54,446 nt of DNA, from positions 1-54,446 of the IMG/VR virus record IMGVR_UViG_3300022929_000034; one strand, given 5' to 3'. A program made the translations under genes and the position numbers. Under the pieces are notes generated by a model. The model saw only the letters and a list, made by a program, of their open reading frames with translations. It was not told the origin of the DNA and did no database searches. Positions 1 through 54,446 of the stretch are shown here, piece by piece. This DNA comes from a virus. Its lineage: Duplodnaviria; Caudoviricetes. The first letter of the stretch is position 1. Each line of letters begins with the position of its first letter.

Positions 1-148
1 GTGGATGCGCCGTAGAAGTTGTCCCCGCCGGGTGCGTCCTTGCCTAGCCCGGTGCGCTTCATGCCCTCCTCGTACTGCTTGTCGCGCTCCTCACGGGCGT
101 TTTTGTCCTTGTCCAGCAGATTGACGTAGCGCATGCCCAAGCTGTTCA
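1..148. repeat. Terminal direct repeat / circular assembly overlap (left copy)
   Basis: Positions 2-148 match 54300-54446; exact from 23-148, with mismatches at positions 1 and 22. Implies a circular map of about 54,298 bp. Confidence 0.95.
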
Positions 149-344
149 GGTCGTAGCTGTCCATGGTCTCTACCATGTTGGAGTAAAAGTCAGGCGACTC
201 TTCCGGGCCGGACGTCTCCATGCTGACTACAGCAGAGCCGTCGGGCATCTCCACAACGTCGGATATGTCGTCAGGCAGCTCAACGTCCGCCGATCCGTCT
301 TCGTTCAGCTCGGGGTCGTTTAGATCGTCTTGTTCTGCCATCAT
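1..344 (-). CDS. Portal protein, N-terminal part (continues across the join into 54298..52192)
   Basis: ATG at 344 (or 341) overlaps the upstream stop. Reads MMAEQDDLNDPELNEDGSADVELPDD...LGMRYVNLLDKD, in frame with ORF 52192..54438; full length about 816 aa. Confidence 0.9.
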   Translation of the reverse strand, partial: MMAEQDDLNDPELNEDGSADVELPDDISDVVEMPDGSAVVSMETSGPEESPDFYSNMVETMDSYDLNSLGMRYVNLLDKDKNAREERDKQYEEGMKRTGLGKDAPGGDNFYGAS

Positions 345-3300
345 TTAACCTTTTTGGAATAGTGCTTCACGCTCATCAACTCGTACCGCATAGCATCGAG
401 GTTTGGTGAAACGGTGACTTGCTCTTTAGTGTAGCCCACGGGCTTGATGCTGCCGCCAGCAGCTTTGGTGATGTTGGGATTGGTCAAATCGTATGTACCT
501 TCATTGCCAATCGCAGATTTAATTTGAGTTGGCTCAAACGCAACCCAAGCATAAGGAGATTCATTTTTGGTAAGAGCGCCATGTTCATACTTTATGCCGT
601 CATAACCTTGGCTTTTTAACCAATTTGTTTTTTCTAAGTCACTTTTGCCGGGTAACTGCCAGTAATAGGGTCCTCCTTCAACCTCAATAAACGGGTTTTT
701 AATTGCCGCGTGAACTGGCATTACGTTTGCCCCTTCCCCCGCTTGTCTAGCATAAACATTTGCCACGCCGGGTGATTCCGCCAAATGAAACCCTGCCCCG
801 TAACCAACGCGTTTCAATTTACTCTTATCAAACTCTTCGATGTTTTTACCCGTGCCGTGGTACAACTGTTTTTTAATTGCGCTGCCTTCCAACATTTTGG
901 CTAGATTGGCTTCACGTTCTGCGGCTGGAAGGATAGTGCGCATTGCAACAGACATTGGCGCATTTGCAGCACCAACAAAACCAATATTTCCCGGCATAAA
1001 CGCTCCATATAACTGCCCTTCATTTGGCGCAGGCAACGATTTTGCATACGCTACCGGGTCCGTCACCAGCCGCTTCAGGTTGCCCGGGATCTTGGACACC
1101 ATGTCGTACGCGCCGCTCAACGACTTTTTGGCGTTGCCGATAGGATCAAATTCTTCTGCCTTGCCAAAATTAAATTGCTCGGACAGGGGTTTCACTTTGC
1201 CGCCGCCAGCCTTGCCCTGCGACGCCACCCAATCCTTGAAAGTCGGCATCTGGTTGGTGTTCACGTAGGTCATGGCCTCGTTGTACGCCTTGTGCAGCGC
1301 AGCCTGCTGGGCCAATTGCTCACGCATGGCAGCAAGCTGTGGACTCAATGGGCGCAGGGGCGGCACGGGTCCACCGTCGGCCATGTGGTTCACGTGCGCT
1401 TCGGCTTTCCACTCGTCGGGAGCCACCGTGCCGCCGCCAGCAAAGCCAAACTTCTTGGCCTTGAACGGCTGGGCCCGAGGCAGGTCCGCAAGCCCTGCGG
1501 CCTTGTTGATCTTGGCCACTTCCTTGTCGGTCAACACGCGGTTAACTTTCATCGACCCGCCAATCAGCCAATTGCCGGTCATGTTCGGGTTGGTCTTGTA
1601 GCGGTAGTGGCCGCCCTTGGGTATCTGGTCGGTGATGTGCGCCTTGACCGGGATTACCCGGCCCTGCGCATTGGTCCCGCGCTTGGTGGCCTCGGCCTGC
1701 CAATCCACGTCGTCCGGCATCTCGACCTCGGCCCACGCGTGATTCTCGGGGCGCACGTCGGGCGCGGTCAACGACGGGTCGGACTTCTCGCCAATGTGGG
1801 TAGCGATGGGCAGATCCCCGGCGTGCCAGCCCGGACGGTACGCCAGTGGGCCAATCTTGGACTTGACCTTGCCCTTGGCCATCTCGCCTTCCTTGGCGTC
1901 AATCCACTTGTCCATCTCCACCGGTGTGTTGGCGTCCACAAACAGCGGGAACAGTTTGCCGGGATGTTTGGGGTGCACGCGGAATAGCTTGTATGCCTTG
2001 ACCGTTTTCTTGGGCTCCTCGCCCTCTACGCTGCCGCCGTCGGCGTACAGCGGCACGCCGTTCTTGGTCACGTCCTCGCGCATCTCTGGGGTGATGGGGA
2101 ACGTATGAACAGGAACTTCCGTTTTTGCGCCTTGATGTGCATAGGCATGCTGCCGTACCATGTCTTGCTGCGCATTAGGCGGTAACGCTTGAAACTCTCT
2201 TTCAGTAAGCCCATGATGCTGTGCCGGGGTGCTGACGATTGACACCATGCCCGGTTGCACTTTTGCGCCGTACTTTTTGCCAAACTGGTTCAGGAAGTTG
2301 GGCACGATCTTGTCGTAGAAGCCCTTCATGCCTTCACCGCCGACTTGAAGGTCAAGGCCAGAATACTCTTGCTCACCATGCCCAATGTCTTTCCCTGCGC
2401 CTTCAATAATGCGCTGCGCCATTTCCTTGCCAACAAGCGGTTCAAGTTCAGATTTTGGAATGTTATCTCGTTTGATAACTTCTTTGCCGCTTTTATTGGC
2501 TGCCAAAGAATATGTTCCATCGTTTTCTTTGCCAACAATCATTGAATCAATATGCTTGGCCAAATTGTACCGATCCGCCTGCTCCGCGCCCGGCGTGATG
2601 GCAATAGAGTCGTAGCCGTTCTCGGCGGCGTGGTGGATCATCTTCTTGAGCGCCATCTCGTGCCAGTTCTTCTTGAACGGGGCATTGGGCACTTTCCCAG
2701 TTAATTTGCCTTGTGCAGCAATCCTTCTCGCGTACTGTTCGCTGTGTCCATCATCGTCAACGCTGCCGTCTGACCATCTGATTCCGTACTCATCTTCAGC
2801 AATTTTGTACGGCTCACCAGATAATCTTTTTGCTTCGCCCTCGGCTCGATAGCCATGTTCGCGTCCTTGCTGGTGCCAGTCGGACTGAAGTTCTTCGATG
2901 TGAAATATCTTCTCGCCGTTGGGCCCGGTACGGTCTTTGGCTCGGACGCTGGCCAGTATGTTGGGCGTGCCACCAAAATGGGTCTCTACGCCTTCAAACT
3001 TGCCTTTTGGGTGTTGCAACAATATCTCGCGGTAGTTCTTTCCACCCGGCAATGTGTATTGCTCGTGGAATGCTTGGTTCTCGTTGTCTCCATACAGCCG
3101 CTCTTCCCGCGTCAAATATCTGGGATCGTCCGTGCCATCATTGTTTGTCACTTTGGGCACCACGGGCGGCTTACTTTTCAGCGCCTCCATGAACTGCGCC
3201 CGCTCCATCTTGGGCAGGTTCATCAGCGCCTGTAGCCCACGGTCCTCGGCCTCCTGCGCCTTGTAGCCGGGCATCTTGCTCAACTCGGTCATGAACTCCG

Positions 3301-3364
3301 CGCCGGTCCCCTTTGGACGGGGCAGCGTTTGGGCCAACCGGTCGATAGGGGAGTAGAAGCTCAC
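341..3364 (-). CDS. Large polyvalent-type virion cargo protein with C-terminal ADP-ribosyltransferase-like domain
   Basis: 1007 aa. N-terminal module (LPGGKNYREILL...IEELQSDWHQQGR...GMKGFYD), middle module (KAYKLFR...AYRPGWH...YRYKTNPNM) and ART-PolyVal-like module (LYHGT...EFD...GAGFHLAESP.VA..YA...VMPV...NP...GYDGI). Modules are separated by AxGG motifs. Confidence 0.7.
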   Translation of the reverse strand: MSFYSPIDRLAQTLPRPKGTGAEFMTELSKMPGYKAQEAEDRGLQALMNLPKMERAQFMEALKSKPPVVPKVTNNDGTDDPRYLTREERLYGDNENQAFHEQYTLPGGKNYREILLQHPKGKFEGVETHFGGTPNILASVRAKDRTGPNGEKIFHIEELQSDWHQQGREHGYRAEGEAKRLSGEPYKIAEDEYGIRWSDGSVDDDGHSEQYARRIAAQGKLTGKVPNAPFKKNWHEMALKKMIHHAAENGYDSIAITPGAEQADRYNLAKHIDSMIVGKENDGTYSLAANKSGKEVIKRDNIPKSELEPLVGKEMAQRIIEGAGKDIGHGEQEYSGLDLQVGGEGMKGFYDKIVPNFLNQFGKKYGAKVQPGMVSIVSTPAQHHGLTEREFQALPPNAQQDMVRQHAYAHQGAKTEVPVHTFPITPEMREDVTKNGVPLYADGGSVEGEEPKKTVKAYKLFRVHPKHPGKLFPLFVDANTPVEMDKWIDAKEGEMAKGKVKSKIGPLAYRPGWHAGDLPIATHIGEKSDPSLTAPDVRPENHAWAEVEMPDDVDWQAEATKRGTNAQGRVIPVKAHITDQIPKGGHYRYKTNPNMTGNWLIGGSMKVNRVLTDKEVAKINKAAGLADLPRAQPFKAKKFGFAGGGTVAPDEWKAEAHVNHMADGGPVPPLRPLSPQLAAMREQLAQQAALHKAYNEAMTYVNTNQMPTFKDWVASQGKAGGGKVKPLSEQFNFGKAEEFDPIGNAKKSLSGAYDMVSKIPGNLKRLVTDPVAYAKSLPAPNEGQLYGAFMPGNIGFVGAANAPMSVAMRTILPAAEREANLAKMLEGSAIKKQLYHGTGKNIEEFDKSKLKRVGYGAGFHLAESPGVANVYARQAGEGANVMPVHAAIKNPFIEVEGGPYYWQLPGKSDLEKTNWLKSQGYDGIKYEHGALTKNESPYAWVAFEPTQIKSAIGNEGTYDLTNPNITKAAGGSIKPVGYTKEQVTVSPNLDAMRYELMSVKHYSKKVK

Positions 3365-5097
3365 AGTGGGCGCTCCGTCATTTGGATGTCATGGGTCGAT
3401 CCGCCGCGCGCCATGCGTGGCCCTGTAGGGCCGGGGCGCTGTGGCATGGCCTGTGGGTTCGGCCGCATGGCCTGCATGGCTTGGCCTTGGGGCGTCAATG
3501 CAAGGATGTTGCTTTGGGGTGCCCCGGGCCGTGGTGGAGGGGCTGGTGACTGTCCGAGCATAGCTGGTGACTGTCCGAGCATAGCTGGTGGCTGCCCGGG
3601 CGGTGGCGGCAGGCCACCCTGCGGCTGGCCGGGCTGCATGGGCATCATCTGGTTGCCGGGCGTCAGGGGCTGGAAGTCCACGCCACCAATAGGTAAGCCC
3701 TCGCCGTTGCCGCCGTTGGGCGACACGAACGCTTTGATGGGCAGGTCGGGTGCCTCATTGACGCCGACGTCCTTGATGTTCATCAAGTTGGGTGCCTTGT
3801 GCATCATCAGGCTGGCCAACATGGTGTCCTTGTCGGGTTCAACATGGCCGCCGTCAGCATATCCAACGGCTCCGCCCTCTGCTTTGCCAGCATAGGCTTT
3901 GCCGGTCAACAGCATGTCGCGGGCGGTCTCAGGTGTTACGCCAAGGCGATGCGCGGTCATCATGATGTTGCGGGCCAGCAGCTCTAGCTTGCCTGCGCCA
4001 ATTGGTGTGTCCACGCCGGTCTGCGGTGCAAACGTGCCCCATGCGCGTCCTTGCGCTGGGCCAGCCTCAAGGCCGAGCTTGGCGGCGATCTGTTCGCGCC
4101 ACCACGGCGCAAGCAAGGTCATCTCAGGGTTGGTAACACTCGCCCCGGGGATTGCCTCTCGGCCCTTGACCATTTTGCGGTTGCGGGTGTCGGCCAATCC
4201 AACGCCACGGCTCCAGTGCGCGTCACCAACAGGAGTTGCTGTTTGGAAACCGGTCTCCGGTACGCCGCTGGATTGGATGTAGAGCGGCACCTTGGGCGTT
4301 TTCATGGTCATTTCACCAGACGCCAGATACTTGTCCATTGGTCCGGCTTGGGCGGTCTTGTGGTACGCGTGGCCGGGCACGTTGCGGATGTCTGCCGGAA
4401 ACCTGCGAGTGCGCTTGTCCTCGGCTTTACCGGCGTGCTTCAGGAACTCACCAAAACGCCCCTGAGTGCTCATCATGTAGGCCGCTGTTCCACGCGGAAT
4501 CTCGGTCATGACCTCGCTGGCCGGAGATGCCATGCCCATCAAATGGTTGAGCTTGTCGTACTCACGTATGGCGTTTTCCTTGCCAATGAGCTGCGCCATG
4601 CGCTGAAACGCCGGGTCCATGATGTACCACGGGTCCATGCCTTGGATCAGCGCGTGGTGCTTCTCGGCCTCCCCTAGCACGTCAAGAATGCGTTGCTCGT
4701 TTCTAGACGTCATCACCTTGGCGGCGGCTTCCGATCCTCGTGGCTTGGCGGCGGCACCGGGTAGAGTGCCCGGCAGGTTACCCTTACGGCCCTTGCCCAT
4801 TTGGAACAAGTCCTCGCGGGTGACGCCGAACAAACGCTTGAGCGATGGATCTTCTGGCTCTACGCGGGCAGCCGCTTCTTTGGCGATCACGTCCGGGCGT
4901 TTGTATATCCCGGGAAACGCGTTGCGCTGGGGGTTGTTGACGGTCTGGGTTTTAGGGTCTAGCGCTGCCTTGGCGGCTGCCACGCGGGGGCTGTCAACAA
5001 TATTGCCGTCATCGTCATCATCCGGTTGGCCACCGCCTTTTAGATGCCGAGTCCGGCTCATCAGCTCACGCAGCATCTGCTCGATTGACAGTTTCAC
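3361..5097 (-). CDS. Putative virion cargo protein with HhH DNA-glycosylase-like core and P/Q-rich tail
   Basis: 578 aa. Spaced motifs WY...ASP...K...VGDAHWSR...AQGRAW resemble phage HhH-glycosylase-like proteins; four AxGG-type motifs flank the core. Confidence 0.5.
   Translation of the reverse strand: MKLSIEQMLRELMSRTRHLKGGGQPDDDDDGNIVDSPRVAAAKAALDPKTQTVNNPQRNAFPGIYKRPDVIAKEAAARVEPEDPSLKRLFGVTREDLFQMGKGRKGNLPGTLPGAAAKPRGSEAAAKVMTSRNEQRILDVLGEAEKHHALIQGMDPWYIMDPAFQRMAQLIGKENAIREYDKLNHLMGMASPASEVMTEIPRGTAAYMMSTQGRFGEFLKHAGKAEDKRTRRFPADIRNVPGHAYHKTAQAGPMDKYLASGEMTMKTPKVPLYIQSSGVPETGFQTATPVGDAHWSRGVGLADTRNRKMVKGREAIPGASVTNPEMTLLAPWWREQIAAKLGLEAGPAQGRAWGTFAPQTGVDTPIGAGKLELLARNIMMTAHRLGVTPETARDMLLTGKAYAGKAEGGAVGYADGGHVEPDKDTMLASLMMHKAPNLMNIKDVGVNEAPDLPIKAFVSPNGGNGEGLPIGGVDFQPLTPGNQMMPMQPGQPQGGLPPPPGQPPAMLGQSPAMLGQSPAPPPRPGAPQSNILALTPQGQAMQAMRPNPQAMPQRPGPTGPRMARGGSTHDIQMTERPL
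3542..3590. repeat. 21-bp tandem duplication encoding PAMLGQS x2
   Basis: gctggtgactgtccgagcata twice plus a partial third copy. Confidence 0.9.
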
Positions 5098-6590
5098 GTT
5101 GATTCCTTTCGTACCGGTAACGCGCCGAATACTGCCGCCATGGGCATGCTGGTGTTGCGCTGGAGTATGCCACCGTAGCCGTGCTCGTGTGCCATGCGCT
5201 CTAAGTCGCTGAATGCGCCTTGCGGGTCAGCGATGCCCTGATTGTATTTGGCCGTCCATGGGGTGATGTTGTGCTCGATGGCCAGTCGGTGCAGCTTGTC
5301 GGGGTCTGCCGCCACGTCGTACAGGTCGCTGGCGTGCGCGGTGTAACGGTGGGGCCCAAGGCCGGGCTCACCACGTTCGGGTTTGCCAACGTAGAAGTGC
5401 GTCCGGTTTCGGATCGCGCCGGGCTCGGACAATCGTTGTTCTTCCCGGCCCTTGATGCCGGTCCCGTAGTAGCGCGGGTCGGTTTGGACTAGGCTGGGCT
5501 CGTTGCTGAAGTGGGTCAGCTCGGCGCTGGTCGGGTTTTTGGGTTTGATCAGGTGCCGGATGTAGGACGGAATGGCCCCGGCGTAGTCACCCCGGTTCAT
5601 CTCAGGCGGCAGCAGGATAGGCGATTGCGGCCCATAGGTAAAGTGGTTTGACAGCAGATCTTTCTTCAGCTCAAGGAAGCGCTGGGCCTGCGCGGTGTCT
5701 CGGCTGCGCATGGCATGGTAGGCGGCCTCATCCAGCTTGCGGACCTGCTGCTTGATCTCAGCGTTCAGCCCGGTGTAGTTGACCACGCTGTTTTGTCCAC
5801 GAGTCTCGGTGGTCATGGCGGCCTGCGCCAGCGGGCTGTACATGCCGGAGTGCGCCGCCCATGCCTTCTCTTCGCCCTTGGGTCCAAACTCGTTGCCGTG
5901 CAAGGCGTGGCCGTACAGGTCGTGGACCGCCCGGAACATCTCAGTGTCGTTGAGCCCGGTGGCCGGATCGACGTTGTTCATCATGGGGTGGGGCTCACCG
6001 CCTTGAAACACGTACAGGTGCTTGTTGCCATGCACGTCACGCAGCATTTCCTTGCTGGAGCTGTAGTTGCCCTCGCCGTTGCGGTGAAAGCTCATGTTCA
6101 GGGGCAGCGTGTCAAACTGCTGCTTGGTCTCACGGTTCAGATGGCCGTAGGCTTTGGTTACCAGCTCGTCGTAGTCGCGGGCATCGCCCACATGTTTGGG
6201 CATTTTGCGCTTGTAGGCGTCATAGACGGCCTTTTTGTACTCCGGTCCGCCCTCGGTGGCCAACATGAAGGTGCGGCCTATGGGGGCCTGCTTGCGCAGG
6301 GAGCTTTCGCTATTCTCAATCGGGGCGTAGGCCCGGCCAAGGTTCTGTCTGGTGTAGGTGTCGGCGGCCCGGTGAAATGGCGTCGCGCCGGTCTGGATCA
6401 GGCTGCGGATTTCCTCATCCGAAGGTGGTTGCGGAACTGGGCCTCGTGATAGGCCGCGTGCATCTTGGGTATCGGACCCACCCGTTTCTCGTAGTCCTTG
6501 AGCTCTTGCGCTATTTTTTTCAATAGAGCGCGGGCGGACTCGCCAGAATGGTCCTTCTTGTGCTGTGTCATATTGCGCCTCAGTGTTCAT
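5094..6590 (-). CDS. Putative zincin-like metallopeptidase (HDxxGH...E) fused to a possible ART-like domain
   Basis: 498 aa. FRAVHDLYGH...FGPKGEEKAW, then a C-terminal THFS...DP..YGTGIKGRE...RTHFY...LYD...GYGG module. Confidence 0.45.
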   Translation of the reverse strand: MNTEAQYDTAQEGPFWRVRPRSIEKNSARAQGLRETGGSDTQDARGLSRGPVPQPPSDEEIRSLIQTGATPFHRAADTYTRQNLGRAYAPIENSESSLRKQAPIGRTFMLATEGGPEYKKAVYDAYKRKMPKHVGDARDYDELVTKAYGHLNRETKQQFDTLPLNMSFHRNGEGNYSSSKEMLRDVHGNKHLYVFQGGEPHPMMNNVDPATGLNDTEMFRAVHDLYGHALHGNEFGPKGEEKAWAAHSGMYSPLAQAAMTTETRGQNSVVNYTGLNAEIKQQVRKLDEAAYHAMRSRDTAQAQRFLELKKDLLSNHFTYGPQSPILLPPEMNRGDYAGAIPSYIRHLIKPKNPTSAELTHFSNEPSLVQTDPRYYGTGIKGREEQRLSEPGAIRNRTHFYVGKPERGEPGLGPHRYTAHASDLYDVAADPDKLHRLAIEHNITPWTAKYNQGIADPQGAFSDLERMAHEHGYGGILQRNTSMPMAAVFGALPVRKEST

Positions 6591-6622
6591 GGCGGTTGGT
6601 TAGATAGGGTTTGACGCGCATT

Positions 6623-8038
6623 CTACGCGGCATAGGGATTCTCGCGGCTTGGGCCGCCCGCGTCAATGTAGTCCTCCTCGTCCACCCACTCGCGGGGGAA
6701 GTCGATGCTGATCCAGCCCGCATCGCGCAAGAAGCGCAGGGCTTGGCTGATGCAGTCCACGTACTCGTCGTGCGCCGTGTTGGGGAACGAGCATATCTGG
6801 CTGACCATGCCCTCGGCCCAGTCCCGCACGTAGCCCTTGCGCACGCTGCTCTCCGGCACCCATACGCGCCCGGCCTTGATGATGTTGGCCACGATGCTCA
6901 GGCGCTGGCTCTTGTCGGCCCGCCCCGGGTTGTAGCCGCGCACCGGCAGCCCGGCCCGCTGCAGGTCCTGTATCAGCGAGATGCCTGCCGCCTTGTCCTC
7001 GACCAGCAGCAGGTCCACGCGCTTCTTCTCGCGCCCCTCGCCGTACACGGTCTCGTACTCGTCGATGATCTTGGGCCGCAGGTCGGGGTAGGTCAGCTTC
7101 TCCTGCCAGCAGTCGATCACCATCACGCACATGCCGCCGTCCAGCGGCTTGAACACGCCCAGCGTGATGTTGCCGGTCGGGTCGCTGGCCTCCTTGTCCT
7201 TGTAGCCGCAGTCGTAGGACTGGATCACGTACTCGAACTTGGGGAAGGGCTTGCCGTCTGGCCACAGCCGGAACCAGTCCCGGTGGACGATCCCGCCCTC
7301 CTCGGGGTCAATAATCTCTGCATGTATCTCTTGCCGACCAAGGTTGGTGCCCTCGTACTGCAGGATCTGCTTTTGGAACGACGGGGCTAGGTTGGCGATG
7401 TTGGCGTAGGTCGAGGCGCGCGTGATCACCACGTCGTCGCCCTCGCGGCTGATCAGGTCCAGCACCACGTCCTTGGGCTTGGGCGTGGTCGAGCAGATCA
7501 GCTTGGTGCGCTGGCCCAGCCGGATGCCGAACATGATCATGTCCCAGCTCTCCTGCAGGTAGTCCCACGCGGCCAGCTCGTCCAGCCACCCGCCGTGGAA
7601 CTGCGGGCCCCTGAACCTTTCGGGCTCGGACGCCGGGATGCCCTTGATCAGGCTGCCGTTGACCAGCACCAGCTCATGCAGCGACTTGTTGTAGTCCTTG
7701 ATCAACACCGGGGGGATCACCGATAGCAGCCCGCTATCGCCCTCGAAGCAGGTCGCGCGCAGGTCACTCGATGTTGGGGCCGACACCAGCCACCGGGTGT
7801 TGGGGTTCTGCCATGCCCACCAGCCTAGGTTCTCGGCGGCCGCGCGCGTCTTGCCCGCGCCCCGGCCTGCGACCATCAAATGGATATTCCACCAAGTGCC
7901 GAGCGGTTCGAGCTGGTGCTTGTGCGCGGCCAGCAGCCACTTGGCGCGCCAGTCGAACGCGGCGCGGTGCTCAACGGGCAGCTTGGCGTACTGCGCCCGC
8001 ACCTGCGGGTCGCGCAGCAGTTCAGCTAGGTTGCCCAT
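6623..8038 (-). CDS. terL: Terminase large subunit
   Basis: Walker A AGRGAGKT, RGPQFHGGWLDE (Walker B), C-terminal nuclease with SYD, VEDKAAG and HDEYVD. Start placed at ATG 8038 rather than 8098. Confidence 0.95.
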   Translation of the reverse strand: MGNLAELLRDPQVRAQYAKLPVEHRAAFDWRAKWLLAAHKHQLEPLGTWWNIHLMVAGRGAGKTRAAAENLGWWAWQNPNTRWLVSAPTSSDLRATCFEGDSGLLSVIPPVLIKDYNKSLHELVLVNGSLIKGIPASEPERFRGPQFHGGWLDELAAWDYLQESWDMIMFGIRLGQRTKLICSTTPKPKDVVLDLISREGDDVVITRASTYANIANLAPSFQKQILQYEGTNLGRQEIHAEIIDPEEGGIVHRDWFRLWPDGKPFPKFEYVIQSYDCGYKDKEASDPTGNITLGVFKPLDGGMCVMVIDCWQEKLTYPDLRPKIIDEYETVYGEGREKKRVDLLLVEDKAAGISLIQDLQRAGLPVRGYNPGRADKSQRLSIVANIIKAGRVWVPESSVRKGYVRDWAEGMVSQICSFPNTAHDEYVDCISQALRFLRDAGWISIDFPREWVDEEDYIDAGGPSRENPYAA

Positions 8039-8525
8039 CGTGGCGCAGCAGCTCGATGTTGGTGAGCATCGCGTCGAACGTGACGAAGTCCACGGCAATC
8101 TTCACCGGAGCATCAGGGTCGCCCGCCAGCACCGTCTTGTCGCCGTACTTGCGCGGGTTCCACTTGGCCAACAGCTTTAGGCGCGTCTCAATCTGGTTCT
8201 TGCGCCACGCGATGCTGCCGGGGTCGTAGCGCTTGTTGCCCTGCTCGTCGAACACAGCCAGCGGCTCTGTATCCGCAAGCGCTGCGCACTCGTCGGCTAT
8301 AGCATCGTGCCCCGTCTCCCGTGCGTGCGCGATGCGCTGGGCGAATTCCGCGTCTTCTTGCTCCCAGTCGTACAGCACTGTGTTGTGCGGCATGCCCTTC
8401 TGGCGGCAGAACTCACGCAGCGTCTTGCCCTGCGCAATCCACGCCACCAGATCAATCTTGATCTGCTCCTTGTTGGGATAGGGTGAGATGCCCTTGGGCC
8501 TGCCTATCTTCTTACCAGTTGCCAT
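8022..8525 (-). CDS. terS: Terminase small subunit
   Basis: GRP...WIAQGKTLREFC...W...FAQRIAHARE.G.D...KWNPRKYGDK pattern; directly upstream of terL. Confidence 0.9.
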   Translation of the reverse strand: MATGKKIGRPKGISPYPNKEQIKIDLVAWIAQGKTLREFCRQKGMPHNTVLYDWEQEDAEFAQRIAHARETGHDAIADECAALADTEPLAVFDEQGNKRYDPGSIAWRKNQIETRLKLLAKWNPRKYGDKTVLAGDPDAPVKIAVDFVTFDAMLTNIELLRHDGQPS

Positions 8526-8537
8526 TTGTGCCCTTCA

Positions 8538-8553
8538 GCGCATCTTGCAGCGC
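8538..8553 (-). promoter_or_regulatory. boxB-like RNA hairpin in terS leader
   Basis: Minus strand GCGC-UGCAAGAU-GCGC; same form as the two hairpins at 51817-51854. Confidence 0.45.
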
Positions 8554-8561
8554 GTTTAAGT

Positions 8562-8721
8562 TGTTGGCGGCTACTCGCCGATATCTTCACGGGAGGGCAC
8601 GGGGCTAGTCCTCGGCACCCATAGCGGGGTAATCACTTTCGCCAACACGGATGGAGGCTGGCCCTTACTAGCGGCTCCGTCGATCACGGCAATATGCCGG
8701 GACCAGTCCCCATGCGTGTTG
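8562..8721 (-). ncRNA. Candidate structured RNA upstream of terS (long hairpin plus loop-E-like domain)
   Basis: Minus strand CAACACG.AUGGGGACUGGUCC pairs with GGCCAGCCUCCAU.CGUGUUG, followed by GGC-GAAAGUG...GCGAGUA-GCC. No convincing ORF here. Confidence 0.5.
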
Positions 8722-8749
8722 ACGCCCGGCTGCCCGGGCTGTCCGCAGT

Positions 8750-8932
8750 TTAGCAAAGAACGTAGGGCGTGTCCTGCGGCAGGCCCTCGAGGGCCAGCAG
8801 CTCGTCGATGGCCTTCTTCTCGGTGTGGCCCCACGCCCACGGCGCGCGGTCCTCGGGATCACCGCTGCCCAGCGTGGCGACGTGCCGCATGTAGAGGTCA
8901 TTGAACTCCACGTGGATCTGGACCGGGCTCAC
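8750..8932 (-). CDS. Hypothetical protein
   Basis: 60 aa; start overlaps the upstream stop. Confidence 0.6.
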   Translation of the reverse strand: MSPVQIHVEFNDLYMRHVATLGSGDPEDRAPWAWGHTEKKAIDELLALEGLPQDTPYVLC

Positions 8933-9297
8933 AGTACCACCTCAGTCGATCCGCACGCCAGCATGCGGAACTCGTCGAACGAGTGCTGGAGCACGCAGTC
9001 GATGGCGGCGTCCTCGTCCTTGGCGTGCACGTCGATGGTGTAGTGGTGGTTCTTGCCCGCAGTCAGGGCCTCGACGGTGAAGACCGGCAGGGCCACGCCT
9101 GCGAGTACCGCGTCCAGCGCGTCGCGCAGTTGGCGGGCCGTCTCGATGGACATCGACGTGCCCACGCTGGTGACGCCAGCGCTGCGCTGGGCTTGGATCG
9201 ACAGCCAGACACCGTCGGTGCCGTAGGGCTCGACGAAGATCTTGTCGTCGTCGTTGCGGATGATGTGGTCTAGGCTCTCGTCGAATACTTTGTTCAT
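8929..9297 (-). CDS. Hypothetical protein
   Basis: 122 aa; GGAG RBS, downstream of a predicted promoter. Confidence 0.75.
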   Translation of the reverse strand: MNKVFDESLDHIIRNDDDKIFVEPYGTDGVWLSIQAQRSAGVTSVGTSMSIETARQLRDALDAVLAGVALPVFTVEALTAGKNHHYTIDVHAKDEDAAIDCVLQHSFDEFRMLACGSTEVVL

Positions 9298-9335
9298 GGT
9301 GTGCTCCGGTGTGTGTGTGTGTTGAAGACAGCGCT

Positions 9336-9387
9336 AGTATAACTCAAAGTTACAGCATTTTGCATACCCGGAAAAAAATATTTCTAT
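9336..9387 (-). promoter_or_regulatory. Predicted leftward promoter
   Basis: -10 TATACT (9336-9341) with the AAATATTT box 34 bp away; same layout as 11157-11208. Confidence 0.55.
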
Positions 9388-9641
9388 CAATGCACCCGCT
9401 TCGATAGCCTGTGCCTAATGTTGTAGGCCAGCATTTCGATGTCCACGCAGTCCTCGGCCAGTTTCGCGCACGCCTCGTTCTCCATGGCCACGGCCTGCCG
9501 GGCCGCGTCGATGGCGAAGGCCATGATCTCGGCCTTGGCCTCCTCCAACGCCCGGTCGAATTCCTTCTGCGTAAACATTTGCACGGTGTTGCTGTGGCCA
9601 AGTATCTGCCGGGCCAACGGGCTCAGTTCTGGTTTGCTCAT
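9387..9641 (-). CDS. Hypothetical protein (ExxACAK-type small phage protein)
   Basis: 84 aa; RBS AGGAG/AGGA; ENEACAKLAE motif. Confidence 0.7.
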   Translation of the reverse strand: MSKPELSPLARQILGHSNTVQMFTQKEFDRALEEAKAEIMAFAIDAARQAVAMENEACAKLAEDCVDIEMLAYNIRHRLSKRVH

Positions 9642-9644
9642 GTC

Positions 9645-9866
9645 CTACTCCTGTGAATTGCCCATGACCCGGCCTTCCATGACCTTGTTGGCCATGCGCA
9701 GGTCCTTGTTCTCCTGCTTCAACCGGTCCACGGTCGTCGTCAGGTACGTTATCCGGGCCGTAGCGCCCTCGATCCAGTCCGCGACGTCCTTGGGCATCCG
9801 GTAGGTCTGGACGCTGTCCACAGCCGATTCTGTGGGCGTTGCCGGGGCTTTCTTTGTTGTGGCCAT
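9645..9866 (-). CDS. Hypothetical coiled-coil protein
   Basis: 73 aa; AAGGAG RBS. Confidence 0.75.
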   Translation of the reverse strand: MATTKKAPATPTESAVDSVQTYRMPKDVADWIEGATARITYLTTTVDRLKQENKDLRMANKVMEGRVMGNSQE

Positions 9867-9883
9867 GCTGGCTCCTTGGTTGT

Positions 9884-9901
9884 GGCCCCCCGAAGGGGGC
9901 C
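9884..9901 (-). terminator. GC-rich UUCG hairpin (terminator or stabiliser)
   Basis: Minus strand GGCCCCC-UUCG-GGGGGCC just after the DUF932 stop; no U-tract. Confidence 0.45.
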
Positions 9902-9909
9902 GGGTTGGT

Positions 9910-10791
9910 TTACAGGTACGCGTGCTCGTGGGCCTCGACGAACTGGTCGGTGGCCTTGTCCAGCTTCAGGGCGGCCATGGTATCGGCCAGCGTCCACAGC
10001 GCCTTGTTGAGCTTGACATTCTCGGTGACGCCGCCCACCGCGCGTGTCGTCATGCGACGGCCGGTGGCGCTGCGGCCGGAGACGCCGCCCTTGAGCATGT
10101 TCTCCTGCACGCGGTTGAACGTGGTCCACAGGTCGGCCTTGTTGTCCTGCCAGCGGTTGGCCGTCAGCATGCGGTAGGGCGTGACCGGGGCGTCGTCACC
10201 CCAGCGGGCTTGCCCTGCGGCCTTGGCGAACGCGACCTGCTCGTCGTGGTCCAGCGTGATGGCCTTGTAGTCGGCGATGCGGCTGCCGATCTGCTTGGCG
10301 TCCTCCAGCACCCGGGTAGCGCCCTCGATGACGTCGTCGACGATGCGGCCGCTGTGCCGTACGCGGATGTTGTTGAACATATCGCCCGCGATCAGGCCGT
10401 TGGAGCACACGAAGCGGAACACGCCGGACATGATCTGGTAGCTGGAGCTGCCGTCGTGGCTGTTCAGCAGGATGATCTCGGGCACCTCCTCGCTGGTGGC
10501 AATCGAGTTGAGGTGACGCATGCGCACCATGTGCTTGGTGTGCTCACGCTTGTCAGCGCTGCGGACCATGGTCTGACGGATCTCGTAGGGCTCGAAGCCC
10601 TCGGCACGCAGGCCGTCTATCACTTGGATCGTGGGGATGAAAGCGTAGCGCTCACCACGGGAGTGGTGGGCCTCGCTGGCCATCACGCTGGGCGCGTGGT
10701 AGGCGATCTGGTCGTTGCTCAGGGGGCTCGTGGAGCGGAATGTGGTCTGAGCGGAAGCGGTTGCGAAACGGATCATGATGAGGTCTTTCAA
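9910..10791 (-). CDS. DUF932/DUF945 family plasmid-phage protein
   Basis: HHSRGERYAFIPT...REHTKHMVRMR...EIILLNSHDGSSSYQ..SGVFRFVCSNGL...DLWTTFNRVQEN signature; true start may be 10776. Confidence 0.85.
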   Translation of the reverse strand: MKDLIMIRFATASAQTTFRSTSPLSNDQIAYHAPSVMASEAHHSRGERYAFIPTIQVIDGLRAEGFEPYEIRQTMVRSADKREHTKHMVRMRHLNSIATSEEVPEIILLNSHDGSSSYQIMSGVFRFVCSNGLIAGDMFNNIRVRHSGRIVDDVIEGATRVLEDAKQIGSRIADYKAITLDHDEQVAFAKAAGQARWGDDAPVTPYRMLTANRWQDNKADLWTTFNRVQENMLKGGVSGRSATGRRMTTRAVGGVTENVKLNKALWTLADTMAALKLDKATDQFVEAHEHAYL

Positions 10792-10796
10792 AAGAT

Positions 10797-10810
10797 GCCC
10801 CCGAGGGGGC
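10797..10810 (-). terminator. GC-rich hairpin with short U-tract
   Basis: Minus strand GCCCCCUCGGGGGC-AUCUUUU. Confidence 0.45.
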
Positions 10811-10817
10811 GGGGGGT

Positions 10818-11108
10818 TTAGCGGGAAGTGACTTTGACGGAAGTGATTTGGATGTTCTTGGTGTAGGCGTCGTACGCAACCTCACCGTGCTGCTGGACGA
10901 AGAATTCCTTGTCGAAGATTTTCTTGTCGACGTCTTTGGTAAGCGTGGCCTTGAAGAACGAGCCCTCCATGGACTCACCGGCCAGCTTGATCGCGTCCTT
11001 GATCGCGTCGGCTTCCTTGGTCAGGTCAGCGATCTGTGCCAACAACATGCCCAGACGATCCACGGAACCTTCGTTCAACTCCACCACCAACTTTGCTGCT
11101 TTTGCCAT
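10818..11108 (-). CDS. Hypothetical early protein
   Basis: 96 aa; strong AGGAG RBS after a predicted promoter. Confidence 0.8.
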   Translation of the reverse strand: MAKAAKLVVELNEGSVDRLGMLLAQIADLTKEADAIKDAIKLAGESMEGSFFKATLTKDVDKKIFDKEFFVQQHGEVAYDAYTKNIQITSVKVTSR

Positions 11109-11156
11109 TTTTAACTCCTGTGTGTTTGTGTGTCATCGCGTTGTTGCGATGCCTGA

Positions 11157-11208
11157 AGTGTACCCGCTTTTTGGATGTTACAAGCGTTTATTTGTAAAAT
11201 ATTTCTAT
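11157..11208 (-). promoter_or_regulatory. Predicted leftward promoter
   Basis: -10 TACACT (11157-11162) with the AAATATTT box 34 bp away. Confidence 0.55.
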
Positions 11209-11250
11209 TGTAAATCCCACCACGATAGTTTTTGTAAATAATTCCCAAAT

Positions 11251-11360
11251 TGGCTTCAGGCTTCTGCTTCATGCTTCACCCCCTAAAGGGGGATGAAGCG
11301 AATGAAGCAACCTGCCATGCTTCTGAAGCCTTCTGAAGCAATCTTGAAGCAATGAAGCAA
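11251..11360. repeat. Iteron-like GAAGC array around a palindrome; candidate replication origin
   Basis: Four GCTTC copies (11253-11277), central CCCCCTAAAGGGGG, then six TGAAGC copies (11294-11358). AT-rich flank; directly downstream of the prim-pol/helicase gene. Confidence 0.6.
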
Positions 11361-11386
11361 GCTATTTTTTACAAACATGCAAAAAC

Positions 11387-13450
11387 CTACACGCCACCCG
11401 CGTCCGGCAAACTGACCACGCCATCGTCGTTTTGAGCCAGATGCCCAGCCGCAATGACGTCCCGCAAGTCGCGCCCAGCGTTGGTTTTTCGCTGGTCGCG
11501 CTTGCTCTCGTCGTTCCGTGGGTACTTCGGCCAGACCACCTCGACAATCTCGCTAAAGGTGACGCCGGACCCGGCCAGCTCGATGAGCCGCGTGGCCTCC
11601 TTGACGATGAGCTTGTGCCGCGCCCCGCTCGGCCCCTTGGTGACGGCCACGGACGCCCGGCTGCTGTCGGTGTAGACCACCACGCAGGTCGTCTCCATGT
11701 CGCCGTCGTCGTCCTTTCCGACCGTGACGGTCTCCAGCCTGAAGCCGTACTCGCCGCCGTCTTCTCCGCCCTTCATCTTGGTGACCGTGGCCACGCGGTC
11801 GTTGTCCGAGCGGATGATCTCCATCTCAAAGTCGGCTGCAGCGCGTAGCCCTGACCATCCCCGGGCCCCCCGGGATTCGTCCTTGCCGCTGTGGTGGACC
11901 AGCACGACCATCGCGCCGGTGAGCCGGGTGATCTCGCGGCAGTAGGCCAGCACCTGTCCCATGTCCTCGCCTGAGTTTTCATTGCCGCCCGCCATGACCT
12001 GCGCCAGCGTGTCGATCACGATGACCTCAAACTTGCCCCGGGCGCGTATCTGCTTGATCACGGCCTTGACGTCAATTGCCTCCATGAAGTTGGGTGCCTC
12101 GCCGATGAACTCCATGGGCAGATCGGCCAGCGGTATGCCTTGGTGGGTGCAGTAGCCCAAGACGCGCTTGCGCATGTCCTCCACGCCCTCGGCGGCGATC
12201 CAGCACACGCGGGCGGGGTTTATCTTCTTGCCACGCCACAGGGCCTGCACGGCGTTGGCGGTGTCCTTCACGGCCTGCGCGCGGGCCACGGCGGCCATCA
12301 GGTCGAACAGCCAGAACGACTTGCCCGAGCCCGACGCGCCGTAGATGACGCCCAGCGTGGCCATGGGCACCACGCCCTTGACGATCCACAGCGACTTGCG
12401 GCGCTGGGCGAACTCGGCCGCAGTCTCCAGCTTGAAGCGGTCCTCGGCCTTGGCCCTAGCCTCCTCGGACTTTTTTGTCTGGGCGGCCACCTCGGGGTCG
12501 CTGCTCAGGTCTTGGAAGTCGGCCATGGTGGCGTCCTTGGTGACCGCCTTGGGCTTGGCCTTCTGGCAGTGCTCGACCCACAGGTACTGCAGGGCGCGCT
12601 CGTCGTCCATGCGGCGGTGGGACAGGGCCACGTCGAACAGGGGCTGGCTGTTGGCCATGATGGACAGGACCTCGGCGTCGCTGTAGCCCGCGCTGTAGAG
12701 CTGCACACCGGTGCGGTGCAGGGCCAGTGAGCGGTCGTCGGTCTCGTCGGGGCCGTGCAGCAGTATCTCCTTGGTGGCGTCGGGTATGTCCATGTCCTCC
12801 ACGTCGTCCAGCAGGACGTAGGGGATCAGCTCGGGCATCTGGATGGGTATCACGTTGGCGGTGGTCCGTCCACGGCCGTAGCGGCTGTGCAGGGCGCTCA
12901 GGACCTCTGCCGGGGCCTCGCGCATGAGCGCGGGCCGGTTGTAGGACACGTCGCCCGTGATGGTCAGGAAGCGGGGCGCGTGGCCCGCGTAGACCTCGAT
13001 GCCCACGTCGTGGTTGTTCCAGTCGGTGTGGAAGGTGCCGGTGGCCAGTATGCGGATGCCCTTGCGGCTGGGACTGAACTCGGTGTAGCTGCCAACGGCG
13101 GAGATGATCTCCTGAGCCCACTCGGCGATCTTGCCGTCGGCCACGCAGTCGTCGAGGTCGATGCCCACCACGTCGGTGATGTCGGTGAGCACGAAGCCCA
13201 CGCCCTTGTACTTGTTGGGGTTAAGCCGCTGGGAGCTGTTGGCGGTGTCAAAGTCCACCCAGCGCTTGACGTCCTTGGTGCTCAGGCCGTAGTGGTCAGG
13301 GTGGTAGGGGATCTTGTCGTACTTCTGCCGGGTCTCGTTCCACACGGCCTTCCATGGTGCCCAGCGTCGCATGTCCTTGAGCTGCTGCGGGATGTGCTGC
13401 GGCTTGAATACCTGCCCGATTGGTGGCAGGTCTGGTGTTGTCTGTGTCAT
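11387..13450 (-). CDS. Primase-polymerase fused to RepA/AAA_25-type helicase
   Basis: N-terminal GVGFVL...GIDLDDC...YTEFSPS.KGIR...IEVY...RFLTITG; C-terminal YGASGSGKS, VIVIDTL, LVHHSGKD..RGARG. ATG at 13450 chosen. Confidence 0.9.
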   Translation of the reverse strand: MTQTTPDLPPIGQVFKPQHIPQQLKDMRRWAPWKAVWNETRQKYDKIPYHPDHYGLSTKDVKRWVDFDTANSSQRLNPNKYKGVGFVLTDITDVVGIDLDDCVADGKIAEWAQEIISAVGSYTEFSPSRKGIRILATGTFHTDWNNHDVGIEVYAGHAPRFLTITGDVSYNRPALMREAPAEVLSALHSRYGRGRTTANVIPIQMPELIPYVLLDDVEDMDIPDATKEILLHGPDETDDRSLALHRTGVQLYSAGYSDAEVLSIMANSQPLFDVALSHRRMDDERALQYLWVEHCQKAKPKAVTKDATMADFQDLSSDPEVAAQTKKSEEARAKAEDRFKLETAAEFAQRRKSLWIVKGVVPMATLGVIYGASGSGKSFWLFDLMAAVARAQAVKDTANAVQALWRGKKINPARVCWIAAEGVEDMRKRVLGYCTHQGIPLADLPMEFIGEAPNFMEAIDVKAVIKQIRARGKFEVIVIDTLAQVMAGGNENSGEDMGQVLAYCREITRLTGAMVVLVHHSGKDESRGARGWSGLRAAADFEMEIIRSDNDRVATVTKMKGGEDGGEYGFRLETVTVGKDDDGDMETTCVVVYTDSSRASVAVTKGPSGARHKLIVKEATRLIELAGSGVTFSEIVEVVWPKYPRNDESKRDQRKTNAGRDLRDVIAAGHLAQNDDGVVSLPDAGGV

Positions 13451-13547
13451 TTTTATACCCAAACGTACCCAAATAAAAAGTGAACAACGGCTGCGTGGGT
13501 AGTTCGCTTTTCGGTGCGCTCATGACTTCGCACCTAGCCGTGTTCCG
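13448..13547 (-). ncRNA. Candidate cis-regulatory three-way-junction RNA (C4/CI-antisense-like) in the primase leader
   Basis: P1 GAACACGGCU/AGCCGUUGUUC, P2 GGUGCG/CGCACC, GAAAA linker, P3 GCG/CGC. The P3 loop UACCCA is complementary to two UUUGGGUA copies before the ATG. Confidence 0.55.
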
Positions 13548-13553
13548 AAACGA

Positions 13554-13784
13554 TTATAGGTCCGACGCCGGTGACAGCAGGTCTATAAGCGCGGGGTCAA
13601 TCAGTATAGACCGATGCACGCCGGTGGCCTGCTCGATCTCCCGGATGCGCTCCACGGGCACGTAGCCCTGCCTCACCCAGAACGACACGTTCTGCTGCGT
13701 GCAGCCCAGCATGTCGGCCAGCTTGGCCTGCGACCCTGCGGCCGCCACGGCCTGCTCTATTCCTGACTTCAGTTCGGTGCTCAT
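13554..13784 (-). CDS. Cro/YdaS-like HTH regulator
   Basis: AGSQAKLADMLGCTQQNVSFWVRQGYVP HTH pattern; ATG at 13784. Confidence 0.85.
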   Translation of the reverse strand: MSTELKSGIEQAVAAAGSQAKLADMLGCTQQNVSFWVRQGYVPVERIREIEQATGVHRSILIDPALIDLLSPASDL

Positions 13785-14182
13785 TGTTTTGCTTTCGGTG
13801 GTTTCATTGTTGGCTTCGGGCAGTTGCGTGGGACGTCTTCGATGTCCTCGGCGAGGGCCCAGACCCCCACCCACCTGTCCTTCTCGACGATCCAGCTCCT
13901 GACGTAGGCGTCCCGCATCTTCACGAATATCTCTCTAGCCAAGCGCGTAGTCATGCCGAGGCAGAGCCCTAGGTGGGACGCGGTCATGCCGCCGAGGTAG
14001 TCCTTGCGCATCAGATTGCGCACCTCATCGGCCCGCGTGACCGGGACCGGCACGACGATCACCGACTCCAAGGTCTTGATGGCGTGCCCGTTGGCGCACT
14101 CGTACCGGCGGTACGTGGTGTGCCCGGGCTTCTCCCGCGTCTCCAGCGTGCGGGTCCACGCGTTGCAGGTGGGGCAAATCAT
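13781..14182 (-). CDS. NrdR-like zinc-ribbon protein
   Basis: MICPTC...TRTLETR...YRRYECANGH...TLE. Confidence 0.7.
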   Translation of the reverse strand: MICPTCNAWTRTLETREKPGHTTYRRYECANGHAIKTLESVIVVPVPVTRADEVRNLMRKDYLGGMTASHLGLCLGMTTRLAREIFVKMRDAYVRSWIVEKDRWVGVWALAEDIEDVPRNCPKPTMKPPKAKQ

Positions 14183-14400
14183 ACGATTGTGGTCCTGCGG
14201 TTCGTTGACTTCGGAAAGAACACCAACGAGAAGACGGGGAAGTCCATCGGCTCGTCTGGGGTCACCGTCTCACCGTTGATGAGTACCGCACCTTGGGCCA
14301 TGTGCCTGCGCAACTCCCCATTGCTCATAGGGGTGCAAGGCCGCTCGGCGGACATTGGTATAGCTGGCCGTAGGCCGTTCAAGTATTGCATTACGTTCAT
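14179..14400 (-). CDS. Stand-alone S4-like RNA-binding domain protein
   Basis: SNGELRRHMAQGAVLINGETV matches the S4 core S..EARR.I..G.V.ING. Confidence 0.6.
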   Translation of the reverse strand: MNVMQYLNGLRPAIPMSAERPCTPMSNGELRRHMAQGAVLINGETVTPDEPMDFPVFSLVFFPKSTNRRTTIV

Positions 14401-14555
14401 GCTTTCTTCTCCAAAACGATGCTCTCAAGCAACTCCATTGCGCTGCCAACATCTTCCAATAAATAGTCGGGGAGCCTTCTGTCGGGTTGGCTAAATGCCC
14501 ACGACTCCATTGCGCTCAACAACTTGAGGATGCGCAGTGCTTCTGCTTTAGTCAT
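14397..14555 (-). CDS. Hypothetical protein (not in the ORF track)
   Basis: 52 aa MTKAEALRILKLLSAMESW...; ATGA overlaps on both sides. Confidence 0.65.
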   Translation of the reverse strand: MTKAEALRILKLLSAMESWAFSQPDRRLPDYLLEDVGSAMELLESIVLEKKA

Positions 14556-14977
14556 GTGTTCTTTTCCTTGAGTTTGGCTTCAATCGGCACCCACTCAGAA
14601 AAAGTAGGCCCTCCGCAACCGTTGCACCAAAACTTTCCGTTCGGATGCGTGTTGTATCTGCACGTTGCACAAGCGCGTTGCCACGCCACAGGCTCCTGCA
14701 CTGGCTGCACTGGCTGCACTGGCTGCACTGGCAGGGGTGGTGTGGTGTAAAGCAACGTGCCAATTGGAATGTCATCTACATCCTCCTGCCAATAATCAAT
14801 TGTGTGTTTTTCATCGGACGCAGACCCTTCGCACACCCACGCCACAGGCTCCTGCGCTGGCTGTGCCAATGCTGCTTTGATAGCGGTGATGGCTTCGTCC
14901 GCTGCCCTTGTCTTGCCTTCTTGGTCTGCATACTCTTCCAACGCCTCAATCGCCAGCTTCAATGCTTCACGTTCCAT
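14552..14977 (-). CDS. Mosaic 'AQPAQEPVAW' family hypothetical protein
   Basis: ALAQPAQEPVAW, LYTTPP, (VQP)n repeat, CxxC...CxxC, IEAKLKEKN. Confidence 0.75.
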   Translation of the reverse strand: MEREALKLAIEALEEYADQEGKTRAADEAITAIKAALAQPAQEPVAWVCEGSASDEKHTIDYWQEDVDDIPIGTLLYTTPPLPVQPVQPVQPVQEPVAWQRACATCRYNTHPNGKFWCNGCGGPTFSEWVPIEAKLKEKNT

Positions 14978-15575
14978 TGTTTTTGCTCCTTAGCGCGGCT
15001 TCAGCTTCGTAGATAGCAGCCTGCACAGACTTACCCAAATGACATCCCGCAGCAAAGTGGTTGACCTCATCGTTCGTCAGCCCTACCCATTCGCGCTTTG
15101 GTGGTTTGGTGTAAAGCAAAGTATTAGATTCAAGAGGCTCATCCGTGAGCCACACAATTTCTTCACCGCTAAATCTCACACGCGCCACAGGCTCCTGCGC
15201 TGGCTGTGCCTCAAATTCCGCATTCACTTTATGCGTAGCGCGAACCATTGCGTCTTCAAAGCTTGCCTGCGTGTCACGTTTAATTGATGCCAACTGCTTT
15301 TCAGCAAGCGCACCCCAATCCTCCTCTTGCTCCTGCGCTGGCTGTGCCAAGGCTGCTATGCGTTCAGGTTCTTCAGTTGGCATTACCCATTGCGGGTTAT
15401 CGGCTAACTTCTTGTCAGCCCATGCGTTTAACTCCGCAATCGTAAACCAAGCACGTTCGCCTGCTGGCTCCTGCAACTTGTCCGCAGCCATAGCCCTCTT
15501 GGCTTGAAAGCCGCCACCCCACATCCCCTGCCTACGGGCGAGTTCGTCAAACGCTTCGTCTTCTTCAGTTTTCAT
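14967..15575 (-). CDS. Mosaic 'AQPAQEPVA' family hypothetical protein
   Basis: Two AQPAQE linkers, LYTKPPKREWVGLT, EAALRSKN. Confidence 0.75.
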   Translation of the reverse strand: MKTEEDEAFDELARRQGMWGGGFQAKRAMAADKLQEPAGERAWFTIAELNAWADKKLADNPQWVMPTEEPERIAALAQPAQEQEEDWGALAEKQLASIKRDTQASFEDAMVRATHKVNAEFEAQPAQEPVARVRFSGEEIVWLTDEPLESNTLLYTKPPKREWVGLTNDEVNHFAAGCHLGKSVQAAIYEAEAALRSKNNGT

Positions 15576-15732
15576 TTTCCTTGTCCTTTTTATTTAAGTC
15601 GCCCGGCAGCACTACGGTTATGTATTCCAGCTTGTGCCCGTCAACCAGCACCACATTGGAAACCGCTGCGGTTAGGTTCGTACCGTATATTTTCTTCAAT
15701 GCATCCCACACTTTTTGTGCTTCAGTTTTCAT
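15565..15732 (-). CDS. Hypothetical protein
   Basis: MKTEAQKVWDALKK...; overlaps its neighbours. Confidence 0.55.
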   Translation of the reverse strand: MKTEAQKVWDALKKIYGTNLTAAVSNVVLVDGHKLEYITVVLPGDLNKKDKENEN

Positions 15733-15941
15733 AGCATTCCATTTCGTAAAGTTATGCAGGTGCCCTCGATCAGGGTGATGGTCGCCTCGCCCTTCGCGGC
15801 CATCTTGCGTAAATTGTCCTTCTGCAATTCCACCGCAGCGCGGCATTGCGGTTCAGTTTTGAACCACGTTTGTGATTGCATGAACTCACAGTTGTTGTTC
15901 ATGCAGACAAAGAGGACCGGGATGAAGATGGTCTGGATCAT
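15729..15941 (-). CDS. Hypothetical Cys-containing small protein
   Basis: MIQTIFIPVLFVCMNNNCEF...C...C. Confidence 0.6.
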   Translation of the reverse strand: MIQTIFIPVLFVCMNNNCEFMQSQTWFKTEPQCRAAVELQKDNLRKMAAKGEATITLIEGTCITLRNGML

Positions 15942-16060
15942 GTGAGCAGACTCCATAAAGTAATACCAACGCCGCCCACTACGAACAGCACCACGGCAAC
16001 GGTCAACACTGTGAACAACAGGCTGACCAGCATGTCTTCGTCATCGTCTTCGTCGTTCAT
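15938..16060 (-). CDS. Small single-TM protein
   Basis: MNDEDDDEDMLVSLLFTVLTVAVVLFVVGGVGITLWSLLT; ATGA overlaps. Confidence 0.55.
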   Translation of the reverse strand: MNDEDDDEDMLVSLLFTVLTVAVVLFVVGGVGITLWSLLT

Positions 16061-16188
16061 AGCCACCCCAATCCTTTAAGAGAAGCAAAGATTAAAAGAG
16101 AAAGCCCAATGCAATTGCTGACAATCGGATGAAAGTGTGGGGCCAAGTAAACCGTGCCAAGAACTATTAAAAACTGTGAGTCGGTCAT
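16057..16188 (-). CDS. Small membrane protein
   Basis: MTDSQFLIVLGTVYLAPHFHPIVSNCIGLSLLIFASLKGLGWL; ATGA overlaps. Confidence 0.5.
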   Translation of the reverse strand: MTDSQFLIVLGTVYLAPHFHPIVSNCIGLSLLIFASLKGLGWL

Positions 16189-16391
16189 GCTTTGCCCCTT
16201 GCTCTGATTGCGTCCCCATAAGTTCCGCCACCTTCTTTCAAAATATGGTCAACCATCTTGGCGCACTCCTCACGCTTATGCGCGGCTACCAACTCGGCAA
16301 AGACTGCAAATCGGTTTGGCTCATTGTCATCAAGAGTCCAGCCCCTATGCCAATCCAACCCAGCTTGGTCAGCAAGTTCTCTGATGTTCAT
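16185..16391 (-). CDS. Hypothetical protein (RExCAK-type)
   Basis: IRELADQAG...FAELVAAHKREECAK...AIRARG. Confidence 0.7.
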   Translation of the reverse strand: MNIRELADQAGLDWHRGWTLDDNEPNRFAVFAELVAAHKREECAKMVDHILKEGGGTYGDAIRARGKA

Positions 16392-16573
16392 TTTCCCCTC
16401 GCTTTCAGCATTGCGTCTGCCAATTCGTAGGCTTGTTTACTAAGCTCATCAAAGCTGTAGACGTAATCTTTAAGCACCTGCATAGCCCGTCCCGCAAATT
16501 CATCACGCATGGTCATGTCGCGGGCATAGCCGCCGTGGACTTCCATCCACGTTTTGTCGGTGTCTTCTCTCAT
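16388..16573 (-). CDS. Hypothetical protein (MTxRDxFA...AYxxADAML family)
   Basis: MTMRDEFAGRAMQ...AYELADAMLKAR. Confidence 0.75.
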   Translation of the reverse strand: MREDTDKTWMEVHGGYARDMTMRDEFAGRAMQVLKDYVYSFDELSKQAYELADAMLKARGK

Positions 16574-16764
16574 ATCTGCTCCTTCAGTTCAGTTACTCTG
16601 TCGTGTAGCCGCTTGATGCGGGCGTCGTTGTACATCACCATGTGCGCGGCGTAGTCCAATGCGGTCTCGGCCTCCAGCTTGGCCCGCTGGGCCTGCATCA
16701 GCTCACGCGCGGCCATCTCCAACGGGGACGGCATGGTCAGCAGGCGCTTTATCATGGCAATCAT
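16570..16764 (-). CDS. Hypothetical protein
   Basis: 64 aa; coupled by overlaps. Confidence 0.7.
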   Translation of the reverse strand: MIAMIKRLLTMPSPLEMAARELMQAQRAKLEAETALDYAAHMVMYNDARIKRLHDRVTELKEQI

Positions 16765-16988
16765 GCTTGCTCCACAGGTTCGTAGGTCATCTCAAAGATG
16801 TCAGGCTTGCAGGGGTAGTGTTCGCCCTTCACGCCTGTGATGATGTAGTAGCCCGGGGGAACAAACAATTCTCCTTCAAGCGTTCTGATGGTTGGGACGG
16901 AGTTGTGGTTATAAATCACAGCAGGGTGGTCGCCCATCTTGAACCACTGCACGGCATCAATAACCACGGGCTTCTTGCGGTACTTCAT
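16761..16988 (-). CDS. PGDYG-like phage protein
   Basis: YRKKPVVIDAVQW...TLEG...GYYIITGVKGEHYPCKPDIFEMTYE. Confidence 0.8.
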   Translation of the reverse strand: MKYRKKPVVIDAVQWFKMGDHPAVIYNHNSVPTIRTLEGELFVPPGYYIITGVKGEHYPCKPDIFEMTYEPVEQA

Positions 16989-17125
16989 TTGCAGTGCTCC
17001 GTGAAGACGGCCAACACGTTACCGCACGGCGGGCAGACGGTCATGTAGCCTACGTAAAAGAACACCACCGTCACGGTGCAGCTCAGGCCGATCAGGGCCA
17101 AGGCGGTCTCGACCAGCCGCATCAT
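16985..17125 (-). CDS. Small membrane protein
   Basis: MMRLVETALALIGLSCTVTVVFFYVGY...; ATGA overlaps. Confidence 0.5.
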   Translation of the reverse strand: MMRLVETALALIGLSCTVTVVFFYVGYMTVCPPCGNVLAVFTEHCK

Positions 17126-17400
17126 GGCTGCACCTCTTTTGCTTTGCGCTTGGCATAGTGTTTCCGGGCGGCAGCGTTGGCACGCACGCGCTTATCGGCG
17201 ATCCGTTGAGCCTCCTCCGCAGTCAACAAATTGTGCGTTGGCGCGGTATTGACAAACCCAGTGGCGGCTTCCTTGGCCTTGGTCCGCTCCAGCATGTTTA
17301 TGCGCATAGCGTAATCCGCAGTTATGACCAGCATCTCGTGGTGCATCTCGTTGATCCGGCGCTCAAGGTCGGCGATGCGTCTGAAGGGGTTCCAGTTCAT
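17122..17400 (-). CDS. Hypothetical protein, first gene of the leftward early operon
   Basis: 92 aa; GGAG RBS; basic C-terminus. Confidence 0.75.
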   Translation of the reverse strand: MNWNPFRRIADLERRINEMHHEMLVITADYAMRINMLERTKAKEAATGFVNTAPTHNLLTAEEAQRIADKRVRANAAARKHYAKRKAKEVQP

Positions 17401-17558
17401 GTGTGTATCTCCAAAAAGTTAAGGGAAGCCCGATAGTACAACAAAAACTTGTACCCACAACAAAATATTTTTAAAAAGTTACAAACCGGCCAGAAAAGTG
17501 GTGTAGGATCGGCCTGTCCACAACAATCCCGTTGTGGCTTTATGGAGATACACACATG
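17398..17558. promoter_or_regulatory. Divergent promoter region bounded by a 16-bp inverted repeat
   Basis: TGGAGATACACACATG on - (17398-17413) and + (17543-17558). AT-rich core with AAAATATTTT; -10-like TACTAT (left) and TAGGAT (right). Confidence 0.7.
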
Positions 17559-17924
17559 AGCCTAGAGCAAGCGCTTGAGCGCAACACCGAGATGATGGCG
17601 GACCTGATCCGCGCACTGGAGGGCTTCCAGCCCGTAGCCCAGCAGGAGGCACCCCCCGTCCCAAAGCTGCGCCCCAAGGCCGACACCCCGATTACCTCCG
17701 AGGAAAAGCCTTCCGTCCCGTCCGTGACCGCAATTTCGGAGACAACCTCTACGCCAGCGACGACCGCTGGTATTGAGTACGCTCAGGTGGCCGCAGCCAT
17801 CACCAGCACCTTCAAGGTCGACAAGGCCAAGGTCATCGCGGCGCTGGCCAAGTTCGGCGCGGCCAAGGGTCCCCAGCTCAAGGTCGAGGACTACGCGGCC
17901 TTCCTTGAGGAGTTGGCGGCATGA
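17556..17924 (+). CDS. Hypothetical protein, first gene of the replication operon
   Basis: ATG at 17556 with GGAG RBS; typical position before DUF2800. Confidence 0.8.
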   Translation: MSLEQALERNTEMMADLIRALEGFQPVAQQEAPPVPKLRPKADTPITSEEKPSVPSVTAISETTSTPATTAGIEYAQVAAAITSTFKVDKAKVIAALAKFGAAKGPQLKVEDYAAFLEELAA

Positions 17925-18127
17925 GCGAAGAAAACAATTTTGCCTTCCCTTCTTCTAAGGTAATTCTTGGAAAAACCTTCGATAACGAGGGTATGAGCTT
18001 GCGCGATTATTTTGCCGCCAAGGCGCTTCAAGGGCTTTTAGCTAACCCGGACAAGGCATGGGTTGAATCAGTTTACGCAAAATTTGCTTATAAGTTGGCG
18101 GATGCGATGTTGGAGGCAGGTAAATGA
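17921..18127 (+). CDS. Hypothetical protein (MSLRDYFA...AYxxADAML family)
   Basis: AFP...GMSLRDYFAAKALQG...AYKLADAML. Confidence 0.75.
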   Translation: MSEENNFAFPSSKVILGKTFDNEGMSLRDYFAAKALQGLLANPDKAWVESVYAKFAYKLADAMLEAGK

Positions 18128-19278
18128 GCGCACACGCCCAGCTATCACCCAGCAGCGCAGTGCGCTGGATGTCCTGCCCCGGCTCGGTGCGGATGTGCGA
18201 AGGCATACCCGACACCAGCTCTGCCGCCTCGTTGGAGGGCACGATGATGCACGGCGTGGCGTCGCACTGCCTGATCCAAGGCACTGACGCAGCCGGGTAC
18301 GTCGGCGTGACCGACCCCATAACCGGGCTGATCTTGCAGGCCGAGCAGGCGCAGGCAATCCAGACCTACGTGGACACGGTGCGCGACATTGTCGTTACCA
18401 CCGGCGGCAAGCTGCTGGTCGAGCAGCGGCTGTCCATCTGGCACATGACCGGCGAAGAGGATGCCCACGGCACTGCCGACGCCGTGATCCTGACAATGGA
18501 CGAGCTGATCGTCATTGACGCCAAGTTCGGTCGGGGTGTTGCGGTGGACGCCGAGGAGAACCCGCAGCTCATGATGTACGCGGCTGCGGCTTACGTGGAG
18601 CATGAGCTGGCCTACGACTTCAAGCGCGTGCGCATGATGATCGTGCAGCCCCGCCTGAACGCCAGCCCTGAGTGGACCATCCCCGTGGCCGAGTTGAATG
18701 AATTCATGGAAGAGGTGCAGATCTCGGCGGAGCTAACCCGGCAGCCGGATGCCCCGCTGGTGGTGTCCGCGAAGGGTTGCCAGTGGTGCAGGGCCAAGGC
18801 GACCTGCCCGGCCATCACCAACCAGATCATGGATGACTTCGACGACGTGGTGCCCGAGACGGCGGACGAGCGCGATCTGGCACGCATCATGGCCAACGCG
18901 GACATGATCGAGAAGTGGGTCAAGGCCGTGCGTGCCGAGGTCGAGCGCCGCCTGCTGGCCGGTGAGCCGGTCCACGGCTACAAGCTGGTGCAGGGCAAGA
19001 AGGGCAACCGGCAGTGGGCCGACCCAGATGAGGCCGAGGCGACGCTCAAGCTCATGCGGGTTAAGCACGACCAGATGTACGACTACAAGTTGGCCAGCCC
19101 CACCAGCATCGAGAAATTGTTCAAGGCCGGGGCTGTTGGGCCGCGCCAGTGGACAAGACTTCAGGACCTGATCACCCAATCCGAAGGGCAGCCATCGGTG
19201 GCACCCGAATCCGATAAGCGGCCCGTGCTGGTTACGTCAGCGACCGCTTCTGACTTTGACGACGTGACAAATTCTTAA
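18124..19278 (+). CDS. DUF2800 Cas4-like PD-(D/E)XK exonuclease
   Basis: HAQLSPSS..RW..CPGS, EQRL, GTADAV, VIDAKFGRG, NPQLMMYA, C.WC.A...CP. Confidence 0.9.
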   Translation: MSAHAQLSPSSAVRWMSCPGSVRMCEGIPDTSSAASLEGTMMHGVASHCLIQGTDAAGYVGVTDPITGLILQAEQAQAIQTYVDTVRDIVVTTGGKLLVEQRLSIWHMTGEEDAHGTADAVILTMDELIVIDAKFGRGVAVDAEENPQLMMYAAAAYVEHELAYDFKRVRMMIVQPRLNASPEWTIPVAELNEFMEEVQISAELTRQPDAPLVVSAKGCQWCRAKATCPAITNQIMDDFDDVVPETADERDLARIMANADMIEKWVKAVRAEVERRLLAGEPVHGYKLVQGKKGNRQWADPDEAEATLKLMRVKHDQMYDYKLASPTSIEKLFKAGAVGPRQWTRLQDLITQSEGQPSVAPESDKRPVLVTSATASDFDDVTNS

Positions 19279-19281
19279 CCT

Positions 19282-19830
19282 TTGGAGAACACCATGAAAG
19301 TGAAACTGACAAACGTACGCCTGAGCTTCCCGAGCCTGTTTGAGGCCAAGACCGTCAACGGTGAGGGCAAGCCCGCCTTCAGCGCGGTCTTCCTGCTCGA
19401 CCCCAAGGACCCGCAGGTCAAGGCCGTCAACGCGGCCATCGAGGCCGTGGCACGCGAGAAGTGGGGCGTCAAGGCCGACGCCAACCTGAAGACCCTGCGC
19501 GCGGCCGACAAGACCTGCCTGCACAGCGGCGACCTGAAGTCCAATTACGCGGGCTTCGAGGGCATGCTGTACCTGAGCGCACGCAACGCGCTGCGGCCCT
19601 TGGTGATCGACGTCAACAAGTCCCCGCTGGCCGAGGAAGACGGCAAGCCCTACGCGGGCTGCTTCGTCAACGCCAGCGTCGAGCTGTGGGTGCAGGACAA
19701 CAACTACGGCAAGCGCATCAATGCGACGCTGGCCGGTGTCCAGTTCTACCGCGACGGTGAGCACTTCGGTGGCGGCGCTATCGCCGATGCCGACGAGTTC
19801 GACGACCTGACGGCGGAAGACTTGGTCTAA
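19282..19830 (+). CDS. DUF2815 single-stranded DNA-binding protein
   Basis: NVRLSFPSLFE...YAGCFVNA...GVQF.RDGE.FGG with an acidic tail; start may be 19294. Confidence 0.9.
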   Translation: MENTMKVKLTNVRLSFPSLFEAKTVNGEGKPAFSAVFLLDPKDPQVKAVNAAIEAVAREKWGVKADANLKTLRAADKTCLHSGDLKSNYAGFEGMLYLSARNALRPLVIDVNKSPLAEEDGKPYAGCFVNASVELWVQDNNYGKRINATLAGVQFYRDGEHFGGGAIADADEFDDLTAEDLV

Positions 19831-19836
19831 CGAATA

Positions 19837-19894
19837 GGGGGGAAAGCGGATGCCGCGCAGATTTCTGTAGGTGCCGGACGCAGCGAGTACCCCC
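19837..19894 (+). ncRNA. Candidate structured RNA with loop-E (GAA/AGUA) module
   Basis: GGGGG-GAAAGCG-GAUGC...GCA-GCGAGUA-CCCCC; intergenic. Confidence 0.5.
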
Positions 19895-19922
19895 GCCTTT
19901 TACATACACATTGGAGATACAC

Positions 19923-20096
19923 ATGAGCCGAATTAAAAATCAAATATGGGACGTTGTTGAAGCTATCGACATTGTCTTGGGCGAAGGGTACGCAAAGAAG
20001 AATCCCGACCTGATCGGCCGGGTCTACCAATCCGAATCCCTGAGTGATGGCTTGAAAGAACTTATCGACGCCATCCGTACCGCAAGCAGCCAATGA
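19923..20096 (+). CDS. Hypothetical protein
   Basis: TGGAGATACACATG leader; GEGYAKKNPDL. Confidence 0.7.
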   Translation: MSRIKNQIWDVVEAIDIVLGEGYAKKNPDLIGRVYQSESLSDGLKELIDAIRTASSQ

Positions 20097-22150
20097 CCAC
20101 GCTGTACTTGGACTTGGAGACCTACTCCAAGACCCCAATCACTCACGGCACCCACGCCTACGCCGCCGACGCAGAGATCCTGCTGGTGGCGTGGGCAGTG
20201 GACGACGAGCCTGTGCAGGTCTACGACGTCACATCGTTCGGGAAGCCGCCGGAAGAGCTGGATGCGTGCCTGCGCGACCCCAAGGTGATGGTGGTGATCC
20301 ACAACAGCCATTTTGACCGCACGGTGATCCGGCACGTATGGGGCCTAGACATCCCCACCACGCGCATCCACGACACCATGGTGCAGGCCCTGAGCCACGG
20401 CCTACCGGCCTCGCTGGGCATGCTCTGTGAGGTGCTGGGGCTGCCAGCCGACAAGGCCAAGGACAAGGACGGCAAGCGGCTGATCAACCTGTTCTGCAAG
20501 CCCCAAGGCATAAACCGCAAGATCGTCCGCGCCACCCGGGACACGCACCCGGCGGAGTGGGAGCGCTTCAAGGCGTACGCCGCGTCCGACATCGAGGCCA
20601 TGCGCGAGGTCATGACCCGCATGCCCGCGTACAACACGATGTACCTGCCCGAGATGGCGCTGTGGCAGCTCGACCAGCGCATCAACGACCGGGGCGTGGC
20701 CATCGACATGGACTTGGTGCATGCGGCCATCCGCGCCGTGGACCGGGCGCAGAGCGACCTAACCGCGCAGTCGTTGGCGATGACCGACGGCCGCGTTGCC
20801 AATACCACGCAAGGCGCAGCGCTGCGCTTGCACATACTTGAGAATTACGCAGTGGACATGCCCGACCTGCAGATGGCCACGGTGGAGAAGACGTTGGCCA
20901 TGGACGTGGACCCGGGGCTCAAGGAGCTGCTGCGCGTGCGCTTGCAGGCCAGCTCCACCAGCACGGCCAAGTACAGGGTGCTGGCACGCGGCACCAGCGC
21001 GGACAAGCGTCTGCGTGGGCTCCTGCAGTTCAACGGCGCGGCGCGTACCGGGCGCTGGGCTGGGCGGCTCTTCCAGCCCCAGAACCTGCCCCGGCCGTCG
21101 CTCGGGCAGGACGCCATCGACGCGGGCATCGAGGCCATGCTGGCCGGGTGTGCGCACCTGACCACCGACAACGTCATGGAGCTGGCCAGCTCGGCCATCC
21201 GTAGCTGCATCGTCGCCCCGCCCGGCAAGAAGCTGGTGGTGGCCGACCTGTCCAACATCGAGGGCCGTGATCAGGCGTGGCTGGCCAACGAGGAGTGGAA
21301 GCTCCAAGCCTTCCGCGAGTTCGACGAGGGCATCGGCCCCGACCTGTACAAGCTGGCCTACAGCAAATCCTTCGGCACGACCCCCGACAAAGTCACCAAG
21401 GACCAGCGGCAGGTCGGCAAGGTGCAGGAGTTGGCGCTGGGCTACGAGGGCGGCGTGGGGGCCTTTGCGACCTTCGCAGGGGTCTACGGCATCAACCTCG
21501 ACGAGCTGGCCGACAAGGTGCTGGAGAATGCCCCACGGGAGCTGGTGAACGCGGCCGACAACTACTTTGGCTTCGTGATCAAGGAGAAGCGCCCACGCTA
21601 CGGGCTGTCCGACGACGCCTTCGTGGCCTGCGACGTGCTCAAGCGGGCGTGGCGCGAGGCGCACCCCAACATCACCAGCTACTGGGCGCAACTCAAAAAC
21701 GCGGTCATACGGGCCATAAACATGCGGGGGTCCACCGTCGTCACGCTGGGGCTGAAGATTACCAGCACGAGCTGGCTGCGAATCGTGTTGCCGTCAGGCC
21801 GGTCGCTGGTCTACCCGCACCCCAAGCTAATGGACGGCGCGGTTACCTACATGGGCGTGGACCAGTTCACGCGCAAGTGGACCCGTATCAGCACGCACGG
21901 CGGTAAGCTGTTCGAGAACCTGTGCCAAGCCGTCGCCCGCGACGTGATGGCCGCCAACATGCCCCGCATCGAAGAGGCGGGCTACCAGATAGTGCTGACG
22001 GTGCATGACGAGATCATCGCCGAGGCCCCCGACCAACCGGAGTTCAACGCCGACCACCTGTCATCGTTGCTGGCCACGAACCCGGACTGGGCACCCGACA
22101 TGCCGCTGGCGGCTGCGGGGTTTGAGACATACCGATACAGAAAGGACTGA
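20093..22150 (+). CDS. Family A DNA polymerase (APSE-like)
   Basis: Exo LDLETYS, HNSHFDR; TGRWAG, ADLSNIEGR (motif A), RQVGKVQELALGY (motif B), TVHDEI (motif C). Confidence 0.95.
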   Translation: MTTLYLDLETYSKTPITHGTHAYAADAEILLVAWAVDDEPVQVYDVTSFGKPPEELDACLRDPKVMVVIHNSHFDRTVIRHVWGLDIPTTRIHDTMVQALSHGLPASLGMLCEVLGLPADKAKDKDGKRLINLFCKPQGINRKIVRATRDTHPAEWERFKAYAASDIEAMREVMTRMPAYNTMYLPEMALWQLDQRINDRGVAIDMDLVHAAIRAVDRAQSDLTAQSLAMTDGRVANTTQGAALRLHILENYAVDMPDLQMATVEKTLAMDVDPGLKELLRVRLQASSTSTAKYRVLARGTSADKRLRGLLQFNGAARTGRWAGRLFQPQNLPRPSLGQDAIDAGIEAMLAGCAHLTTDNVMELASSAIRSCIVAPPGKKLVVADLSNIEGRDQAWLANEEWKLQAFREFDEGIGPDLYKLAYSKSFGTTPDKVTKDQRQVGKVQELALGYEGGVGAFATFAGVYGINLDELADKVLENAPRELVNAADNYFGFVIKEKRPRYGLSDDAFVACDVLKRAWREAHPNITSYWAQLKNAVIRAINMRGSTVVTLGLKITSTSWLRIVLPSGRSLVYPHPKLMDGAVTYMGVDQFTRKWTRISTHGGKLFENLCQAVARDVMAANMPRIEEAGYQIVLTVHDEIIAEAPDQPEFNADHLSSLLATNPDWAPDMPLAAAGFETYRYRKD

Positions 22151-22151
22151 C

Positions 22152-22328
22152 ATGATTTCACCAGAAGAAGCAGAGCGCATCGCCTACATCAAGGGCGACA
22201 CCGAGAAAGCCGCATTGTTGGCCATCGCCATTTACACGCGGGCCGCGCTGGAGGAAACGCAAGACGATTTGTCCGAAGCGGAAGAACGCATAACCGGCTT
22301 GGAAATGCTGCTTGAGGCCAAAGAATGA
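22152..22328 (+). CDS. Hypothetical protein
   Basis: MISPEEAERIAY...; AAGGA RBS. Confidence 0.65.
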   Translation: MISPEEAERIAYIKGDTEKAALLAIAIYTRAALEETQDDLSEAEERITGLEMLLEAKE

Positions 22329-22594
22329 CACGCGAATCGGACATTGAGAAGTACCTCGTCAAGCGCGTCAAGGACGTCGGCGGCCAGATACGCAAGGCCC
22401 AGTGGGTCGGCCACGTCGGCGCACCGGACCGCCGGGTGATGCTGCCCAACCGGACGCCCATCTGGATTGAGTTGAAGGCACCCGGCAAGAAGCCAGAGCC
22501 CCACCAAGTGCGTGAGCACAACCGCATGCGCAGGCTCGGTGAGCTGGTGGAAGTCATTGATTCCTACGAAGCCGTGGACAACCTAATAGCATGA
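22325..22594 (+). CDS. VRR-NUC domain nuclease
   Basis: RESDIEKYL...GAPDR...IELKAPG.KP...Q. Confidence 0.9.
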   Translation: MTRESDIEKYLVKRVKDVGGQIRKAQWVGHVGAPDRRVMLPNRTPIWIELKAPGKKPEPHQVREHNRMRRLGELVEVIDSYEAVDNLIA

Positions 22595-22707
22595 AAATAT
22601 TCGCATACGTAGCCCTCTGCGCCGTCGGCTTGGCGGGCATCTATTTCCACGTCGATTACAGCGGCTGGGTCTTGCTCATCGGCTGCTTGGGAGTGTTGCA
22701 CACATGA
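22591..22707 (+). CDS. Small two-TM protein (not in the ORF track)
   Basis: MKIFAYVALCAVGLAGIYFHVDYSGWVLLIGCLGVLHT; ATGA overlaps both sides. Confidence 0.55.
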   Translation: MKIFAYVALCAVGLAGIYFHVDYSGWVLLIGCLGVLHT

Positions 22708-24194
22708 GAACAGAATTCATACCCCGGCCCTACCAGCACCTGATCATCGACCACATCATCGACACGCCGCGCTGCGCGGTGTGGGCTGGGATGGGCACAG
22801 GCAAGACGGTGGCCACGCTGACGGCGCTGGACGGCCTGCAACTGGTCGAGGACGACCCGGTGCTCATCGTGGCCCCGCTGCGCGTGGCGACCACCACATG
22901 GCCCTCGGAGGTCCTGAAGTGGTCACACCTGAAGGACGTCAACGTCTCGGTGATCACGGGCACGGAGAAGGAGCGCATCGAGGCGATCCGCTCCCCGGCC
23001 TACATCTACACCACCAACTACGAGCAACTGGTCTGGTTGGTGGCCTACTGGGGCGACAGGTGGCCCTACAAGACCGTGGTGCTGGACGAGTCCACCAAGG
23101 TCAAGTCCTTCCGGCTGCGGCAGGGTGGCAAGCGCGCGCAGGCGCTGGGCTCCATCGCCCACACCCGCATCACCCGGTTGATTGAGCTGACCGGCACACC
23201 GGCCAGCAACGGCCTGAAGGACCTGTGGGGTCAGGCGTGGTTCGTGGACGCCGGGACGCGGCTGGGGCGCACGTTCACCGCGTTCGACCAGCGCTGGTTC
23301 CGCACCGGCTTCGACGGCTTCAGCAAGATACCGCTGCCGGGTGCCCAAAACGAGATCCAAGACAAGCTGCGCGACGTCTGCCTGACCATCGACGCGGCGG
23401 ACTGGTTTGACCTGCACGAGCCCATTGTCAACAACATCATGGTGGACCTGCCGCCCAAGGCGCGCAAGCACTACAAGGAGATGGAGGACGCGATGTACAC
23501 CGAGCTGGAGGGCATCGAGCTGGAGGCGTTCAACGCCGCCGCCAAGACCGTCAAGTGCCTGCAGCTTGCCGCCGGGGCGGCCTACACCGACGACACCGGC
23601 AAGTGGAAGGAGACCCACAAGGTCAAGCTGGAGGCGCTGGAGTCCATCATCGAAGAGGCGGCGGGTATGCCGGTGCTGGTGGCCTACAACTTCAAGAGCG
23701 ACCTTGCGCGGCTGCTGAAGGCGTTCCCGCAGGGCAGGCATCTGGACAAGAATCCCGCCACTATCGTGGACTGGAACGCGGGCAAGATCCCGGTCCTGTT
23801 CGCCCACCCGGCAAGCGCTGGCCACGGCCTGAACCTGCAGGACGGCGGCAACATACTGGTGTTCTTCTCGCCCAACTGGAACCTCGAAGAGCACCTGCAG
23901 ATAATCGAGCGGATCGGCCCGACGCGCCAGCTACAGGCGGGCTACGACCGCCCGGTGTTCATTCACCGGATCATCGCCCGCAACACCGTGGACGAGCTGG
24001 TGCTGGAGCGCCTGACCACCAAGCGCCGGGTGCAGGACGTGTTGTTAGATTCAATGAAGAAAAGGAAGACAAATGCCAAAGGCAGACTTTACGCAGTGGG
24101 ATCGGGAAACTCTGGAGGAGATAGCCCGCCAAGCGGTAGACGAGAACAAACAGCTACGGGAGGACAACAAGGCCCTGCTGTCCGCGTGGCGTAA
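22704..24194 (+). CDS. SNF2-family helicase
   Basis: RPYQ, MGTGKT, VLDES, LTGTP, SAGHGLNLQ, Q.IERI. Confidence 0.95.
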   Translation: MRTEFIPRPYQHLIIDHIIDTPRCAVWAGMGTGKTVATLTALDGLQLVEDDPVLIVAPLRVATTTWPSEVLKWSHLKDVNVSVITGTEKERIEAIRSPAYIYTTNYEQLVWLVAYWGDRWPYKTVVLDESTKVKSFRLRQGGKRAQALGSIAHTRITRLIELTGTPASNGLKDLWGQAWFVDAGTRLGRTFTAFDQRWFRTGFDGFSKIPLPGAQNEIQDKLRDVCLTIDAADWFDLHEPIVNNIMVDLPPKARKHYKEMEDAMYTELEGIELEAFNAAAKTVKCLQLAAGAAYTDDTGKWKETHKVKLEALESIIEEAAGMPVLVAYNFKSDLARLLKAFPQGRHLDKNPATIVDWNAGKIPVLFAHPASAGHGLNLQDGGNILVFFSPNWNLEEHLQIIERIGPTRQLQAGYDRPVFIHRIIARNTVDELVLERLTTKRRVQDVLLDSMKKRKTNAKGRLYAVGSGNSGGDSPPSGRREQTATGGQQGPAVRVA

Positions 24195-24330
24195 GCTGGT
24201 TACGCAAATAGGTCAGGCCGAAGCTCCTGCCGGGTTACGAGCCCAGCAGTCGCTTTTTCAATCGCAACCGCAAGCGCAGGCGATGGTTGACGGCGCTTCG
24301 CAATCAGCAAGGCCATCCACGTTGCGGTGA
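24073..24330 (+). CDS. Hypothetical coiled-coil protein overlapping both neighbours
   Basis: AAGGAAG RBS; MPKADFTQWDRETLEEIA... Confidence 0.55.
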   Translation: MPKADFTQWDRETLEEIARQAVDENKQLREDNKALLSAWRKLVTQIGQAEAPAGLRAQQSLFQSQPQAQAMVDGASQSARPSTLR

Positions 24331-24400
24331 TTCCGAGGTACTGGGCCATCTCGGCCTTCGCACCACGGACATCGGTCTTGAAGTATTCGGCGAGGGTCAT
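24200..24400 (-). CDS. Cro/YdaS-like HTH regulator
   Basis: MTLAEYF...A.MA..LGIT...R.PSP.LA..IEKAT.G.VTR.ELRPD; TATAAT 6 bp upstream suggests a nearly leaderless mRNA. Confidence 0.85.
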   Translation of the reverse strand: MTLAEYFKTDVRGAKAEMAQYLGITATWMALLIAKRRQPSPALAVAIEKATAGLVTRQELRPDLFA

Positions 24401-24447
24401 GCCCGCATTATAATCTAACCTTTAGTTACACCAACACGGAGAAAAGC

Positions 24448-24672
24448 ATGCTTACAAAAGAGGAAATGCGCAAGGTATTTTTGAGCTGCGACATGCTCGA
24501 CAAAGATGGCCTATACGCCGACGAGGTGGACGTCTACGAGCTGTGCGCGGCGGTGGAGAAGGCCGTGGCCATAAAGTACGCCCGTGCCGAGCGTGCGGAG
24601 TGCATCAAGTTCGTGCAGTCGCTGAACACCGAGGTTGCTCGGGCACTCAAAGAAAAACGGTGGACAATGTGA
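24448..24672 (+). CDS. Hypothetical protein
   Basis: 74 aa; GGAG RBS; ERAECIK motif. Confidence 0.7.
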   Translation: MLTKEEMRKVFLSCDMLDKDGLYADEVDVYELCAAVEKAVAIKYARAERAECIKFVQSLNTEVARALKEKRWTM

Positions 24673-24737
24673 TGGACCGCCTTGCCTACCTAGCCAAGTG
24701 CGTCCTTGTCTGGATCGCCTTCGTGATCACCCTCAGC

Positions 24738-26258
24738 TTATTTTGGTCCCGTTAGGTTGCCGTAGTTTAGGGCGTCATACCCTGCGTATAACGCAGATGG
24801 TATTTGCATAAGAGTACCGGCACCAACAACGGGAGGAATGCCAGTGGATTCTGCTATTGCACCAAGCGTCCCTAAACCATGCACGGCCATACGGCCGTAA
24901 TTTCCTTTTTTGTAGTCCTCGTAAGCCTGCTCGGCTTCGTACGGGGCGACTGCAGCACCGGCCATGGGCACAAACCGTTTTCCTATGTTCCCAATCACGC
25001 GCAACCCGTTGACAACCCGGTTTGTAAACCGGTTGTCCTGCGGGGCTTGCGCGTTGGGCCTTTTTGCCAACAGCCTGTTGTACTCGGCTTCGTTTTCTAG
25101 GGCCGTTTGCCGCGCCCTTTCAACTGCCGAGGGCATCGCCGGGGCGGCTGACATATGCGCCTTCAAAGCAGCCCGGTGCTCTTTTAACGCGTCCGCTGCG
25201 GCTTTTTGCCGCTCCTGCATGCTCTCGGCTCTGGCGTCCGCAGCGACTTGGGCCGCAGCGATCTGATTGGTAATCACCCGTTTCTGTTGAGCCCGCGCAT
25301 CAAGCTCGGCTTGGTGTGCGGCGTTTTCTTGTGCCAATTGTGGCTCAACTATCTCGGATGGGGCCAGCACCCCGCTCCTAGTTGGACTCATGCCGGGGGC
25401 TTTGGATATGGCCTCATCGGGGTTCAAACCCATGGCCCCGAGAACAGACGTTGCCTCACGATTGCGCGCCGCATTTGCTGCGCTGGTCTCGTTCGAGCTG
25501 GTCCAACGCCGGTCGTTTCGGCCGTAGTATTCTTTTTCCTTGGGTTTGGGCGCAGATTCTTGTTGCGGGGGCGGCCCCATCCGCTCATGCAGTTCCATCT
25601 CAGGATCGCGAATCTTATGCACGTTTTGCTCGGCCCGCGCGGCATGTAGATCGCGCGTAGCCATCTCGTGTGCGTCTTGAAGCGCCTGCGCGCGGGCTTC
25701 CATGCGCTGTAGTTCATTTGCGTGCTCTTGCACAGCCTGCTCGTGGGCTTGAATGATGGGATCGTGGGCTTTGAGCTGTGCTTGGGCCTGCTCGTGTTTT
25801 TCTTGCACCGTCTTAAAACCCGTCGTATTTGCTTCCGCTGCCAAGTTTTCTGGGGTGCCCGGTACATACTGTGGGAGTATCGCTTTGGTAGCCGAATTGA
25901 TAGCTTGACCGGCAAGAATACCGCCCAGCGCTTCTGCACCGTAATCAACGCCCGGTTGCATTGGCACAGGCAATAATTTCTTGATGTCTTCGTACTTGCG
26001 GGTGACCGGGTTCATGGCATCACGCCGTGCCTGCTCCGATGTAACCTGATCAAGTTCTTTTTGACGCTCCTTGGCTATGGCCGCCGCTATCTGGTCATCC
26101 ATGCCCACGGCCGGTATTAGCATGCTAGGCTGCTCAACAACAACCCCGGCGGGAGCACCAGCAGGTGCGGCACCGGTTTCGTGCGCGACGATGGCCGACA
26201 TGGCCGCCTGTAAGTCTTCAGGCGACATTTGGGCTGTTGAGTTTTTTCCGTCGGCCAT
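24738..26258 (-). CDS. Putative ejection/internal virion protein
   Basis: 506 aa; helical A/Q/E-rich with C-terminal glycine-rich hydrophobic segments; last gene of the late operon. Confidence 0.6.
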   Translation of the reverse strand: MADGKNSTAQMSPEDLQAAMSAIVAHETGAAPAGAPAGVVVEQPSMLIPAVGMDDQIAAAIAKERQKELDQVTSEQARRDAMNPVTRKYEDIKKLLPVPMQPGVDYGAEALGGILAGQAINSATKAILPQYVPGTPENLAAEANTTGFKTVQEKHEQAQAQLKAHDPIIQAHEQAVQEHANELQRMEARAQALQDAHEMATRDLHAARAEQNVHKIRDPEMELHERMGPPPQQESAPKPKEKEYYGRNDRRWTSSNETSAANAARNREATSVLGAMGLNPDEAISKAPGMSPTRSGVLAPSEIVEPQLAQENAAHQAELDARAQQKRVITNQIAAAQVAADARAESMQERQKAAADALKEHRAALKAHMSAAPAMPSAVERARQTALENEAEYNRLLAKRPNAQAPQDNRFTNRVVNGLRVIGNIGKRFVPMAGAAVAPYEAEQAYEDYKKGNYGRMAVHGLGTLGAIAESTGIPPVVGAGTLMQIPSALYAGYDALNYGNLTGPK

Positions 26259-26260
26259 TA

Positions 26261-28204
26261 CTATTTCCCTCCACTGTAAAGTTTAGCAATCCTCTGGCGT
26301 TCTTTTTCCAAACGGGCTCTGTGTACTTCTTCTTCCGTAAGGAGGGCCGGGTGCTTAATGCTATCAGCGGCAGGAGAAAGGCTGCCCGCGTCAATGGCTT
26401 TTTGGTATTGTTTTCGCCAAGCCTCGGCCACATTTGCGCGGTGTTCAAAATTCAGTTGCGCATTCTTGATGCCCGCGTACTGTGCCACCGGTGTCTTGTC
26501 TATGTCAATGTTCGAGGTGAGGTAGCCCTTCACGGCACCCGTCAAATCTTTTTCTTTGTTGGGGTCAATGCCACTTCCTAACAGCCCGTAGTACACCCCC
26601 TTACCCAGCAGCGCGGTGTAGTCGTCAAAGGTGGACCACAGATCTTTGGGCAAACTGTTTTTCAATGCGCTGAGGACATCCACATTGAAGTTGGCCCCGT
26701 AGCCCATCAGGGAAACACCAACGCCTTTTTGCGCAAGTGTTCCGGCAAAACCGCCTTGTTCTCTGAGCAAGTTGGACATCCGGGCAATTTCAGGTTGGTG
26801 CTTTAGGGTGAAATCTTCCAGTTTTGCAAAAGTATCTTTTGCATTGGCTTGTAACCCCGGAGCAAGCAGCAGTTGCGACTGGACGTAGTTATCGTATGGG
26901 ACCGCTTCAGCTTTTAGGGCATTGGCTTTTACAACTTCATTTCGTTGGTCTATACCAGCTTTTTGTACGGCGTTGAAAGTAGCAGGATACGGTTCCAATT
27001 TATTGGATACCGTTACAGGAATGCTTTCAATTTTCGCTCGTGCGGCGGCGGCAGCGGCGGCGGGATCGGCAGGTGCGGCCGCAGGGGCTGCGGTGGCTAC
27101 CGCAGCCGCAGAAGGTGTGCGTGACCAATGATTGGCTTCTATTCCGCTGCCCTGTTTCCAACCGTTTTTAATTAGCAGTTGTTTTTGCGCTTCGGTTATT
27201 TTGCCTACGTCAATTGCGTTGCCGGTAAAGTGCAGACTATCCTCCCCGATGGGGTGCCCTTCTTTCGTGAACCATTTACCATCTTTTTGGTAACCGGTTT
27301 TTCGTAAATTTTCTTGGTCTTCAGGCGTGCGAACTTGGCTGATAATAGGGATTCCAAGTTTGGACAAAGCCAGACCGTCTTCGTTAACCTTAGCGCCGTT
27401 TGGCAGAAGCGTAACTTTGGCCTTCGCAGCAGCATCAGCCGCAACAGCAGCCGCATCAGGGGCTTTTGCAGCAGCAGCCGCATCAGGGGTTTTTGCAGCA
27501 GCAGCAGCCGCAGCAGCATCAGTTTCCCCCGCACCGCCAGTTACTTTTTTACCCACGCCACCAACGGTTTCGGTCGGCTCACGCAATTTGTTAGGAGTAA
27601 GCGGGCCGTACGCAGCTTCCACGGCGGCCAATGCGTCCGCGTAATCTTTTGGGTTTGCAAAACCGCCAGCAGCATTTAGTTCTCTGACTTTAGTCAACGC
27701 ATTTCCGTACTGGGTGGACCGTGTTGCGGCCTCTGACGCAGCCAATCGTTGGCTTTCTTGCATTGTTTTGAGTTCGGCGTCCGCTGCTTTGGCTTGCGCC
27801 GAATTTGGAGCTAAATTAACTAGTTTAGATACGTATTGCGGTGTTAAAGGATCGCCTTTGAGCAACCGAGCTGCTTCCATATCCGCAGCCGTTTTGTTGT
27901 TGTTCATAATTGCCTTGGTCATGGCAAGTTGAATGCGCATTTGTGCAATAGGCAATTGTGATTCGCGTTGTTTTTCTACATTCTGGCCAAGGGCCTCTCC
28001 GGCACTCCCCAAGGAAGCCATGAAACCACCCGGCTGGTACTTCAGAAGGCCAGCGGCTACGTTAAACCAGTTCGGTTGCTCATAACGTTGCTGAAGCGCC
28101 TTCATCGCATCCTGCAGCGAATTTTGGTACTCGGTTATGTCCTCGTCCTTAGCACCATAAAAGTTTAGCTTTTCAGGACCGGGAAGATTGGATTGTTCAG
28201 CCAT
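26261..28204 (-). CDS. Putative ejection protein with inserted peptidase M15-like (peptidoglycan hydrolase) domain
   Basis: IISQVRTPEDQ..L...SLHFTGNAIDV...GW......EANHW between Ala-rich linkers. Confidence 0.65.
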   Translation of the reverse strand: MAEQSNLPGPEKLNFYGAKDEDITEYQNSLQDAMKALQQRYEQPNWFNVAAGLLKYQPGGFMASLGSAGEALGQNVEKQRESQLPIAQMRIQLAMTKAIMNNNKTAADMEAARLLKGDPLTPQYVSKLVNLAPNSAQAKAADAELKTMQESQRLAASEAATRSTQYGNALTKVRELNAAGGFANPKDYADALAAVEAAYGPLTPNKLREPTETVGGVGKKVTGGAGETDAAAAAAAAKTPDAAAAAKAPDAAAVAADAAAKAKVTLLPNGAKVNEDGLALSKLGIPIISQVRTPEDQENLRKTGYQKDGKWFTKEGHPIGEDSLHFTGNAIDVGKITEAQKQLLIKNGWKQGSGIEANHWSRTPSAAAVATAAPAAAPADPAAAAAAARAKIESIPVTVSNKLEPYPATFNAVQKAGIDQRNEVVKANALKAEAVPYDNYVQSQLLLAPGLQANAKDTFAKLEDFTLKHQPEIARMSNLLREQGGFAGTLAQKGVGVSLMGYGANFNVDVLSALKNSLPKDLWSTFDDYTALLGKGVYYGLLGSGIDPNKEKDLTGAVKGYLTSNIDIDKTPVAQYAGIKNAQLNFEHRANVAEAWRKQYQKAIDAGSLSPAADSIKHPALLTEEEVHRARLEKERQRIAKLYSGGK

Positions 28205-28214
28205 GATCTACGCC

Positions 28215-29555
28215 TTATTGTGCAAAGTAATCTTCGTTGTAATTACTGTAATCTGGAATATACGGGGGCGTGTAAGGTTCTGTGGGCGTTGTATATCCAG
28301 TGTCTAACGGACCACCCGCACTAGGATTGTTTTCAATTATCCTTCCTGTGTACACCGGATTGCTGCCAACTATTTCGTAGCCGGGGTTTAGATTTCCGTT
28401 ATCGTCGTAAGGCGTGCCTGTTATTGGTCCAGAACCACCGCCGCCGCTTGGGTTGTAAGAGCTTCCGCTAGTAGCGTAGTTGTAAGCGCTCTTAGCGGCA
28501 CCCTTGATGCCGCCCCACGCATCCCCTGCAGCCGATCCTATTGAGGGTGCCAGCGCGTCGTAAACCGACCTGCCACCATAACCCGGGGATTGGAACAAGC
28601 CCGTGGCCAATGCGCCCAAGCCAGCGATGGCCGACAAAGGCGACCCGGTGGCGTTCTGGATGGTGGTCGTCGGGATCTGCGCGCCGCTCATGGCCGCCAT
28701 CTGCCGGGCCGCCACGTCCAGCGGGAACAGTTGCTGATTCTGCGCAATGGTCTGCTGTTGGCCGCCAAGGGTCGACAGCGCGTTGACATCCGCCAGCCCG
28801 CTTGCCTGCTGCTGTTGGCCAAGGTTGATCTGGCCGGTCGCGGCATTGTTCAAAGCCTGCGCCTGTTGCGATGCAGCATTACCGGCAACCTGCGCCGCCG
28901 TGGCTTGGTTTTGGTTGTACTGGTTCTGCAGGGTGCCTGCCGTGCTGCCCGCCGTGAGCTGATTGGCACGCTGCTGCTGGGCCGCCTGCAAGGCATTGGT
29001 GTACCCGGTCTGGAGGGCCTGACTCTGCAGCCCAAGCGCGCCGATGTTGGCATTGGAAATGCCCAGCGCGAGGGCGTTTGCGCCCCGCTGGGAGCCGAAT
29101 TGGCCTGACCCTACCGCACCCGAGGTGATGGACGGGGAAAGGTTCTGGGCGATGTTCTGCTGGTTCGCAAGCCGGATCTGGTCCACCACGCCACTGGTGT
29201 ACGGGTTCATGTAGTCGCCGACCAAATCGGCGGCGCTGGATGTACCGGATTGCAGGTACGGGTTGGCCTGCGTCAGGCCGCTCACCGCCGTGTTGTTCAG
29301 GTAGGGCTGGGTTGCCCCGGAAATATCCGTACCAGCGGCCGCCCCAAAGTTTGTTCCGGCGGCAGTCAGCGCGGGCTGGTAGTTGCCTTGGTTTTTGCTT
29401 ACATCGGTGAACGCCTGCGTCTGGAGCGGCGAAGCGCCTACAAATTGGGCCGCGTTCGCACCAGCAGTGCCACGGGTGGCTATGTTGTTGAGATAGTCGG
29501 TGTAATACTGCGGCGTCGTCGTGGCCGTTGTTGCGTAACTGTCAGTTAGTGCCAT
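28215..29555 (-). CDS. Putative DNA transfer/pilot (ejection) protein
   Basis: Q/A/G-rich; YMNPY...GQFGSQRG...GQQQ pattern; SPLSAIAGLGALATG. Confidence 0.7.
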   Translation of the reverse strand: MALTDSYATTATTTPQYYTDYLNNIATRGTAGANAAQFVGASPLQTQAFTDVSKNQGNYQPALTAAGTNFGAAAGTDISGATQPYLNNTAVSGLTQANPYLQSGTSSAADLVGDYMNPYTSGVVDQIRLANQQNIAQNLSPSITSGAVGSGQFGSQRGANALALGISNANIGALGLQSQALQTGYTNALQAAQQQRANQLTAGSTAGTLQNQYNQNQATAAQVAGNAASQQAQALNNAATGQINLGQQQQASGLADVNALSTLGGQQQTIAQNQQLFPLDVAARQMAAMSGAQIPTTTIQNATGSPLSAIAGLGALATGLFQSPGYGGRSVYDALAPSIGSAAGDAWGGIKGAAKSAYNYATSGSSYNPSGGGGSGPITGTPYDDNGNLNPGYEIVGSNPVYTGRIIENNPSAGGPLDTGYTTPTEPYTPPYIPDYSNYNEDYFAQ

Positions 29556-31695
29556 GATTTTTGCCTTTCGACTTCAGGTATTCTAACGGCGACTTGGCGT
29601 CCGGGGGCAGTTTGTCTGGGGGCGCAGACCGGGCGCGGGATCGGATCGCCTGCACCATCTGGTCCAATTCCTTGGCCCCGGCCTTGTTGGAGCCGTTACC
29701 CAGCGCGGAGACCACATCGGCGCTGAAGACATACTCACCGTTGGCCAGCATGGCCGTGATGTCGTCGCTGGTCCCGTCGCCCTTGCCTTCCACGTACTTG
29801 CCGCCCAGCCCGCTCAAGCCACCGGTGCGGAACACCGGGGTCCCGTCGTAGTTGGGGTGCTGGTGGTCATCAGGCTGTCCGCCCTCGGCCAGATGCATCC
29901 CACGGGACTGCAGCAGGGCCGCAAGCTGCGGCAGCACCTTTGGAGGGGTGTAGGTGCCGGTCTGGCCAAGACGCATGACCTGAGCGTTTTGGGGCGTGGC
30001 TTCCAACGCGCCGACGCCTGCCAAGGCTCTGAGGCCGGACATGATCTTGTCGTTTTGTTTTTGCTGGCCCAAGTCCTTGTAGTACCGCAAGTTCTGCTGC
30101 ATGGCCTCGTACGCTGCCTGCTGTTGGGGGGTGCGCGCCGGTGTCTGCGTTTCTGTGGACGTTGAGTCAACAAGGTCGCCGTCTTTAAAATGTTGCACAG
30201 GGCCGCCGGATGCGTACATGGCTGACTCAAACGGCAACGCGCTCATCTTGGCAATATCTTGCGCCGCCGTGGCACTGCCAATCGGCCCGTAATTCATGGC
30301 CAAATCTTCTGTCGGCTTTAAGTTGAGCTGAGTCAAATTTTGCGAGTACGGTGTGTACTTAGAGCCACCCCTGTCTCCGACGTAAGCTAGGCCAGAAGAT
30401 GGCGACATTAGTGATGGCATGTTAAGACCTCGTGCAGTGTCAGTAGATGAAATATTTCTGGTTGCGGGGGCAGCGGAAGACGATGGGGCGGGCGAAGATT
30501 CCGTGGTTGGTTTTAAGTTACCAGAATTTAAGATGTTGTTGACATCGGCATCGGTGCCGCCACCAAAATATGGCGTAGATGCGGTTGAATCTCTTGGCCC
30601 ACTTCCGATACCAATACTCGCCAATCCTTTGTCGACCGTATTAGACAACGCGCCGCTTACATTCGGCCCGACATTCAACGGCGATGCTATGTTTTTGGTA
30701 AGGCTTGAAAGATTTGATGTTCTTGCAAGTATTGATACCGAAAACGGGTCCATCCCGGTTTCTTTGGCAAAATACTTGACGGCCGCAACATTTGCCATTG
30801 ATGCCACGCCATCGCCGTACTGCCCGCTAAGAGCGGCCCTGAACATAGCCGGATTGACGCCCATCAATGTGGCCACCCGATCACCAACAAGGCTCACTAT
30901 GGCCTGACCGGGTGTTATCCTCCCGGACGCCAAGTCCGCAGCGAATTTTGCTACTACGTACCCCGGAACCAGTGGCGCAAGTATGCTGACGGTCTTGTCA
31001 ATAAACGTATCAAAATTTTGCGCGGCAATGACATTTTCTGCGCTTTGGTTTGTGTTTCCGCTGACACCATACACGCCGCCAAGGCCAACTTCGCCTAGGG
31101 CCTTGAGTAATTGACGGTCCACTGGCAAACCCGTCAAATCACTGGGGCTTACCGTGAATTTCAAATCATTTTGTTCTGTCGCTTCAGAATTTTTTGTTGC
31201 TGGCTTAAGCCAGTTATCTCGTTCGGTTTGGGTAAATTGTTTTAGTAAATTTGCTTGGTCAAGAGGGCTGACAGGGCCTGCTTCTTGGGCCGTCTTGTAG
31301 GCTGTCCTGTAGGCGTCACGGGCGTCGTTAATATTGACTTGCCTATCAAGAGCGGCTTGTTGCTCAGGCGTGCGCTTTATATCTGTAAAAGAATCCAGCG
31401 GTGAATTGGCTACCGGGCGGAAAGGAACAACATTAGGGTCCCCATCCGGCGCGTCAGAAAGGCCGCTCCATGAAGGATCAGTAGTATCTGCCGGGGCGTT
31501 ATCTGCCGGGGCGTTATCTGCTGGGGCGTTATCCGCAGGGGCGTTATCGGCCGAGGCGTTATCCCCGTTGTTATCCCCGTTGTTATCCCCGTTGTTATTG
31601 TTGAACGCGCGGCTGGTGTTGTCGCCCCCGTTGTCGCCTCCATCGCCCCCGCCATCAGCCCCACCGCCATCTTCAAAATAATGAATTCTGCGCAT
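29542..31695 (-). CDS. Internal virion protein with AxGG motifs and C-terminal 'GDGTSDDI..MLANGEYV' domain
   Basis: ATG at 31695 with GAGGAG RBS. Motifs FEDGG, YASGG, LAEGG, FRTGG; the C-terminal domain resembles the one at tape-measure C-termini. Confidence 0.7.
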   Translation of the reverse strand: MRRIHYFEDGGGADGGGDGGDNGGDNTSRAFNNNNGDNNGDNNGDNASADNAPADNAPADNAPADNAPADTTDPSWSGLSDAPDGDPNVVPFRPVANSPLDSFTDIKRTPEQQAALDRQVNINDARDAYRTAYKTAQEAGPVSPLDQANLLKQFTQTERDNWLKPATKNSEATEQNDLKFTVSPSDLTGLPVDRQLLKALGEVGLGGVYGVSGNTNQSAENVIAAQNFDTFIDKTVSILAPLVPGYVVAKFAADLASGRITPGQAIVSLVGDRVATLMGVNPAMFRAALSGQYGDGVASMANVAAVKYFAKETGMDPFSVSILARTSNLSSLTKNIASPLNVGPNVSGALSNTVDKGLASIGIGSGPRDSTASTPYFGGGTDADVNNILNSGNLKPTTESSPAPSSSAAPATRNISSTDTARGLNMPSLMSPSSGLAYVGDRGGSKYTPYSQNLTQLNLKPTEDLAMNYGPIGSATAAQDIAKMSALPFESAMYASGGPVQHFKDGDLVDSTSTETQTPARTPQQQAAYEAMQQNLRYYKDLGQQKQNDKIMSGLRALAGVGALEATPQNAQVMRLGQTGTYTPPKVLPQLAALLQSRGMHLAEGGQPDDHQHPNYDGTPVFRTGGLSGLGGKYVEGKGDGTSDDITAMLANGEYVFSADVVSALGNGSNKAGAKELDQMVQAIRSRARSAPPDKLPPDAKSPLEYLKSKGKNHGTN
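31491..31600. repeat. Coding tandem repeats (DNAPA)n and (DNNG)n
   Basis: 15-bp ggggcgttatctgcc-like units and 12-bp gttgttatcccc units. Confidence 0.85.
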
Positions 31696-31697
31696 GG

Positions 31698-31940
31698 CTA
31701 TCTCCTCAACGAATTGTTGAGGGCGAAGGCCCAGTCTTGCCACGTATCAAAGTTGCGACTATCCGGCGCGCCAGCGAAACGACCGATACCGGCAATACCA
31801 TCAGCCCACTCGTGCCAGCGCTCTTCTTCAATAGTCCCAAGCTGGTTGGCGGCAAACAGGCCAGCCATCGACGCGCACCAGAAGTCCCACTCCATGCCGC
31901 GTGGGTCAAATATTTGCCGTGAGTCAATTGCGGTGATCAT
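31698..31940 (-). CDS. Hypothetical virion-associated protein
   Basis: 80 aa, W-rich (DPRGMEWD.W...FDTWQDWA). Confidence 0.75.
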   Translation of the reverse strand: MITAIDSRQIFDPRGMEWDFWCASMAGLFAANQLGTIEEERWHEWADGIAGIGRFAGAPDSRNFDTWQDWAFALNNSLRR

Positions 31941-33958
31941 GGGTTGCCCGTGGAACGCACGTCGCCGGTGGTGATGGACAGAAGCACCCGCCCGGTCTGG
32001 TAGGTGCCGTTGTAGGTATTCGACTCAAACCGCAGCCGCATCTCGCGGCGCTGCTCACGCATATCGATCTTGAGCGTGTTCGGTGAGAACGTGTAAGGCG
32101 CGGAATCTACGGGTACATCGTCCGCGTAGCCTTCACCCGTCACCACCACGGTCATGTCGCCGACCTGCACGAAGTCCGGCTCAATGCGCTCAAGGCGGGT
32201 CCACAGGTTATCGCCGGGCTGCTGCTGGGTGCCCACAAGCCCGCCAAGCGTACCGACGCTGTAAGTCTCAAAATAGCTCTGGACGGCATTTGAGTTGGTC
32301 AAATAGATTTGGTCGTAGCCAGTCTCGTGTTGCCACAGGGTGTAGGTCCCGGCGCTGTTGGCCTCGTTACCGGCCCAAATGGGTTTCGGAAATACCTCCG
32401 AGAACACCCCTGCGGAACGGCGCGCGCCGAGGGCCTGCCCGGCGTCGTACCAGACTTTCTCCCGGGTGTTGTAGATGATGGCGTCGGTGCATTCCGTCGC
32501 GTCGCCTTTGGGGTAGAACCACCAGATCTCACCGTAGCGCGGCACCTTGGTAGCCCAGACCTTCTGGCGCTGGGCATAGTTCAGGTTGTCAAAAAAGTAG
32601 TTCTCGCAGTACTTGTTCGGGATCTCCTGCACCACGCCGTTGTAGGCAAGAAACCGGTCCACGCCGCACCAGTAAAAAATTCCGTCGTACTCGATCACGC
32701 TGTTGGAGGACATGATGGACGTCTGGCTGCTCACCAAGTCGTAGGCCCAGTAGTAATTCACGCCGCCCGAGCTGGACGGCTGGAAGCTCACGCGTATCAG
32801 CGCATCAGCAGCCCAGAACAGGCCGCTGGGCGACGTTGAGCCGCCCCGGATGGGTAGCCCCTTGACAATCTTGCCGGTGGCCACGTTGGTCGCGTTGGCG
32901 TCCGGGGAGACCCAGTTCGCAAAGTCACCGGCGCTGGAATTCTGGATTAGGCCGTTGTTGCCGTAAATGAACAGGTACGGGTGGATAACCACGCACCCGC
33001 CGGAAACGGCGATATTGTTGTCAAAGGTGGCCGTGATGGTCGCCGACGCGGTGGCCGCTGCGGACATCACCACGGTGGTACTGGCCACCGACACCACGGT
33101 CGTACCTGCAGGGATGCCGGTGCCGGTGATGCTCTGACCGGCAGCAATTCTGACATTTGCGGCAGCAAGAGTAAAAGTTGTCGTGGTATTGGTTGTCCCC
33201 ACCGCAGTGAACAGGCCCACCTTGGACAGCGACGGCGCGGCGGTGTAGGTCAGGCCGGTTGGCGTGCCCGCAGTTGTGACCACCGCAGCGCCGCCATAGG
33301 TCGCGGACAAGGTAAACGTCGTAGACCCGTTGGTGGCGATGATGAAGTACGTTGTCGGGTTCGTGTACCCGGTGATGCTGCCGGTGCCGCCGTATGTTCC
33401 GCTGATCGCAAGCTGCTGGCCCACCGTCAAAATTACGCCGGAGTTAGAGCAAGAAAATTGGCCAGCCGTGCCGGTAATGGCCACGCCGGTCAGGTAACCA
33501 AAGCTGCCCGGAAACGTGCCGTACAGCACCGGCGTATTCACCGAAGAGGTAATGAACCGCAAGTTCTGGCCGGGATGCGCCACCAAGTTGTTGGTGTTGT
33601 TGCCGGTGGAGTCGTATGCAATATCAAACTGCCACAAATTGTCATCGCTGGCGGTAAAATTGTTCAGGGTGTAGTTGTACGGCCCCGAACCGCTTCCGCC
33701 GCTGCTGCTGGTGACCCACTGCTGCAGGCCGTTGTTGTAGCCGGAGACCACGTAATTGAAGCCGTTGATGGCGGTCATGGCCATGCCACGCGAGATGTTT
33801 GTGGCGTTCAAGAAGATGCCGTCGTACCCGCCGATCTTGCGGGGCCGACCGCGTTGGAAGCGGACCCACTTACCGTCAACGTAGCAAGGTGAATCGAACA
33901 TGGTTCCGTCCCGCTGAATCCCAGCGGGGACCTCCATCGATATGACCTTTGCTGTCAT
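31937..33958 (-). CDS. Tail nozzle / packaged-DNA stabilisation protein (P22 gp10-like)
   Basis: Real start ATG 33958 (MTAKVISM...DGKWVRF..GRPRKIGG); beta-rich, EIWWFYP...IIYN..E..WY; 673 aa. Confidence 0.75.
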   Translation of the reverse strand: MTAKVISMEVPAGIQRDGTMFDSPCYVDGKWVRFQRGRPRKIGGYDGIFLNATNISRGMAMTAINGFNYVVSGYNNGLQQWVTSSSGGSGSGPYNYTLNNFTASDDNLWQFDIAYDSTGNNTNNLVAHPGQNLRFITSSVNTPVLYGTFPGSFGYLTGVAITGTAGQFSCSNSGVILTVGQQLAISGTYGGTGSITGYTNPTTYFIIATNGSTTFTLSATYGGAAVVTTAGTPTGLTYTAAPSLSKVGLFTAVGTTNTTTTFTLAAANVRIAAGQSITGTGIPAGTTVVSVASTTVVMSAAATASATITATFDNNIAVSGGCVVIHPYLFIYGNNGLIQNSSAGDFANWVSPDANATNVATGKIVKGLPIRGGSTSPSGLFWAADALIRVSFQPSSSGGVNYYWAYDLVSSQTSIMSSNSVIEYDGIFYWCGVDRFLAYNGVVQEIPNKYCENYFFDNLNYAQRQKVWATKVPRYGEIWWFYPKGDATECTDAIIYNTREKVWYDAGQALGARRSAGVFSEVFPKPIWAGNEANSAGTYTLWQHETGYDQIYLTNSNAVQSYFETYSVGTLGGLVGTQQQPGDNLWTRLERIEPDFVQVGDMTVVVTGEGYADDVPVDSAPYTFSPNTLKIDMREQRREMRLRFESNTYNGTYQTGRVLLSITTGDVRSTGNP

Positions 33959-35181
33959 TAGAACAACCCGCCCGAAATTCCGTTGGCCACGTACAGCCCG
34001 GTAGCAGAGAACGTCGCCGCCTGTGCGCCGTTGACTGTGACGCCGACGGTGTTGGTGGACGGCAGGTAGAAGCCCGATGTGGTGCTGCCGGTAAAGTTGA
34101 TGGAGGGGCTGATAGCGGACCCTGCGTTGAAGGTCGTGGACGTAATACTGCTCGACGTTCCCGACGATGCGTTGTAGACGTTGGTTCCGTCGCAGGTTAC
34201 CGTCAGCGAGGTGCCCTGCGGAATGGCGACACCGGTGCCCGACGCGGTTTTCACCGTGAACGTGTAGCTGCCCGTGGTGTTGTTCGTGATGGCGTACAAC
34301 TGGACGGTTGGCGGGACAATGATCACCGCATTCGATGTCAGCGTCCCGCCGTACACCTGAATGGTGTTCGCGGCCTGCGCAGAGGTGAGCGTGGTAGTCC
34401 CGCCGGTAACCGACAGCGCCAGCGCCGTGTACGCGAACGCATTGGACCGTCCGTAGCCAAAGGTGTTCCACCCGGACCCGTTGGACACAATCACCAAGGA
34501 TTCGGTCAGTTGGAGCTGCTGATTTGAATTTCCGTCGATGGTGTCCGAACCGGCAGGCGTCAGCGTCAGGATGCCCGTACCGCTGTTTCTGATCATGCAA
34601 AACCAGTTTGCGCCGACCGAAGACGCCGATGGCAGCGTGAATGTGCCCGCACCGCTGGACCAGACCAATAGCTGCGCCCTGAGACCGGCATTCAGCGTGG
34701 CGCTGGAGTAGTACGTGTTGACGGAGTAGGCTTGGTTGAGAGTGGTGCCGATGGCCAGCAGGCCGTACCCAGCCAGATCCGAGGCATTTGCAGCCGATGT
34801 TCCTGTGCCCAGCACCACGTTCGCCCAAGTACCGGCGGGCGTGGAATTGATTGTCAGGTAGATGTACTGGGTGACACCGGAGGCGATGGAGACAATGGTT
34901 GTTCCGACTCCGGTGGCCGCGTAGCTGGTGACCGTGAAGGGGTTGGAGCCAATATTGCGCACCAGCACCGTCTGGCCGGGGGATACCTGAGTCGCCGGGG
35001 GCAGGATCAGGTACAGGCCCGTGGTGGATGCCGTGACCTCGATGATGTTGGCCGTCGGGATGCCGGTGGTGCCGTTGATGGGCCAATCCAGCAGGGTGTT
35101 GGCCGCAATGGTCAACGACTCATAGCTGACCGAGGACGGGTTGATGGTCTGGCCGGTGAACGGGTTGGTGTACGTGGTCAT
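33958..35181 (-). CDS. Tail structural / fiber protein
   Basis: 407 aa T/S/G-rich beta protein; repeated TLP.A......V.N.G units. Confidence 0.7.
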   Translation of the reverse strand: MTTYTNPFTGQTINPSSVSYESLTIAANTLLDWPINGTTGIPTANIIEVTASTTGLYLILPPATQVSPGQTVLVRNIGSNPFTVTSYAATGVGTTIVSIASGVTQYIYLTINSTPAGTWANVVLGTGTSAANASDLAGYGLLAIGTTLNQAYSVNTYYSSATLNAGLRAQLLVWSSGAGTFTLPSASSVGANWFCMIRNSGTGILTLTPAGSDTIDGNSNQQLQLTESLVIVSNGSGWNTFGYGRSNAFAYTALALSVTGGTTTLTSAQAANTIQVYGGTLTSNAVIIVPPTVQLYAITNNTTGSYTFTVKTASGTGVAIPQGTSLTVTCDGTNVYNASSGTSSSITSTTFNAGSAISPSINFTGSTTSGFYLPSTNTVGVTVNGAQAATFSATGLYVANGISGGLF

Positions 35182-35182
35182 G

Positions 35183-35824
35183 TTAAGAGTCCTGTGCTAC
35201 TGCTTGGCGGTCACCGATGCGGAGCTGGTCTTCGGTCTTCAGCGCGGCCATCGCGGCGTCAAACATCTGCGACCACACGGCCAAGCGCGCGTCGTCTTTG
35301 AGGAAGGGCGCGGTCTGCTTGAGCGTGCCAAAGAGCAACGCATTGGGCGCGTTGCGGGTAAGCCAATTGGTTTGGTTGCTGGACGACAACGGAGTCAGCC
35401 GGGTGTAGCAGAGCGCCTCAAAAGCAAAATTGGCGCTGGGCGTCGGGGCAATGAACCAGTTGTCGTAGTCGTAGTCGGCGTAGTACAGCGGCGTGCCGGT
35501 GGCGGTCACGTCGGGCGCGTAGCTGCTGAGGTACTCCAGCTTGCGCAGGTACACCGGCTGCTTTTCACCGCTGGCAAGAGTGAGGGTCATGGATACCGTC
35601 TTGCGCCACAGCGCGGGCTTGGCGATCACCGGGTTGCTGGCGGTCATTGTGCCGTCTGCCACGATCATTTGGCCAAGGGTCTTGATGTCCTGCGCGATCT
35701 CAAACTCCGCCAGCATGACGGCGGTGGGGATGAAATTGACGACCGCAGCATCGCTACGCTCCAGATACTGGAGCACCAGAGTGCTCAGGCCATCGTAGGT
35801 CAGCGCGTAAGCGGTCGTAGCCAT
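35183..35824 (-). CDS. Tail tubular / adaptor protein
   Basis: TYD.L...V..YLER...IAPTP...NWL..NAP.ALL.G.L pattern of podovirus adaptor proteins. Confidence 0.7.
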   Translation of the reverse strand: MATTAYALTYDGLSTLVLQYLERSDAAVVNFIPTAVMLAEFEIAQDIKTLGQMIVADGTMTASNPVIAKPALWRKTVSMTLTLASGEKQPVYLRKLEYLSSYAPDVTATGTPLYYADYDYDNWFIAPTPSANFAFEALCYTRLTPLSSSNQTNWLTRNAPNALLFGTLKQTAPFLKDDARLAVWSQMFDAAMAALKTEDQLRIGDRQAVAQDS

Positions 35825-35833
35825 TGTTGATCC

Positions 35834-36358
35834 TTATGCCAGCATCGAGGTAGCAGCCGTCTGCACATGGTCCACACGGGCAAGCCAGCCCTTCAAAAAC
35901 TTCTGCTGTGTGGGGTTGGTTGTAGCGAGGCCATTATAGAAGCGCTGCTTTTGGTCGGCAAAGTTCTTCAGCAACACAACGGGGTCGGTCTTGGCCACCC
36001 GGCCCAGAGTCCCGGAGCCAATAACACCGTCATCAACGGCCCCCACAGCCCGCTGGAGGAACTTTGCGGCTCGGGAGACCCCTGCGTTCACCGCAAAGTC
36101 AAAAACGGCGTAATCGACGCCTGCGGGCAGGTCGTCGCACTTCACCAAGTCCCAATACATCTGCTTGTAGAACGGCTTGACCGTCTCCTGCTTCAACGCC
36201 TTCATCTCACCCGGCTGGATTGCGCGTTTGAGATACGTGCCCCAAGCGTCGATGGTGACACCTAAATTGGTCTCGCCGCCACGGTCTGCCGGGTCGTTGA
36301 CGTACCCGCCCTCGGATTGGATGACCTTGGCAAAACAGGCGTCGAAGTTTTCTTTCAT
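35834..36358 (-). CDS. Endolysin, glycoside hydrolase family 108 with PG-binding domain
   Basis: EGGYVNDP.DRGGETNLGVT...FDFAVNAG...DGVIG..T...FLKGWLARV. Confidence 0.92.
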   Translation of the reverse strand: MKENFDACFAKVIQSEGGYVNDPADRGGETNLGVTIDAWGTYLKRAIQPGEMKALKQETVKPFYKQMYWDLVKCDDLPAGVDYAVFDFAVNAGVSRAAKFLQRAVGAVDDGVIGSGTLGRVAKTDPVVLLKNFADQKQRFYNGLATTNPTQQKFLKGWLARVDHVQTAATSMLA

Positions 36359-36852
36359 TTGATTGGCGTCGAGTTATGGATCATTTCGTCTTTGCGCTGG
36401 CTTCCAGCAGACGAGCCAAAATAGAAATTGACCACCTGTTCGGCCTTTGCAGACAGGTAGCCAATTAAAGTGCCAGCCAGTACGGAATCGATAACGGCAA
36501 ACCCGCCCAGCGTTGCTATCACCACGCCGATAAACGCACTAACAATCAGGATTGCCAGCGATGGCACAAGCATGGATTTGGTTGCAATCTGCATTTCACG
36601 CGCAGATTTTCTGTCTTCTACAACCAACCTAGCAAAGTCCAATCCCATCGACTGCGCTTGTTTTTTAAGTTCTAGTTCTGCAAGTTGAATTGCTGCAACT
36701 TGCTCAGATGTCAACTTGCCGCTGCTGATAACGTCTTGCACTTGCTCAGGTTCAACACCAATTGCTTTAGCAAGTGCTGCTACACCCATACCAGCAAGCG
36801 GCCCAGCCAAGCATGTTGCAATGGTGGGTGCAAGTGTTTTAAGCCATTCCAT
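36355..36852 (-). CDS. Putative holin
   Basis: APTIAT.L.GPL.G...DRKSAREMQ, two TMs, VVNFYFGSS.GS. Confidence 0.7.
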   Translation of the reverse strand: MEWLKTLAPTIATCLAGPLAGMGVAALAKAIGVEPEQVQDVISSGKLTSEQVAAIQLAELELKKQAQSMGLDFARLVVEDRKSAREMQIATKSMLVPSLAILIVSAFIGVVIATLGGFAVIDSVLAGTLIGYLSAKAEQVVNFYFGSSAGSQRKDEMIHNSTPIK

Positions 36853-37093
36853 CTGAACCTCCCACTTTAATTTCGTCCATGTGGCTACCGACCTTCAAAC
36901 CACTGAGCCATCCAATGAGTCCACCAACGATGGTCTGAAACGCAGGGCCAATAATTTCAAAAATCTTGGTGTTATCCACCTCTTTCACAAACAAGCCGTG
37001 GACAAGCGCCCCGATAAGGACAACAACCACGGAACATAGGGTGGCGGTCACCATCATCGTGACCCAATAAATCAACCGGTCTTTAGCGTCCAT
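36839..37093 (-). CDS. Two-TM membrane protein (lysis cassette)
   Basis: VDNTKIFEIIGPAFQTIVGG.IG. Confidence 0.65.
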   Translation of the reverse strand: MDAKDRLIYWVTMMVTATLCSVVVVLIGALVHGLFVKEVDNTKIFEIIGPAFQTIVGGLIGWLSGLKVGSHMDEIKVGGSDGMA

Positions 37094-37368
37094 CACTTTG
37101 CCCTTTCCCATAGTTGTTCAATTCTTGCCCGCATGCGCATGGTGTCCGAGCTGCCCATGATCGTGGCCATGTTCGCGTAGATCAGCGTGAGCTGTTCCTT
37201 GGTGCAAACCGGACCCGAATCATCTAACCAGTTCCAAGCCTTCTCAAAACGCTCTTTGGGGTCATGGTTGGAATACCCGATGTTCACAAACTCAGATACG
37301 CTGCACTCGCGCTTGATCGTCGCGCCGTACACAAAAGCGGCAATCAAAAATACGACTAAGCCGCGCAT
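37093..37368 (-). CDS. Exported hypothetical protein
   Basis: N-terminal hydrophobic signal and two Cys. Confidence 0.6.
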   Translation of the reverse strand: MRGLVVFLIAAFVYGATIKRECSVSEFVNIGYSNHDPKERFEKAWNWLDDSGPVCTKEQLTLIYANMATIMGSSDTMRMRARIEQLWERAK

Positions 37369-37590
37369 TCATTTGTCAGCCTTGCTGTCGAGCTTGTCAA
37401 AAATCTGCTTCAGAATGGTCTTGACCTCTGCGATGTCCTCGCGGTAGTCGCCCTTGATGACGTAGGTGGTCGGCATCGCGTTGACCTTGTCTTCGAGCTT
37501 CTGGATCTGCCGGGTCATGTTGTTCAGGACGTAGGCAGCCAAGAACCCGGCAATCACCACGACGATGTTGAATAGCTGCTGGTTTTCCAC
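37369..37590 (-). CDS. TM plus coiled-coil protein (lysis cassette)
   Basis: N-terminal TM; YVIKGDYREDI...IFDKLDSKADK. Confidence 0.7.
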   Translation of the reverse strand: MENQQLFNIVVVIAGFLAAYVLNNMTRQIQKLEDKVNAMPTTYVIKGDYREDIAEVKTILKQIFDKLDSKADK

Positions 37591-37592
37591 GA

Positions 37593-37748
37593 CTACTCCG
37601 GCGCAAATTCAACCGCAGGCGCTGTGGCCTCTTTGGCTTCTTTTTGGATGGCTTCCACAAGCTGAAATACTTCTTGGTATGGTCGCGCGCCAAGGTAACC
37701 AAGGACGGCGTTCAATAGTGGCGTGGAGATGGCAATTTTGTCGTTCAT
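37593..37748 (-). CDS. Small hypothetical protein (not in the ORF track)
   Basis: MNDKIAISTPLLNAVLGYLGARPYQEVFQLVEAIQKEA... Confidence 0.7.
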   Translation of the reverse strand: MNDKIAISTPLLNAVLGYLGARPYQEVFQLVEAIQKEAKEATAPAVEFAPE

Positions 37749-38095
37749 GCTTGCACCCAAGAAGTAGTGGCTTCATCCCATGTGTACATGCCTTCAGTCG
37801 GCATAGCAACAGGTGCTGCCCACTGGCAAGTGTCTTCTACCAGTGTCCAGCTTGGGTATGGCTGTGGAGGGATAAACGCATTCCGGCCTTCATCGTAGGT
37901 GTAACCGACACCAGCGTAGTTCTTGCGGATGCGTCCGCTGTAGCTGGTCTGCTTCCAATCGCCACCAAACAGACGTTCACAAAAAGCCGCACCGATGTAC
38001 TCTTTCTCTGTGCCGTGTGCGTCAGAGGTGTCCTCATTGCCAACCACAATCACTTGCGTGACGATGCCGTTTTCAATTTTTGCAAAGTGTGCCAT
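37745..38095 (-). CDS. Putative tail fiber assembly protein
   Basis: MAHFAKIENGIVTQVIVV...WKQTSY...RKNYAG.GY.YD...AFIPPQPYPSW; start at 38095. Confidence 0.7.
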   Translation of the reverse strand: MAHFAKIENGIVTQVIVVGNEDTSDAHGTEKEYIGAAFCERLFGGDWKQTSYSGRIRKNYAGVGYTYDEGRNAFIPPQPYPSWTLVEDTCQWAAPVAMPTEGMYTWDEATTSWVQA

Positions 38096-38313
38096 TACAT
38101 CTCCAATTCTTCCAAAATCTTGACTGTCCAAATGGTCGGTATAGAGTCCTCAAACGCCTTAATCTTTTCCATTGTTGCGTCAATCTCAACCCATGTCGGG
38201 CAGGGTCGGTCATCTTCCCAGCGCGTGATGGTGCGGTTGCTGATTTCCCATTTGGCGTTAGGGCGCAGCAATTGCATTGCTGTGTCTATTCCATAAAGTT
38301 GGTACTTCTTCAT
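38095..38313 (-). CDS. XkdW-like fiber-associated protein
   Basis: AMQLLRPNAKW...W.D.RPCPTW.EI. Confidence 0.6.
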   Translation of the reverse strand: MKKYQLYGIDTAMQLLRPNAKWEISNRTITRWEDDRPCPTWVEIDATMEKIKAFEDSIPTIWTVKILEELEM

Positions 38314-38314
38314 G

Positions 38315-39925
38315 CTAGTTCAGCTTTAGGATAACAATGCCGGAACCGCCATTTCCTCCAACGCCTATGTTAGAACCAGCGCCACCACCGCCGCCTGTAT
38401 TGGCTGTTCCAGCAGTACCAGGTGAACTATTAGATGGTGGCGTACCAGCCGCACCAGCACCACCACCGCCTGTTCCACCAGCGCCGCTAGTAGCAGGGGA
38501 GCCACGATTGTCGCAAGAACCTCCACCACCTCCAGCATAGGTGACGCTACTGCCAGTTATGCTGCTTGCAGAGCCATTGCCGCCGCTACCCGCTGGGCCA
38601 TTAGCTGTGCCTGTACCGCCTACGGCTCCAGCACCACCGCCACCACCAGCAGCCGCATCAACACCGCTACTGTTACTTCCATTACCACCATTGTTTCCTT
38701 GAGATGGTGATGTTGATGGAGTGTTACCAGCGCCTCCCGTATAACCCGAAAATAGTCCTGACCCACCACCGCCAGAACCACCAGATATGCCATTGTTAGC
38801 GTTTGTTCCACCCCCGCCACCACCAGCAGAAGTTATGGTGCTAAATGTGGAACTAGTGCCGCTGTTGCCATTAACGCCGCTATCAGCGCCTCCAGTTCCT
38901 CCAGAGCCAACCGTAATTGTGTAGGTTGTTCCTGCGGTTACTGAAAATGCTGTGCCAGTTCTAAAGCCACCAGCACCGCCACCACCGCCACGACCTCCTG
39001 CGCCTCCTGCACCACCCGCTACCACCAAGTAGTCAACAGTAGTGATGCCTGCTGGTGCTTTCCATGTTGCAGTAGATAGAAATTCAATTGCTGTGCCTTT
39101 TGGCACGGTGTAGGACAAGATGACAATTCCGGAGCCGCCATTGCTTGCTGCTGATGCACCATACCTATTGCCACCAGCACCACCGCCTGTGTTGGCTGTA
39201 CCTGATGTTCCGTTAGCGCCTGAGTCAACGCCACCATTGCCACCGCCGCCTGTGCCGCCTGTGCCGCCTGTGTAACCAGCACCAGCGCCGCCGCCACCGC
39301 CGCCAGCATAGGTAACGCTAGAGCCAGATATAGAAGATGCTGTACCAACGCCGCCAGCACCGCCTACTGTAAGGGTTCCACTACCGCCAACTGCGCCAGC
39401 ACCGCCGCCACCACCAGCAGTAGAGTTAGCAGAAGAGCCGCCAACCCCACCGTTATTTCCTTGACTTGGAGATGTGGATGGCGTATTTCCTGCGCCACCA
39501 GTTGACAAAAGTTGACTATCACTTCCGCCGCCAGAACCGCCCGCTATGCCGTTACCACCGGGTACGCTTGGATAACCATAACGTCCACCAGCACCACCGC
39601 CAGATGAAGTAATAGTGGAAAAAATAGAATCGCCTCCAGATGCGCCTGTGACACCGTCACTTGTTGCACCTGCGCCGCCGGAACCAACTGTAATTGCGTA
39701 ACTTGTACCGGGAGTTACAGATAAGCTAGTTCCAGTACGAAAGCCTCCAGCACCGCTACCGCCAACTCCCGTTGCCCTTGTTCCTCCACCACCGCCTGCT
39801 ACAACAAGGTAATCTACCTTAGTAACACCCGATGGACATTTCCATGAGCCGGACGCAAGGAACTGCTCAATTACTAGGTAGCCTCCCGCGCTGCGGGTGA
39901 TGAAAAAGTTTTTAGACGCAAACAT
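38315..39925 (-). CDS. Glycine-rich tail fiber / receptor-binding protein with two tandem domains
   Basis: Two repeats, each starting W..P.G.T.VDYLVVAGG and ending NGGSGIVIL; start ATG 39925. Confidence 0.8.
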   Translation of the reverse strand: MFASKNFFITRSAGGYLVIEQFLASGSWKCPSGVTKVDYLVVAGGGGGTRATGVGGSGAGGFRTGTSLSVTPGTSYAITVGSGGAGATSDGVTGASGGDSIFSTITSSGGGAGGRYGYPSVPGGNGIAGGSGGGSDSQLLSTGGAGNTPSTSPSQGNNGGVGGSSANSTAGGGGGAGAVGGSGTLTVGGAGGVGTASSISGSSVTYAGGGGGGAGAGYTGGTGGTGGGGNGGVDSGANGTSGTANTGGGAGGNRYGASAASNGGSGIVILSYTVPKGTAIEFLSTATWKAPAGITTVDYLVVAGGAGGAGGRGGGGGAGGFRTGTAFSVTAGTTYTITVGSGGTGGADSGVNGNSGTSSTFSTITSAGGGGGGTNANNGISGGSGGGGSGLFSGYTGGAGNTPSTSPSQGNNGGNGSNSSGVDAAAGGGGGAGAVGGTGTANGPAGSGGNGSASSITGSSVTYAGGGGGSCDNRGSPATSGAGGTGGGGAGAAGTPPSNSSPGTAGTANTGGGGGAGSNIGVGGNGGSGIVILKLN

Positions 39926-40881
39926 TATGCAAACGCCTGTGCTGCATTGCCGTACCAAACGGAACCATTAGCCACAAAGCTGATGATGTCTACCGCCGAT
40001 GCGGTTGCGGTAATGGTTGGCGCAGTACCGCCGGGCCATTTAACACCGGTGAATGTCGCGGTGGTCATGCCGGTTGCGGCTTGCGTCAGAATCAAAATGA
40101 ATGACTTACCGGCAGTTGCTGTAGGCATAGTGAACGTGCAGGGCGTAGATGCTGTCAATGTTGCAGTCAGCACAGTGCCAGTTGTAAGAGCCAAGGTGCT
40201 GGATGCGCCAACTGTGCCCACTGCTTGCAAGGTTTCAACATAGTTGGTGACGGTGGGGTTGGTCAGTGTCTTGTTGGTGAAGGTCTCACTGCCAGCAAGC
40301 GTAGCCAAAGTGCCCGTTGTAGGCAAAGTCACCGCAGTTGTTCCGCTAACCGTTAACGTCGTGCCAAAGCTGCCCGAAATGGTAATGGTACTTGCGGCGT
40401 TATTTGCTACACCGGTTCCACCATTTGCTGCGCCCAACGTACCGGAAATATCTGCAGTAAGCGAAACCGCGCCAAATGTAGGCGCACCAGCCGCGTTGCC
40501 GTGCAGCACCGTAGTGGTTGTTCCGGCAGCAGTAGTAGCCAATGCGGTTGTTGTACTTGCGTAGGTTATCCCGTACTGCGTAAATGCGCTGGATTGCCCT
40601 GTGCCGCCTGCGGTATTGACTAAAGTCCCCGCAACTGTTACCGCGCCCGAGGTTGCCGTGGCTGGCGTCAAACCAGTCGATCCAAATGAGATTGTGCTGA
40701 CGTTGGTCGTTGTGGCGTTGCTTGCCAGCAAGGTCACCGTGCCGCTGCTGTTTTTGTAGTACAGCTTGCCGTCGTTGGTATTGAGCGCAAGCTCCCCAGC
40801 AACGAGGTTTGCAGACAGCGGAACAGAAGACGCCGTGGCGCTGTAGTACAGCGATATTGGGGTGTAGCCAGTTGCAGCCAT
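39925..40881 (-). CDS. Tail fiber protein
   Basis: N-terminal L.AGELALN..DGKLYYK anchor, T-rich repeats, C-terminal VKWPGGTAPT...VDI.SF. Confidence 0.8.
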   Translation of the reverse strand: MAATGYTPISLYYSATASSVPLSANLVAGELALNTNDGKLYYKNSSGTVTLLASNATTTNVSTISFGSTGLTPATATSGAVTVAGTLVNTAGGTGQSSAFTQYGITYASTTTALATTAAGTTTTVLHGNAAGAPTFGAVSLTADISGTLGAANGGTGVANNAASTITISGSFGTTLTVSGTTAVTLPTTGTLATLAGSETFTNKTLTNPTVTNYVETLQAVGTVGASSTLALTTGTVLTATLTASTPCTFTMPTATAGKSFILILTQAATGMTTATFTGVKWPGGTAPTITATASAVDIISFVANGSVWYGNAAQAFA

Positions 40882-42347
40882 TAAAAAGTACCTCCAAAGA
40901 TTCCAGTTGTGGCCGTCACAGTAGTGAAGTTGCCAGTTGTTGGCGTCGTGGCCCCAACAGTACCGTTGATGTTAATTGATGCAGTGCCAGTCAGGTTGGT
41001 CACAGTGCCGCTGCTCGGGGTTCCCAAAGCACCGCCGTTGACCACAAATGCCCCTGCGGAGCCCGTATTCACGCCCAGAGCGGTCACAACACCCGTCCCG
41101 GTGGTGACGGTGCTCGGGGTTGCCCCAGCGCCCCCACCGACAACTATTGCGTTTGCCGCCAAAACCGCGCTGGATGCCCAAGCGGACGCGCTGGTGAAGT
41201 ACGGGATACCGCCACTGGTTCCAGCAACGGTCAATGCCGGGGTCGTGGTGGCATTGGCCACGGAAATAATGCCGCCGGTGAAGCTGACGCTGGTAACCGT
41301 GCCGCTAGACCCGCCACTGGCCGCGATGCTGATACCGCCAGCCGAGTTGGTGATGCTGATGCCGGACCCGGCAGTCAGCGTGGCCAGCGAGTACCCGGTC
41401 CCGTTTCCTATTGGAAGTTGGCCGTTGGCCGGGGTGGCCGACAGCGCAGTACCGCCATTTGCCACCGCCACGGTCCCGGTTAGGGAGGAGGCAGGAATGC
41501 TTTTATTTGTCAGAGTCTGGGTGCCGGTCAGGGTCACCACGGTGCTGTCGATGGAGATCGTTCCAGTTGAGGTGATTGGGCCGCCGGTCAGGCCGGTGCC
41601 TGTAGCGATAGACGTTACACCTGAGCCAGCGGCAAATGAACTCCAAGCGCCGTTGATGTAGCCCTCAAACAACCCGATGGTAGTGTTGCCGCGAATCATC
41701 CCGCTCACACCAACAGCAGGGCGGTCTCCAGTGGCTCCAGCAGGAAGAGTCGTACTGGCAATGCCGGGAAGTACAGGGTTGTCGGCCAAGGCGATGGTCG
41801 GAGAGCCGCCTACCGCATTGCCGTATGTCACCGTAATCTGGTTTGTTGTGCCCTGAAGGGTCACCGCACCCACCCCGCCAGCCGTGGTGATGGTCAGCAG
41901 GCCATTGGCGCTCAGGTTTGCGAGGTTCAGCGGCGCTCCGCTCAACGTGATGGTTGGGTCACCGGATACGCCGCTGCCGTTGGTGATGGACAGGCCACTG
42001 TTGGAAACGGCGATAGAACGGGGCGTAATGGCCGTTGCAGACGTTTTTACTTGAAAGCCAGTACCGGAGTTCACCAACGACAACAAAGCGCCTGTGGTGC
42101 TGATATTGAACAGCCCTTGCGCACCGCCATCAGTGATGACCAGCCCGTTGGTCGCGCCGACGTAGCGGCTGTTTGCCAACTGCGGGGTCTGAGTGACCGT
42201 CAAGTAGGTGTAAGTCTGGACGGGTGAGCCAGCAAGCGCCGCAGTCGTAGTCTGGACCGTGACCCCATTCTGGACCACGGGGACGAGTTCGGTTCCGGTG
42301 ATCGCACCAGCCGTGGGCAGTTGGGATATGGTTACTTGTGCGGACAT
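40881..42347 (-). CDS. Tail fiber protein
   Basis: ISQLP.A...TG.E.VPVVQ.G.T N-terminus; V..GGT and GTVTSV repeats. Confidence 0.8.
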   Translation of the reverse strand: MSAQVTISQLPTAGAITGTELVPVVQNGVTVQTTTAALAGSPVQTYTYLTVTQTPQLANSRYVGATNGLVITDGGAQGLFNISTTGALLSLVNSGTGFQVKTSATAITPRSIAVSNSGLSITNGSGVSGDPTITLSGAPLNLANLSANGLLTITTAGGVGAVTLQGTTNQITVTYGNAVGGSPTIALADNPVLPGIASTTLPAGATGDRPAVGVSGMIRGNTTIGLFEGYINGAWSSFAAGSGVTSIATGTGLTGGPITSTGTISIDSTVVTLTGTQTLTNKSIPASSLTGTVAVANGGTALSATPANGQLPIGNGTGYSLATLTAGSGISITNSAGGISIAASGGSSGTVTSVSFTGGIISVANATTTPALTVAGTSGGIPYFTSASAWASSAVLAANAIVVGGGAGATPSTVTTGTGVVTALGVNTGSAGAFVVNGGALGTPSSGTVTNLTGTASININGTVGATTPTTGNFTTVTATTGIFGGTF

Positions 42348-42706
42348 TATGTGCTCGTATTGCTAGGTGGGCTTGGGGCAATCGTATCCTTGTTTCCGGT
42401 CTGCGTAGGCGTCTGCGTGTTCTGCTCGGTCGAGATCTGAAACTCGTTGTTTCCACCGGTTATCAGGTAATTGTCGCCCGCATCCACGCTGACATCTGGC
42501 CGTGGGAAACGCAAGTTTATCCGCTCGGTCTGGCGGGCGGCCAGCCGGTATGGGTCCAACGTATCCATGCAACCCTGATCGCACACGCGCAGGCCGGGGA
42601 AGTTAGGGTCCGGCCCAAGCTGGACAAACGCACGCTTCATCTTGCACCGGTCGCATACCGCAATCGCAAGTGACGTCAGTCCTTCGGTGTTAAGGAATCT
42701 TGGCAT
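42347..42706 (-). CDS. Conserved virion morphogenesis protein with CxxC
   Basis: IAVCDRC...GLRVC..C.D..DP...PRPD. Confidence 0.7.
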   Translation of the reverse strand: MPRFLNTEGLTSLAIAVCDRCKMKRAFVQLGPDPNFPGLRVCDQGCMDTLDPYRLAARQTERINLRFPRPDVSVDAGDNYLITGGNNEFQISTEQNTQTPTQTGNKDTIAPSPPSNTST

Positions 42707-43779
42707 CAGCGTGTGTACACGGAAATGTTCGGGCTGTAGTAGATCGGCGACTTGTCTCGCTCTTCTTGCTCGGCCATGTTGAAGTACTTGTCCGCTTGGT
42801 TTTCAAGGTAGCCGATGCGGTCAGCCTGCACCGCAGGCAGCTCCAAGCTCATGCGGTGCGAGAGCATCATCAGGATAGCCTCATACCAACGCTGCGGGAT
42901 CTCTAGTTGGCCGGAAAGCGACCCGACGTCCATGATCTGGCGCGAGTACCAGACCGTCATCTGGACAAACGGGCTTGATGGGACCGGCCACAGGTACATG
43001 GTCGGCTGCGGGATCGTGCGGTCAAACCAGAACTGGAAGGGCTGGTTGGCCGTGAATTGCTTGTTGGGCAGGTTGGTGTAGTCGTCGCGGTTCAGGCGCG
43101 CCATCTGGAGCTCACGGGCCATCGTGCCAAAGTACAGCTCACGCAGGGCAAGCGTCGTGCCGCCTGTAGCGACCATGCGGTAGTAGGCCACGTTCTGCCC
43201 GGGGTCGATGTCCGTCCACACCCACTGGTTGTCCGCCACCGCCACGCTGGTGCCCGTATCCAAAGTGTTCCACGTGGAACCGTCGGTCGAGTACTGGAGC
43301 GTGTAGCTCCACGTGGCCGACCCGCCGCCAGAGACGTAGGGCAAGAACCCGATGGAGCCGACGTACTGCGGGTTGGTGGTCCCAAAATTGATTGCGATGT
43401 TGCCGTTGGCCGATGTCTGCTGGCAGTAGGTATTGACGTCGCCGTCGTAGACGTTGGCCACCGTGCCGCCTGCGGACGAGGTGTAGGCACCATTGGGACG
43501 GTCCATGGTGCGGTACAGCACGTTCAGAGCGTCAATCGCGCCCACGGGCAAGGTGTAGATGTACTGGTCGGCGTTCAGGCCGATGACCTTCTTGCTGATG
43601 GCCCAGTAGTTGATGCCCATGTTGGCAATGTTCGACAACAGGATGAACAGCGATTCCTTGGCCGACTGGACCTGCTCGACCGTCAATTCCTCGGCCAGCT
43701 TCCCGCACCGACGCGCACCGTGGTCGATGAGCTGCTGGACCGTTATAACGGTCTGTCCAACGGTTCCAGAGTAGGCCAC
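42706..43779 (-). CDS. Head-to-tail connector with inserted beta-sandwich module
   Basis: GTG start; A.ESL..LL...N.GIN.W...R..RDDY.NLPNK...P.QFWFDR...LWPVP; central QYSTDG.TW...YYR insert. Confidence 0.7.
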   Translation of the reverse strand: MAYSGTVGQTVITVQQLIDHGARRCGKLAEELTVEQVQSAKESLFILLSNIANMGINYWAISKKVIGLNADQYIYTLPVGAIDALNVLYRTMDRPNGAYTSSAGGTVANVYDGDVNTYCQQTSANGNIAINFGTTNPQYVGSIGFLPYVSGGGSATWSYTLQYSTDGSTWNTLDTGTSVAVADNQWVWTDIDPGQNVAYYRMVATGGTTLALRELYFGTMARELQMARLNRDDYTNLPNKQFTANQPFQFWFDRTIPQPTMYLWPVPSSPFVQMTVWYSRQIMDVGSLSGQLEIPQRWYEAILMMLSHRMSLELPAVQADRIGYLENQADKYFNMAEQEERDKSPIYYSPNISVYTR

Positions 43780-43787
43780 GGGCGTCC

Positions 43788-44477
43788 TTAGAAGTTAGGG
43801 TTTTTCTTTGCGGGCTTGTGGGTCGACACACCGCACGCAGCGAGGCTGATTTTGCCACCCTTGGCGTACTGTTTTACCGCGCCGCCTTTTTTCATCGGCC
43901 CCGGTCTATCGTCGTACGTTGACCGGTATCGTTGAGAAACCGCTTTATTTTCTGGGCTGAGGGTATCAAACGTGCTTAACGGAGGTTCTTTTTCACGGTT
44001 AAATGTTGGAAAAAGACCGTCTTCGCTAAATTCTTTTTTAAGTACCGCTCCAACTACGGGACGGGCCATTTTCAACGCTCGGATAGCAGGGTTCAGTGAA
44101 GCCAACCCCAAACCCGCCTCAAGAACAGCTTCTTTGTCTACGTCCTTGTAGATGTCAACATCACGTCCTTGGTCCACCAATGAACGTGCTCTTAGTTTAG
44201 GGGTTTCATCTTTGGAATATGTGGCCCCTTGGGTTGTAACGGGCGCACCGATAGACCTGCTCATGCTTGGCAAAGCATCCGTGCTTGTCTGAATGTCTTC
44301 TGCCTTTTTTGAGCTTTCGCCCGGGTCTTTCCTGCGAACCAGACCCTTGTCCATGTTCAGCAGGTCGCGCAAAGTTTTGTCGTTGCCGTATTGCTTTTGA
44401 AAATCGGCAAGCTCCTTTGCGGAGACCTTAGCCTTCCCGTTTACGACTTCACGATCTGGGTTTGGTGTATACGCCAT
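43788..44477 (-). CDS. Putative internal head protein with C-terminal KKGG/AKGG tag
   Basis: Ends MKKGGAVKQYAKGGKISLAACGVSTHKPAKKNPNF. Confidence 0.7.
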   Translation of the reverse strand: MAYTPNPDREVVNGKAKVSAKELADFQKQYGNDKTLRDLLNMDKGLVRRKDPGESSKKAEDIQTSTDALPSMSRSIGAPVTTQGATYSKDETPKLRARSLVDQGRDVDIYKDVDKEAVLEAGLGLASLNPAIRALKMARPVVGAVLKKEFSEDGLFPTFNREKEPPLSTFDTLSPENKAVSQRYRSTYDDRPGPMKKGGAVKQYAKGGKISLAACGVSTHKPAKKNPNF

Positions 44478-44486
44478 GCTTGTTAC

Positions 44487-44852
44487 TTACCAATTTGATT
44501 TTTTCTTGCTGGGCGTGCAGGTAGACACCTTGCAGTCCTTTAGGCTGATAGCGCCGCCTTTAGCTTTTATTAAGGGGGTTTGACGCACCTGAGCCGCCTG
44601 CCTACGTGCCCGCATTCCTTGAGCGGTATCGTCTTGCGTAAACCCAGCTTCTTGCTCCTGAGCTTTGGTCACATCATTAAACCCTTGGTCGGTTGTGGCA
44701 TCAAATTTTGCCTTCAGACGGTTGTACGTATCCGCGTCTTGCAACTCGGTTCTTTTTTGAGAACCCAAGTTGGTGTAAAAATACTGCGGTTGGCCGGTAG
44801 CCTTATTTACCTCAGTGGTAAAACTATATTGCGGTGCGTAATCATCAGCCAT
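44487..44852 (-). CDS. Putative internal head protein with C-terminal AKGG tag
   Basis: Ends KAKGGAISLKDCKVSTCTPSKKKSNW. Confidence 0.7.
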   Translation of the reverse strand: MADDYAPQYSFTTEVNKATGQPQYFYTNLGSQKRTELQDADTYNRLKAKFDATTDQGFNDVTKAQEQEAGFTQDDTAQGMRARRQAAQVRQTPLIKAKGGAISLKDCKVSTCTPSKKKSNW

Positions 44853-44861
44853 GGTTACTCC

Positions 44862-45113
44862 TTACCAGCCGGGACAGTTCCAGCGTTGCATAGATGCCCG
44901 TGAACGGCTTCCTTTTTCGCTCTTCTCGGCGACAGGACCCATGCGGGCACAGAATGAGTCGCGCCGGGCACCGCCTTGCGGTTGAGGTGCTTTCAGATGC
45001 GATCCGGTTTCACTGTTGTACTTTGCTCGGCCTTTGGCTGTGAGCCCTGCGCCTTGCTTGGCAGGCAGCTTTTCACCACGACCGATAGCCAAAGACGGGT
45101 TCTTTTTTGCCAT
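44862..45113 (-). CDS. Small basic protein of the 'RR.SFCARM' phage family
   Basis: GLTAKGRAKYN..TGS.LKAP...RRDSFCARM...RWNC. Confidence 0.75.
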   Translation of the reverse strand: MAKKNPSLAIGRGEKLPAKQGAGLTAKGRAKYNSETGSHLKAPQPQGGARRDSFCARMGPVAEKSEKGSRSRASMQRWNCPGW

Positions 45114-45116
45114 GAT

Positions 45117-45566
45117 TCACCAGCAAGACTTTGTGGCCTTGCCGCCTGTTTTCATTTTGGCGGTTTTTGCTGATTGCTTGAAGGCGTCAGCAGTTGGCGC
45201 ACCTTTGCTACCAGCTCTGCGCATTTTTTCGCCAGAGCCTGCAGCAATTCGCTTACGTTTTGCTTGAATGTTGGCATACAAGCCACCTTCTTTCATTTTA
45301 TTGGCCGAAAATAATTTTTCCACAATTTGCACCCGCTCAGGTTTGGTTGTTGCGTGACTGACAATTTTCAAACGCTCTGGTTTGCTCTTGCCCTCTTCGT
45401 AGAACCCGGCTTTTTTCAAAGACTGGACTACCCCGCCATTTTTCATTTTGTCGGCCTTGACAAACTCTTTGCCGACCTTCTGCGGAACGCCACCAAACCC
45501 GCCCTTGGTGTGGGCTGCGGCCTCCATCAGGCGGTGTTGGGCTGGTGACTTGCTTGGCATGGTCAA
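45117..45566 (-). CDS. Basic multi-module protein punctuated by MKxGG motifs
   Basis: MPSKS..Q.R.M.A module, MKNGG, insert, MKEGG, GLYANI.AKR.RI..GSGEKMR module, MKTGG. Confidence 0.75.
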   Translation of the reverse strand: MTMPSKSPAQHRLMEAAAHTKGGFGGVPQKVGKEFVKADKMKNGGVVQSLKKAGFYEEGKSKPERLKIVSHATTKPERVQIVEKLFSANKMKEGGLYANIQAKRKRIAAGSGEKMRRAGSKGAPTADAFKQSAKTAKMKTGGKATKSCW

Positions 45567-45973
45567 CTAGCGTAATGCTTTTGCATTTCCAGCACCACGG
45601 TGTATGCATCGCCTGCGCTACCGTCAAACGTAGTGAAAGAAATACTTCCTGTCTTGCCTGTACCAGCGTTGTTGGTGAGACCGCCAATTTTGGAATAGTC
45701 TTGCGTATACTGACTGTTCTGCGGAATGAGTTCAATCACCACGGGCGCAGTAGCGACCCAGTTCATCTGCACTTCCAACCCGTGGGTCAACGCCGTAACC
45801 TTCAGAATAGTCACCGCGTCACAAGCCCCGCCAGCAGCAGATGCCGTCAGAGTCGAAGGATTTACCTTGACGACGGCTGACTCGTTTTCGGTCGCGCTCA
45901 TGGTCGCGTAAAACTTCATGATGGCAATGCGCTCACCATCAAAAAGCGTTTGAGAGGTAGCCGTTATAGCCAT
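45563..45973 (-). CDS. Hypothetical virion protein
   Basis: MAITATSQTLFDGER...; GGAG RBS before ATG 45973. Confidence 0.75.
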   Translation of the reverse strand: MAITATSQTLFDGERIAIMKFYATMSATENESAVVKVNPSTLTASAAGGACDAVTILKVTALTHGLEVQMNWVATAPVVIELIPQNSQYTQDYSKIGGLTNNAGTGKTGSISFTTFDGSAGDAYTVVLEMQKHYAS

Positions 45974-45981
45974 AAAAATCT

Positions 45982-46010
45982 CCAAAGAAAGCGGGGGCCG
46001 AAGCCCCCAC
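45982..46010 (-). terminator. Rho-independent terminator
   Basis: GUGGGGGC-UUCG-GCCCCCGC-UUUCUUU. Confidence 0.8.
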
Positions 46011-46016
46011 TTGTTT

Positions 46017-47255
46017 TTAGCAAGCGCGCCCGCCTGTTTTGCGGGTCATTGTGGGGTTTACAAAGCCCCGTCCTGCCCCGGCATTTGGCCGGATGCCAAG
46101 CAGCCGTTTGACAGAGTCCATCACCGGAGTAGCTTCGTTCTCACGACGGGTGACGTCTTTTTCAGCCTCCCGACGACGAGCTTCCCGCTCAACAGTAGGA
46201 TCATACCCATCATCCGCCGTGGGCATGCCGCCCTCAGCCTTATGGACTACCTTGCCGCCCTTTTTAAAGGTGCCGGACTGCAGGCTGTTGGCCACCGGCC
46301 GCGAGACCGGCTTGCGAGGCATTGCTACGGCGTGGCCAGCGTTGTTAACACTGCCCCCCGTAGCGAAATGCTTTTTTGCAGCACCGCCTTTTTTGTAGCC
46401 GCCGCCGTTGCCTTCTTTGACGCCGCCAGTGGTGGTGTTGGTCTTGCCGGGAGGAGTACCGTCAGCCGGGCGATTTTCCCAGTTGACTTCGCCGCCCTTC
46501 TTGAACCCACCAGCGTTGGCCATACGCACGCCGCCAGTGCCGCTTGCGCCATCTTTCTTGGCTTGGTAGACTTTGGTGGTCTTGTACGAGCCCGACGAGG
46601 TTTCTGAGGGGATGGAGCCGCCGGTGGCGTAGCCAGCCGGTTTGCCCATCTTGACCTCGCCAGTGCCGTGCGCCTTGTCGGTTTTGTCGCCGTCAACCAC
46701 CTTGGTCGTGCCGCCTTTGCGCAGCTTCAGCTTGGTGCCCTTGCCGCCCATGTGCTCTTGCATGTCGTGCTGCTTGAAAGCCTTCTTGATCATGGCCTTG
46801 TCTTGGCCCATGTCACCGCCTTTTGCCATGCCGCCTTTTTTCATGGCCGGGGCCATGGGGGCTGCCATAGGGGCTGCGGGAGCCGCCATTCCGGGACGCA
46901 TAGCGCCACGTTGGGCCATCATGCGCATCATGAGCGCCTTCTTCATAGCGGGGCTCATCATTGCGCCAGCGCCCATGGGAGCGCCCATAGGGGCACCCAT
47001 CATGCCGCCGTCAGCCTTTTTGGCCACGCCGCCCTTTTTGGACATCAGCATGGGTGCCTTCATGGACTTGCGACGCTCCATGATGGAAGGCTTCTTGGGA
47101 GACTTGCCGGGAGGGGCAAATTTACCGTCAGCCGCTTCCATCGGCATGGTGCTCTTCATGGCGGAGTGGCCAGCAACATGGCCGCCTTTTTTGAGCTTCA
47201 GCTCAACTGTAGGCTCAGTGGTCATCATTTTGACCATTGGTTTGAATTGGCCCAT
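46017..47255 (-). CDS. Lys/Gly/Met-rich core protein with about 13 xxxGG motifs
   Basis: 412 aa low-complexity basic protein; AAGGAG RBS. Confidence 0.8.
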   Translation of the reverse strand: MGQFKPMVKMMTTEPTVELKLKKGGHVAGHSAMKSTMPMEAADGKFAPPGKSPKKPSIMERRKSMKAPMLMSKKGGVAKKADGGMMGAPMGAPMGAGAMMSPAMKKALMMRMMAQRGAMRPGMAAPAAPMAAPMAPAMKKGGMAKGGDMGQDKAMIKKAFKQHDMQEHMGGKGTKLKLRKGGTTKVVDGDKTDKAHGTGEVKMGKPAGYATGGSIPSETSSGSYKTTKVYQAKKDGASGTGGVRMANAGGFKKGGEVNWENRPADGTPPGKTNTTTGGVKEGNGGGYKKGGAAKKHFATGGSVNNAGHAVAMPRKPVSRPVANSLQSGTFKKGGKVVHKAEGGMPTADDGYDPTVEREARRREAEKDVTRRENEATPVMDSVKRLLGIRPNAGAGRGFVNPTMTRKTGGRAC

Positions 47256-47265
47256 GATTTACTCC

Positions 47266-48228
47266 TTATGCTTGAGTGACGCCGAGGGCACCAACGCGGG
47301 TTGCGTTGGGTCCAACTGCAATGCCGGGAAGCGAGATGGCCATCACGGTGCGGCAGATGCCGTCCGAAGCCGTAGCGGGCACGTAGGTGCCGCGAACGTC
47401 GCCGGTAGTGGTAGTCGCCACAGCGGTGTCGGCAGCCACAAACGTGCCAGCATCTTGTGCCAGTGTGTCGTTGCTCTTGACGCTGGCAATGTAACCCGCG
47501 TTGAACACGCGGACCGGCAAACCCAGCTTATCGCTCGTGCCAACCAAGCAGGCGGTAGCAGAACCGGCGATGGTCACGCCAGAGATCTGGAAGAAGGCTT
47601 TCTTACCAGTTACGGCCGTACCAGCAACTGACACGGTGATCACTTCGCTCATGGTCTGACCGTAGTAGTCGTAGCCAGATACAGTGAATGCACGGGCGGT
47701 GGTCGAGCAGTTGACCTTAATCGCACGAGGCAGATCCACTTGGATTACCGTAACACCGTCAGGACGGATAACCGACTTGGCAGAAGTCCCCGCAGTCAAA
47801 GTCAATGATCCAGCAGCAGCAGCAGTTTGCGATGCCGCAATGTTGTTGGTGACGGCAGCTTGGGGCATGACATCCCAGATGTACATACGGCCAACTGGGC
47901 CAATGCCCAAGTCCATGGGGGATGGGTCATCAAATTGGATGTTGCCGTGGGCGTACATCGCGGTGCTGGAGGCCGTAACCGACTGGTTGATGGTGTAGGT
48001 GCCAAGGCCGCCAGTACCCGTGCCAAAGGCCGTGATGTACGTGCCATCAGTCACGCTGGAGCCGTCAACGTACATACCCACAACAATGGGAGCACCTTGA
48101 CCAAGGACGGATACCGTCAGGGTCGTGCCGGACATTGCGCCGGTGAAGGTGGTGGTGTAGGGGCGAATGCCCGTGCCCATGTATGTCTGGGCCGGACCTA
48201 GAAACAAGTCATCTGAAAATTGAGGCAT
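47266..48228 (-). CDS. Putative capsid decoration / minor capsid protein
   Basis: Follows the MCP; T/A/G-rich beta protein; [19 protein letters not shown]. Confidence 0.65.
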
Positions 48229-48259
48229 GGTCTGCTCCTTGAAAAGTTTGACCGATGTT

Positions 48260-48291
48260 AAAAATGGTGGGAGGGGTTGGGGCCCCCTCCC
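48260..48291 (-). terminator. Terminator after the major capsid gene
   Basis: GGGAGGGG/CCCCUCCC stem followed by ACCAUUUUU. Confidence 0.65.
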
Positions 48292-48305
48292 GAGCCCTTT
48301 GGCAA

Positions 48306-49220
48306 TTAAATGCCAGCAGTACCAAACATCGCACGTGGGTCGGTGAACCCGGGGATGTAACGCTCGGTTGCTTTGTAGCGCATGGAGTCGGTCTCAAAAT
48401 CGCCTTCCATGGTCTTCTCCAGACGACGACGCATCAAGAGCTTCATGCCCTCGGGTGCATCGGTCTGCACGAAGAACGCACTGGCATTGGTCAGACGCGA
48501 CAGAACAGCAGCGCCTTCGTCCAGCAAGCCGATGGATTTCACCGGGTTGATGTCGTTGTTGGCGTTGCCGGTGCGCAAGACCGACTTCAGCAGAACTTCG
48601 GCTTGGAAGATGTTGCCGGGGGCGACCACCAATTGGCGGGGCACCAGACGGATCTTCTTGCCGTTGTTGTCCACAGCTTGGCGGATCTGAATCAGCATCT
48701 GCTCAAGCGATGTCTGGCTCAGGTTAGCCGAGGTGGCAAGCTGGTTGCTGAAGGTGCCGTTCACGATGGGGTGAGCGGTACTGATCAGCGGCACGCCATC
48801 ACCACCGGGGTAGCTGGAGTTGAAACCGGTGTTCAGGATGTTCGCGCAGAGCAGCTCTTTGGTTTCCACCAACGACTGTGCCAAGTGACGTGCGTACACC
48901 TGACCCAGACGGATGTGGTCGCCGTCTTCCACGAGGACCTTGGTCAGGGCAAAAGCCAGACCGTAGACCTTGTAGACGTAGCGCTGCAAGAAGAGCACGC
49001 CGCCCTGTTGGTACGTGACGGGGGTGCCGTCAGGCAACTGGGGAGCCGCGCCGAAGCCGTACAGGACGGGCTCTTCGTGGTAGTTACGGGGGATACCGTC
49101 TTCCTCGCGGAAGACACGTGACCATTCATCTGCGCGCTGGTCATAAACGCCATCGAAACATTCGTTCAAGATTGGTTCAACAATCGAACGAAAGTCCGTA
49201 CTTCTCATTGGTGCGGCCAT
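48306..49220 (-). CDS. Major capsid protein (Mu gpT-like)
   Basis: 304 aa; GFG.AP...[12 protein letters not shown]....ED, DGV.L.S.AHP, P..LVV.P, DFET...RYKA.ERY..G..DPR...G. Confidence 0.88.
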
Positions 49221-49233
49221 TTTTTATGCCTCC

Positions 49234-49806
49234 TTAGATTGCGTTGATGGTGGCAACAAACTGCGACCGGCTGATTTGCACCTGCACGGTTGTGTAGGCG
49301 TCACCCCAAGCGTTATCCACGCCTTGGTACAGACCAATGATGCGCATATCGCCCACGGCGCTAGAACCAGCCAGCGTTGTGGAGATGGTTGCGGCAGACA
49401 GGCCAGTGGTGGTGGAGCCAGCAGTGATGTTGGTGAAGTTAGCCTGATCTCCGATGGAGGTCTGAGCCAACGAGCCATCAGCTTGGATGTCGTACACGAT
49501 GTTGGGGTCGCTGTAGTAATAAGCTACGCACGAACCAGTGATGTACGCGGTGGATGCGGGCCAGTAATTGGACACGCGGCGACGGCCAGTGGTATCAGTC
49601 CACTCCACACCAGCAAACGCGCCTTGGTAGGCGCTGCCAGCAGTGGCGACGATAATCACGCCGGAGCTGTTCAGGGCTACCGGTTGACCTTTCAAAATAT
49701 TCGACGAATACGTCGACAGAATACCGTCCGTCAGCGCCACAGCCCGATCCAGTCCCGAAGGATGGAAAGAAGGACGCAAACCAAACGGAGTAGAGGTTGC
49801 ACTCAT
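49234..49806 (-). CDS. Putative capsid cement/decoration protein
   Basis: PFGLRP...I.KG.PV...G.F.GVE.TD..G...DPN..Y.IQ; immediately upstream of the MCP. Confidence 0.65.
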   Translation of the reverse strand: MSATSTPFGLRPSFHPSGLDRAVALTDGILSTYSSNILKGQPVALNSSGVIIVATAGSAYQGAFAGVEWTDTTGRRRVSNYWPASTAYITGSCVAYYYSDPNIVYDIQADGSLAQTSIGDQANFTNITAGSTTTGLSAATISTTLAGSSAVGDMRIIGLYQGVDNAWGDAYTTVQVQISRSQFVATINAI

Positions 49807-49821
49807 ATAAAACTCCTTGAA

Positions 49822-50370
49822 TTAACCGGTAAAAACCGGCGCTCGGTTGGGTTGCTGCGCAAAGTTCCCCAAACCGTCACCCTCAACTCCAACCAGCGAT
49901 TTCCCGCGACTGTCCCGTGCGCCCTGTAGATTTTCCACTTGAACGCGGATTTTTTCTTCCTCGTCCTGTGGCATATCGTGGTGCATGTGCGTCATGATCT
50001 CTTGGAAGACATCCATCGGCAGTTTGAACAGCAACATCTCGTTGCATGATATGAAGCCAACATGCTCACCGGATTTCACGCGATATTCTTCGTAACCGGG
50101 TATCTCTTCAGACTTAACTGGAACGTACCCGAGGCGCATCCGTTTATCGATGGAATCGTAGCTGTTGGTTGTTGAGAGCCAGCAAAGATGCCAACCGTCA
50201 AGGTTGGGCAATTTGGGCAATGCGGATTGTGTCCATTCTTCGCTCCACATCTTGCGACGTTCCTGCGTTGAGATGAACTTTTCTTCAGGGGCTGCCCGGC
50301 TGCCGTCCTCGTTTGCACGAGTTTCGCGCGTACCGGTTCCTAGAGATTTTTTGAGACGTGATTCGGCCAT
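49822..50370 (-). CDS. Conserved head-module protein
   Basis: LP..P..DGWH..W...R...GY.PV...LL.K.P. Confidence 0.7.
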   Translation of the reverse strand: MAESRLKKSLGTGTRETRANEDGSRAAPEEKFISTQERRKMWSEEWTQSALPKLPNLDGWHLCWLSTTNSYDSIDKRMRLGYVPVKSEEIPGYEEYRVKSGEHVGFISCNEMLLFKLPMDVFQEIMTHMHHDMPQDEEEKIRVQVENLQGARDSRGKSLVGVEGDGLGNFAQQPNRAPVFTG

Positions 50371-50372
50371 GA

Positions 50373-51332
50373 TTAGTTACTCCGTTGGGTTGTTCGTGCT
50401 TGCTCTGCGTATCGCTTGATCATCTTTGCGCGCTTTTCGGGGTTGTCCCACATGCCCGCGTCCTTCATCGCACGCACTTGTTCAGCGGTGAGAGTGAAAG
50501 TACGGTTTGTGCCCCCGTATGCGGCTGATGCTTCGCGTCCTGAGCTTCCCACGGTGTTCCTTGGAGTCCTGTTAGGTGAATCACGTCGGTCTGACGATTC
50601 ATTATACCTATGGGGAAGCCGTTTCTGCAAGCGGGAGTCCAATTCGTCCCAATAATCGGCCGTTCCGGGGTTCCAGCCCTCTTTTACAAGGTCCTCGTCA
50701 ATCACTTTGGCGATCCGGCTGTCGGTGTCGGACAGATCGGGCTTGTACCAGCCGTTTCGGTCGATCCACTGGGCGGCGTGACGCTGTACACCGGGGTCAA
50801 TCCGGGGTCTGTCGTCCGTTGGGCGGTCTGCTTGGTGCTTTAGGCGGCCCAACTGCTCCACTTTTTGCCGGGCGTCGTACAGGGCCTCCTGAGCGGCCAC
50901 TGCGGCTTCCCCGTCGCCTGCTGTGGTGGCCTCGGCCAGCTTCATCCGGTGGTATTCCACCCGAACCTGCTCGTCGTCAATAGCTTTTTCCAATCTAGCC
51001 ATGTCCGCGCCCTGCGTGCGACGCTCAACTTGGGACAGCCGGTTGGCCATTTCCTCGTTCTGGCGTTGCAGGTGCTGCAGGCGGACGTCTTTTTCCTCGT
51101 TGGTCTTGCGAATCAGGTCCTTTTTGGACCGGCGACGGGCGCGTCGGGCGGCCCGAACGGCGTCCGAATCGTCCGGGTGGTCCTCGTCCCCTGCATCGTC
51201 GCGTGTATCGTTACGCGATACAGGTTCATCATTGTCGTCGTGGGGCAGCAGGTTTTCCGGCAGCTCGACTGTGGCGGTGCCGTCACCGCTTTCCTGCACG
51301 AACAACGGTTCTTCTTTAGCTTGTGTGGCCAT
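50373..51332 (-). CDS. Scaffolding protein
   Basis: Acidic N-terminus, coiled coil, W...N.WY, Y..ELD.RL...P, LT..Q... Confidence 0.75.
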   Translation of the reverse strand: MATQAKEEPLFVQESGDGTATVELPENLLPHDDNDEPVSRNDTRDDAGDEDHPDDSDAVRAARRARRRSKKDLIRKTNEEKDVRLQHLQRQNEEMANRLSQVERRTQGADMARLEKAIDDEQVRVEYHRMKLAEATTAGDGEAAVAAQEALYDARQKVEQLGRLKHQADRPTDDRPRIDPGVQRHAAQWIDRNGWYKPDLSDTDSRIAKVIDEDLVKEGWNPGTADYWDELDSRLQKRLPHRYNESSDRRDSPNRTPRNTVGSSGREASAAYGGTNRTFTLTAEQVRAMKDAGMWDNPEKRAKMIKRYAEQARTTQRSN

Positions 51333-51341
51333 GGTATCTCC

Positions 51342-51797
51342 TTAGACGTAGGCTTTGAACGACAACGGGTTGTCGGTGACCTTGGCGATCAGCTCGTGAT
51401 CGTTGATGGTCATGAATAGGACTGGATTCAGGTCGCCGTTTTCCTCGTTGGTGGCTGGCCGCTCCCAGCGGTCTCCGCCCCAACGCGGCACGCGGACATA
51501 GTCCCCGACTTCCGCCCAGCTTCCTTCAGGCCACGACGCCATGGTGTCCTTGTTCTTGAACGCCAGCGGGCCAATGGACACGACCTTGCCGATCATGTTG
51601 TTCCATTTTTCGTTTTCCTTGGTTTCTTCCACCAAGATGATCTTGCCTGCGTTCTTTTTGATGCGACGTAGCTGGACGACTACTCGGCCACCGTAGGGCG
51701 CTTGGCCCGGTCGCACGTCAGGAAATGCCCACGCCAGCTCTGCCGGGTCGGCCTCCGTCTGATCCCCGCTCACCACGGGGATTGGTTTTTCACTCAT
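51342..51797 (-). CDS. groES: GroES-like co-chaperonin
   Basis: P.GGRVVV...GKIILVEET...GKVVSIGPLAF...W.EVGDYV...INDHELIA.V. Confidence 0.85.
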   Translation of the reverse strand: MSEKPIPVVSGDQTEADPAELAWAFPDVRPGQAPYGGRVVVQLRRIKKNAGKIILVEETKENEKWNNMIGKVVSIGPLAFKNKDTMASWPEGSWAEVGDYVRVPRWGGDRWERPATNEENGDLNPVLFMTINDHELIAKVTDNPLSFKAYV

Positions 51798-51816
51798 ACT
51801 AACTCCTAGTTACACA

Positions 51817-51873
51817 AACCATATTTCAGGTTCAACATGCGCATATTTCAGCGCGGCTTAGGGCCTCGCGGCC
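51817..51873 (-). promoter_or_regulatory. Three tandem RNA hairpins in the groES/head operon leader
   Basis: GGCC-GCGA-GGCC, GCGC-UGAAAUAU-GCGC, AACC-UGAAAUAU-GGUU. Confidence 0.6.
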
Positions 51874-52044
51874 TTATTCGTTCTCGGCGAGTTTTGAGTT
51901 CAAGCTATCCATTACCCACTGCAGGCCCTGATACTCGCCAACCAGCCGGTTGTACGCGTCATAGTGGCCCACAGGGTTATCCACCAGCGACAGCCGGATC
52001 TCGGCTTGCCGCTGTTTAAGCATATGGATTAGGTCTGATATCAC
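51874..52044 (-). CDS. Small hypothetical protein (not in the ORF track)
   Basis: GTG start; MISDLIHMLKQRQAEI...YNRLVGEYQGL. Confidence 0.7.
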   Translation of the reverse strand: MISDLIHMLKQRQAEIRLSLVDNPVGHYDAYNRLVGEYQGLQWVMDSLNSKLAENE

Positions 52045-52205
52045 TTATTCTTCTTAGCAACGTGGCTCAGGCCACCGGCTGGTTTGGCCGAGGACTTGCT
52101 GTCGCCCTTGGCTTGCATGGTCTGGCCCGTAAGGGGCACGCCCATAGCCATACGCTTGTGCTGGGGCACTAGCACGCTCTTTTGTTCTGCATCACTGGTT
52201 GCCAT
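52041..52205 (-). CDS. Small basic hypothetical protein (not in the ORF track)
   Basis: AAGGAG RBS; MATSDAEQKSVLVPQHKRMAMG...KPAGGLSHVAKKNK. Confidence 0.7.
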   Translation of the reverse strand: MATSDAEQKSVLVPQHKRMAMGVPLTGQTMQAKGDSKSSAKPAGGLSHVAKKNK

Positions 52206-54446
52206 TGGGTACTCCTTGGGCTGGGGGTTGCGCGGCGGGTGCCGCAGGTTGAGCCATCTGCTGGATAGTCTCGTGGGTTAATTTGGCGTTCTCGATAGCG
52301 ACCTTGGTGTCGTTGTCCATCTTGTGCTTGGTGATGTCCGCTTGCATCTGCTGGACATCGATCTGCACGTCCTGCTGGTCCCGGGCGGCCTTGCGCTGGG
52401 TCTCGGCCATGGCGGTGTCCTTGACAACCTGCGCGTCGGGCGGGAGCTGCGGTGGCGGCATGCCCTGCTGCAGCATCTGCTGGAGCTGCTGAATCTGCGG
52501 CAGGATCTGCGAGAACACCTGCTGGCTGTCCAGCGCGACGTGCTGGCCGACGGTGGCGTAGAGCTGGTCGATGATGCCGGTCAGCTTGGGGTTGTCGTAG
52601 TCGGTCACCGGCTTGCCGCCGCGCAGGTTGGACACGTAGCCGTTCATGCGGTTCAAGTACCACAGGGTCATGTGCTGCTTGATGTGCTCGATGCAGTTGG
52701 GCAGGAACTGCGGGGCAATGAACGGGTTTGCACCAAACGACGGGTCCATGGCGAACATCAGGTGGCCTTGGATGTGCGCCAGATGGTCCTGCTGCATGTA
52801 GGCATAGGACGGGCGACCGATTGACATGGCCGCGTTCTCGTCGGCCAGCGTGCGCTGCTCGGGCGCGGGCACGTCCTTCATCAGCTCGGATATGTTCGGG
52901 ATCTTGATCTGCTTCAGGAAGCGCTCTTCCACGGCCTTGGCGTTGTACAGCTCGGGGTGCGCGTCCGCCCGTTGCAGCACGGCCTGCATCTGGGCCATGC
53001 GCTGGGTCTCGGAGAAGATGTGCGGGTCGGACACCGGGATGACGTCGGTGTTGCGCTCAAAGTCGTTACGCTCAATCTCCAGATCTTGGACGATCTCGCC
53101 CTTGCGCATCTCATCAAAGTGCCAACGGTTCAGGCGGCACAGGACCTTGATAAGGCGGGCTTGCGACTGGTGCAGGCGGGCGTGGATGGCCGAGTAGACC
53201 GCCGCGCCTTGCTCAATCAGCGCCTGCGTGGTGCCCACCGGGGCGTTGCTGGTGACGTCTGCGATCTTTTCTTCGCTGGTGGTCACTACCCCCTTGGCCG
53301 CGTTGTCCAGCCAGCCCAGCAACTCAAAGAGCACCTGCGACGGCGGGTTGAACGGCATGGGCATGGCGATCTTGCGGATGTCGTCCACGCCGGGCGCGCC
53401 TTCGATCTCGGCAACCTGCGTCACCTCGATCTGCTGGGTCTGTCCGCTGATCTTTGCGCCCTTGAGCTTCAGCATGGTCGCGGCGTTGTTGATGTGCGCA
53501 GAGTCCAACAGCGCGCGCAGGGCACCGGTCAAAGCCGCAGAGAGCCCGCCAATCAGGTGCGGCAGGCCGATGGCGTACGCACCGCGCCACGGGATGAACT
53601 TGAACTCGATGATCCAATCGAGCTTGGTCATCGTGTCGTCGCCCTCTTCCCAGTTGCGGTACAGGCCGATGACCTCAGAGCTCTGCTCGTCCACCATCAT
53701 GATGTACGGGGCCATCTCGCCTTTGGTTTCCTTGTCGTCGTCAAACTCCAAGAACACGTAGATGTGGTAGACCTTGCGCAGGCCGTCGTCATTGTCTTGG
53801 AACTGCTTGCCCTCGATCTTGTCGTTGGCCTTTTGCGGGCGGCTCTGCTCGGGCTCTTGGCCGCTGGTCAGGTTGGAGCCGCCGACGTACATGCCGCTGG
53901 CCACGCGCCGGTTGTATTCCCACTCGGTGATCTCGTGGACCTCGGCCGCGCGTTGGGCGGTGTAAAAGTTGGTGGCCGCAAACGGCAAAATGATTCTGTC
54001 GATGGGCAAGAATTCGACGGTCGGACGTTTCTTCTGCTCGTCGTACCAGATCTTCAGGAACTGCGATCCGCCCAGTGGTAACTGGGTCAGCATCTGTTCC
54101 TGCTCGTCGCGGAACTCTTCGATCTGCTCGGTAATCTGCCAGTTCAGGAAGTCACGCTTGCGCTCGGCCCGTTGGGTCTTTAGGTCGTCGACCTCGCCGA
54201 TGATCTTGGTGCGGACCGGGCCGTCCGGTGGGAATAGTTCCTTGATGGCACGGGATGCAAAGTCCACGCAGCCCTCGGCCATGACCGGATGCACCACCTT
54301 GGATGCGCCGTAGAAGTTGGCCCCGCCGGGTGCGTCCTTGCCTAGCCCGGTGCGCTTCATGCCCTCCTCGTACTGCTTGTCGCGCTCCTCACGGGCGTTT
54401 TTGTCCTTGTCCAGCAGATTGACGTAGCGCATGCCCAAGCTGTTCA
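52192..54446 (-). CDS. Portal protein, main part
   Basis: GAS.VVHPVMAE.CV.F...A..EL.P..GPV, LP..GS.F.K..YD, Y..GL.HLIG, APVGTT.ALIE; Q-rich barrel-like C-terminus. Confidence 0.9.
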   Translation of the reverse strand, partial: NSLGMRYVNLLDKDKNAREERDKQYEEGMKRTGLGKDAPGGANFYGASKVVHPVMAEGCVDFASRAIKELFPPDGPVRTKIIGEVDDLKTQRAERKRDFLNWQITEQIEEFRDEQEQMLTQLPLGGSQFLKIWYDEQKKRPTVEFLPIDRIILPFAATNFYTAQRAAEVHEITEWEYNRRVASGMYVGGSNLTSGQEPEQSRPQKANDKIEGKQFQDNDDGLRKVYHIYVFLEFDDDKETKGEMAPYIMMVDEQSSEVIGLYRNWEEGDDTMTKLDWIIEFKFIPWRGAYAIGLPHLIGGLSAALTGALRALLDSAHINNAATMLKLKGAKISGQTQQIEVTQVAEIEGAPGVDDIRKIAMPMPFNPPSQVLFELLGWLDNAAKGVVTTSEEKIADVTSNAPVGTTQALIEQGAAVYSAIHARLHQSQARLIKVLCRLNRWHFDEMRKGEIVQDLEIERNDFERNTDVIPVSDPHIFSETQRMAQMQAVLQRADAHPELYNAKAVEERFLKQIKIPNISELMKDVPAPEQRTLADENAAMSIGRPSYAYMQQDHLAHIQGHLMFAMDPSFGANPFIAPQFLPNCIEHIKQHMTLWYLNRMNGYVSNLRGGKPVTDYDNPKLTGIIDQLYATVGQHVALDSQQVFSQILPQIQQLQQMLQQGMPPPQLPPDAQVVKDTAMAETQRKAARDQQDVQIDVQQMQADITKHKMDNDTKVAIENAKLTHETIQQMAQPAAPAAQPPAQGVPNGNQ
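54299..54446. repeat. Terminal direct repeat / circular assembly overlap (right copy)
   Basis: Matches 1-148. Confidence 0.95.

Follow-up and report, generated by a model that had tools for sequence, protein, structure and literature searches.

Why does one short Gly-Gly peptide recur in the late proteins of a phage, and what is it for? The question is raised by a 54,446-nt stretch of viral DNA (IMGVR_UViG_3300022929_000034, called the window here), which is the complete 54.4-kb genome of a podovirus-like phage. An earlier note on this DNA had proposed that a motif present about 30 times in seven unrelated proteins serves as a modular address and/or cleavage site. All seven ORFs are found on the minus strand at the positions given in Table 1, and every pentapeptide listed in that note is present. 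In the literature on polyvalent domains, DUF6321, DUF3008 and Gly-Gly in phage virions or capsids, no description of the motif was found.

Table 1. Genes of the window considered here, with strict motif counts (observed; mean expected from within-protein shuffles in brackets) for the seven tagged proteins.
Feature	Position	Strand	Strict motifs	Remarks
Polyvalent cargo protein, 1007 aa	341..3364	-	5 (0.77)	Pfam ART-PolyVal; phrog_30118; phrog_7348
Cargo-type protein, 578 aa	3361..5097	-	4 (0.45)	Assigned by comparison with pre-portal proteins of relatives; no Pfam or PHROG family
Motif-free protein, 498 aa	5094..6590	-		phrog_3170 at aa 169-276
Large terminase	6623..8098	-		Pfam Terminase_6N (E 3.3e-24) and Terminase_6C
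Predicted internal/ejection protein, 717 aa	29542..31695	-	4 (0.38)	phrog_6090 tape-measure-like stretch at C-terminus
Basic protein, 229 aa, pI 9.5	43788..44477	-	2 (0.10)	Motifs at aa 195 and 204; no family (Pfam, PHROG)
Basic protein, 121 aa	44487..44852	-	1 (0.02)	Motif at aa 96
DUF6321 module 'C', 83 aa	44862..45113	-		Pfam DUF6321, E 1.5e-14
String of small modules, 149 aa	45117..45566	-	3 (0.23)	phrog_16759-type at aa 3-43; phrog_16028-type at aa 92-139
Hallmark protein of the clade, 412 aa	46017..47255	-	11 (1.03)	pI 10.3; 16% glycine
Major capsid protein, 304 aa	48306..49220	-		Pfam Phage_capsid_4 over aa 6-298; no N-terminal propeptide
Conserved head-module protein, 182 aa	49822..50370	-		Function unknown; candidate motif reader
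Scaffold-like protein, 319 aa	50373..51332	-		Acidic N-terminus; phrog_28737 (unknown function)
Cpn10/GroES-like protein, 151 aa	51342..51797	-		Pfam Cpn10; phrog_3188
Portal gene	52192..54446	-		phrog_1216 portal, E 4.5e-22

The genome has a 147-nt terminal direct repeat, positions 2-148 being the same as 54300-54446. Because the ends overlap, the polyvalent genes at 341-5097 are found immediately upstream of the portal gene, and together with the genes at 43788-47255 they belong to the same head module; the three separate loci described earlier are therefore really two. The 5' end of the portal gene crosses the overlap into 149-344, where the ATG at 344 is its start (frame derived from coordinates), and the stop of the gene encoding the 1007-aa protein overlaps this start. 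The large terminase gene sits upstream of the cargo genes. Judging from its position and composition, the 319-aa protein is a putative scaffold; by eye, it appears coiled-coil-like. The 151-aa protein matches Pfam Cpn10 with an E-value of 6.5e-4, below the curated cut-off, and the co-chaperonin GroES family phrog_3188 with 1.1e-5.

ORFs were called by a longest-ORF heuristic rather than a gene finder, giving 68 ORFs with 17,224 aa. The strict pattern, [FYMLK][AKRE]xGG, matches them 33 times versus 8.1 ± 2.8 in within-protein shuffles, and none of the 2000 shuffles (maximum 20) reaches the observed count. Thirty of these matches are in the seven proteins (3,213 aa, 19% of the proteome); for 46017-47255, where about 13 had been estimated, 11 of the 19 GG sites fit the strict pattern. 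The remaining three matches are two YAGGG in a 34%-glycine fibre protein (38315-39958) and a single LRQGG in an SNF2-like helicase, and the motif is indeed essentially absent from the replication proteins, being limited to proteins predicted to be late or internal to the virion. In the seven proteins, the upstream context is present at 30 of 62 GG sites versus 4.8 expected from composition, whereas in the other 61 ORFs it is present at 3 of 183 versus 5.8 expected. A composition artefact is ruled out by these GG-conditional counts and by the shuffles, which keep the composition of each protein. As the pattern was picked after viewing the window, the independent test is provided by the relatives. 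Five complete relatives with a G+C content of 45-54% have 25, 30, 26, 32 and 25 matches, which fall in the homologous protein families, while their shuffles give means of 6.7-7.9 and maxima of 16-20 in 500. This confirms that the motif is real, enriched and conserved.

The consensus is (K/G)-hydrophobic-[A/K]-x-G-G-x-[V/I], with the hydrophobic residue three places before the first Gly, i.e., at P5 if a cut were made after the second Gly. The information is concentrated N-terminal of GG: positions -3 and -2 carry 0.63 and 0.56 bits in a set of 346 sites and 0.96 and 1.33 bits in a set of 802 sites, compared with 0.20 and 0.24 bits at control GG sites (n = 738). The V/I two residues past GG is likewise conserved. 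The residue before GG is E in 16% of cases and is often acidic in the polyvalent proteins (KAEGG, YADGG, MADGG); in the 412-aa family, K is the commonest residue at both positions directly preceding GG (40% at the farther, 27% at the nearer one). Many motifs are arranged in tandem pairs, spaced by only 3-4 residues.

The motif is a protein-level signal, since its Gly codons follow genome usage (GGC GGC in 17 of 33) and the Met-type motifs mostly have no Shine-Dalgarno (SD)-like sequence upstream. Two other origins can practically be dismissed: a signal acting at the nucleotide or translational level (internal ribosome-binding sites or internal starts) and a mere effect of composition. It is true that GG can be encoded by SD-like GGAGG, that eight strict motifs start with Met and that the carrier proteins are rich in glycine. 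However, no GG pair of a strict motif starts with GGA, so none reads GGAGG; GGC GGC dominates, as it does genome-wide; and an SD-like sequence precedes 2 of the 8 internal Met-type motifs, compared with 67 of 413 internal Met codons in total and 25 of 44 real starts. The internal-start reading was rejected on these two grounds, the codons and the sequence upstream, and the failure of within-protein shuffles to reach the observed count argues against a by-product of composition.

The position of the motif is most clearly seen in the 1007-aa protein. It contains a hallmark domain of polyvalent proteins, ART-PolyVal (PF18760), at aa 832-957 (E 1.2e-19, 71.9 bits against a cut-off of 31.2), a full-length phrog_30118 match at aa 453-642 and a phrog_7348 match at aa 100-282; the architecture is multi-domain and variable, with three separate PHROG domain matches here and differing domain sets in the pre-portal proteins of relatives. 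Its strict motifs are YADGG (aa 440), FAGGG (641), MADGG (661), KAGGG (718) and KAAGG (967). The first two bracket the phrog_30118 domain, and the last one follows ART-PolyVal and precedes a conserved C-terminal tail. Among 30 homologues of a domain flanked in this way, no motif is found inside any of the 29 cores that can be delimited, while 10 carry motifs in the flanks. The motif thus lies at module boundaries or beside terminal peptides and not inside domains, as the earlier note had claimed. Stand-alone homologues of one flanked domain have no motif, and gp38 of Roseobacter phage CRP-212, which has the same domain, shows one loose-pattern match in 1203 aa. In the search for cultured relatives, the 1007-aa protein matched 10 records, each over part of its domains.

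The 578-aa protein has motifs at aa 19, 405, 413 and 562, the last followed by a short C-terminal tail, and a module conserved in relatives that consists of a short helix, NEAP, PIGGVD, a Pro/Gln-rich stretch and MTPQGQA. The neighbouring 498-aa protein contains no motif and has no PDB match; ESM Atlas gave no usable match for it. In one relative (L037), its domain is fused to further modules through a motif junction within an 881-aa protein; where the window has the boundary between the 498-aa and 578-aa genes, L037 has a motif joint. In the acidic 717-aa protein (pI 4.9), motifs are at aa 7, 494, 602 and 622, the last two just upstream of a C-terminal module that is present in all five relatives with a motif 15-45 aa upstream; a peptide-pattern scan gave one close locus, and the other relatives were reached by whole-record searches.

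The small proteins are encoded at 43788-45566. The 229-aa protein ends in a Cys-containing tail with an aromatic last residue past its last motif, and the 121-aa protein has a tail of the same type, ending in Trp, after its motif. In the 149-aa protein, MKNGG (41), MKEGG (91) and MKTGG (138) are at the joints, and a short tail ends in Cys-Trp. The DUF6321 module is encoded here as a separate gene with no strict motif, whereas relatives fuse it after other modules through the motif. Relatives string four small modules together in seven or more different orders, always with the motif at the joint; the four are also found as separate genes, whose start or end then falls at the joint position. The motif is kept while the modules between its copies vary. 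Modules encoded separately in the window or in close relatives carry no motif, yet they stay in the same gene cluster; the fused and split forms are equivalent. The modules of the 149-aa protein are separate small genes in a cultured roseophage, pelagiphage and Stenotrophomonas phage, as well as in phiKZ-like phages. In the polyvalent as well as the small proteins, the part past the last motif is a conserved C-terminal tail. Since several of the tagged proteins share small modules and tails, describing them as unrelated was an overstatement.

The 412-aa protein belongs to a family with at least 591 relatives in IMG/VR, and each of 39 distinct homologues has 8-14 motifs; a tblastn search of GenBank phages found only MW202545.1, an uncultured record. 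In 43 sequences, the N-terminal 25 aa, which end in a motif, and several GG pairs are invariant, with identity down to ~46% in the alignment (37-88% by BLAST). The protein is predicted to be largely disordered: the AlphaFold2 (AF2) model built from the 43 sequences has a mean pLDDT of 49, with values below 50 in the motif-rich part, where there are no strands. A beta-solenoid or repeat fold was rejected on this weak evidence. The helices at aa 58-69 and 150-167 of the model each stop just before a GG site. Complex prediction with the N-terminal 100 aa of the family, the scaffold-like protein and the 182-aa protein gave a score of 0.00, which carries no weight either way.

The best explanation of these results is that the motif is a lineage-specific short linear signal at the joints of 'beads-on-a-string' head-internal proteins. 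We infer packaging of the tagged proteins, recognition of the motif by some factor and cleavage as the outcome, and our leading though tentative proposal is that the motif is a recognition site for the proteolytic separation of modules. An endopeptidase would cut at or beside Gly-Gly, during or after head assembly, thereby separating the modules and taking off the conserved terminal peptides; its substrates would be the polyvalent cargo enzymes, the ejection protein, the small basic modules and the disordered basic 412-aa protein. This agrees with the bracketing of the phrog_30118 domain, the motif after ART-PolyVal and the motif-free homologue cores, with fusion and fission at motif joints (including the 498/578 boundary) and with the delimitation of the 412-aa N-terminus and the C-terminal tails. 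The invariance of GG pairs across 43 homologues of a disordered protein argues for specific recognition. Known Gly-Gly-specific proteases read residues N-terminal of the cut, which is where the constraint is concentrated. On the other hand, no protease was recognised in the Pfam and PHROG queries, and a propeptide is missing from the capsid protein, a feature seen in podoviruses whose maturation involves no protease. Motifs in tandem, 3-4 residues apart, would be odd targets for a protease. The spacing also differs from that of adenovirus protease, coronavirus PLpro and double-glycine leader sites, in which the hydrophobic residue is one position nearer to GG; the V/I past GG is conserved too, and cutting the 412-aa protein at every site would give peptides of 5-50 aa. 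The address half of the original proposal is weakened by the split modules and the stand-alone domain homologues without the motif; the conserved N- and C-terminal peptides that it delimits are better address candidates.

A possible, if rather doubtful, alternative is that the motif is not cut and serves for docking: a hairpin-like peptide would bind a high-copy component of the capsid interior (capsid protein, scaffold or portal), so that internal proteins are tethered or recruited, with the 412-aa protein as a multivalent binder. This needs no protease and fits the conservation of the motifs in predicted disordered regions and their 8-14 copies in the 412-aa family. It also fits the observation that the motif tracks the phage lineage and not the domain (gp38 of CRP-212), and many binding constraints would fit the conservation of the capsid protein (87-99% identity among the 18 listed of 35 relatives), which far exceeds that of the 412-aa (37-88%) and scaffold-like (43-95%) proteins. 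However, one address per protein would suffice, yet the motif is at every joint, and stand-alone domain homologues do without it; since separately encoded modules without the motif stay in the cluster, it is not needed for each module. It is improbable that the motif is a passive structural joint, namely a helix-capping stop with a Gly-Gly hinge, carried along as the modules duplicated and recombined and keeping them independent for folding or for threading through the tail singly. Helix C-capping patterns do look similar, with Ala/Lys and a hydrophobic residue ahead of Gly and another hydrophobic one behind it; both AF2 helices end where such a joint would stop them, and fused and split forms are equivalent, as expected. 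But invariant GG pairs and flanks in a disordered protein at such low identity, the scarcity of the context at GG sites elsewhere in the proteome (3 of 183) and a seven-position consensus kept over hundreds of joints are unlike ordinary linkers. Still harder to credit is a nucleic-acid-binding 'KGG box' analogous to the RGG box, in which Lys, aromatic residues and flexible glycines would bind packaged DNA, the basic proteins condensing it and the cargo riding along. In its favour are the basic character of the small proteins and the 412-aa protein (pI 9.1-10.8), the prominence of Lys before GG in the 412-aa family and the presence of related small modules among the head genes of a T7-like pelagiphage; against this, the residue before GG is often acidic in the polyvalent proteins, and the 717-aa carrier is acidic itself.

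Forty-seven Pfam queries, which covered all ORFs of at least 100 aa except 38315-39958 (scanned with PHROGs only), revealed no peptidase family at E ≤ 0.01, no prohead serine protease gene and no C39 or ABC transporter match; 30 PHROG queries gave no peptidase by name, no clan-CE cysteine peptidase was found, and the tagged proteins have neither HExxH nor HxxEH. HExxH strings were noted by eye in proteins of two relatives (L026, L035). The Cpn10-like protein was considered as a disguised protease and rejected, its sequence pattern fitting GroES. The 182-aa protein is present in all five complete relatives and in 443 representative clusters at E ≤ 0.001, and P52, D72, G81, E111, M126, H130 and P134 are invariant in 40 diverse members; it is the only universal unknown of the head module with invariant Asp, Glu and His. 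It was rejected as a cysteine protease, as Cys63 and Cys109 are not conserved in this deeper alignment. It matches no named family or PHROG and no PDB entry by sequence or profile, ESM Atlas gives unnamed viral clusters only, and its AF2 model (pLDDT 46.6) is too poor for a fold search.

Only for a few model phages is it understood how proteins travelling with the DNA are loaded, organised and released. In a clade of at least 591 IMG/VR contigs, a simple, portable joint recurs in small basic modules, in enzymes and in an ejection protein. If it is a processing or docking signal, the packaged proteome of uncultured phages could be predicted from sequence by a rule, a new protease or receptor could be traced with its help, and foreign proteins could be put into capsids by a design taken from nature. 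Should it be no more than a hinge, it still documents the fusion and fission of tiny widespread modules (DUF6321, phrog_16028-type, phrog_16759-type) at a fixed joint.

Several known systems can be compared with this one. Double-glycine leaders are export leaders located at the N-terminus; their amphipathic consensus is longer, and they need the C39 peptidase of an ABC transporter; cleavage past Gly-Gly and upstream hydrophobic residues make them similar, whereas the motifs here are mostly internal or C-terminal and no C39 or ABC match was obtained. Head proteases of the T4 gp21 and phiKZ type are encoded by a dedicated gene in the head module and cut at sites ending in Glu (L/I-x-E in T4-type sites), and the T4 capsid-targeting address is N-terminal only. 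The likeness lies in a short signal common to many unrelated head-internal proteins and in delimited terminal peptides; however, the consensus here ends in G-G, no protease gene is recognisable, and a conserved N-terminal peptide is found in the 412-aa family only. Polyvalent proteins, as described by Iyer et al. (2017, PMC5512222), combine many domains in one large chain, are encoded beside head-morphogenesis genes and are predicted to be packaged, delivered and split into domains by peptidase processing. This is ascribed there to peptidase domains within the proteins (zincin-like, assemblin-like or other), with a zincin-like MPTase in about 36% of the members; neither 'glycine' nor 'linker' occurs in its main text. 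The large multidomain proteins near the head genes of the window, one with ART-PolyVal, are similar, but they show no HExxH or peptidase match (an optional feature of the family), and their joint motif is common to small basic proteins and an ejection protein.

The comparison with adenovirus maturation is an analogy only, adenoviruses belonging to another virus realm. Their protease has a His-Asp/Glu-Cys triad and the consensus (M/I/L)-X-G-G, with the hydrophobic residue at P4, one place nearer to GG than here, and no clan-CE enzyme was found here. In both cases, one Gly-Gly-type consensus is spread across basic DNA-associated proteins, a protein with many sites and other internal proteins, which in adenoviruses are core proteins and a multiply cut scaffold-like protein. 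It is conceivable, though unlikely, that a tailed-phage counterpart exists. In it, an endopeptidase from a family not yet recognised would act on one Gly-Gly consensus in many head-internal proteins; it could come from the host or from a gene of the conserved head module, where the 182-aa protein would be the candidate. Polyvalent precursors would then become free effectors, the 412-aa protein would become a cocktail of small basic peptides travelling with the DNA, and new cargo could be added by splicing between two joints.

The pentapeptides listed in the earlier note, which had proposed a recurrent Gly-Gly tag on seven late proteins (1007, 578, 412, 229, 149 and 121 aa in length and the 717-aa ejection protein), were all found in the window. 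The strict pattern [FYMLK][AKRE]xGG has 33 matches in 68 heuristically called ORFs, and 30 of them are located in the seven proteins, which contain 19% of the residues. Shuffling of residues within each protein gave only 8.1 ± 2.8 matches, and the highest count among 2000 shuffles was 20. In the seven proteins, 30 of the 62 GG sites have the motif context against 4.8 expected; in the remaining 61 ORFs, the corresponding values are 3 of 183 and 5.8. V or I is found two residues past the GG in 17 of the 30 motifs of the seven proteins. Since the pattern was fitted to the window, the fair test is provided by relatives. Five complete relatives (G+C content 45–54%) contain 25–32 matches, compared with shuffle means of 6.7–7.9 and maxima of 16–20 (500 shuffles), and these matches sit in homologues of the tagged proteins. 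Enrichment over a shuffled background, proposed earlier as a check, is thus observed in the window and in all five complete relatives.

The motif is a signal at the protein level. Its Gly-Gly codons are GGC GGC in 17 of 33 cases, a choice that agrees with genome usage, in which GGC accounts for 881 of 1636 glycine codons. GGA is the first codon of the motif GG in none of the 33 cases, hence there is no GGAGG reading. An SD-like sequence was detected upstream of two of the eight motifs that begin with Met, compared with 67 of 413 internal Met and 25 of 44 real starts.

The window represents the whole IMG/VR virus record (54,446 b), with a completeness of 100% according to CheckV. Bases 2–148 are a direct terminal repeat of bases 54300–54446 (147 nt, 99% identity), and the record is labelled 'linear' although these ends overlap. 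Because of the overlap, minus-strand ORF 3–344 represents the 5′ portion of the portal gene, with which it is in frame, as derived from the coordinates. The polyvalent gene and the portal gene overlap at the stop of the former and the start of the latter. The late genes occupy the minus strand and are listed below in the order of transcription; the same gene order is found in MW202545.1 (uncultured, 57.5 kb), the sole GenBank relative.

Features of the virus genome, with the late genes in transcription order
Feature	Coordinates	Strand	Position and remarks
Large terminase	6623-8098	-	First of the late genes
Three cargo-type genes (498, 578 and 1007 aa)	5094-6590, 3361-5097, 341-3364	-	After the terminase
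Portal	52192-54446, with 5′ part in 3-344	-	After the cargo-type genes
Cpn10-like protein	51342-51797	-	Between the portal and the scaffold-like gene
Scaffold-like protein		-	After the Cpn10-like gene
182-aa protein, then 190-aa protein		-	After the scaffold-like gene; both without assigned function
Major capsid protein	48306-49220	-	Phage_capsid_4, aa 6-298
320-aa protein		-	Between the major capsid gene and the 412-aa protein gene
412-aa protein, then a run of small proteins		-	After the 320-aa protein
Adaptor-like protein	42706-43779	-	SU10_adaptor match weak and under the Pfam cut-off; an F5/8 type C (discoidin) domain precedes it
Fibre-like proteins, lysis genes		-	After the adaptor-like gene
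SU10-type adaptor	35183-35824	-	Clear match
Tail proteins, four large internal proteins		-	After the SU10-type adaptor; end of the late-gene series
Replication genes	16-24 kb	+	DUF2800 nuclease, Enc34-type SSB, PolA, SNF2 helicase

The GroES/Cpn10-like gene is also kept in relatives, and its presence suggests that the host chaperonin is needed for head assembly. The longest ORF, 31937–35181 (1049 aa), probably comprises two genes, encoding a 407-aa tail protein (33958–35181) and a ~673-aa protein starting near 33958; its PHROG match starts only at residue 377, and MW202545.1 has 406-aa and 672-aa genes there. The 547-aa fibre-like protein encoded at 38315–39958 (phrog_2295, E 8e-100) is 34% glycine with 82 GG dipeptides, and its gene is the source of the sole DNA repeat family other than the terminal repeat. 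Identity of the major capsid protein across relatives is 87–99% among the matches listed (18 of 35), while the minimum is 43% for the scaffold-like protein, 56% for the 182-aa protein and 37% for the 412-aa protein. Judging from these identities, the capsid protein is under unusually strong constraint relative to its neighbours.

The pre-portal proteins are polyvalent proteins as defined in PMC5512222. In the 1007-aa protein, phrog_30118 (194 positions) is matched over its full length at residues 453–642, flanked by YADGG (440) and FAGGG (641), and the ART-PolyVal domain (residues 832–957) is followed by KAAGG (967). The phrog_30118-type domain has 376 database homologues (E ≤ 1e-5), of which 30, selected because their contigs were long or their Pfam tags informative, were examined. 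A core could be delimited in 29 of these, and it is free of the motif in all 29, which agrees with the earlier claim that the motif falls in linkers or at termini and never in recognisable catalytic cores. Motifs are present in the flanks of ten of the 30 homologues and absent from 20, including four with 81–123 extra residues; gp38 of Roseobacter phage CRP-212, a 1203-aa protein with a phrog_30118-type domain, has one match even with a looser pattern. Thus, the motif goes with linkers and with this phage lineage, not with the domains. The pre-portal proteins of relatives have highly divergent domain sets and still carry the motif at the joints, which bears out the expectation that it is kept while the domains vary. 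At these joints, it is frequently a tandem pair, 3–4 residues apart, and the boundary between the 498-aa and 578-aa genes of the window is a motif joint in one relative (locus L037). In polyvalent proteins, the last motif is directly followed by one of a few conserved C-terminal tails. A module common to the pre-portal proteins of most relatives, residues 400–578 of the 578-aa protein, is the most constant portion of the variable cargo proteins; it consists of the motif, a short helix, NEAP, PIGGVD, a long Pro/Gln/Gly-rich low-complexity stretch, MTPQGQA and the motif again.

The recurrent small modules number four, namely the phrog_16759-type, the phrog_16028-type, DUF6321 and one that is N-terminal. 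Their order in the fusion proteins of relatives takes at least seven forms, and the motif marks each joint; other relatives and the window itself encode the same modules as separate genes, with a start or stop exactly at the joint point. They are also separate small genes in cultured phages (roseophage, pelagiphage, Stenotrophomonas phage) and in phiKZ-like phages, and in pelagiphage HTVC168P these genes are located between the scaffold and capsid genes. In the small tagged proteins, encoded at 43788–45566, the last motif is followed by a short basic tail ending in Trp, Phe or Cys. DUF6321 at a protein C-terminus in this clade ends in Cys-Pro/Ser-Gly-Trp, and the usual end of the 412-aa family, whose member in the window is encoded at 46017–47255, is a Cys a few residues past the last GG. 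The real assembly signal may lie in these C-terminal tails. In the ejection protein of the window and of all five relatives, the motif precedes a conserved C-terminal module at a distance of 15–45 residues.

Relatives of the 412-aa protein are encoded in at least 591 IMG/VR stretches, and 39 distinct homologues, with identity down to 37%, contain 8–14 motifs apiece by the looser pattern. In 43 sequences, the first 25 residues, ending in a motif, are near-invariant, and several GG pairs with their flanks are invariant. The protein is basic (pI 10.3), and its AF2 model, built from the 43 sequences, is mostly unstructured, with pLDDT below 50 at 262 of 412 residues, including most of the motif-rich region. 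In site logos, the information lies N-terminal to the GG and two residues past it, clearly above that of control GG sites in structural proteins.

A specifically recognised separator is indicated by the equivalence of fused and split modules, by the occurrence of the motif at each joint, by the terminal peptides and by the strong constraint within a disordered protein. The 'address' function suggested in the earlier note suits the terminal peptides that the motif delimits better than the motif itself. Cleavage at the motif Gly-Gly, which would separate the modules, is the best fit to this evidence, and we propose it tentatively. No peptidase family was found in 47 Pfam queries of the window ORFs and no protease by name in 30 PHROG queries; HExxH is absent from the tagged proteins, and HExxH strings, judged by eye, occur in the polyvalent proteins of two relatives but not in the window. 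The major capsid protein has no propeptide. All five relatives encode the 182-aa head-module protein, whose family comprises 443 representative clusters and has invariant Asp, Glu and His and non-conserved cysteines; searches revealed no match to a named family or structure, and its AF2 model is of unusable quality.

The lack of an enzyme in these searches, the tandem motif pairs and the unusual register would all be compatible with binding at the motif without cleavage, a somewhat doubtful alternative, and also with a capped hinge, which seems unlikely. A DNA-binding box would agree with the basic carrier proteins; however, the acidic motif variants do not fit it, and this reading is very improbable.

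Compared with known systems, the cleavage reading has only functional analogies in the maturation of T4, phiKZ and adenovirus; neither the enzymes nor the site registers that define these systems were found here. The words 'glycine' and 'linker' do not occur in the main text of PMC5512222, and literature searches over full article texts revealed no published description of the motif.

Follow-up and report, generated by a model that had tools for sequence, protein, structure and literature searches.

Why should a short-tailed phage that has neither a tail tube nor a tape measure end one of its proteins in a domain of tape-measure type? The window analysed here, 54,446 nucleotides of an uncultured virus known from sequence, is a whole podophage genome (about 54 kb, rated 100% complete). 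The first-pass annotation had noticed such a domain closing a tagged protein whose gene lies immediately upstream of the ejection genes, and proposed that it binds or cleaves, in trans, short strands carrying a Gly-Gly motif (the GG tags) on many other proteins of the phage. Its premise holds: the record is complete and has an adaptor, fibres and a nozzle, while no tail-tube, sheath or chaperone family was found among the window ORFs scanned. By gene content, this is a podophage without tail tube or tape measure.

The domain lies in a minus-strand ORF listed at 29542-31743 (733 aa; stop codon 29542-29544), and the peptide that had drawn attention to it corresponds to residues 638-678 (29710-29832, minus strand). 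The true start is probably Met17 (ATG at 31693-31695), because nine of 17 homologues begin there in our alignment A1 and an upstream 80-aa ORF ends at 31698; the gene would then run from 29545 to 31695 (minus strand) and encode 717 aa. Pfam has no family anywhere on the 733-aa protein (no match at E ≤ 0.1).

This gene sits just downstream of the tail nozzle gene (31937..33958, minus strand, 673 aa), which was identified by phrog_3287 and by PDB chains titled 'nozzle' (8zkm_E and 8zkk_O, E 5e-7 to 9e-7); the longer ORF listed for it, 31937-35086, arises artefactually because the frame stays open upstream of the gene. Beyond the nozzle lies the head-to-tail adaptor (35183..35824, minus strand; Pfam SU10_adaptor, E 1.1e-20; PDB 9nwi_A and 7z47_A). 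The 80-aa ORF between the nozzle and module genes (31698..31940, minus strand) belongs to no family that we found, and a small ORF occupies the same place in related loci. The module-bearing gene is the first of an ejection-protein cassette whose remaining three minus-strand genes span 24738..29555, as the annotation had said of its position: proteins of 446 aa (28215-29555) and 506 aa (24738-26258), neither with a Pfam or NCBIfam family, flank a 647-aa protein (26261-28204) that has a weak VanY-like stretch (E 0.08) and a tag at its very end. The arrangement recurs in relatives: of the loci that extend 3.5 kb or more upstream of the module gene, all 58 have a nozzle-like ORF on that side, at a distance of no more than 1 kb in 47, and downstream we found lysin domains in two loci (L027, L040) and a 'DNA ejection protein' in a third (L034). 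As in other podophage ejection cassettes, the genes lie beside the nozzle, with lysin-type cell-wall hydrolases in the relatives and a weak VanY-like match here.

The conserved C-terminal module itself comprises residues 617-726 (about 110 residues; 29566..29895, minus strand; hmmsearch with our A3 profile, E 4.9e-47); a separate genome search places it at 29566-29898. Conservation is concentrated at this end: alignment A1, of 18 sequences, has 70 invariant columns, and 58 of them fall within the last 150 residues. Searching the full library with residues 620-733, phmmer retrieved 9465 cluster representatives at E ≤ 1e-3, of which 2260 also passed E ≤ 1e-10. The module is C-terminal and almost invariant in all 150 relatives listed, on carrier proteins of 123-1956 aa whose N-terminal parts range from about 100 to about 1900 residues, and its core, G-x-G-x-G-x-S-D-x-[IV], begins 73-131 residues (median 80) from the C-terminus in 150 of the 150 matches listed; among the 28 of these relatives scanned with Pfam, the N-terminal part has differing families or none. 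Ser40, Asp41 and Glu51 do not vary among the module copies compared (80 of 80). Also invariant are P95, L101 and Y103 of A3, residues that belong to a Pro/Lys-rich terminal peptide (residues 710-723; 29575..29616, minus strand) before which the PDB and PHROG matches stop. Neither Pfam nor NCBIfam holds a family for the module; in the ESM Atlas it matches unnamed viral clusters only, the nearest named one being crAss_CARG1 at a score (0.85) that often arises by chance, and the Pfam model of crassvirus cargo protein 1 (PF25725) gave no match to the module protein.

Within the module, residues 646-701 (29641..29808, minus strand) form a tape-measure-type unit: in low-confidence models, a Gly-rich loop that contains Ser-Asp leads into a beta-hairpin centred on G-E-Y-V, then a short helix and the first part of a long one. 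Twelve PHROG families are matched by the module and seven of them are named as tape measure proteins (TMPs; 6090, 3547, 25241, 5448, 23013, 17300 and 934), phrog_6090 being matched by 80 of 80 module copies and phrog_3547 by 78 of 80. Against PDB sequences, the A3 profile found Douge gp16 (E 8.9e-12) in two copies, at 952-1007 and 1409-1450, and JBD30 gp46 (E 6e-4) at residues 1018-1054. The label 'tape-measure-type' is therefore sound for several TMP families, and by sequence the first half of the module is the homologue of a unit that many siphophage tape measures carry in their C-terminal half. The likeness is local: PHROG TMP matches cover residues 647-701 of 733 (positions 27-82 of the 114-aa module), the last 25 conserved residues have no TMP counterpart in the PDB and PHROG comparisons, no full-length TMP match was found, and the Pfam TMP families did not match the module protein, Tape_meas_lam_C (PF09718) neither reaching its gathering score nor matching at E ≤ 0.1. 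We rejected the idea that the protein is itself a tape measure, since the match is only local and the genome has no tail-tube or chaperone genes.

The JBD30 authors predict a hook at TMP residues 1022-1066, made up of two helices and a beta-hairpin, by which the protein would be held in the baseplate (PMC11445458). The resolved parts reported are only the last 33 residues in JBD30 (PMC11445458), 1658-1699 in Douge (PMC13033339) and 818-849, the gpI-bound end, in lambda gpH (PMC12617516). The unit falls outside the resolved part of every solved TMP structure, so the hook role is a published prediction and not an observation; the Douge units, about 250 and about 700 residues from the hub-bound end, are therefore not themselves the resolved hub contact.

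The link to lambda that the annotation had drawn stands at the level of motifs and is weak at the level of homology. gpH does carry hydrophobic-x-x-G-G tags at 733-737 and 778-782, flanking G-E-F-V at 754-757, but hhalign against the module gave E 9.5e-4 with a probability of 22%, the lambda copy is without the core Ser-Asp, HMMER with the A3 profile was not significant for lambda gpH or for T5 pb2, and the C-terminal parts of these two proteins share none of the 12 PHROG families matched by the module. A profile-profile bridge lacked diversity, as all 120 matches listed for gpH residues 690-853 were 99-100% identical, and Tape_meas_lam_C covers 627-701 of gpH, upstream of the tag and G-E-F-V motif.

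The tags form a pattern of their own. There are 23 strict tags in the genome against 4.6 expected from shuffles, a number that none of 200 shuffles reached, and all 23 sit in late genes; the logo is hydrophobic-[A/K]-x-G-G-x-V, with Val at +6 in 51 of 120 tags. The module-bearing protein has (all minus strand) a proximal tag, hydrophobic-x-x-G-G (residues 638-642; 29818..29832), directly before the unit, present also in the TMP matches and in 137 of the 150 relatives listed; a second one upstream (618-622; 29878..29892) that is nearly invariant in A1; a mid-protein tag (510-514; 30202..30216) conserved within an otherwise variable stretch; and an N-terminal tag (residues 22-27, or 6-11 from Met17; 31663..31680) found in nine of 17 homologues. 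Because TMP copies carry the same tag, we take the proximal one to be part of the unit and not a separate ligand. Orphan tags occur in four minus-strand proteins at 43788..47255, one of 412 aa with eight strict tags (46017-47255) and weak homologues bearing the same tags in three related loci (L065, L072, L073), and others of 149 aa with three tags (45117-45566), 121 aa (44487-44852) and 229 aa with two tags (43788-44477); Pfam and NCBIfam have no family for the 412-aa, 149-aa and 229-aa proteins. Two large minus-strand virion or cargo proteins at 341..5097 are tagged as well, one of 578 aa (3361-5097) and a 1007-aa polyvalent protein with an ART-PolyVal domain (341-3364) whose tags lie between its PHROG and Pfam domains. 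In relatives, tags are found again in ejection proteins and in small basic proteins with several tags each. A full-text literature search for the motif strings together with 'tape measure' returned no relevant paper, and a paper on polyvalent proteins (PMC5512222) contains neither 'linker' nor 'glycine'.

Tag counts were made on whole genomes in place of ±10 kb loci, which were too narrow because the window's tag-rich genes lie 13-17 kb from the module gene. Domain presence and tag counts, which the annotation had proposed to correlate, largely go together in the genomes counted: tags are enriched in eight of ten module-bearing genomes and in none of eight without a terminal module; Caulobacter phage GB2A and Pag-Yong1 have the module and no enrichment. 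JBD30, which has the TMP form of the unit, is not enriched (16 of 200 shuffles reach the observed count).

Could the module be an enzyme, or a peptide receptor with a recognisable groove? AlphaFold2 monomer models had a pLDDT of 49.8 with 30 sequences and 50.6 with 80, depicting a beta-hairpin and three helices with no globular fold predicted for the module alone, and neither of these models, with pLDDT near 50, contained a peptide groove, even though the construct holds two tags in cis. A complex prediction of the module (A3) with residues 130-225 of the 412-aa multi-tag protein scored 0.00 and, run without controls, speaks neither for nor against binding. Peptidase and autoprocessing families (for example Peptidase_S74) did not match the module in Pfam or NCBIfam; no test marks the module-bearing protein as an enzyme.

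We tentatively favour, at a little under even chances, a reading in which residues 617-726 serve as an unchanging end by which the first ejection (internal virion) protein docks, evolutionarily the same device as the distal TMP region. The module would fold only against a partner, as the distal end of a tape measure would, and a pLDDT near 50 suggests such a partner-dependent fold; the candidate partner would be the lumen of the nozzle or tail channel in the virion, or the tail tip that stands open after ejection, or each in turn. In this way the protein would stay anchored to the particle by its C-terminus, and its variable N-terminal part would precede the DNA into the cell envelope. The tag that directly precedes the unit would be the unit's own first strand, and the orphan tags on about ten other late proteins would probably use the same kind of site or else mark places of processing, much as is seen in T5 pb2 and perhaps in lambda gpH. 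Terminal position, near-invariance, hypervariable bodies, TMP homology, a nozzle-adjacent gene and low pLDDT all point this way, and the predicted JBD30 hook and the hub anchor of T5 pb2*, whose last 43 residues are reported to lodge between hub subunits after ejection (PMC11445458, PMC10038345), suggest precedents by analogy. Against docking, the T5 anchor and lambda gpH have no homology to the module detectable by HMMER or shared PHROGs, and a pure docking model leaves the association of module and tag enrichment unexplained.

That association is what a role in trans would account for. If, by beta-strand addition, the module bound strands of the form hydrophobic-[A/K]-x-G-G-x-V in other virion proteins and thereby recruited, ordered or towed cargo, the tag excess in late genes, the defined logo, the recurrence of tags in relatives' multi-tag and ejection proteins and the enrichment that accompanies the terminal module would all fit; one tag is itself the first element of the unit, and orphan tags could therefore substitute for it. 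This is nevertheless improbable in our judgement: two genomes with the module are not enriched, nor is JBD30 with the TMP form, the construct with two cis tags still yielded no confident fold or groove, and the module-bearing genomes are mutually related, so the association may reflect shared descent. A second possibility, which we consider unlikely, is that the tags are cleavage points for a phage or host protease and the module is the fragment released or retained, like lambda gpHC or the C-terminal part of T5 pb2, or, in a stronger form, that the unit itself cuts. T5 pb2 is reported to be cut after R1127 (PMC10038345), directly before A-E-G-G and a G-E...E-V-V stretch that follows. The annotation was also right that lambda gpH is processed on its C-terminal side, the reported cut lying in a Gly-rich region at about 690-730, just before the first tag (PMC12617516). 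The tags between the domains of the polyvalent protein fit cleavage, as does the invariance of Ser40, Asp41 and Glu51. However, no peptidase family matches the module, some 80 residues without a confident fold are small for a protease, the lambda copy is without Ser-Asp, and the T5 and lambda segments are not established as module homologues. Nor was a prohead protease recognised in the window, where a 319-aa ORF has no PDB match.

The module might instead be an address that loads its protein into the procapsid through the portal, the scaffold or the inner capsid surface, with no role at the tail tip, and the tags would address other cargo likewise. A label is what one might expect where bodies are hypervariable and the terminal module stays constant, the tagged proteins include a polyvalent ART protein of a kind predicted to be packaged and injected (PMC5512222), and the nearest named Atlas cluster, as a lead only, is a domain of crassvirus cargo proteins. 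We hold this, too, to be doubtful, since tape measures, in which the homologous unit occurs, belong to the tail lumen and are never encapsidated, and Pfam finds no family on the protein. Boldest is the proposal that the tags are a virion-wide address or processing code, read by the module or by the nozzle site that it would occupy, and that this code sets the order in which a dozen ejection and cargo proteins are packaged, leave or are cleaved, lambda gpH and T5 pb2 being cut at the same code; we regard it as a long shot. Were it true, tape-measure maturation would be linked to podophage cargo handling.

Returning to the docking end that we favour, its interest is wider than this locus. Tape measures and podophage ejection proteins are seen as functional analogues, sequence links between them are rare, and the module is one such link; it suggests a docking device for genome delivery common to short-tailed and long-tailed phages. 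It is also very common, with thousands of clusters at 50% identity, and has had no Pfam or NCBIfam model. It covers a stretch of lambda gpH, JBD30 gp46 and Douge gp16 beyond the resolved structures and beside processing sites. The tags would be a new short linear motif common to many packaged proteins, and module and tags together offer a handle on how ejection proteins are held and released in the tail channel, how tape measures are cut and how cargo is addressed.

Set beside known systems, the TMPs of JBD30, Douge and the PHROG families have the same unit as the module: they share the tag, the G-x-G-x-G-x-S-D loop, the G-E-[FY]-[VI] hairpin and a short helix ending in Gly, and the unit lies in the C-terminal half of proteins that exit the virion before the DNA does. 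In TMPs it may also be internal, or be duplicated well away from the end; the module here is strictly terminal and, unlike TMPs, adds a conserved helix and the Pro/Lys-rich end. Like the module, lambda gpHC has two tags around a G-E-F-V hairpin (733-782), placed between the Gly-rich processing region and the gpI-bound end (818-849; PMC12617516), but the similarity is one of motifs only and the Ser-Asp of the Gly loop is missing. T5 pb2 has no detectable sequence homology to the module (HMMER, PHROGs), and the stretch after its cut has been interpreted as a motif of metallopeptidases, one that is absent from the module.

Among podophages, T7 gp14/15/16, P22 gp7/20/16 and Pa223 gp53/54/56 match the window in having a cassette of three to four genes beside the tail genes, one of them encoding a cell-wall hydrolase, and the known ejection proteins, like those of the window, are expected to be packaged and then ejected to build a trans-envelope conduit (bioRxiv 10.1101/2025.06.11.659172). 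The module was not found at E up to 1 in five classic podophages (T7, P22, BcepC6B, epsilon15 and BPP-1), and none of the published ejection proteins that we found is described with a tape-measure-type end. For the tags, a parallel is the targeting sequence of T4 internal proteins, a capsid-targeting tag. Like that sequence, and as in crassvirus cargo proteins, the tags here are short peptides common to several packaged proteins that are not otherwise related; they differ from capsid-targeting tags in being internal, in numbering up to 8-11 per protein and in occurring also in tail-lumen proteins.

The peptide singled out by the first-pass annotation is encoded on the minus strand in an ORF of 733 aa (29542..31743), of which it forms residues 638-678 (window 29710-29832, by arithmetic from residue numbers); a plus-strand ORF overlapping this gene (29561..29851) found no support. 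The true start is probably Met17 rather than the listed GTG, because nine of 17 homologues start at that position and the upstream 80-aa ORF stops three bases ahead of its ATG. Variable low-complexity repeats occur in the N-terminal two thirds of the protein; near the N-terminus, two tandem DNA arrays (31485-31598; a 15-base unit x5.3 and a 12-base unit x3.4) encode Asn/Ala/Pro/Asp and Gly/Asp/Asn repeats, a region whose length differs between homologues. In a full-protein alignment of 18 proteins of similar lengths, 58 of the 70 invariant columns lie within the last 150 residues. This end holds the module (residues 617-726), with its tape-measure-type unit (646-701) directly preceded by a proximal hydrophobic-x-x-G-G tag (638-642).

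The module is widespread. A phmmer search of the full library with residues 620-733 retrieved 9465 cluster representatives at E<=1e-3, of which 2260 reached E<=1e-10. Among the 150 matches listed, carriers span 123-1956 aa; the core G-x-G-x-G-x-S-D-x-[IV] begins 73-131 residues (median 80) before the C-terminus in all 150, at least one tag lies no more than 60 residues upstream of it in 137, and the hairpin unit is doubled in 54. Pfam scans of 28 of these 150 relatives gave differing N-terminal families (DUF4214, GDSL lipase, RTX, RHS) or none, and no family covered the module, which also has no name in Pfam, NCBIfam or the ESM Atlas. Module proteins in the fetched IMG/VR loci measure 226-1991 aa, and cultured carriers are annotated as 'hypothetical' or 'tape measure'.

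That the domain is of tape-measure type, as the first-pass annotation had suggested, was borne out by profile searches. Residues 647-701 match four PHROG families, three of them named tape-measure protein (TMP). A profile, A3, was built from the window and 79 IMG/VR copies (80 loci fetched, L047 left out); its members match 12 PHROG families, seven named TMP, with phrog_6090 matched by 80/80 and phrog_3547 by 78/80. Against PDB sequences, A3 found two copies in mycobacteriophage Douge gp16, a protein of 1699 residues (E 8.9e-12; 952-1007 and 1409-1450), and a match in the 1158-residue gp46 of Pseudomonas phage JBD30 (E 6e-4; 1018-1054). Judged from these sequences, the proximal tag is part of the unit itself, since in both TMPs a tag directly precedes the Gly loop. 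TMP matches stop at about module position 82, and only the terminal form has the end of the long helix and a conserved Pro/Lys-rich terminus. The unit is already implicit in the TMP PHROGs; Pfam, NCBIfam and the literature covered by full-text searches yielded no description of it, of the podophage ejection-protein terminal module or of the tags.

The window spans an entire virus record, which is rated 100% complete and contains a single copy of the module. Its genes include those for portal, terminase, capsid, fibres, an adaptor (Pfam SU10_adaptor, E 1.1e-20; also the Pa223 and SU10 adaptors in the PDB) and a nozzle (matching PDB chains titled 'nozzle', E 5e-7 to 9e-7); none of the ORFs scanned matched a tail-tube, sheath or chaperone family, in agreement with the earlier view of a phage lacking a tape measure. 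Adaptor, fibre, nozzle, 80-aa ORF and module protein come in this order, followed by proteins of 446, 647 (weakly VanY-like) and 506 aa, which upholds the placing of the domain at the end of a tagged protein ahead of the ejection genes. Five related loci share this order (PHROGs, 38 ORFs), with proteins bearing lysin domains, or a 'DNA ejection protein', downstream. In 58 of 79 loci the sequence extended 3.5 kb or more upstream of the module gene; a nozzle-like ORF occurred there in 58/58 (within 1 kb in 47) and an adaptor-like ORF in 56/58.

Several other ORFs merit comment. A listed 1049-aa ORF (31937-35086, minus strand) is an artefact, matching the nozzle family only in its last 673 residues; the remainder, upstream, runs across the true tail-fibre gene (33958-35181), which lies in another frame. 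Adjoining the portal gene, a 151-aa ORF (51342-51797, minus strand) weakly matched GroES/Cpn10 (Pfam E 6.5e-4, falling just short of the cutoff) and the co-chaperonin family phrog_3188. By the endolysin gene, a 165-aa ORF (36355-36852, minus strand) weakly matched Pfam TMP_3 (E 1.3e-4, below cutoff) and is too short for a tape measure. In Planktothrix phage Pag-Yong1 (L137 3268-4218), the 294-aa module protein is followed by a gene whose annotation names a peptidase S74 domain, an autoprocessing domain.

Using crude greedy ORF calls and shuffling within each protein, we counted 23 strict tags ([FYMLW][AK]xGG) in the window against 4.6 expected, a count reached by 0/200 shuffles. All 23 fall in late-region ORFs (12,856 aa), and the early region (4,904 aa) is free of them; two, in a glycine-rich fibre protein, are probably chance. 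Carriers include a basic 412-aa protein (eight tags), 149-aa and 229-aa proteins, the 733-aa module protein and, after terminase, two large proteins; a 121-aa protein has a laxer tag-like motif. Across seven genomes, 120 tags give the logo [YFML]-[AK]-x-G-G-x-V, and position +6 is Val in 51 of them. The 412-aa protein (46017-47255, minus strand) is very basic and rich in Met, Ala, Pro, Lys and Gly, carries further laxer tags, spaced with the strict ones 10-120 residues apart, and has neither family nor name in Pfam or NCBIfam; weak homologues with the same tags occur in three related loci (L065, L072, L073), and G002, G003 and MW202545 encode proteins of 399-506 aa with 9-11 tags. The adjoining 229-aa (43788-44477) and 121-aa (44487-44852) proteins, both minus strand, share a tail made of a tag and then a short, Lys-rich peptide that contains Cys and has an aromatic last residue; tag and Cys also end the 149-aa and 412-aa proteins, and these tails may be a common C-terminal signal. 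One of the two large proteins, a 1007-aa polyvalent protein after the terminase genes (341-3364, minus strand) that is probably both packaged and injected, combines a phrog_30118 domain with a lysin-like region at its N-terminus and, at its C-terminus, an ART-PolyVal ADP-ribosyltransferase domain (E 1.2e-19); its tags lie between the domains.

Comparing tag counts with domain presence, the check proposed at the outset, gave enrichment in 8/10 carriers of the terminal module (the window, whole genomes G001-G005, MW202545 and DSL-LC04; not GB2A or Pag-Yong1) and in 0/8 phages without it: podophages T7, P22, BcepC6B, epsilon15 and BPP-1, none with an A3 match at E<=1, and siphophages lambda, T5 and JBD30. 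G004 was the weakest enriched genome, its count reached by 5/200 shuffles. Within this sample the association is genuine; the enriched genomes are related to one another, and it is therefore not independent evidence for a functional link. Caulobacter phage GB2A, whose module is of TMP flavour, bears a tag at the very C-terminus of the module protein (L002 6510-8249; record 34062-35801), yet its genome is not tag-enriched, making it a useful natural contrast.

In AlphaFold2 models of residues 620-733 (pLDDT 49.8 with 30 sequences, 50.6 with 80), the G-E-Y-V turn lies in a short hairpin, and module positions 56-61, 68-86 and 100-108 are helical (pLDDT ~50). Neither monomer model contained a confident globular fold or groove, despite two tags in cis; that the module reads tags in trans, as the first-pass annotation proposed, seems to us improbable. 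We read the low-confidence models as suggestive of a partner-dependent element, although the low pLDDT could also stem from a shallow family alignment. Our tentative preference is for a tape-measure-type docking end, a constant, partner-dependent C-terminal element. Such an end would anchor the first ejection protein in or at the nozzle channel, with attachment to the tail tip lasting through delivery, and the variable body would enter the envelope. Tags might instead be processing sites, with the module as the fragment retained or released, or the module might be an encapsidation address; each is unlikely on present evidence. A docking end, tag reading, processing and an address are not mutually exclusive.

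Known tape measures offer parallels. The motifs that the first-pass annotation named for lambda gpH are present, tags at 733-737 and 778-782 flanking G-E-F-V at 754-757; homology to the module is weak (hhalign E 9.5e-4, probability 22%), A3 gave no significant HMMER match, no PHROG family is common to both, and Pfam Tape_meas_lam_C covers gpH 627-701 only. C-terminal processing of gpH, also named there, is documented: the cut falls in a Gly-rich region at ~690-730, and only 818-849 of the C-fragment is resolved, bound to gpI (PMC12617516). T5 pb2 is described as cleaved after R1127, with the last 43 residues of pb2* between hub subunits post-ejection (PMC10038345); by translation, its 92-residue C-fragment starts A-E-G-G, followed by a G-E...E-V-V stretch, with no homology to the module detectable by HMMER with A3 or shared PHROGs. 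On these accounts, both cuts lie just upstream of a tag-plus-hairpin element. The unit is visible in none of the solved Douge, JBD30 or lambda TMP structures as described, the resolved part of the Douge protein being only 1658-1699 (PMC13033339). For JBD30, residues 1022-1066, the stretch matched by A3, are predicted by the authors to fold into a hook, built from two helices and a beta-hairpin, that retains the TMP in the baseplate (PMC11445458).
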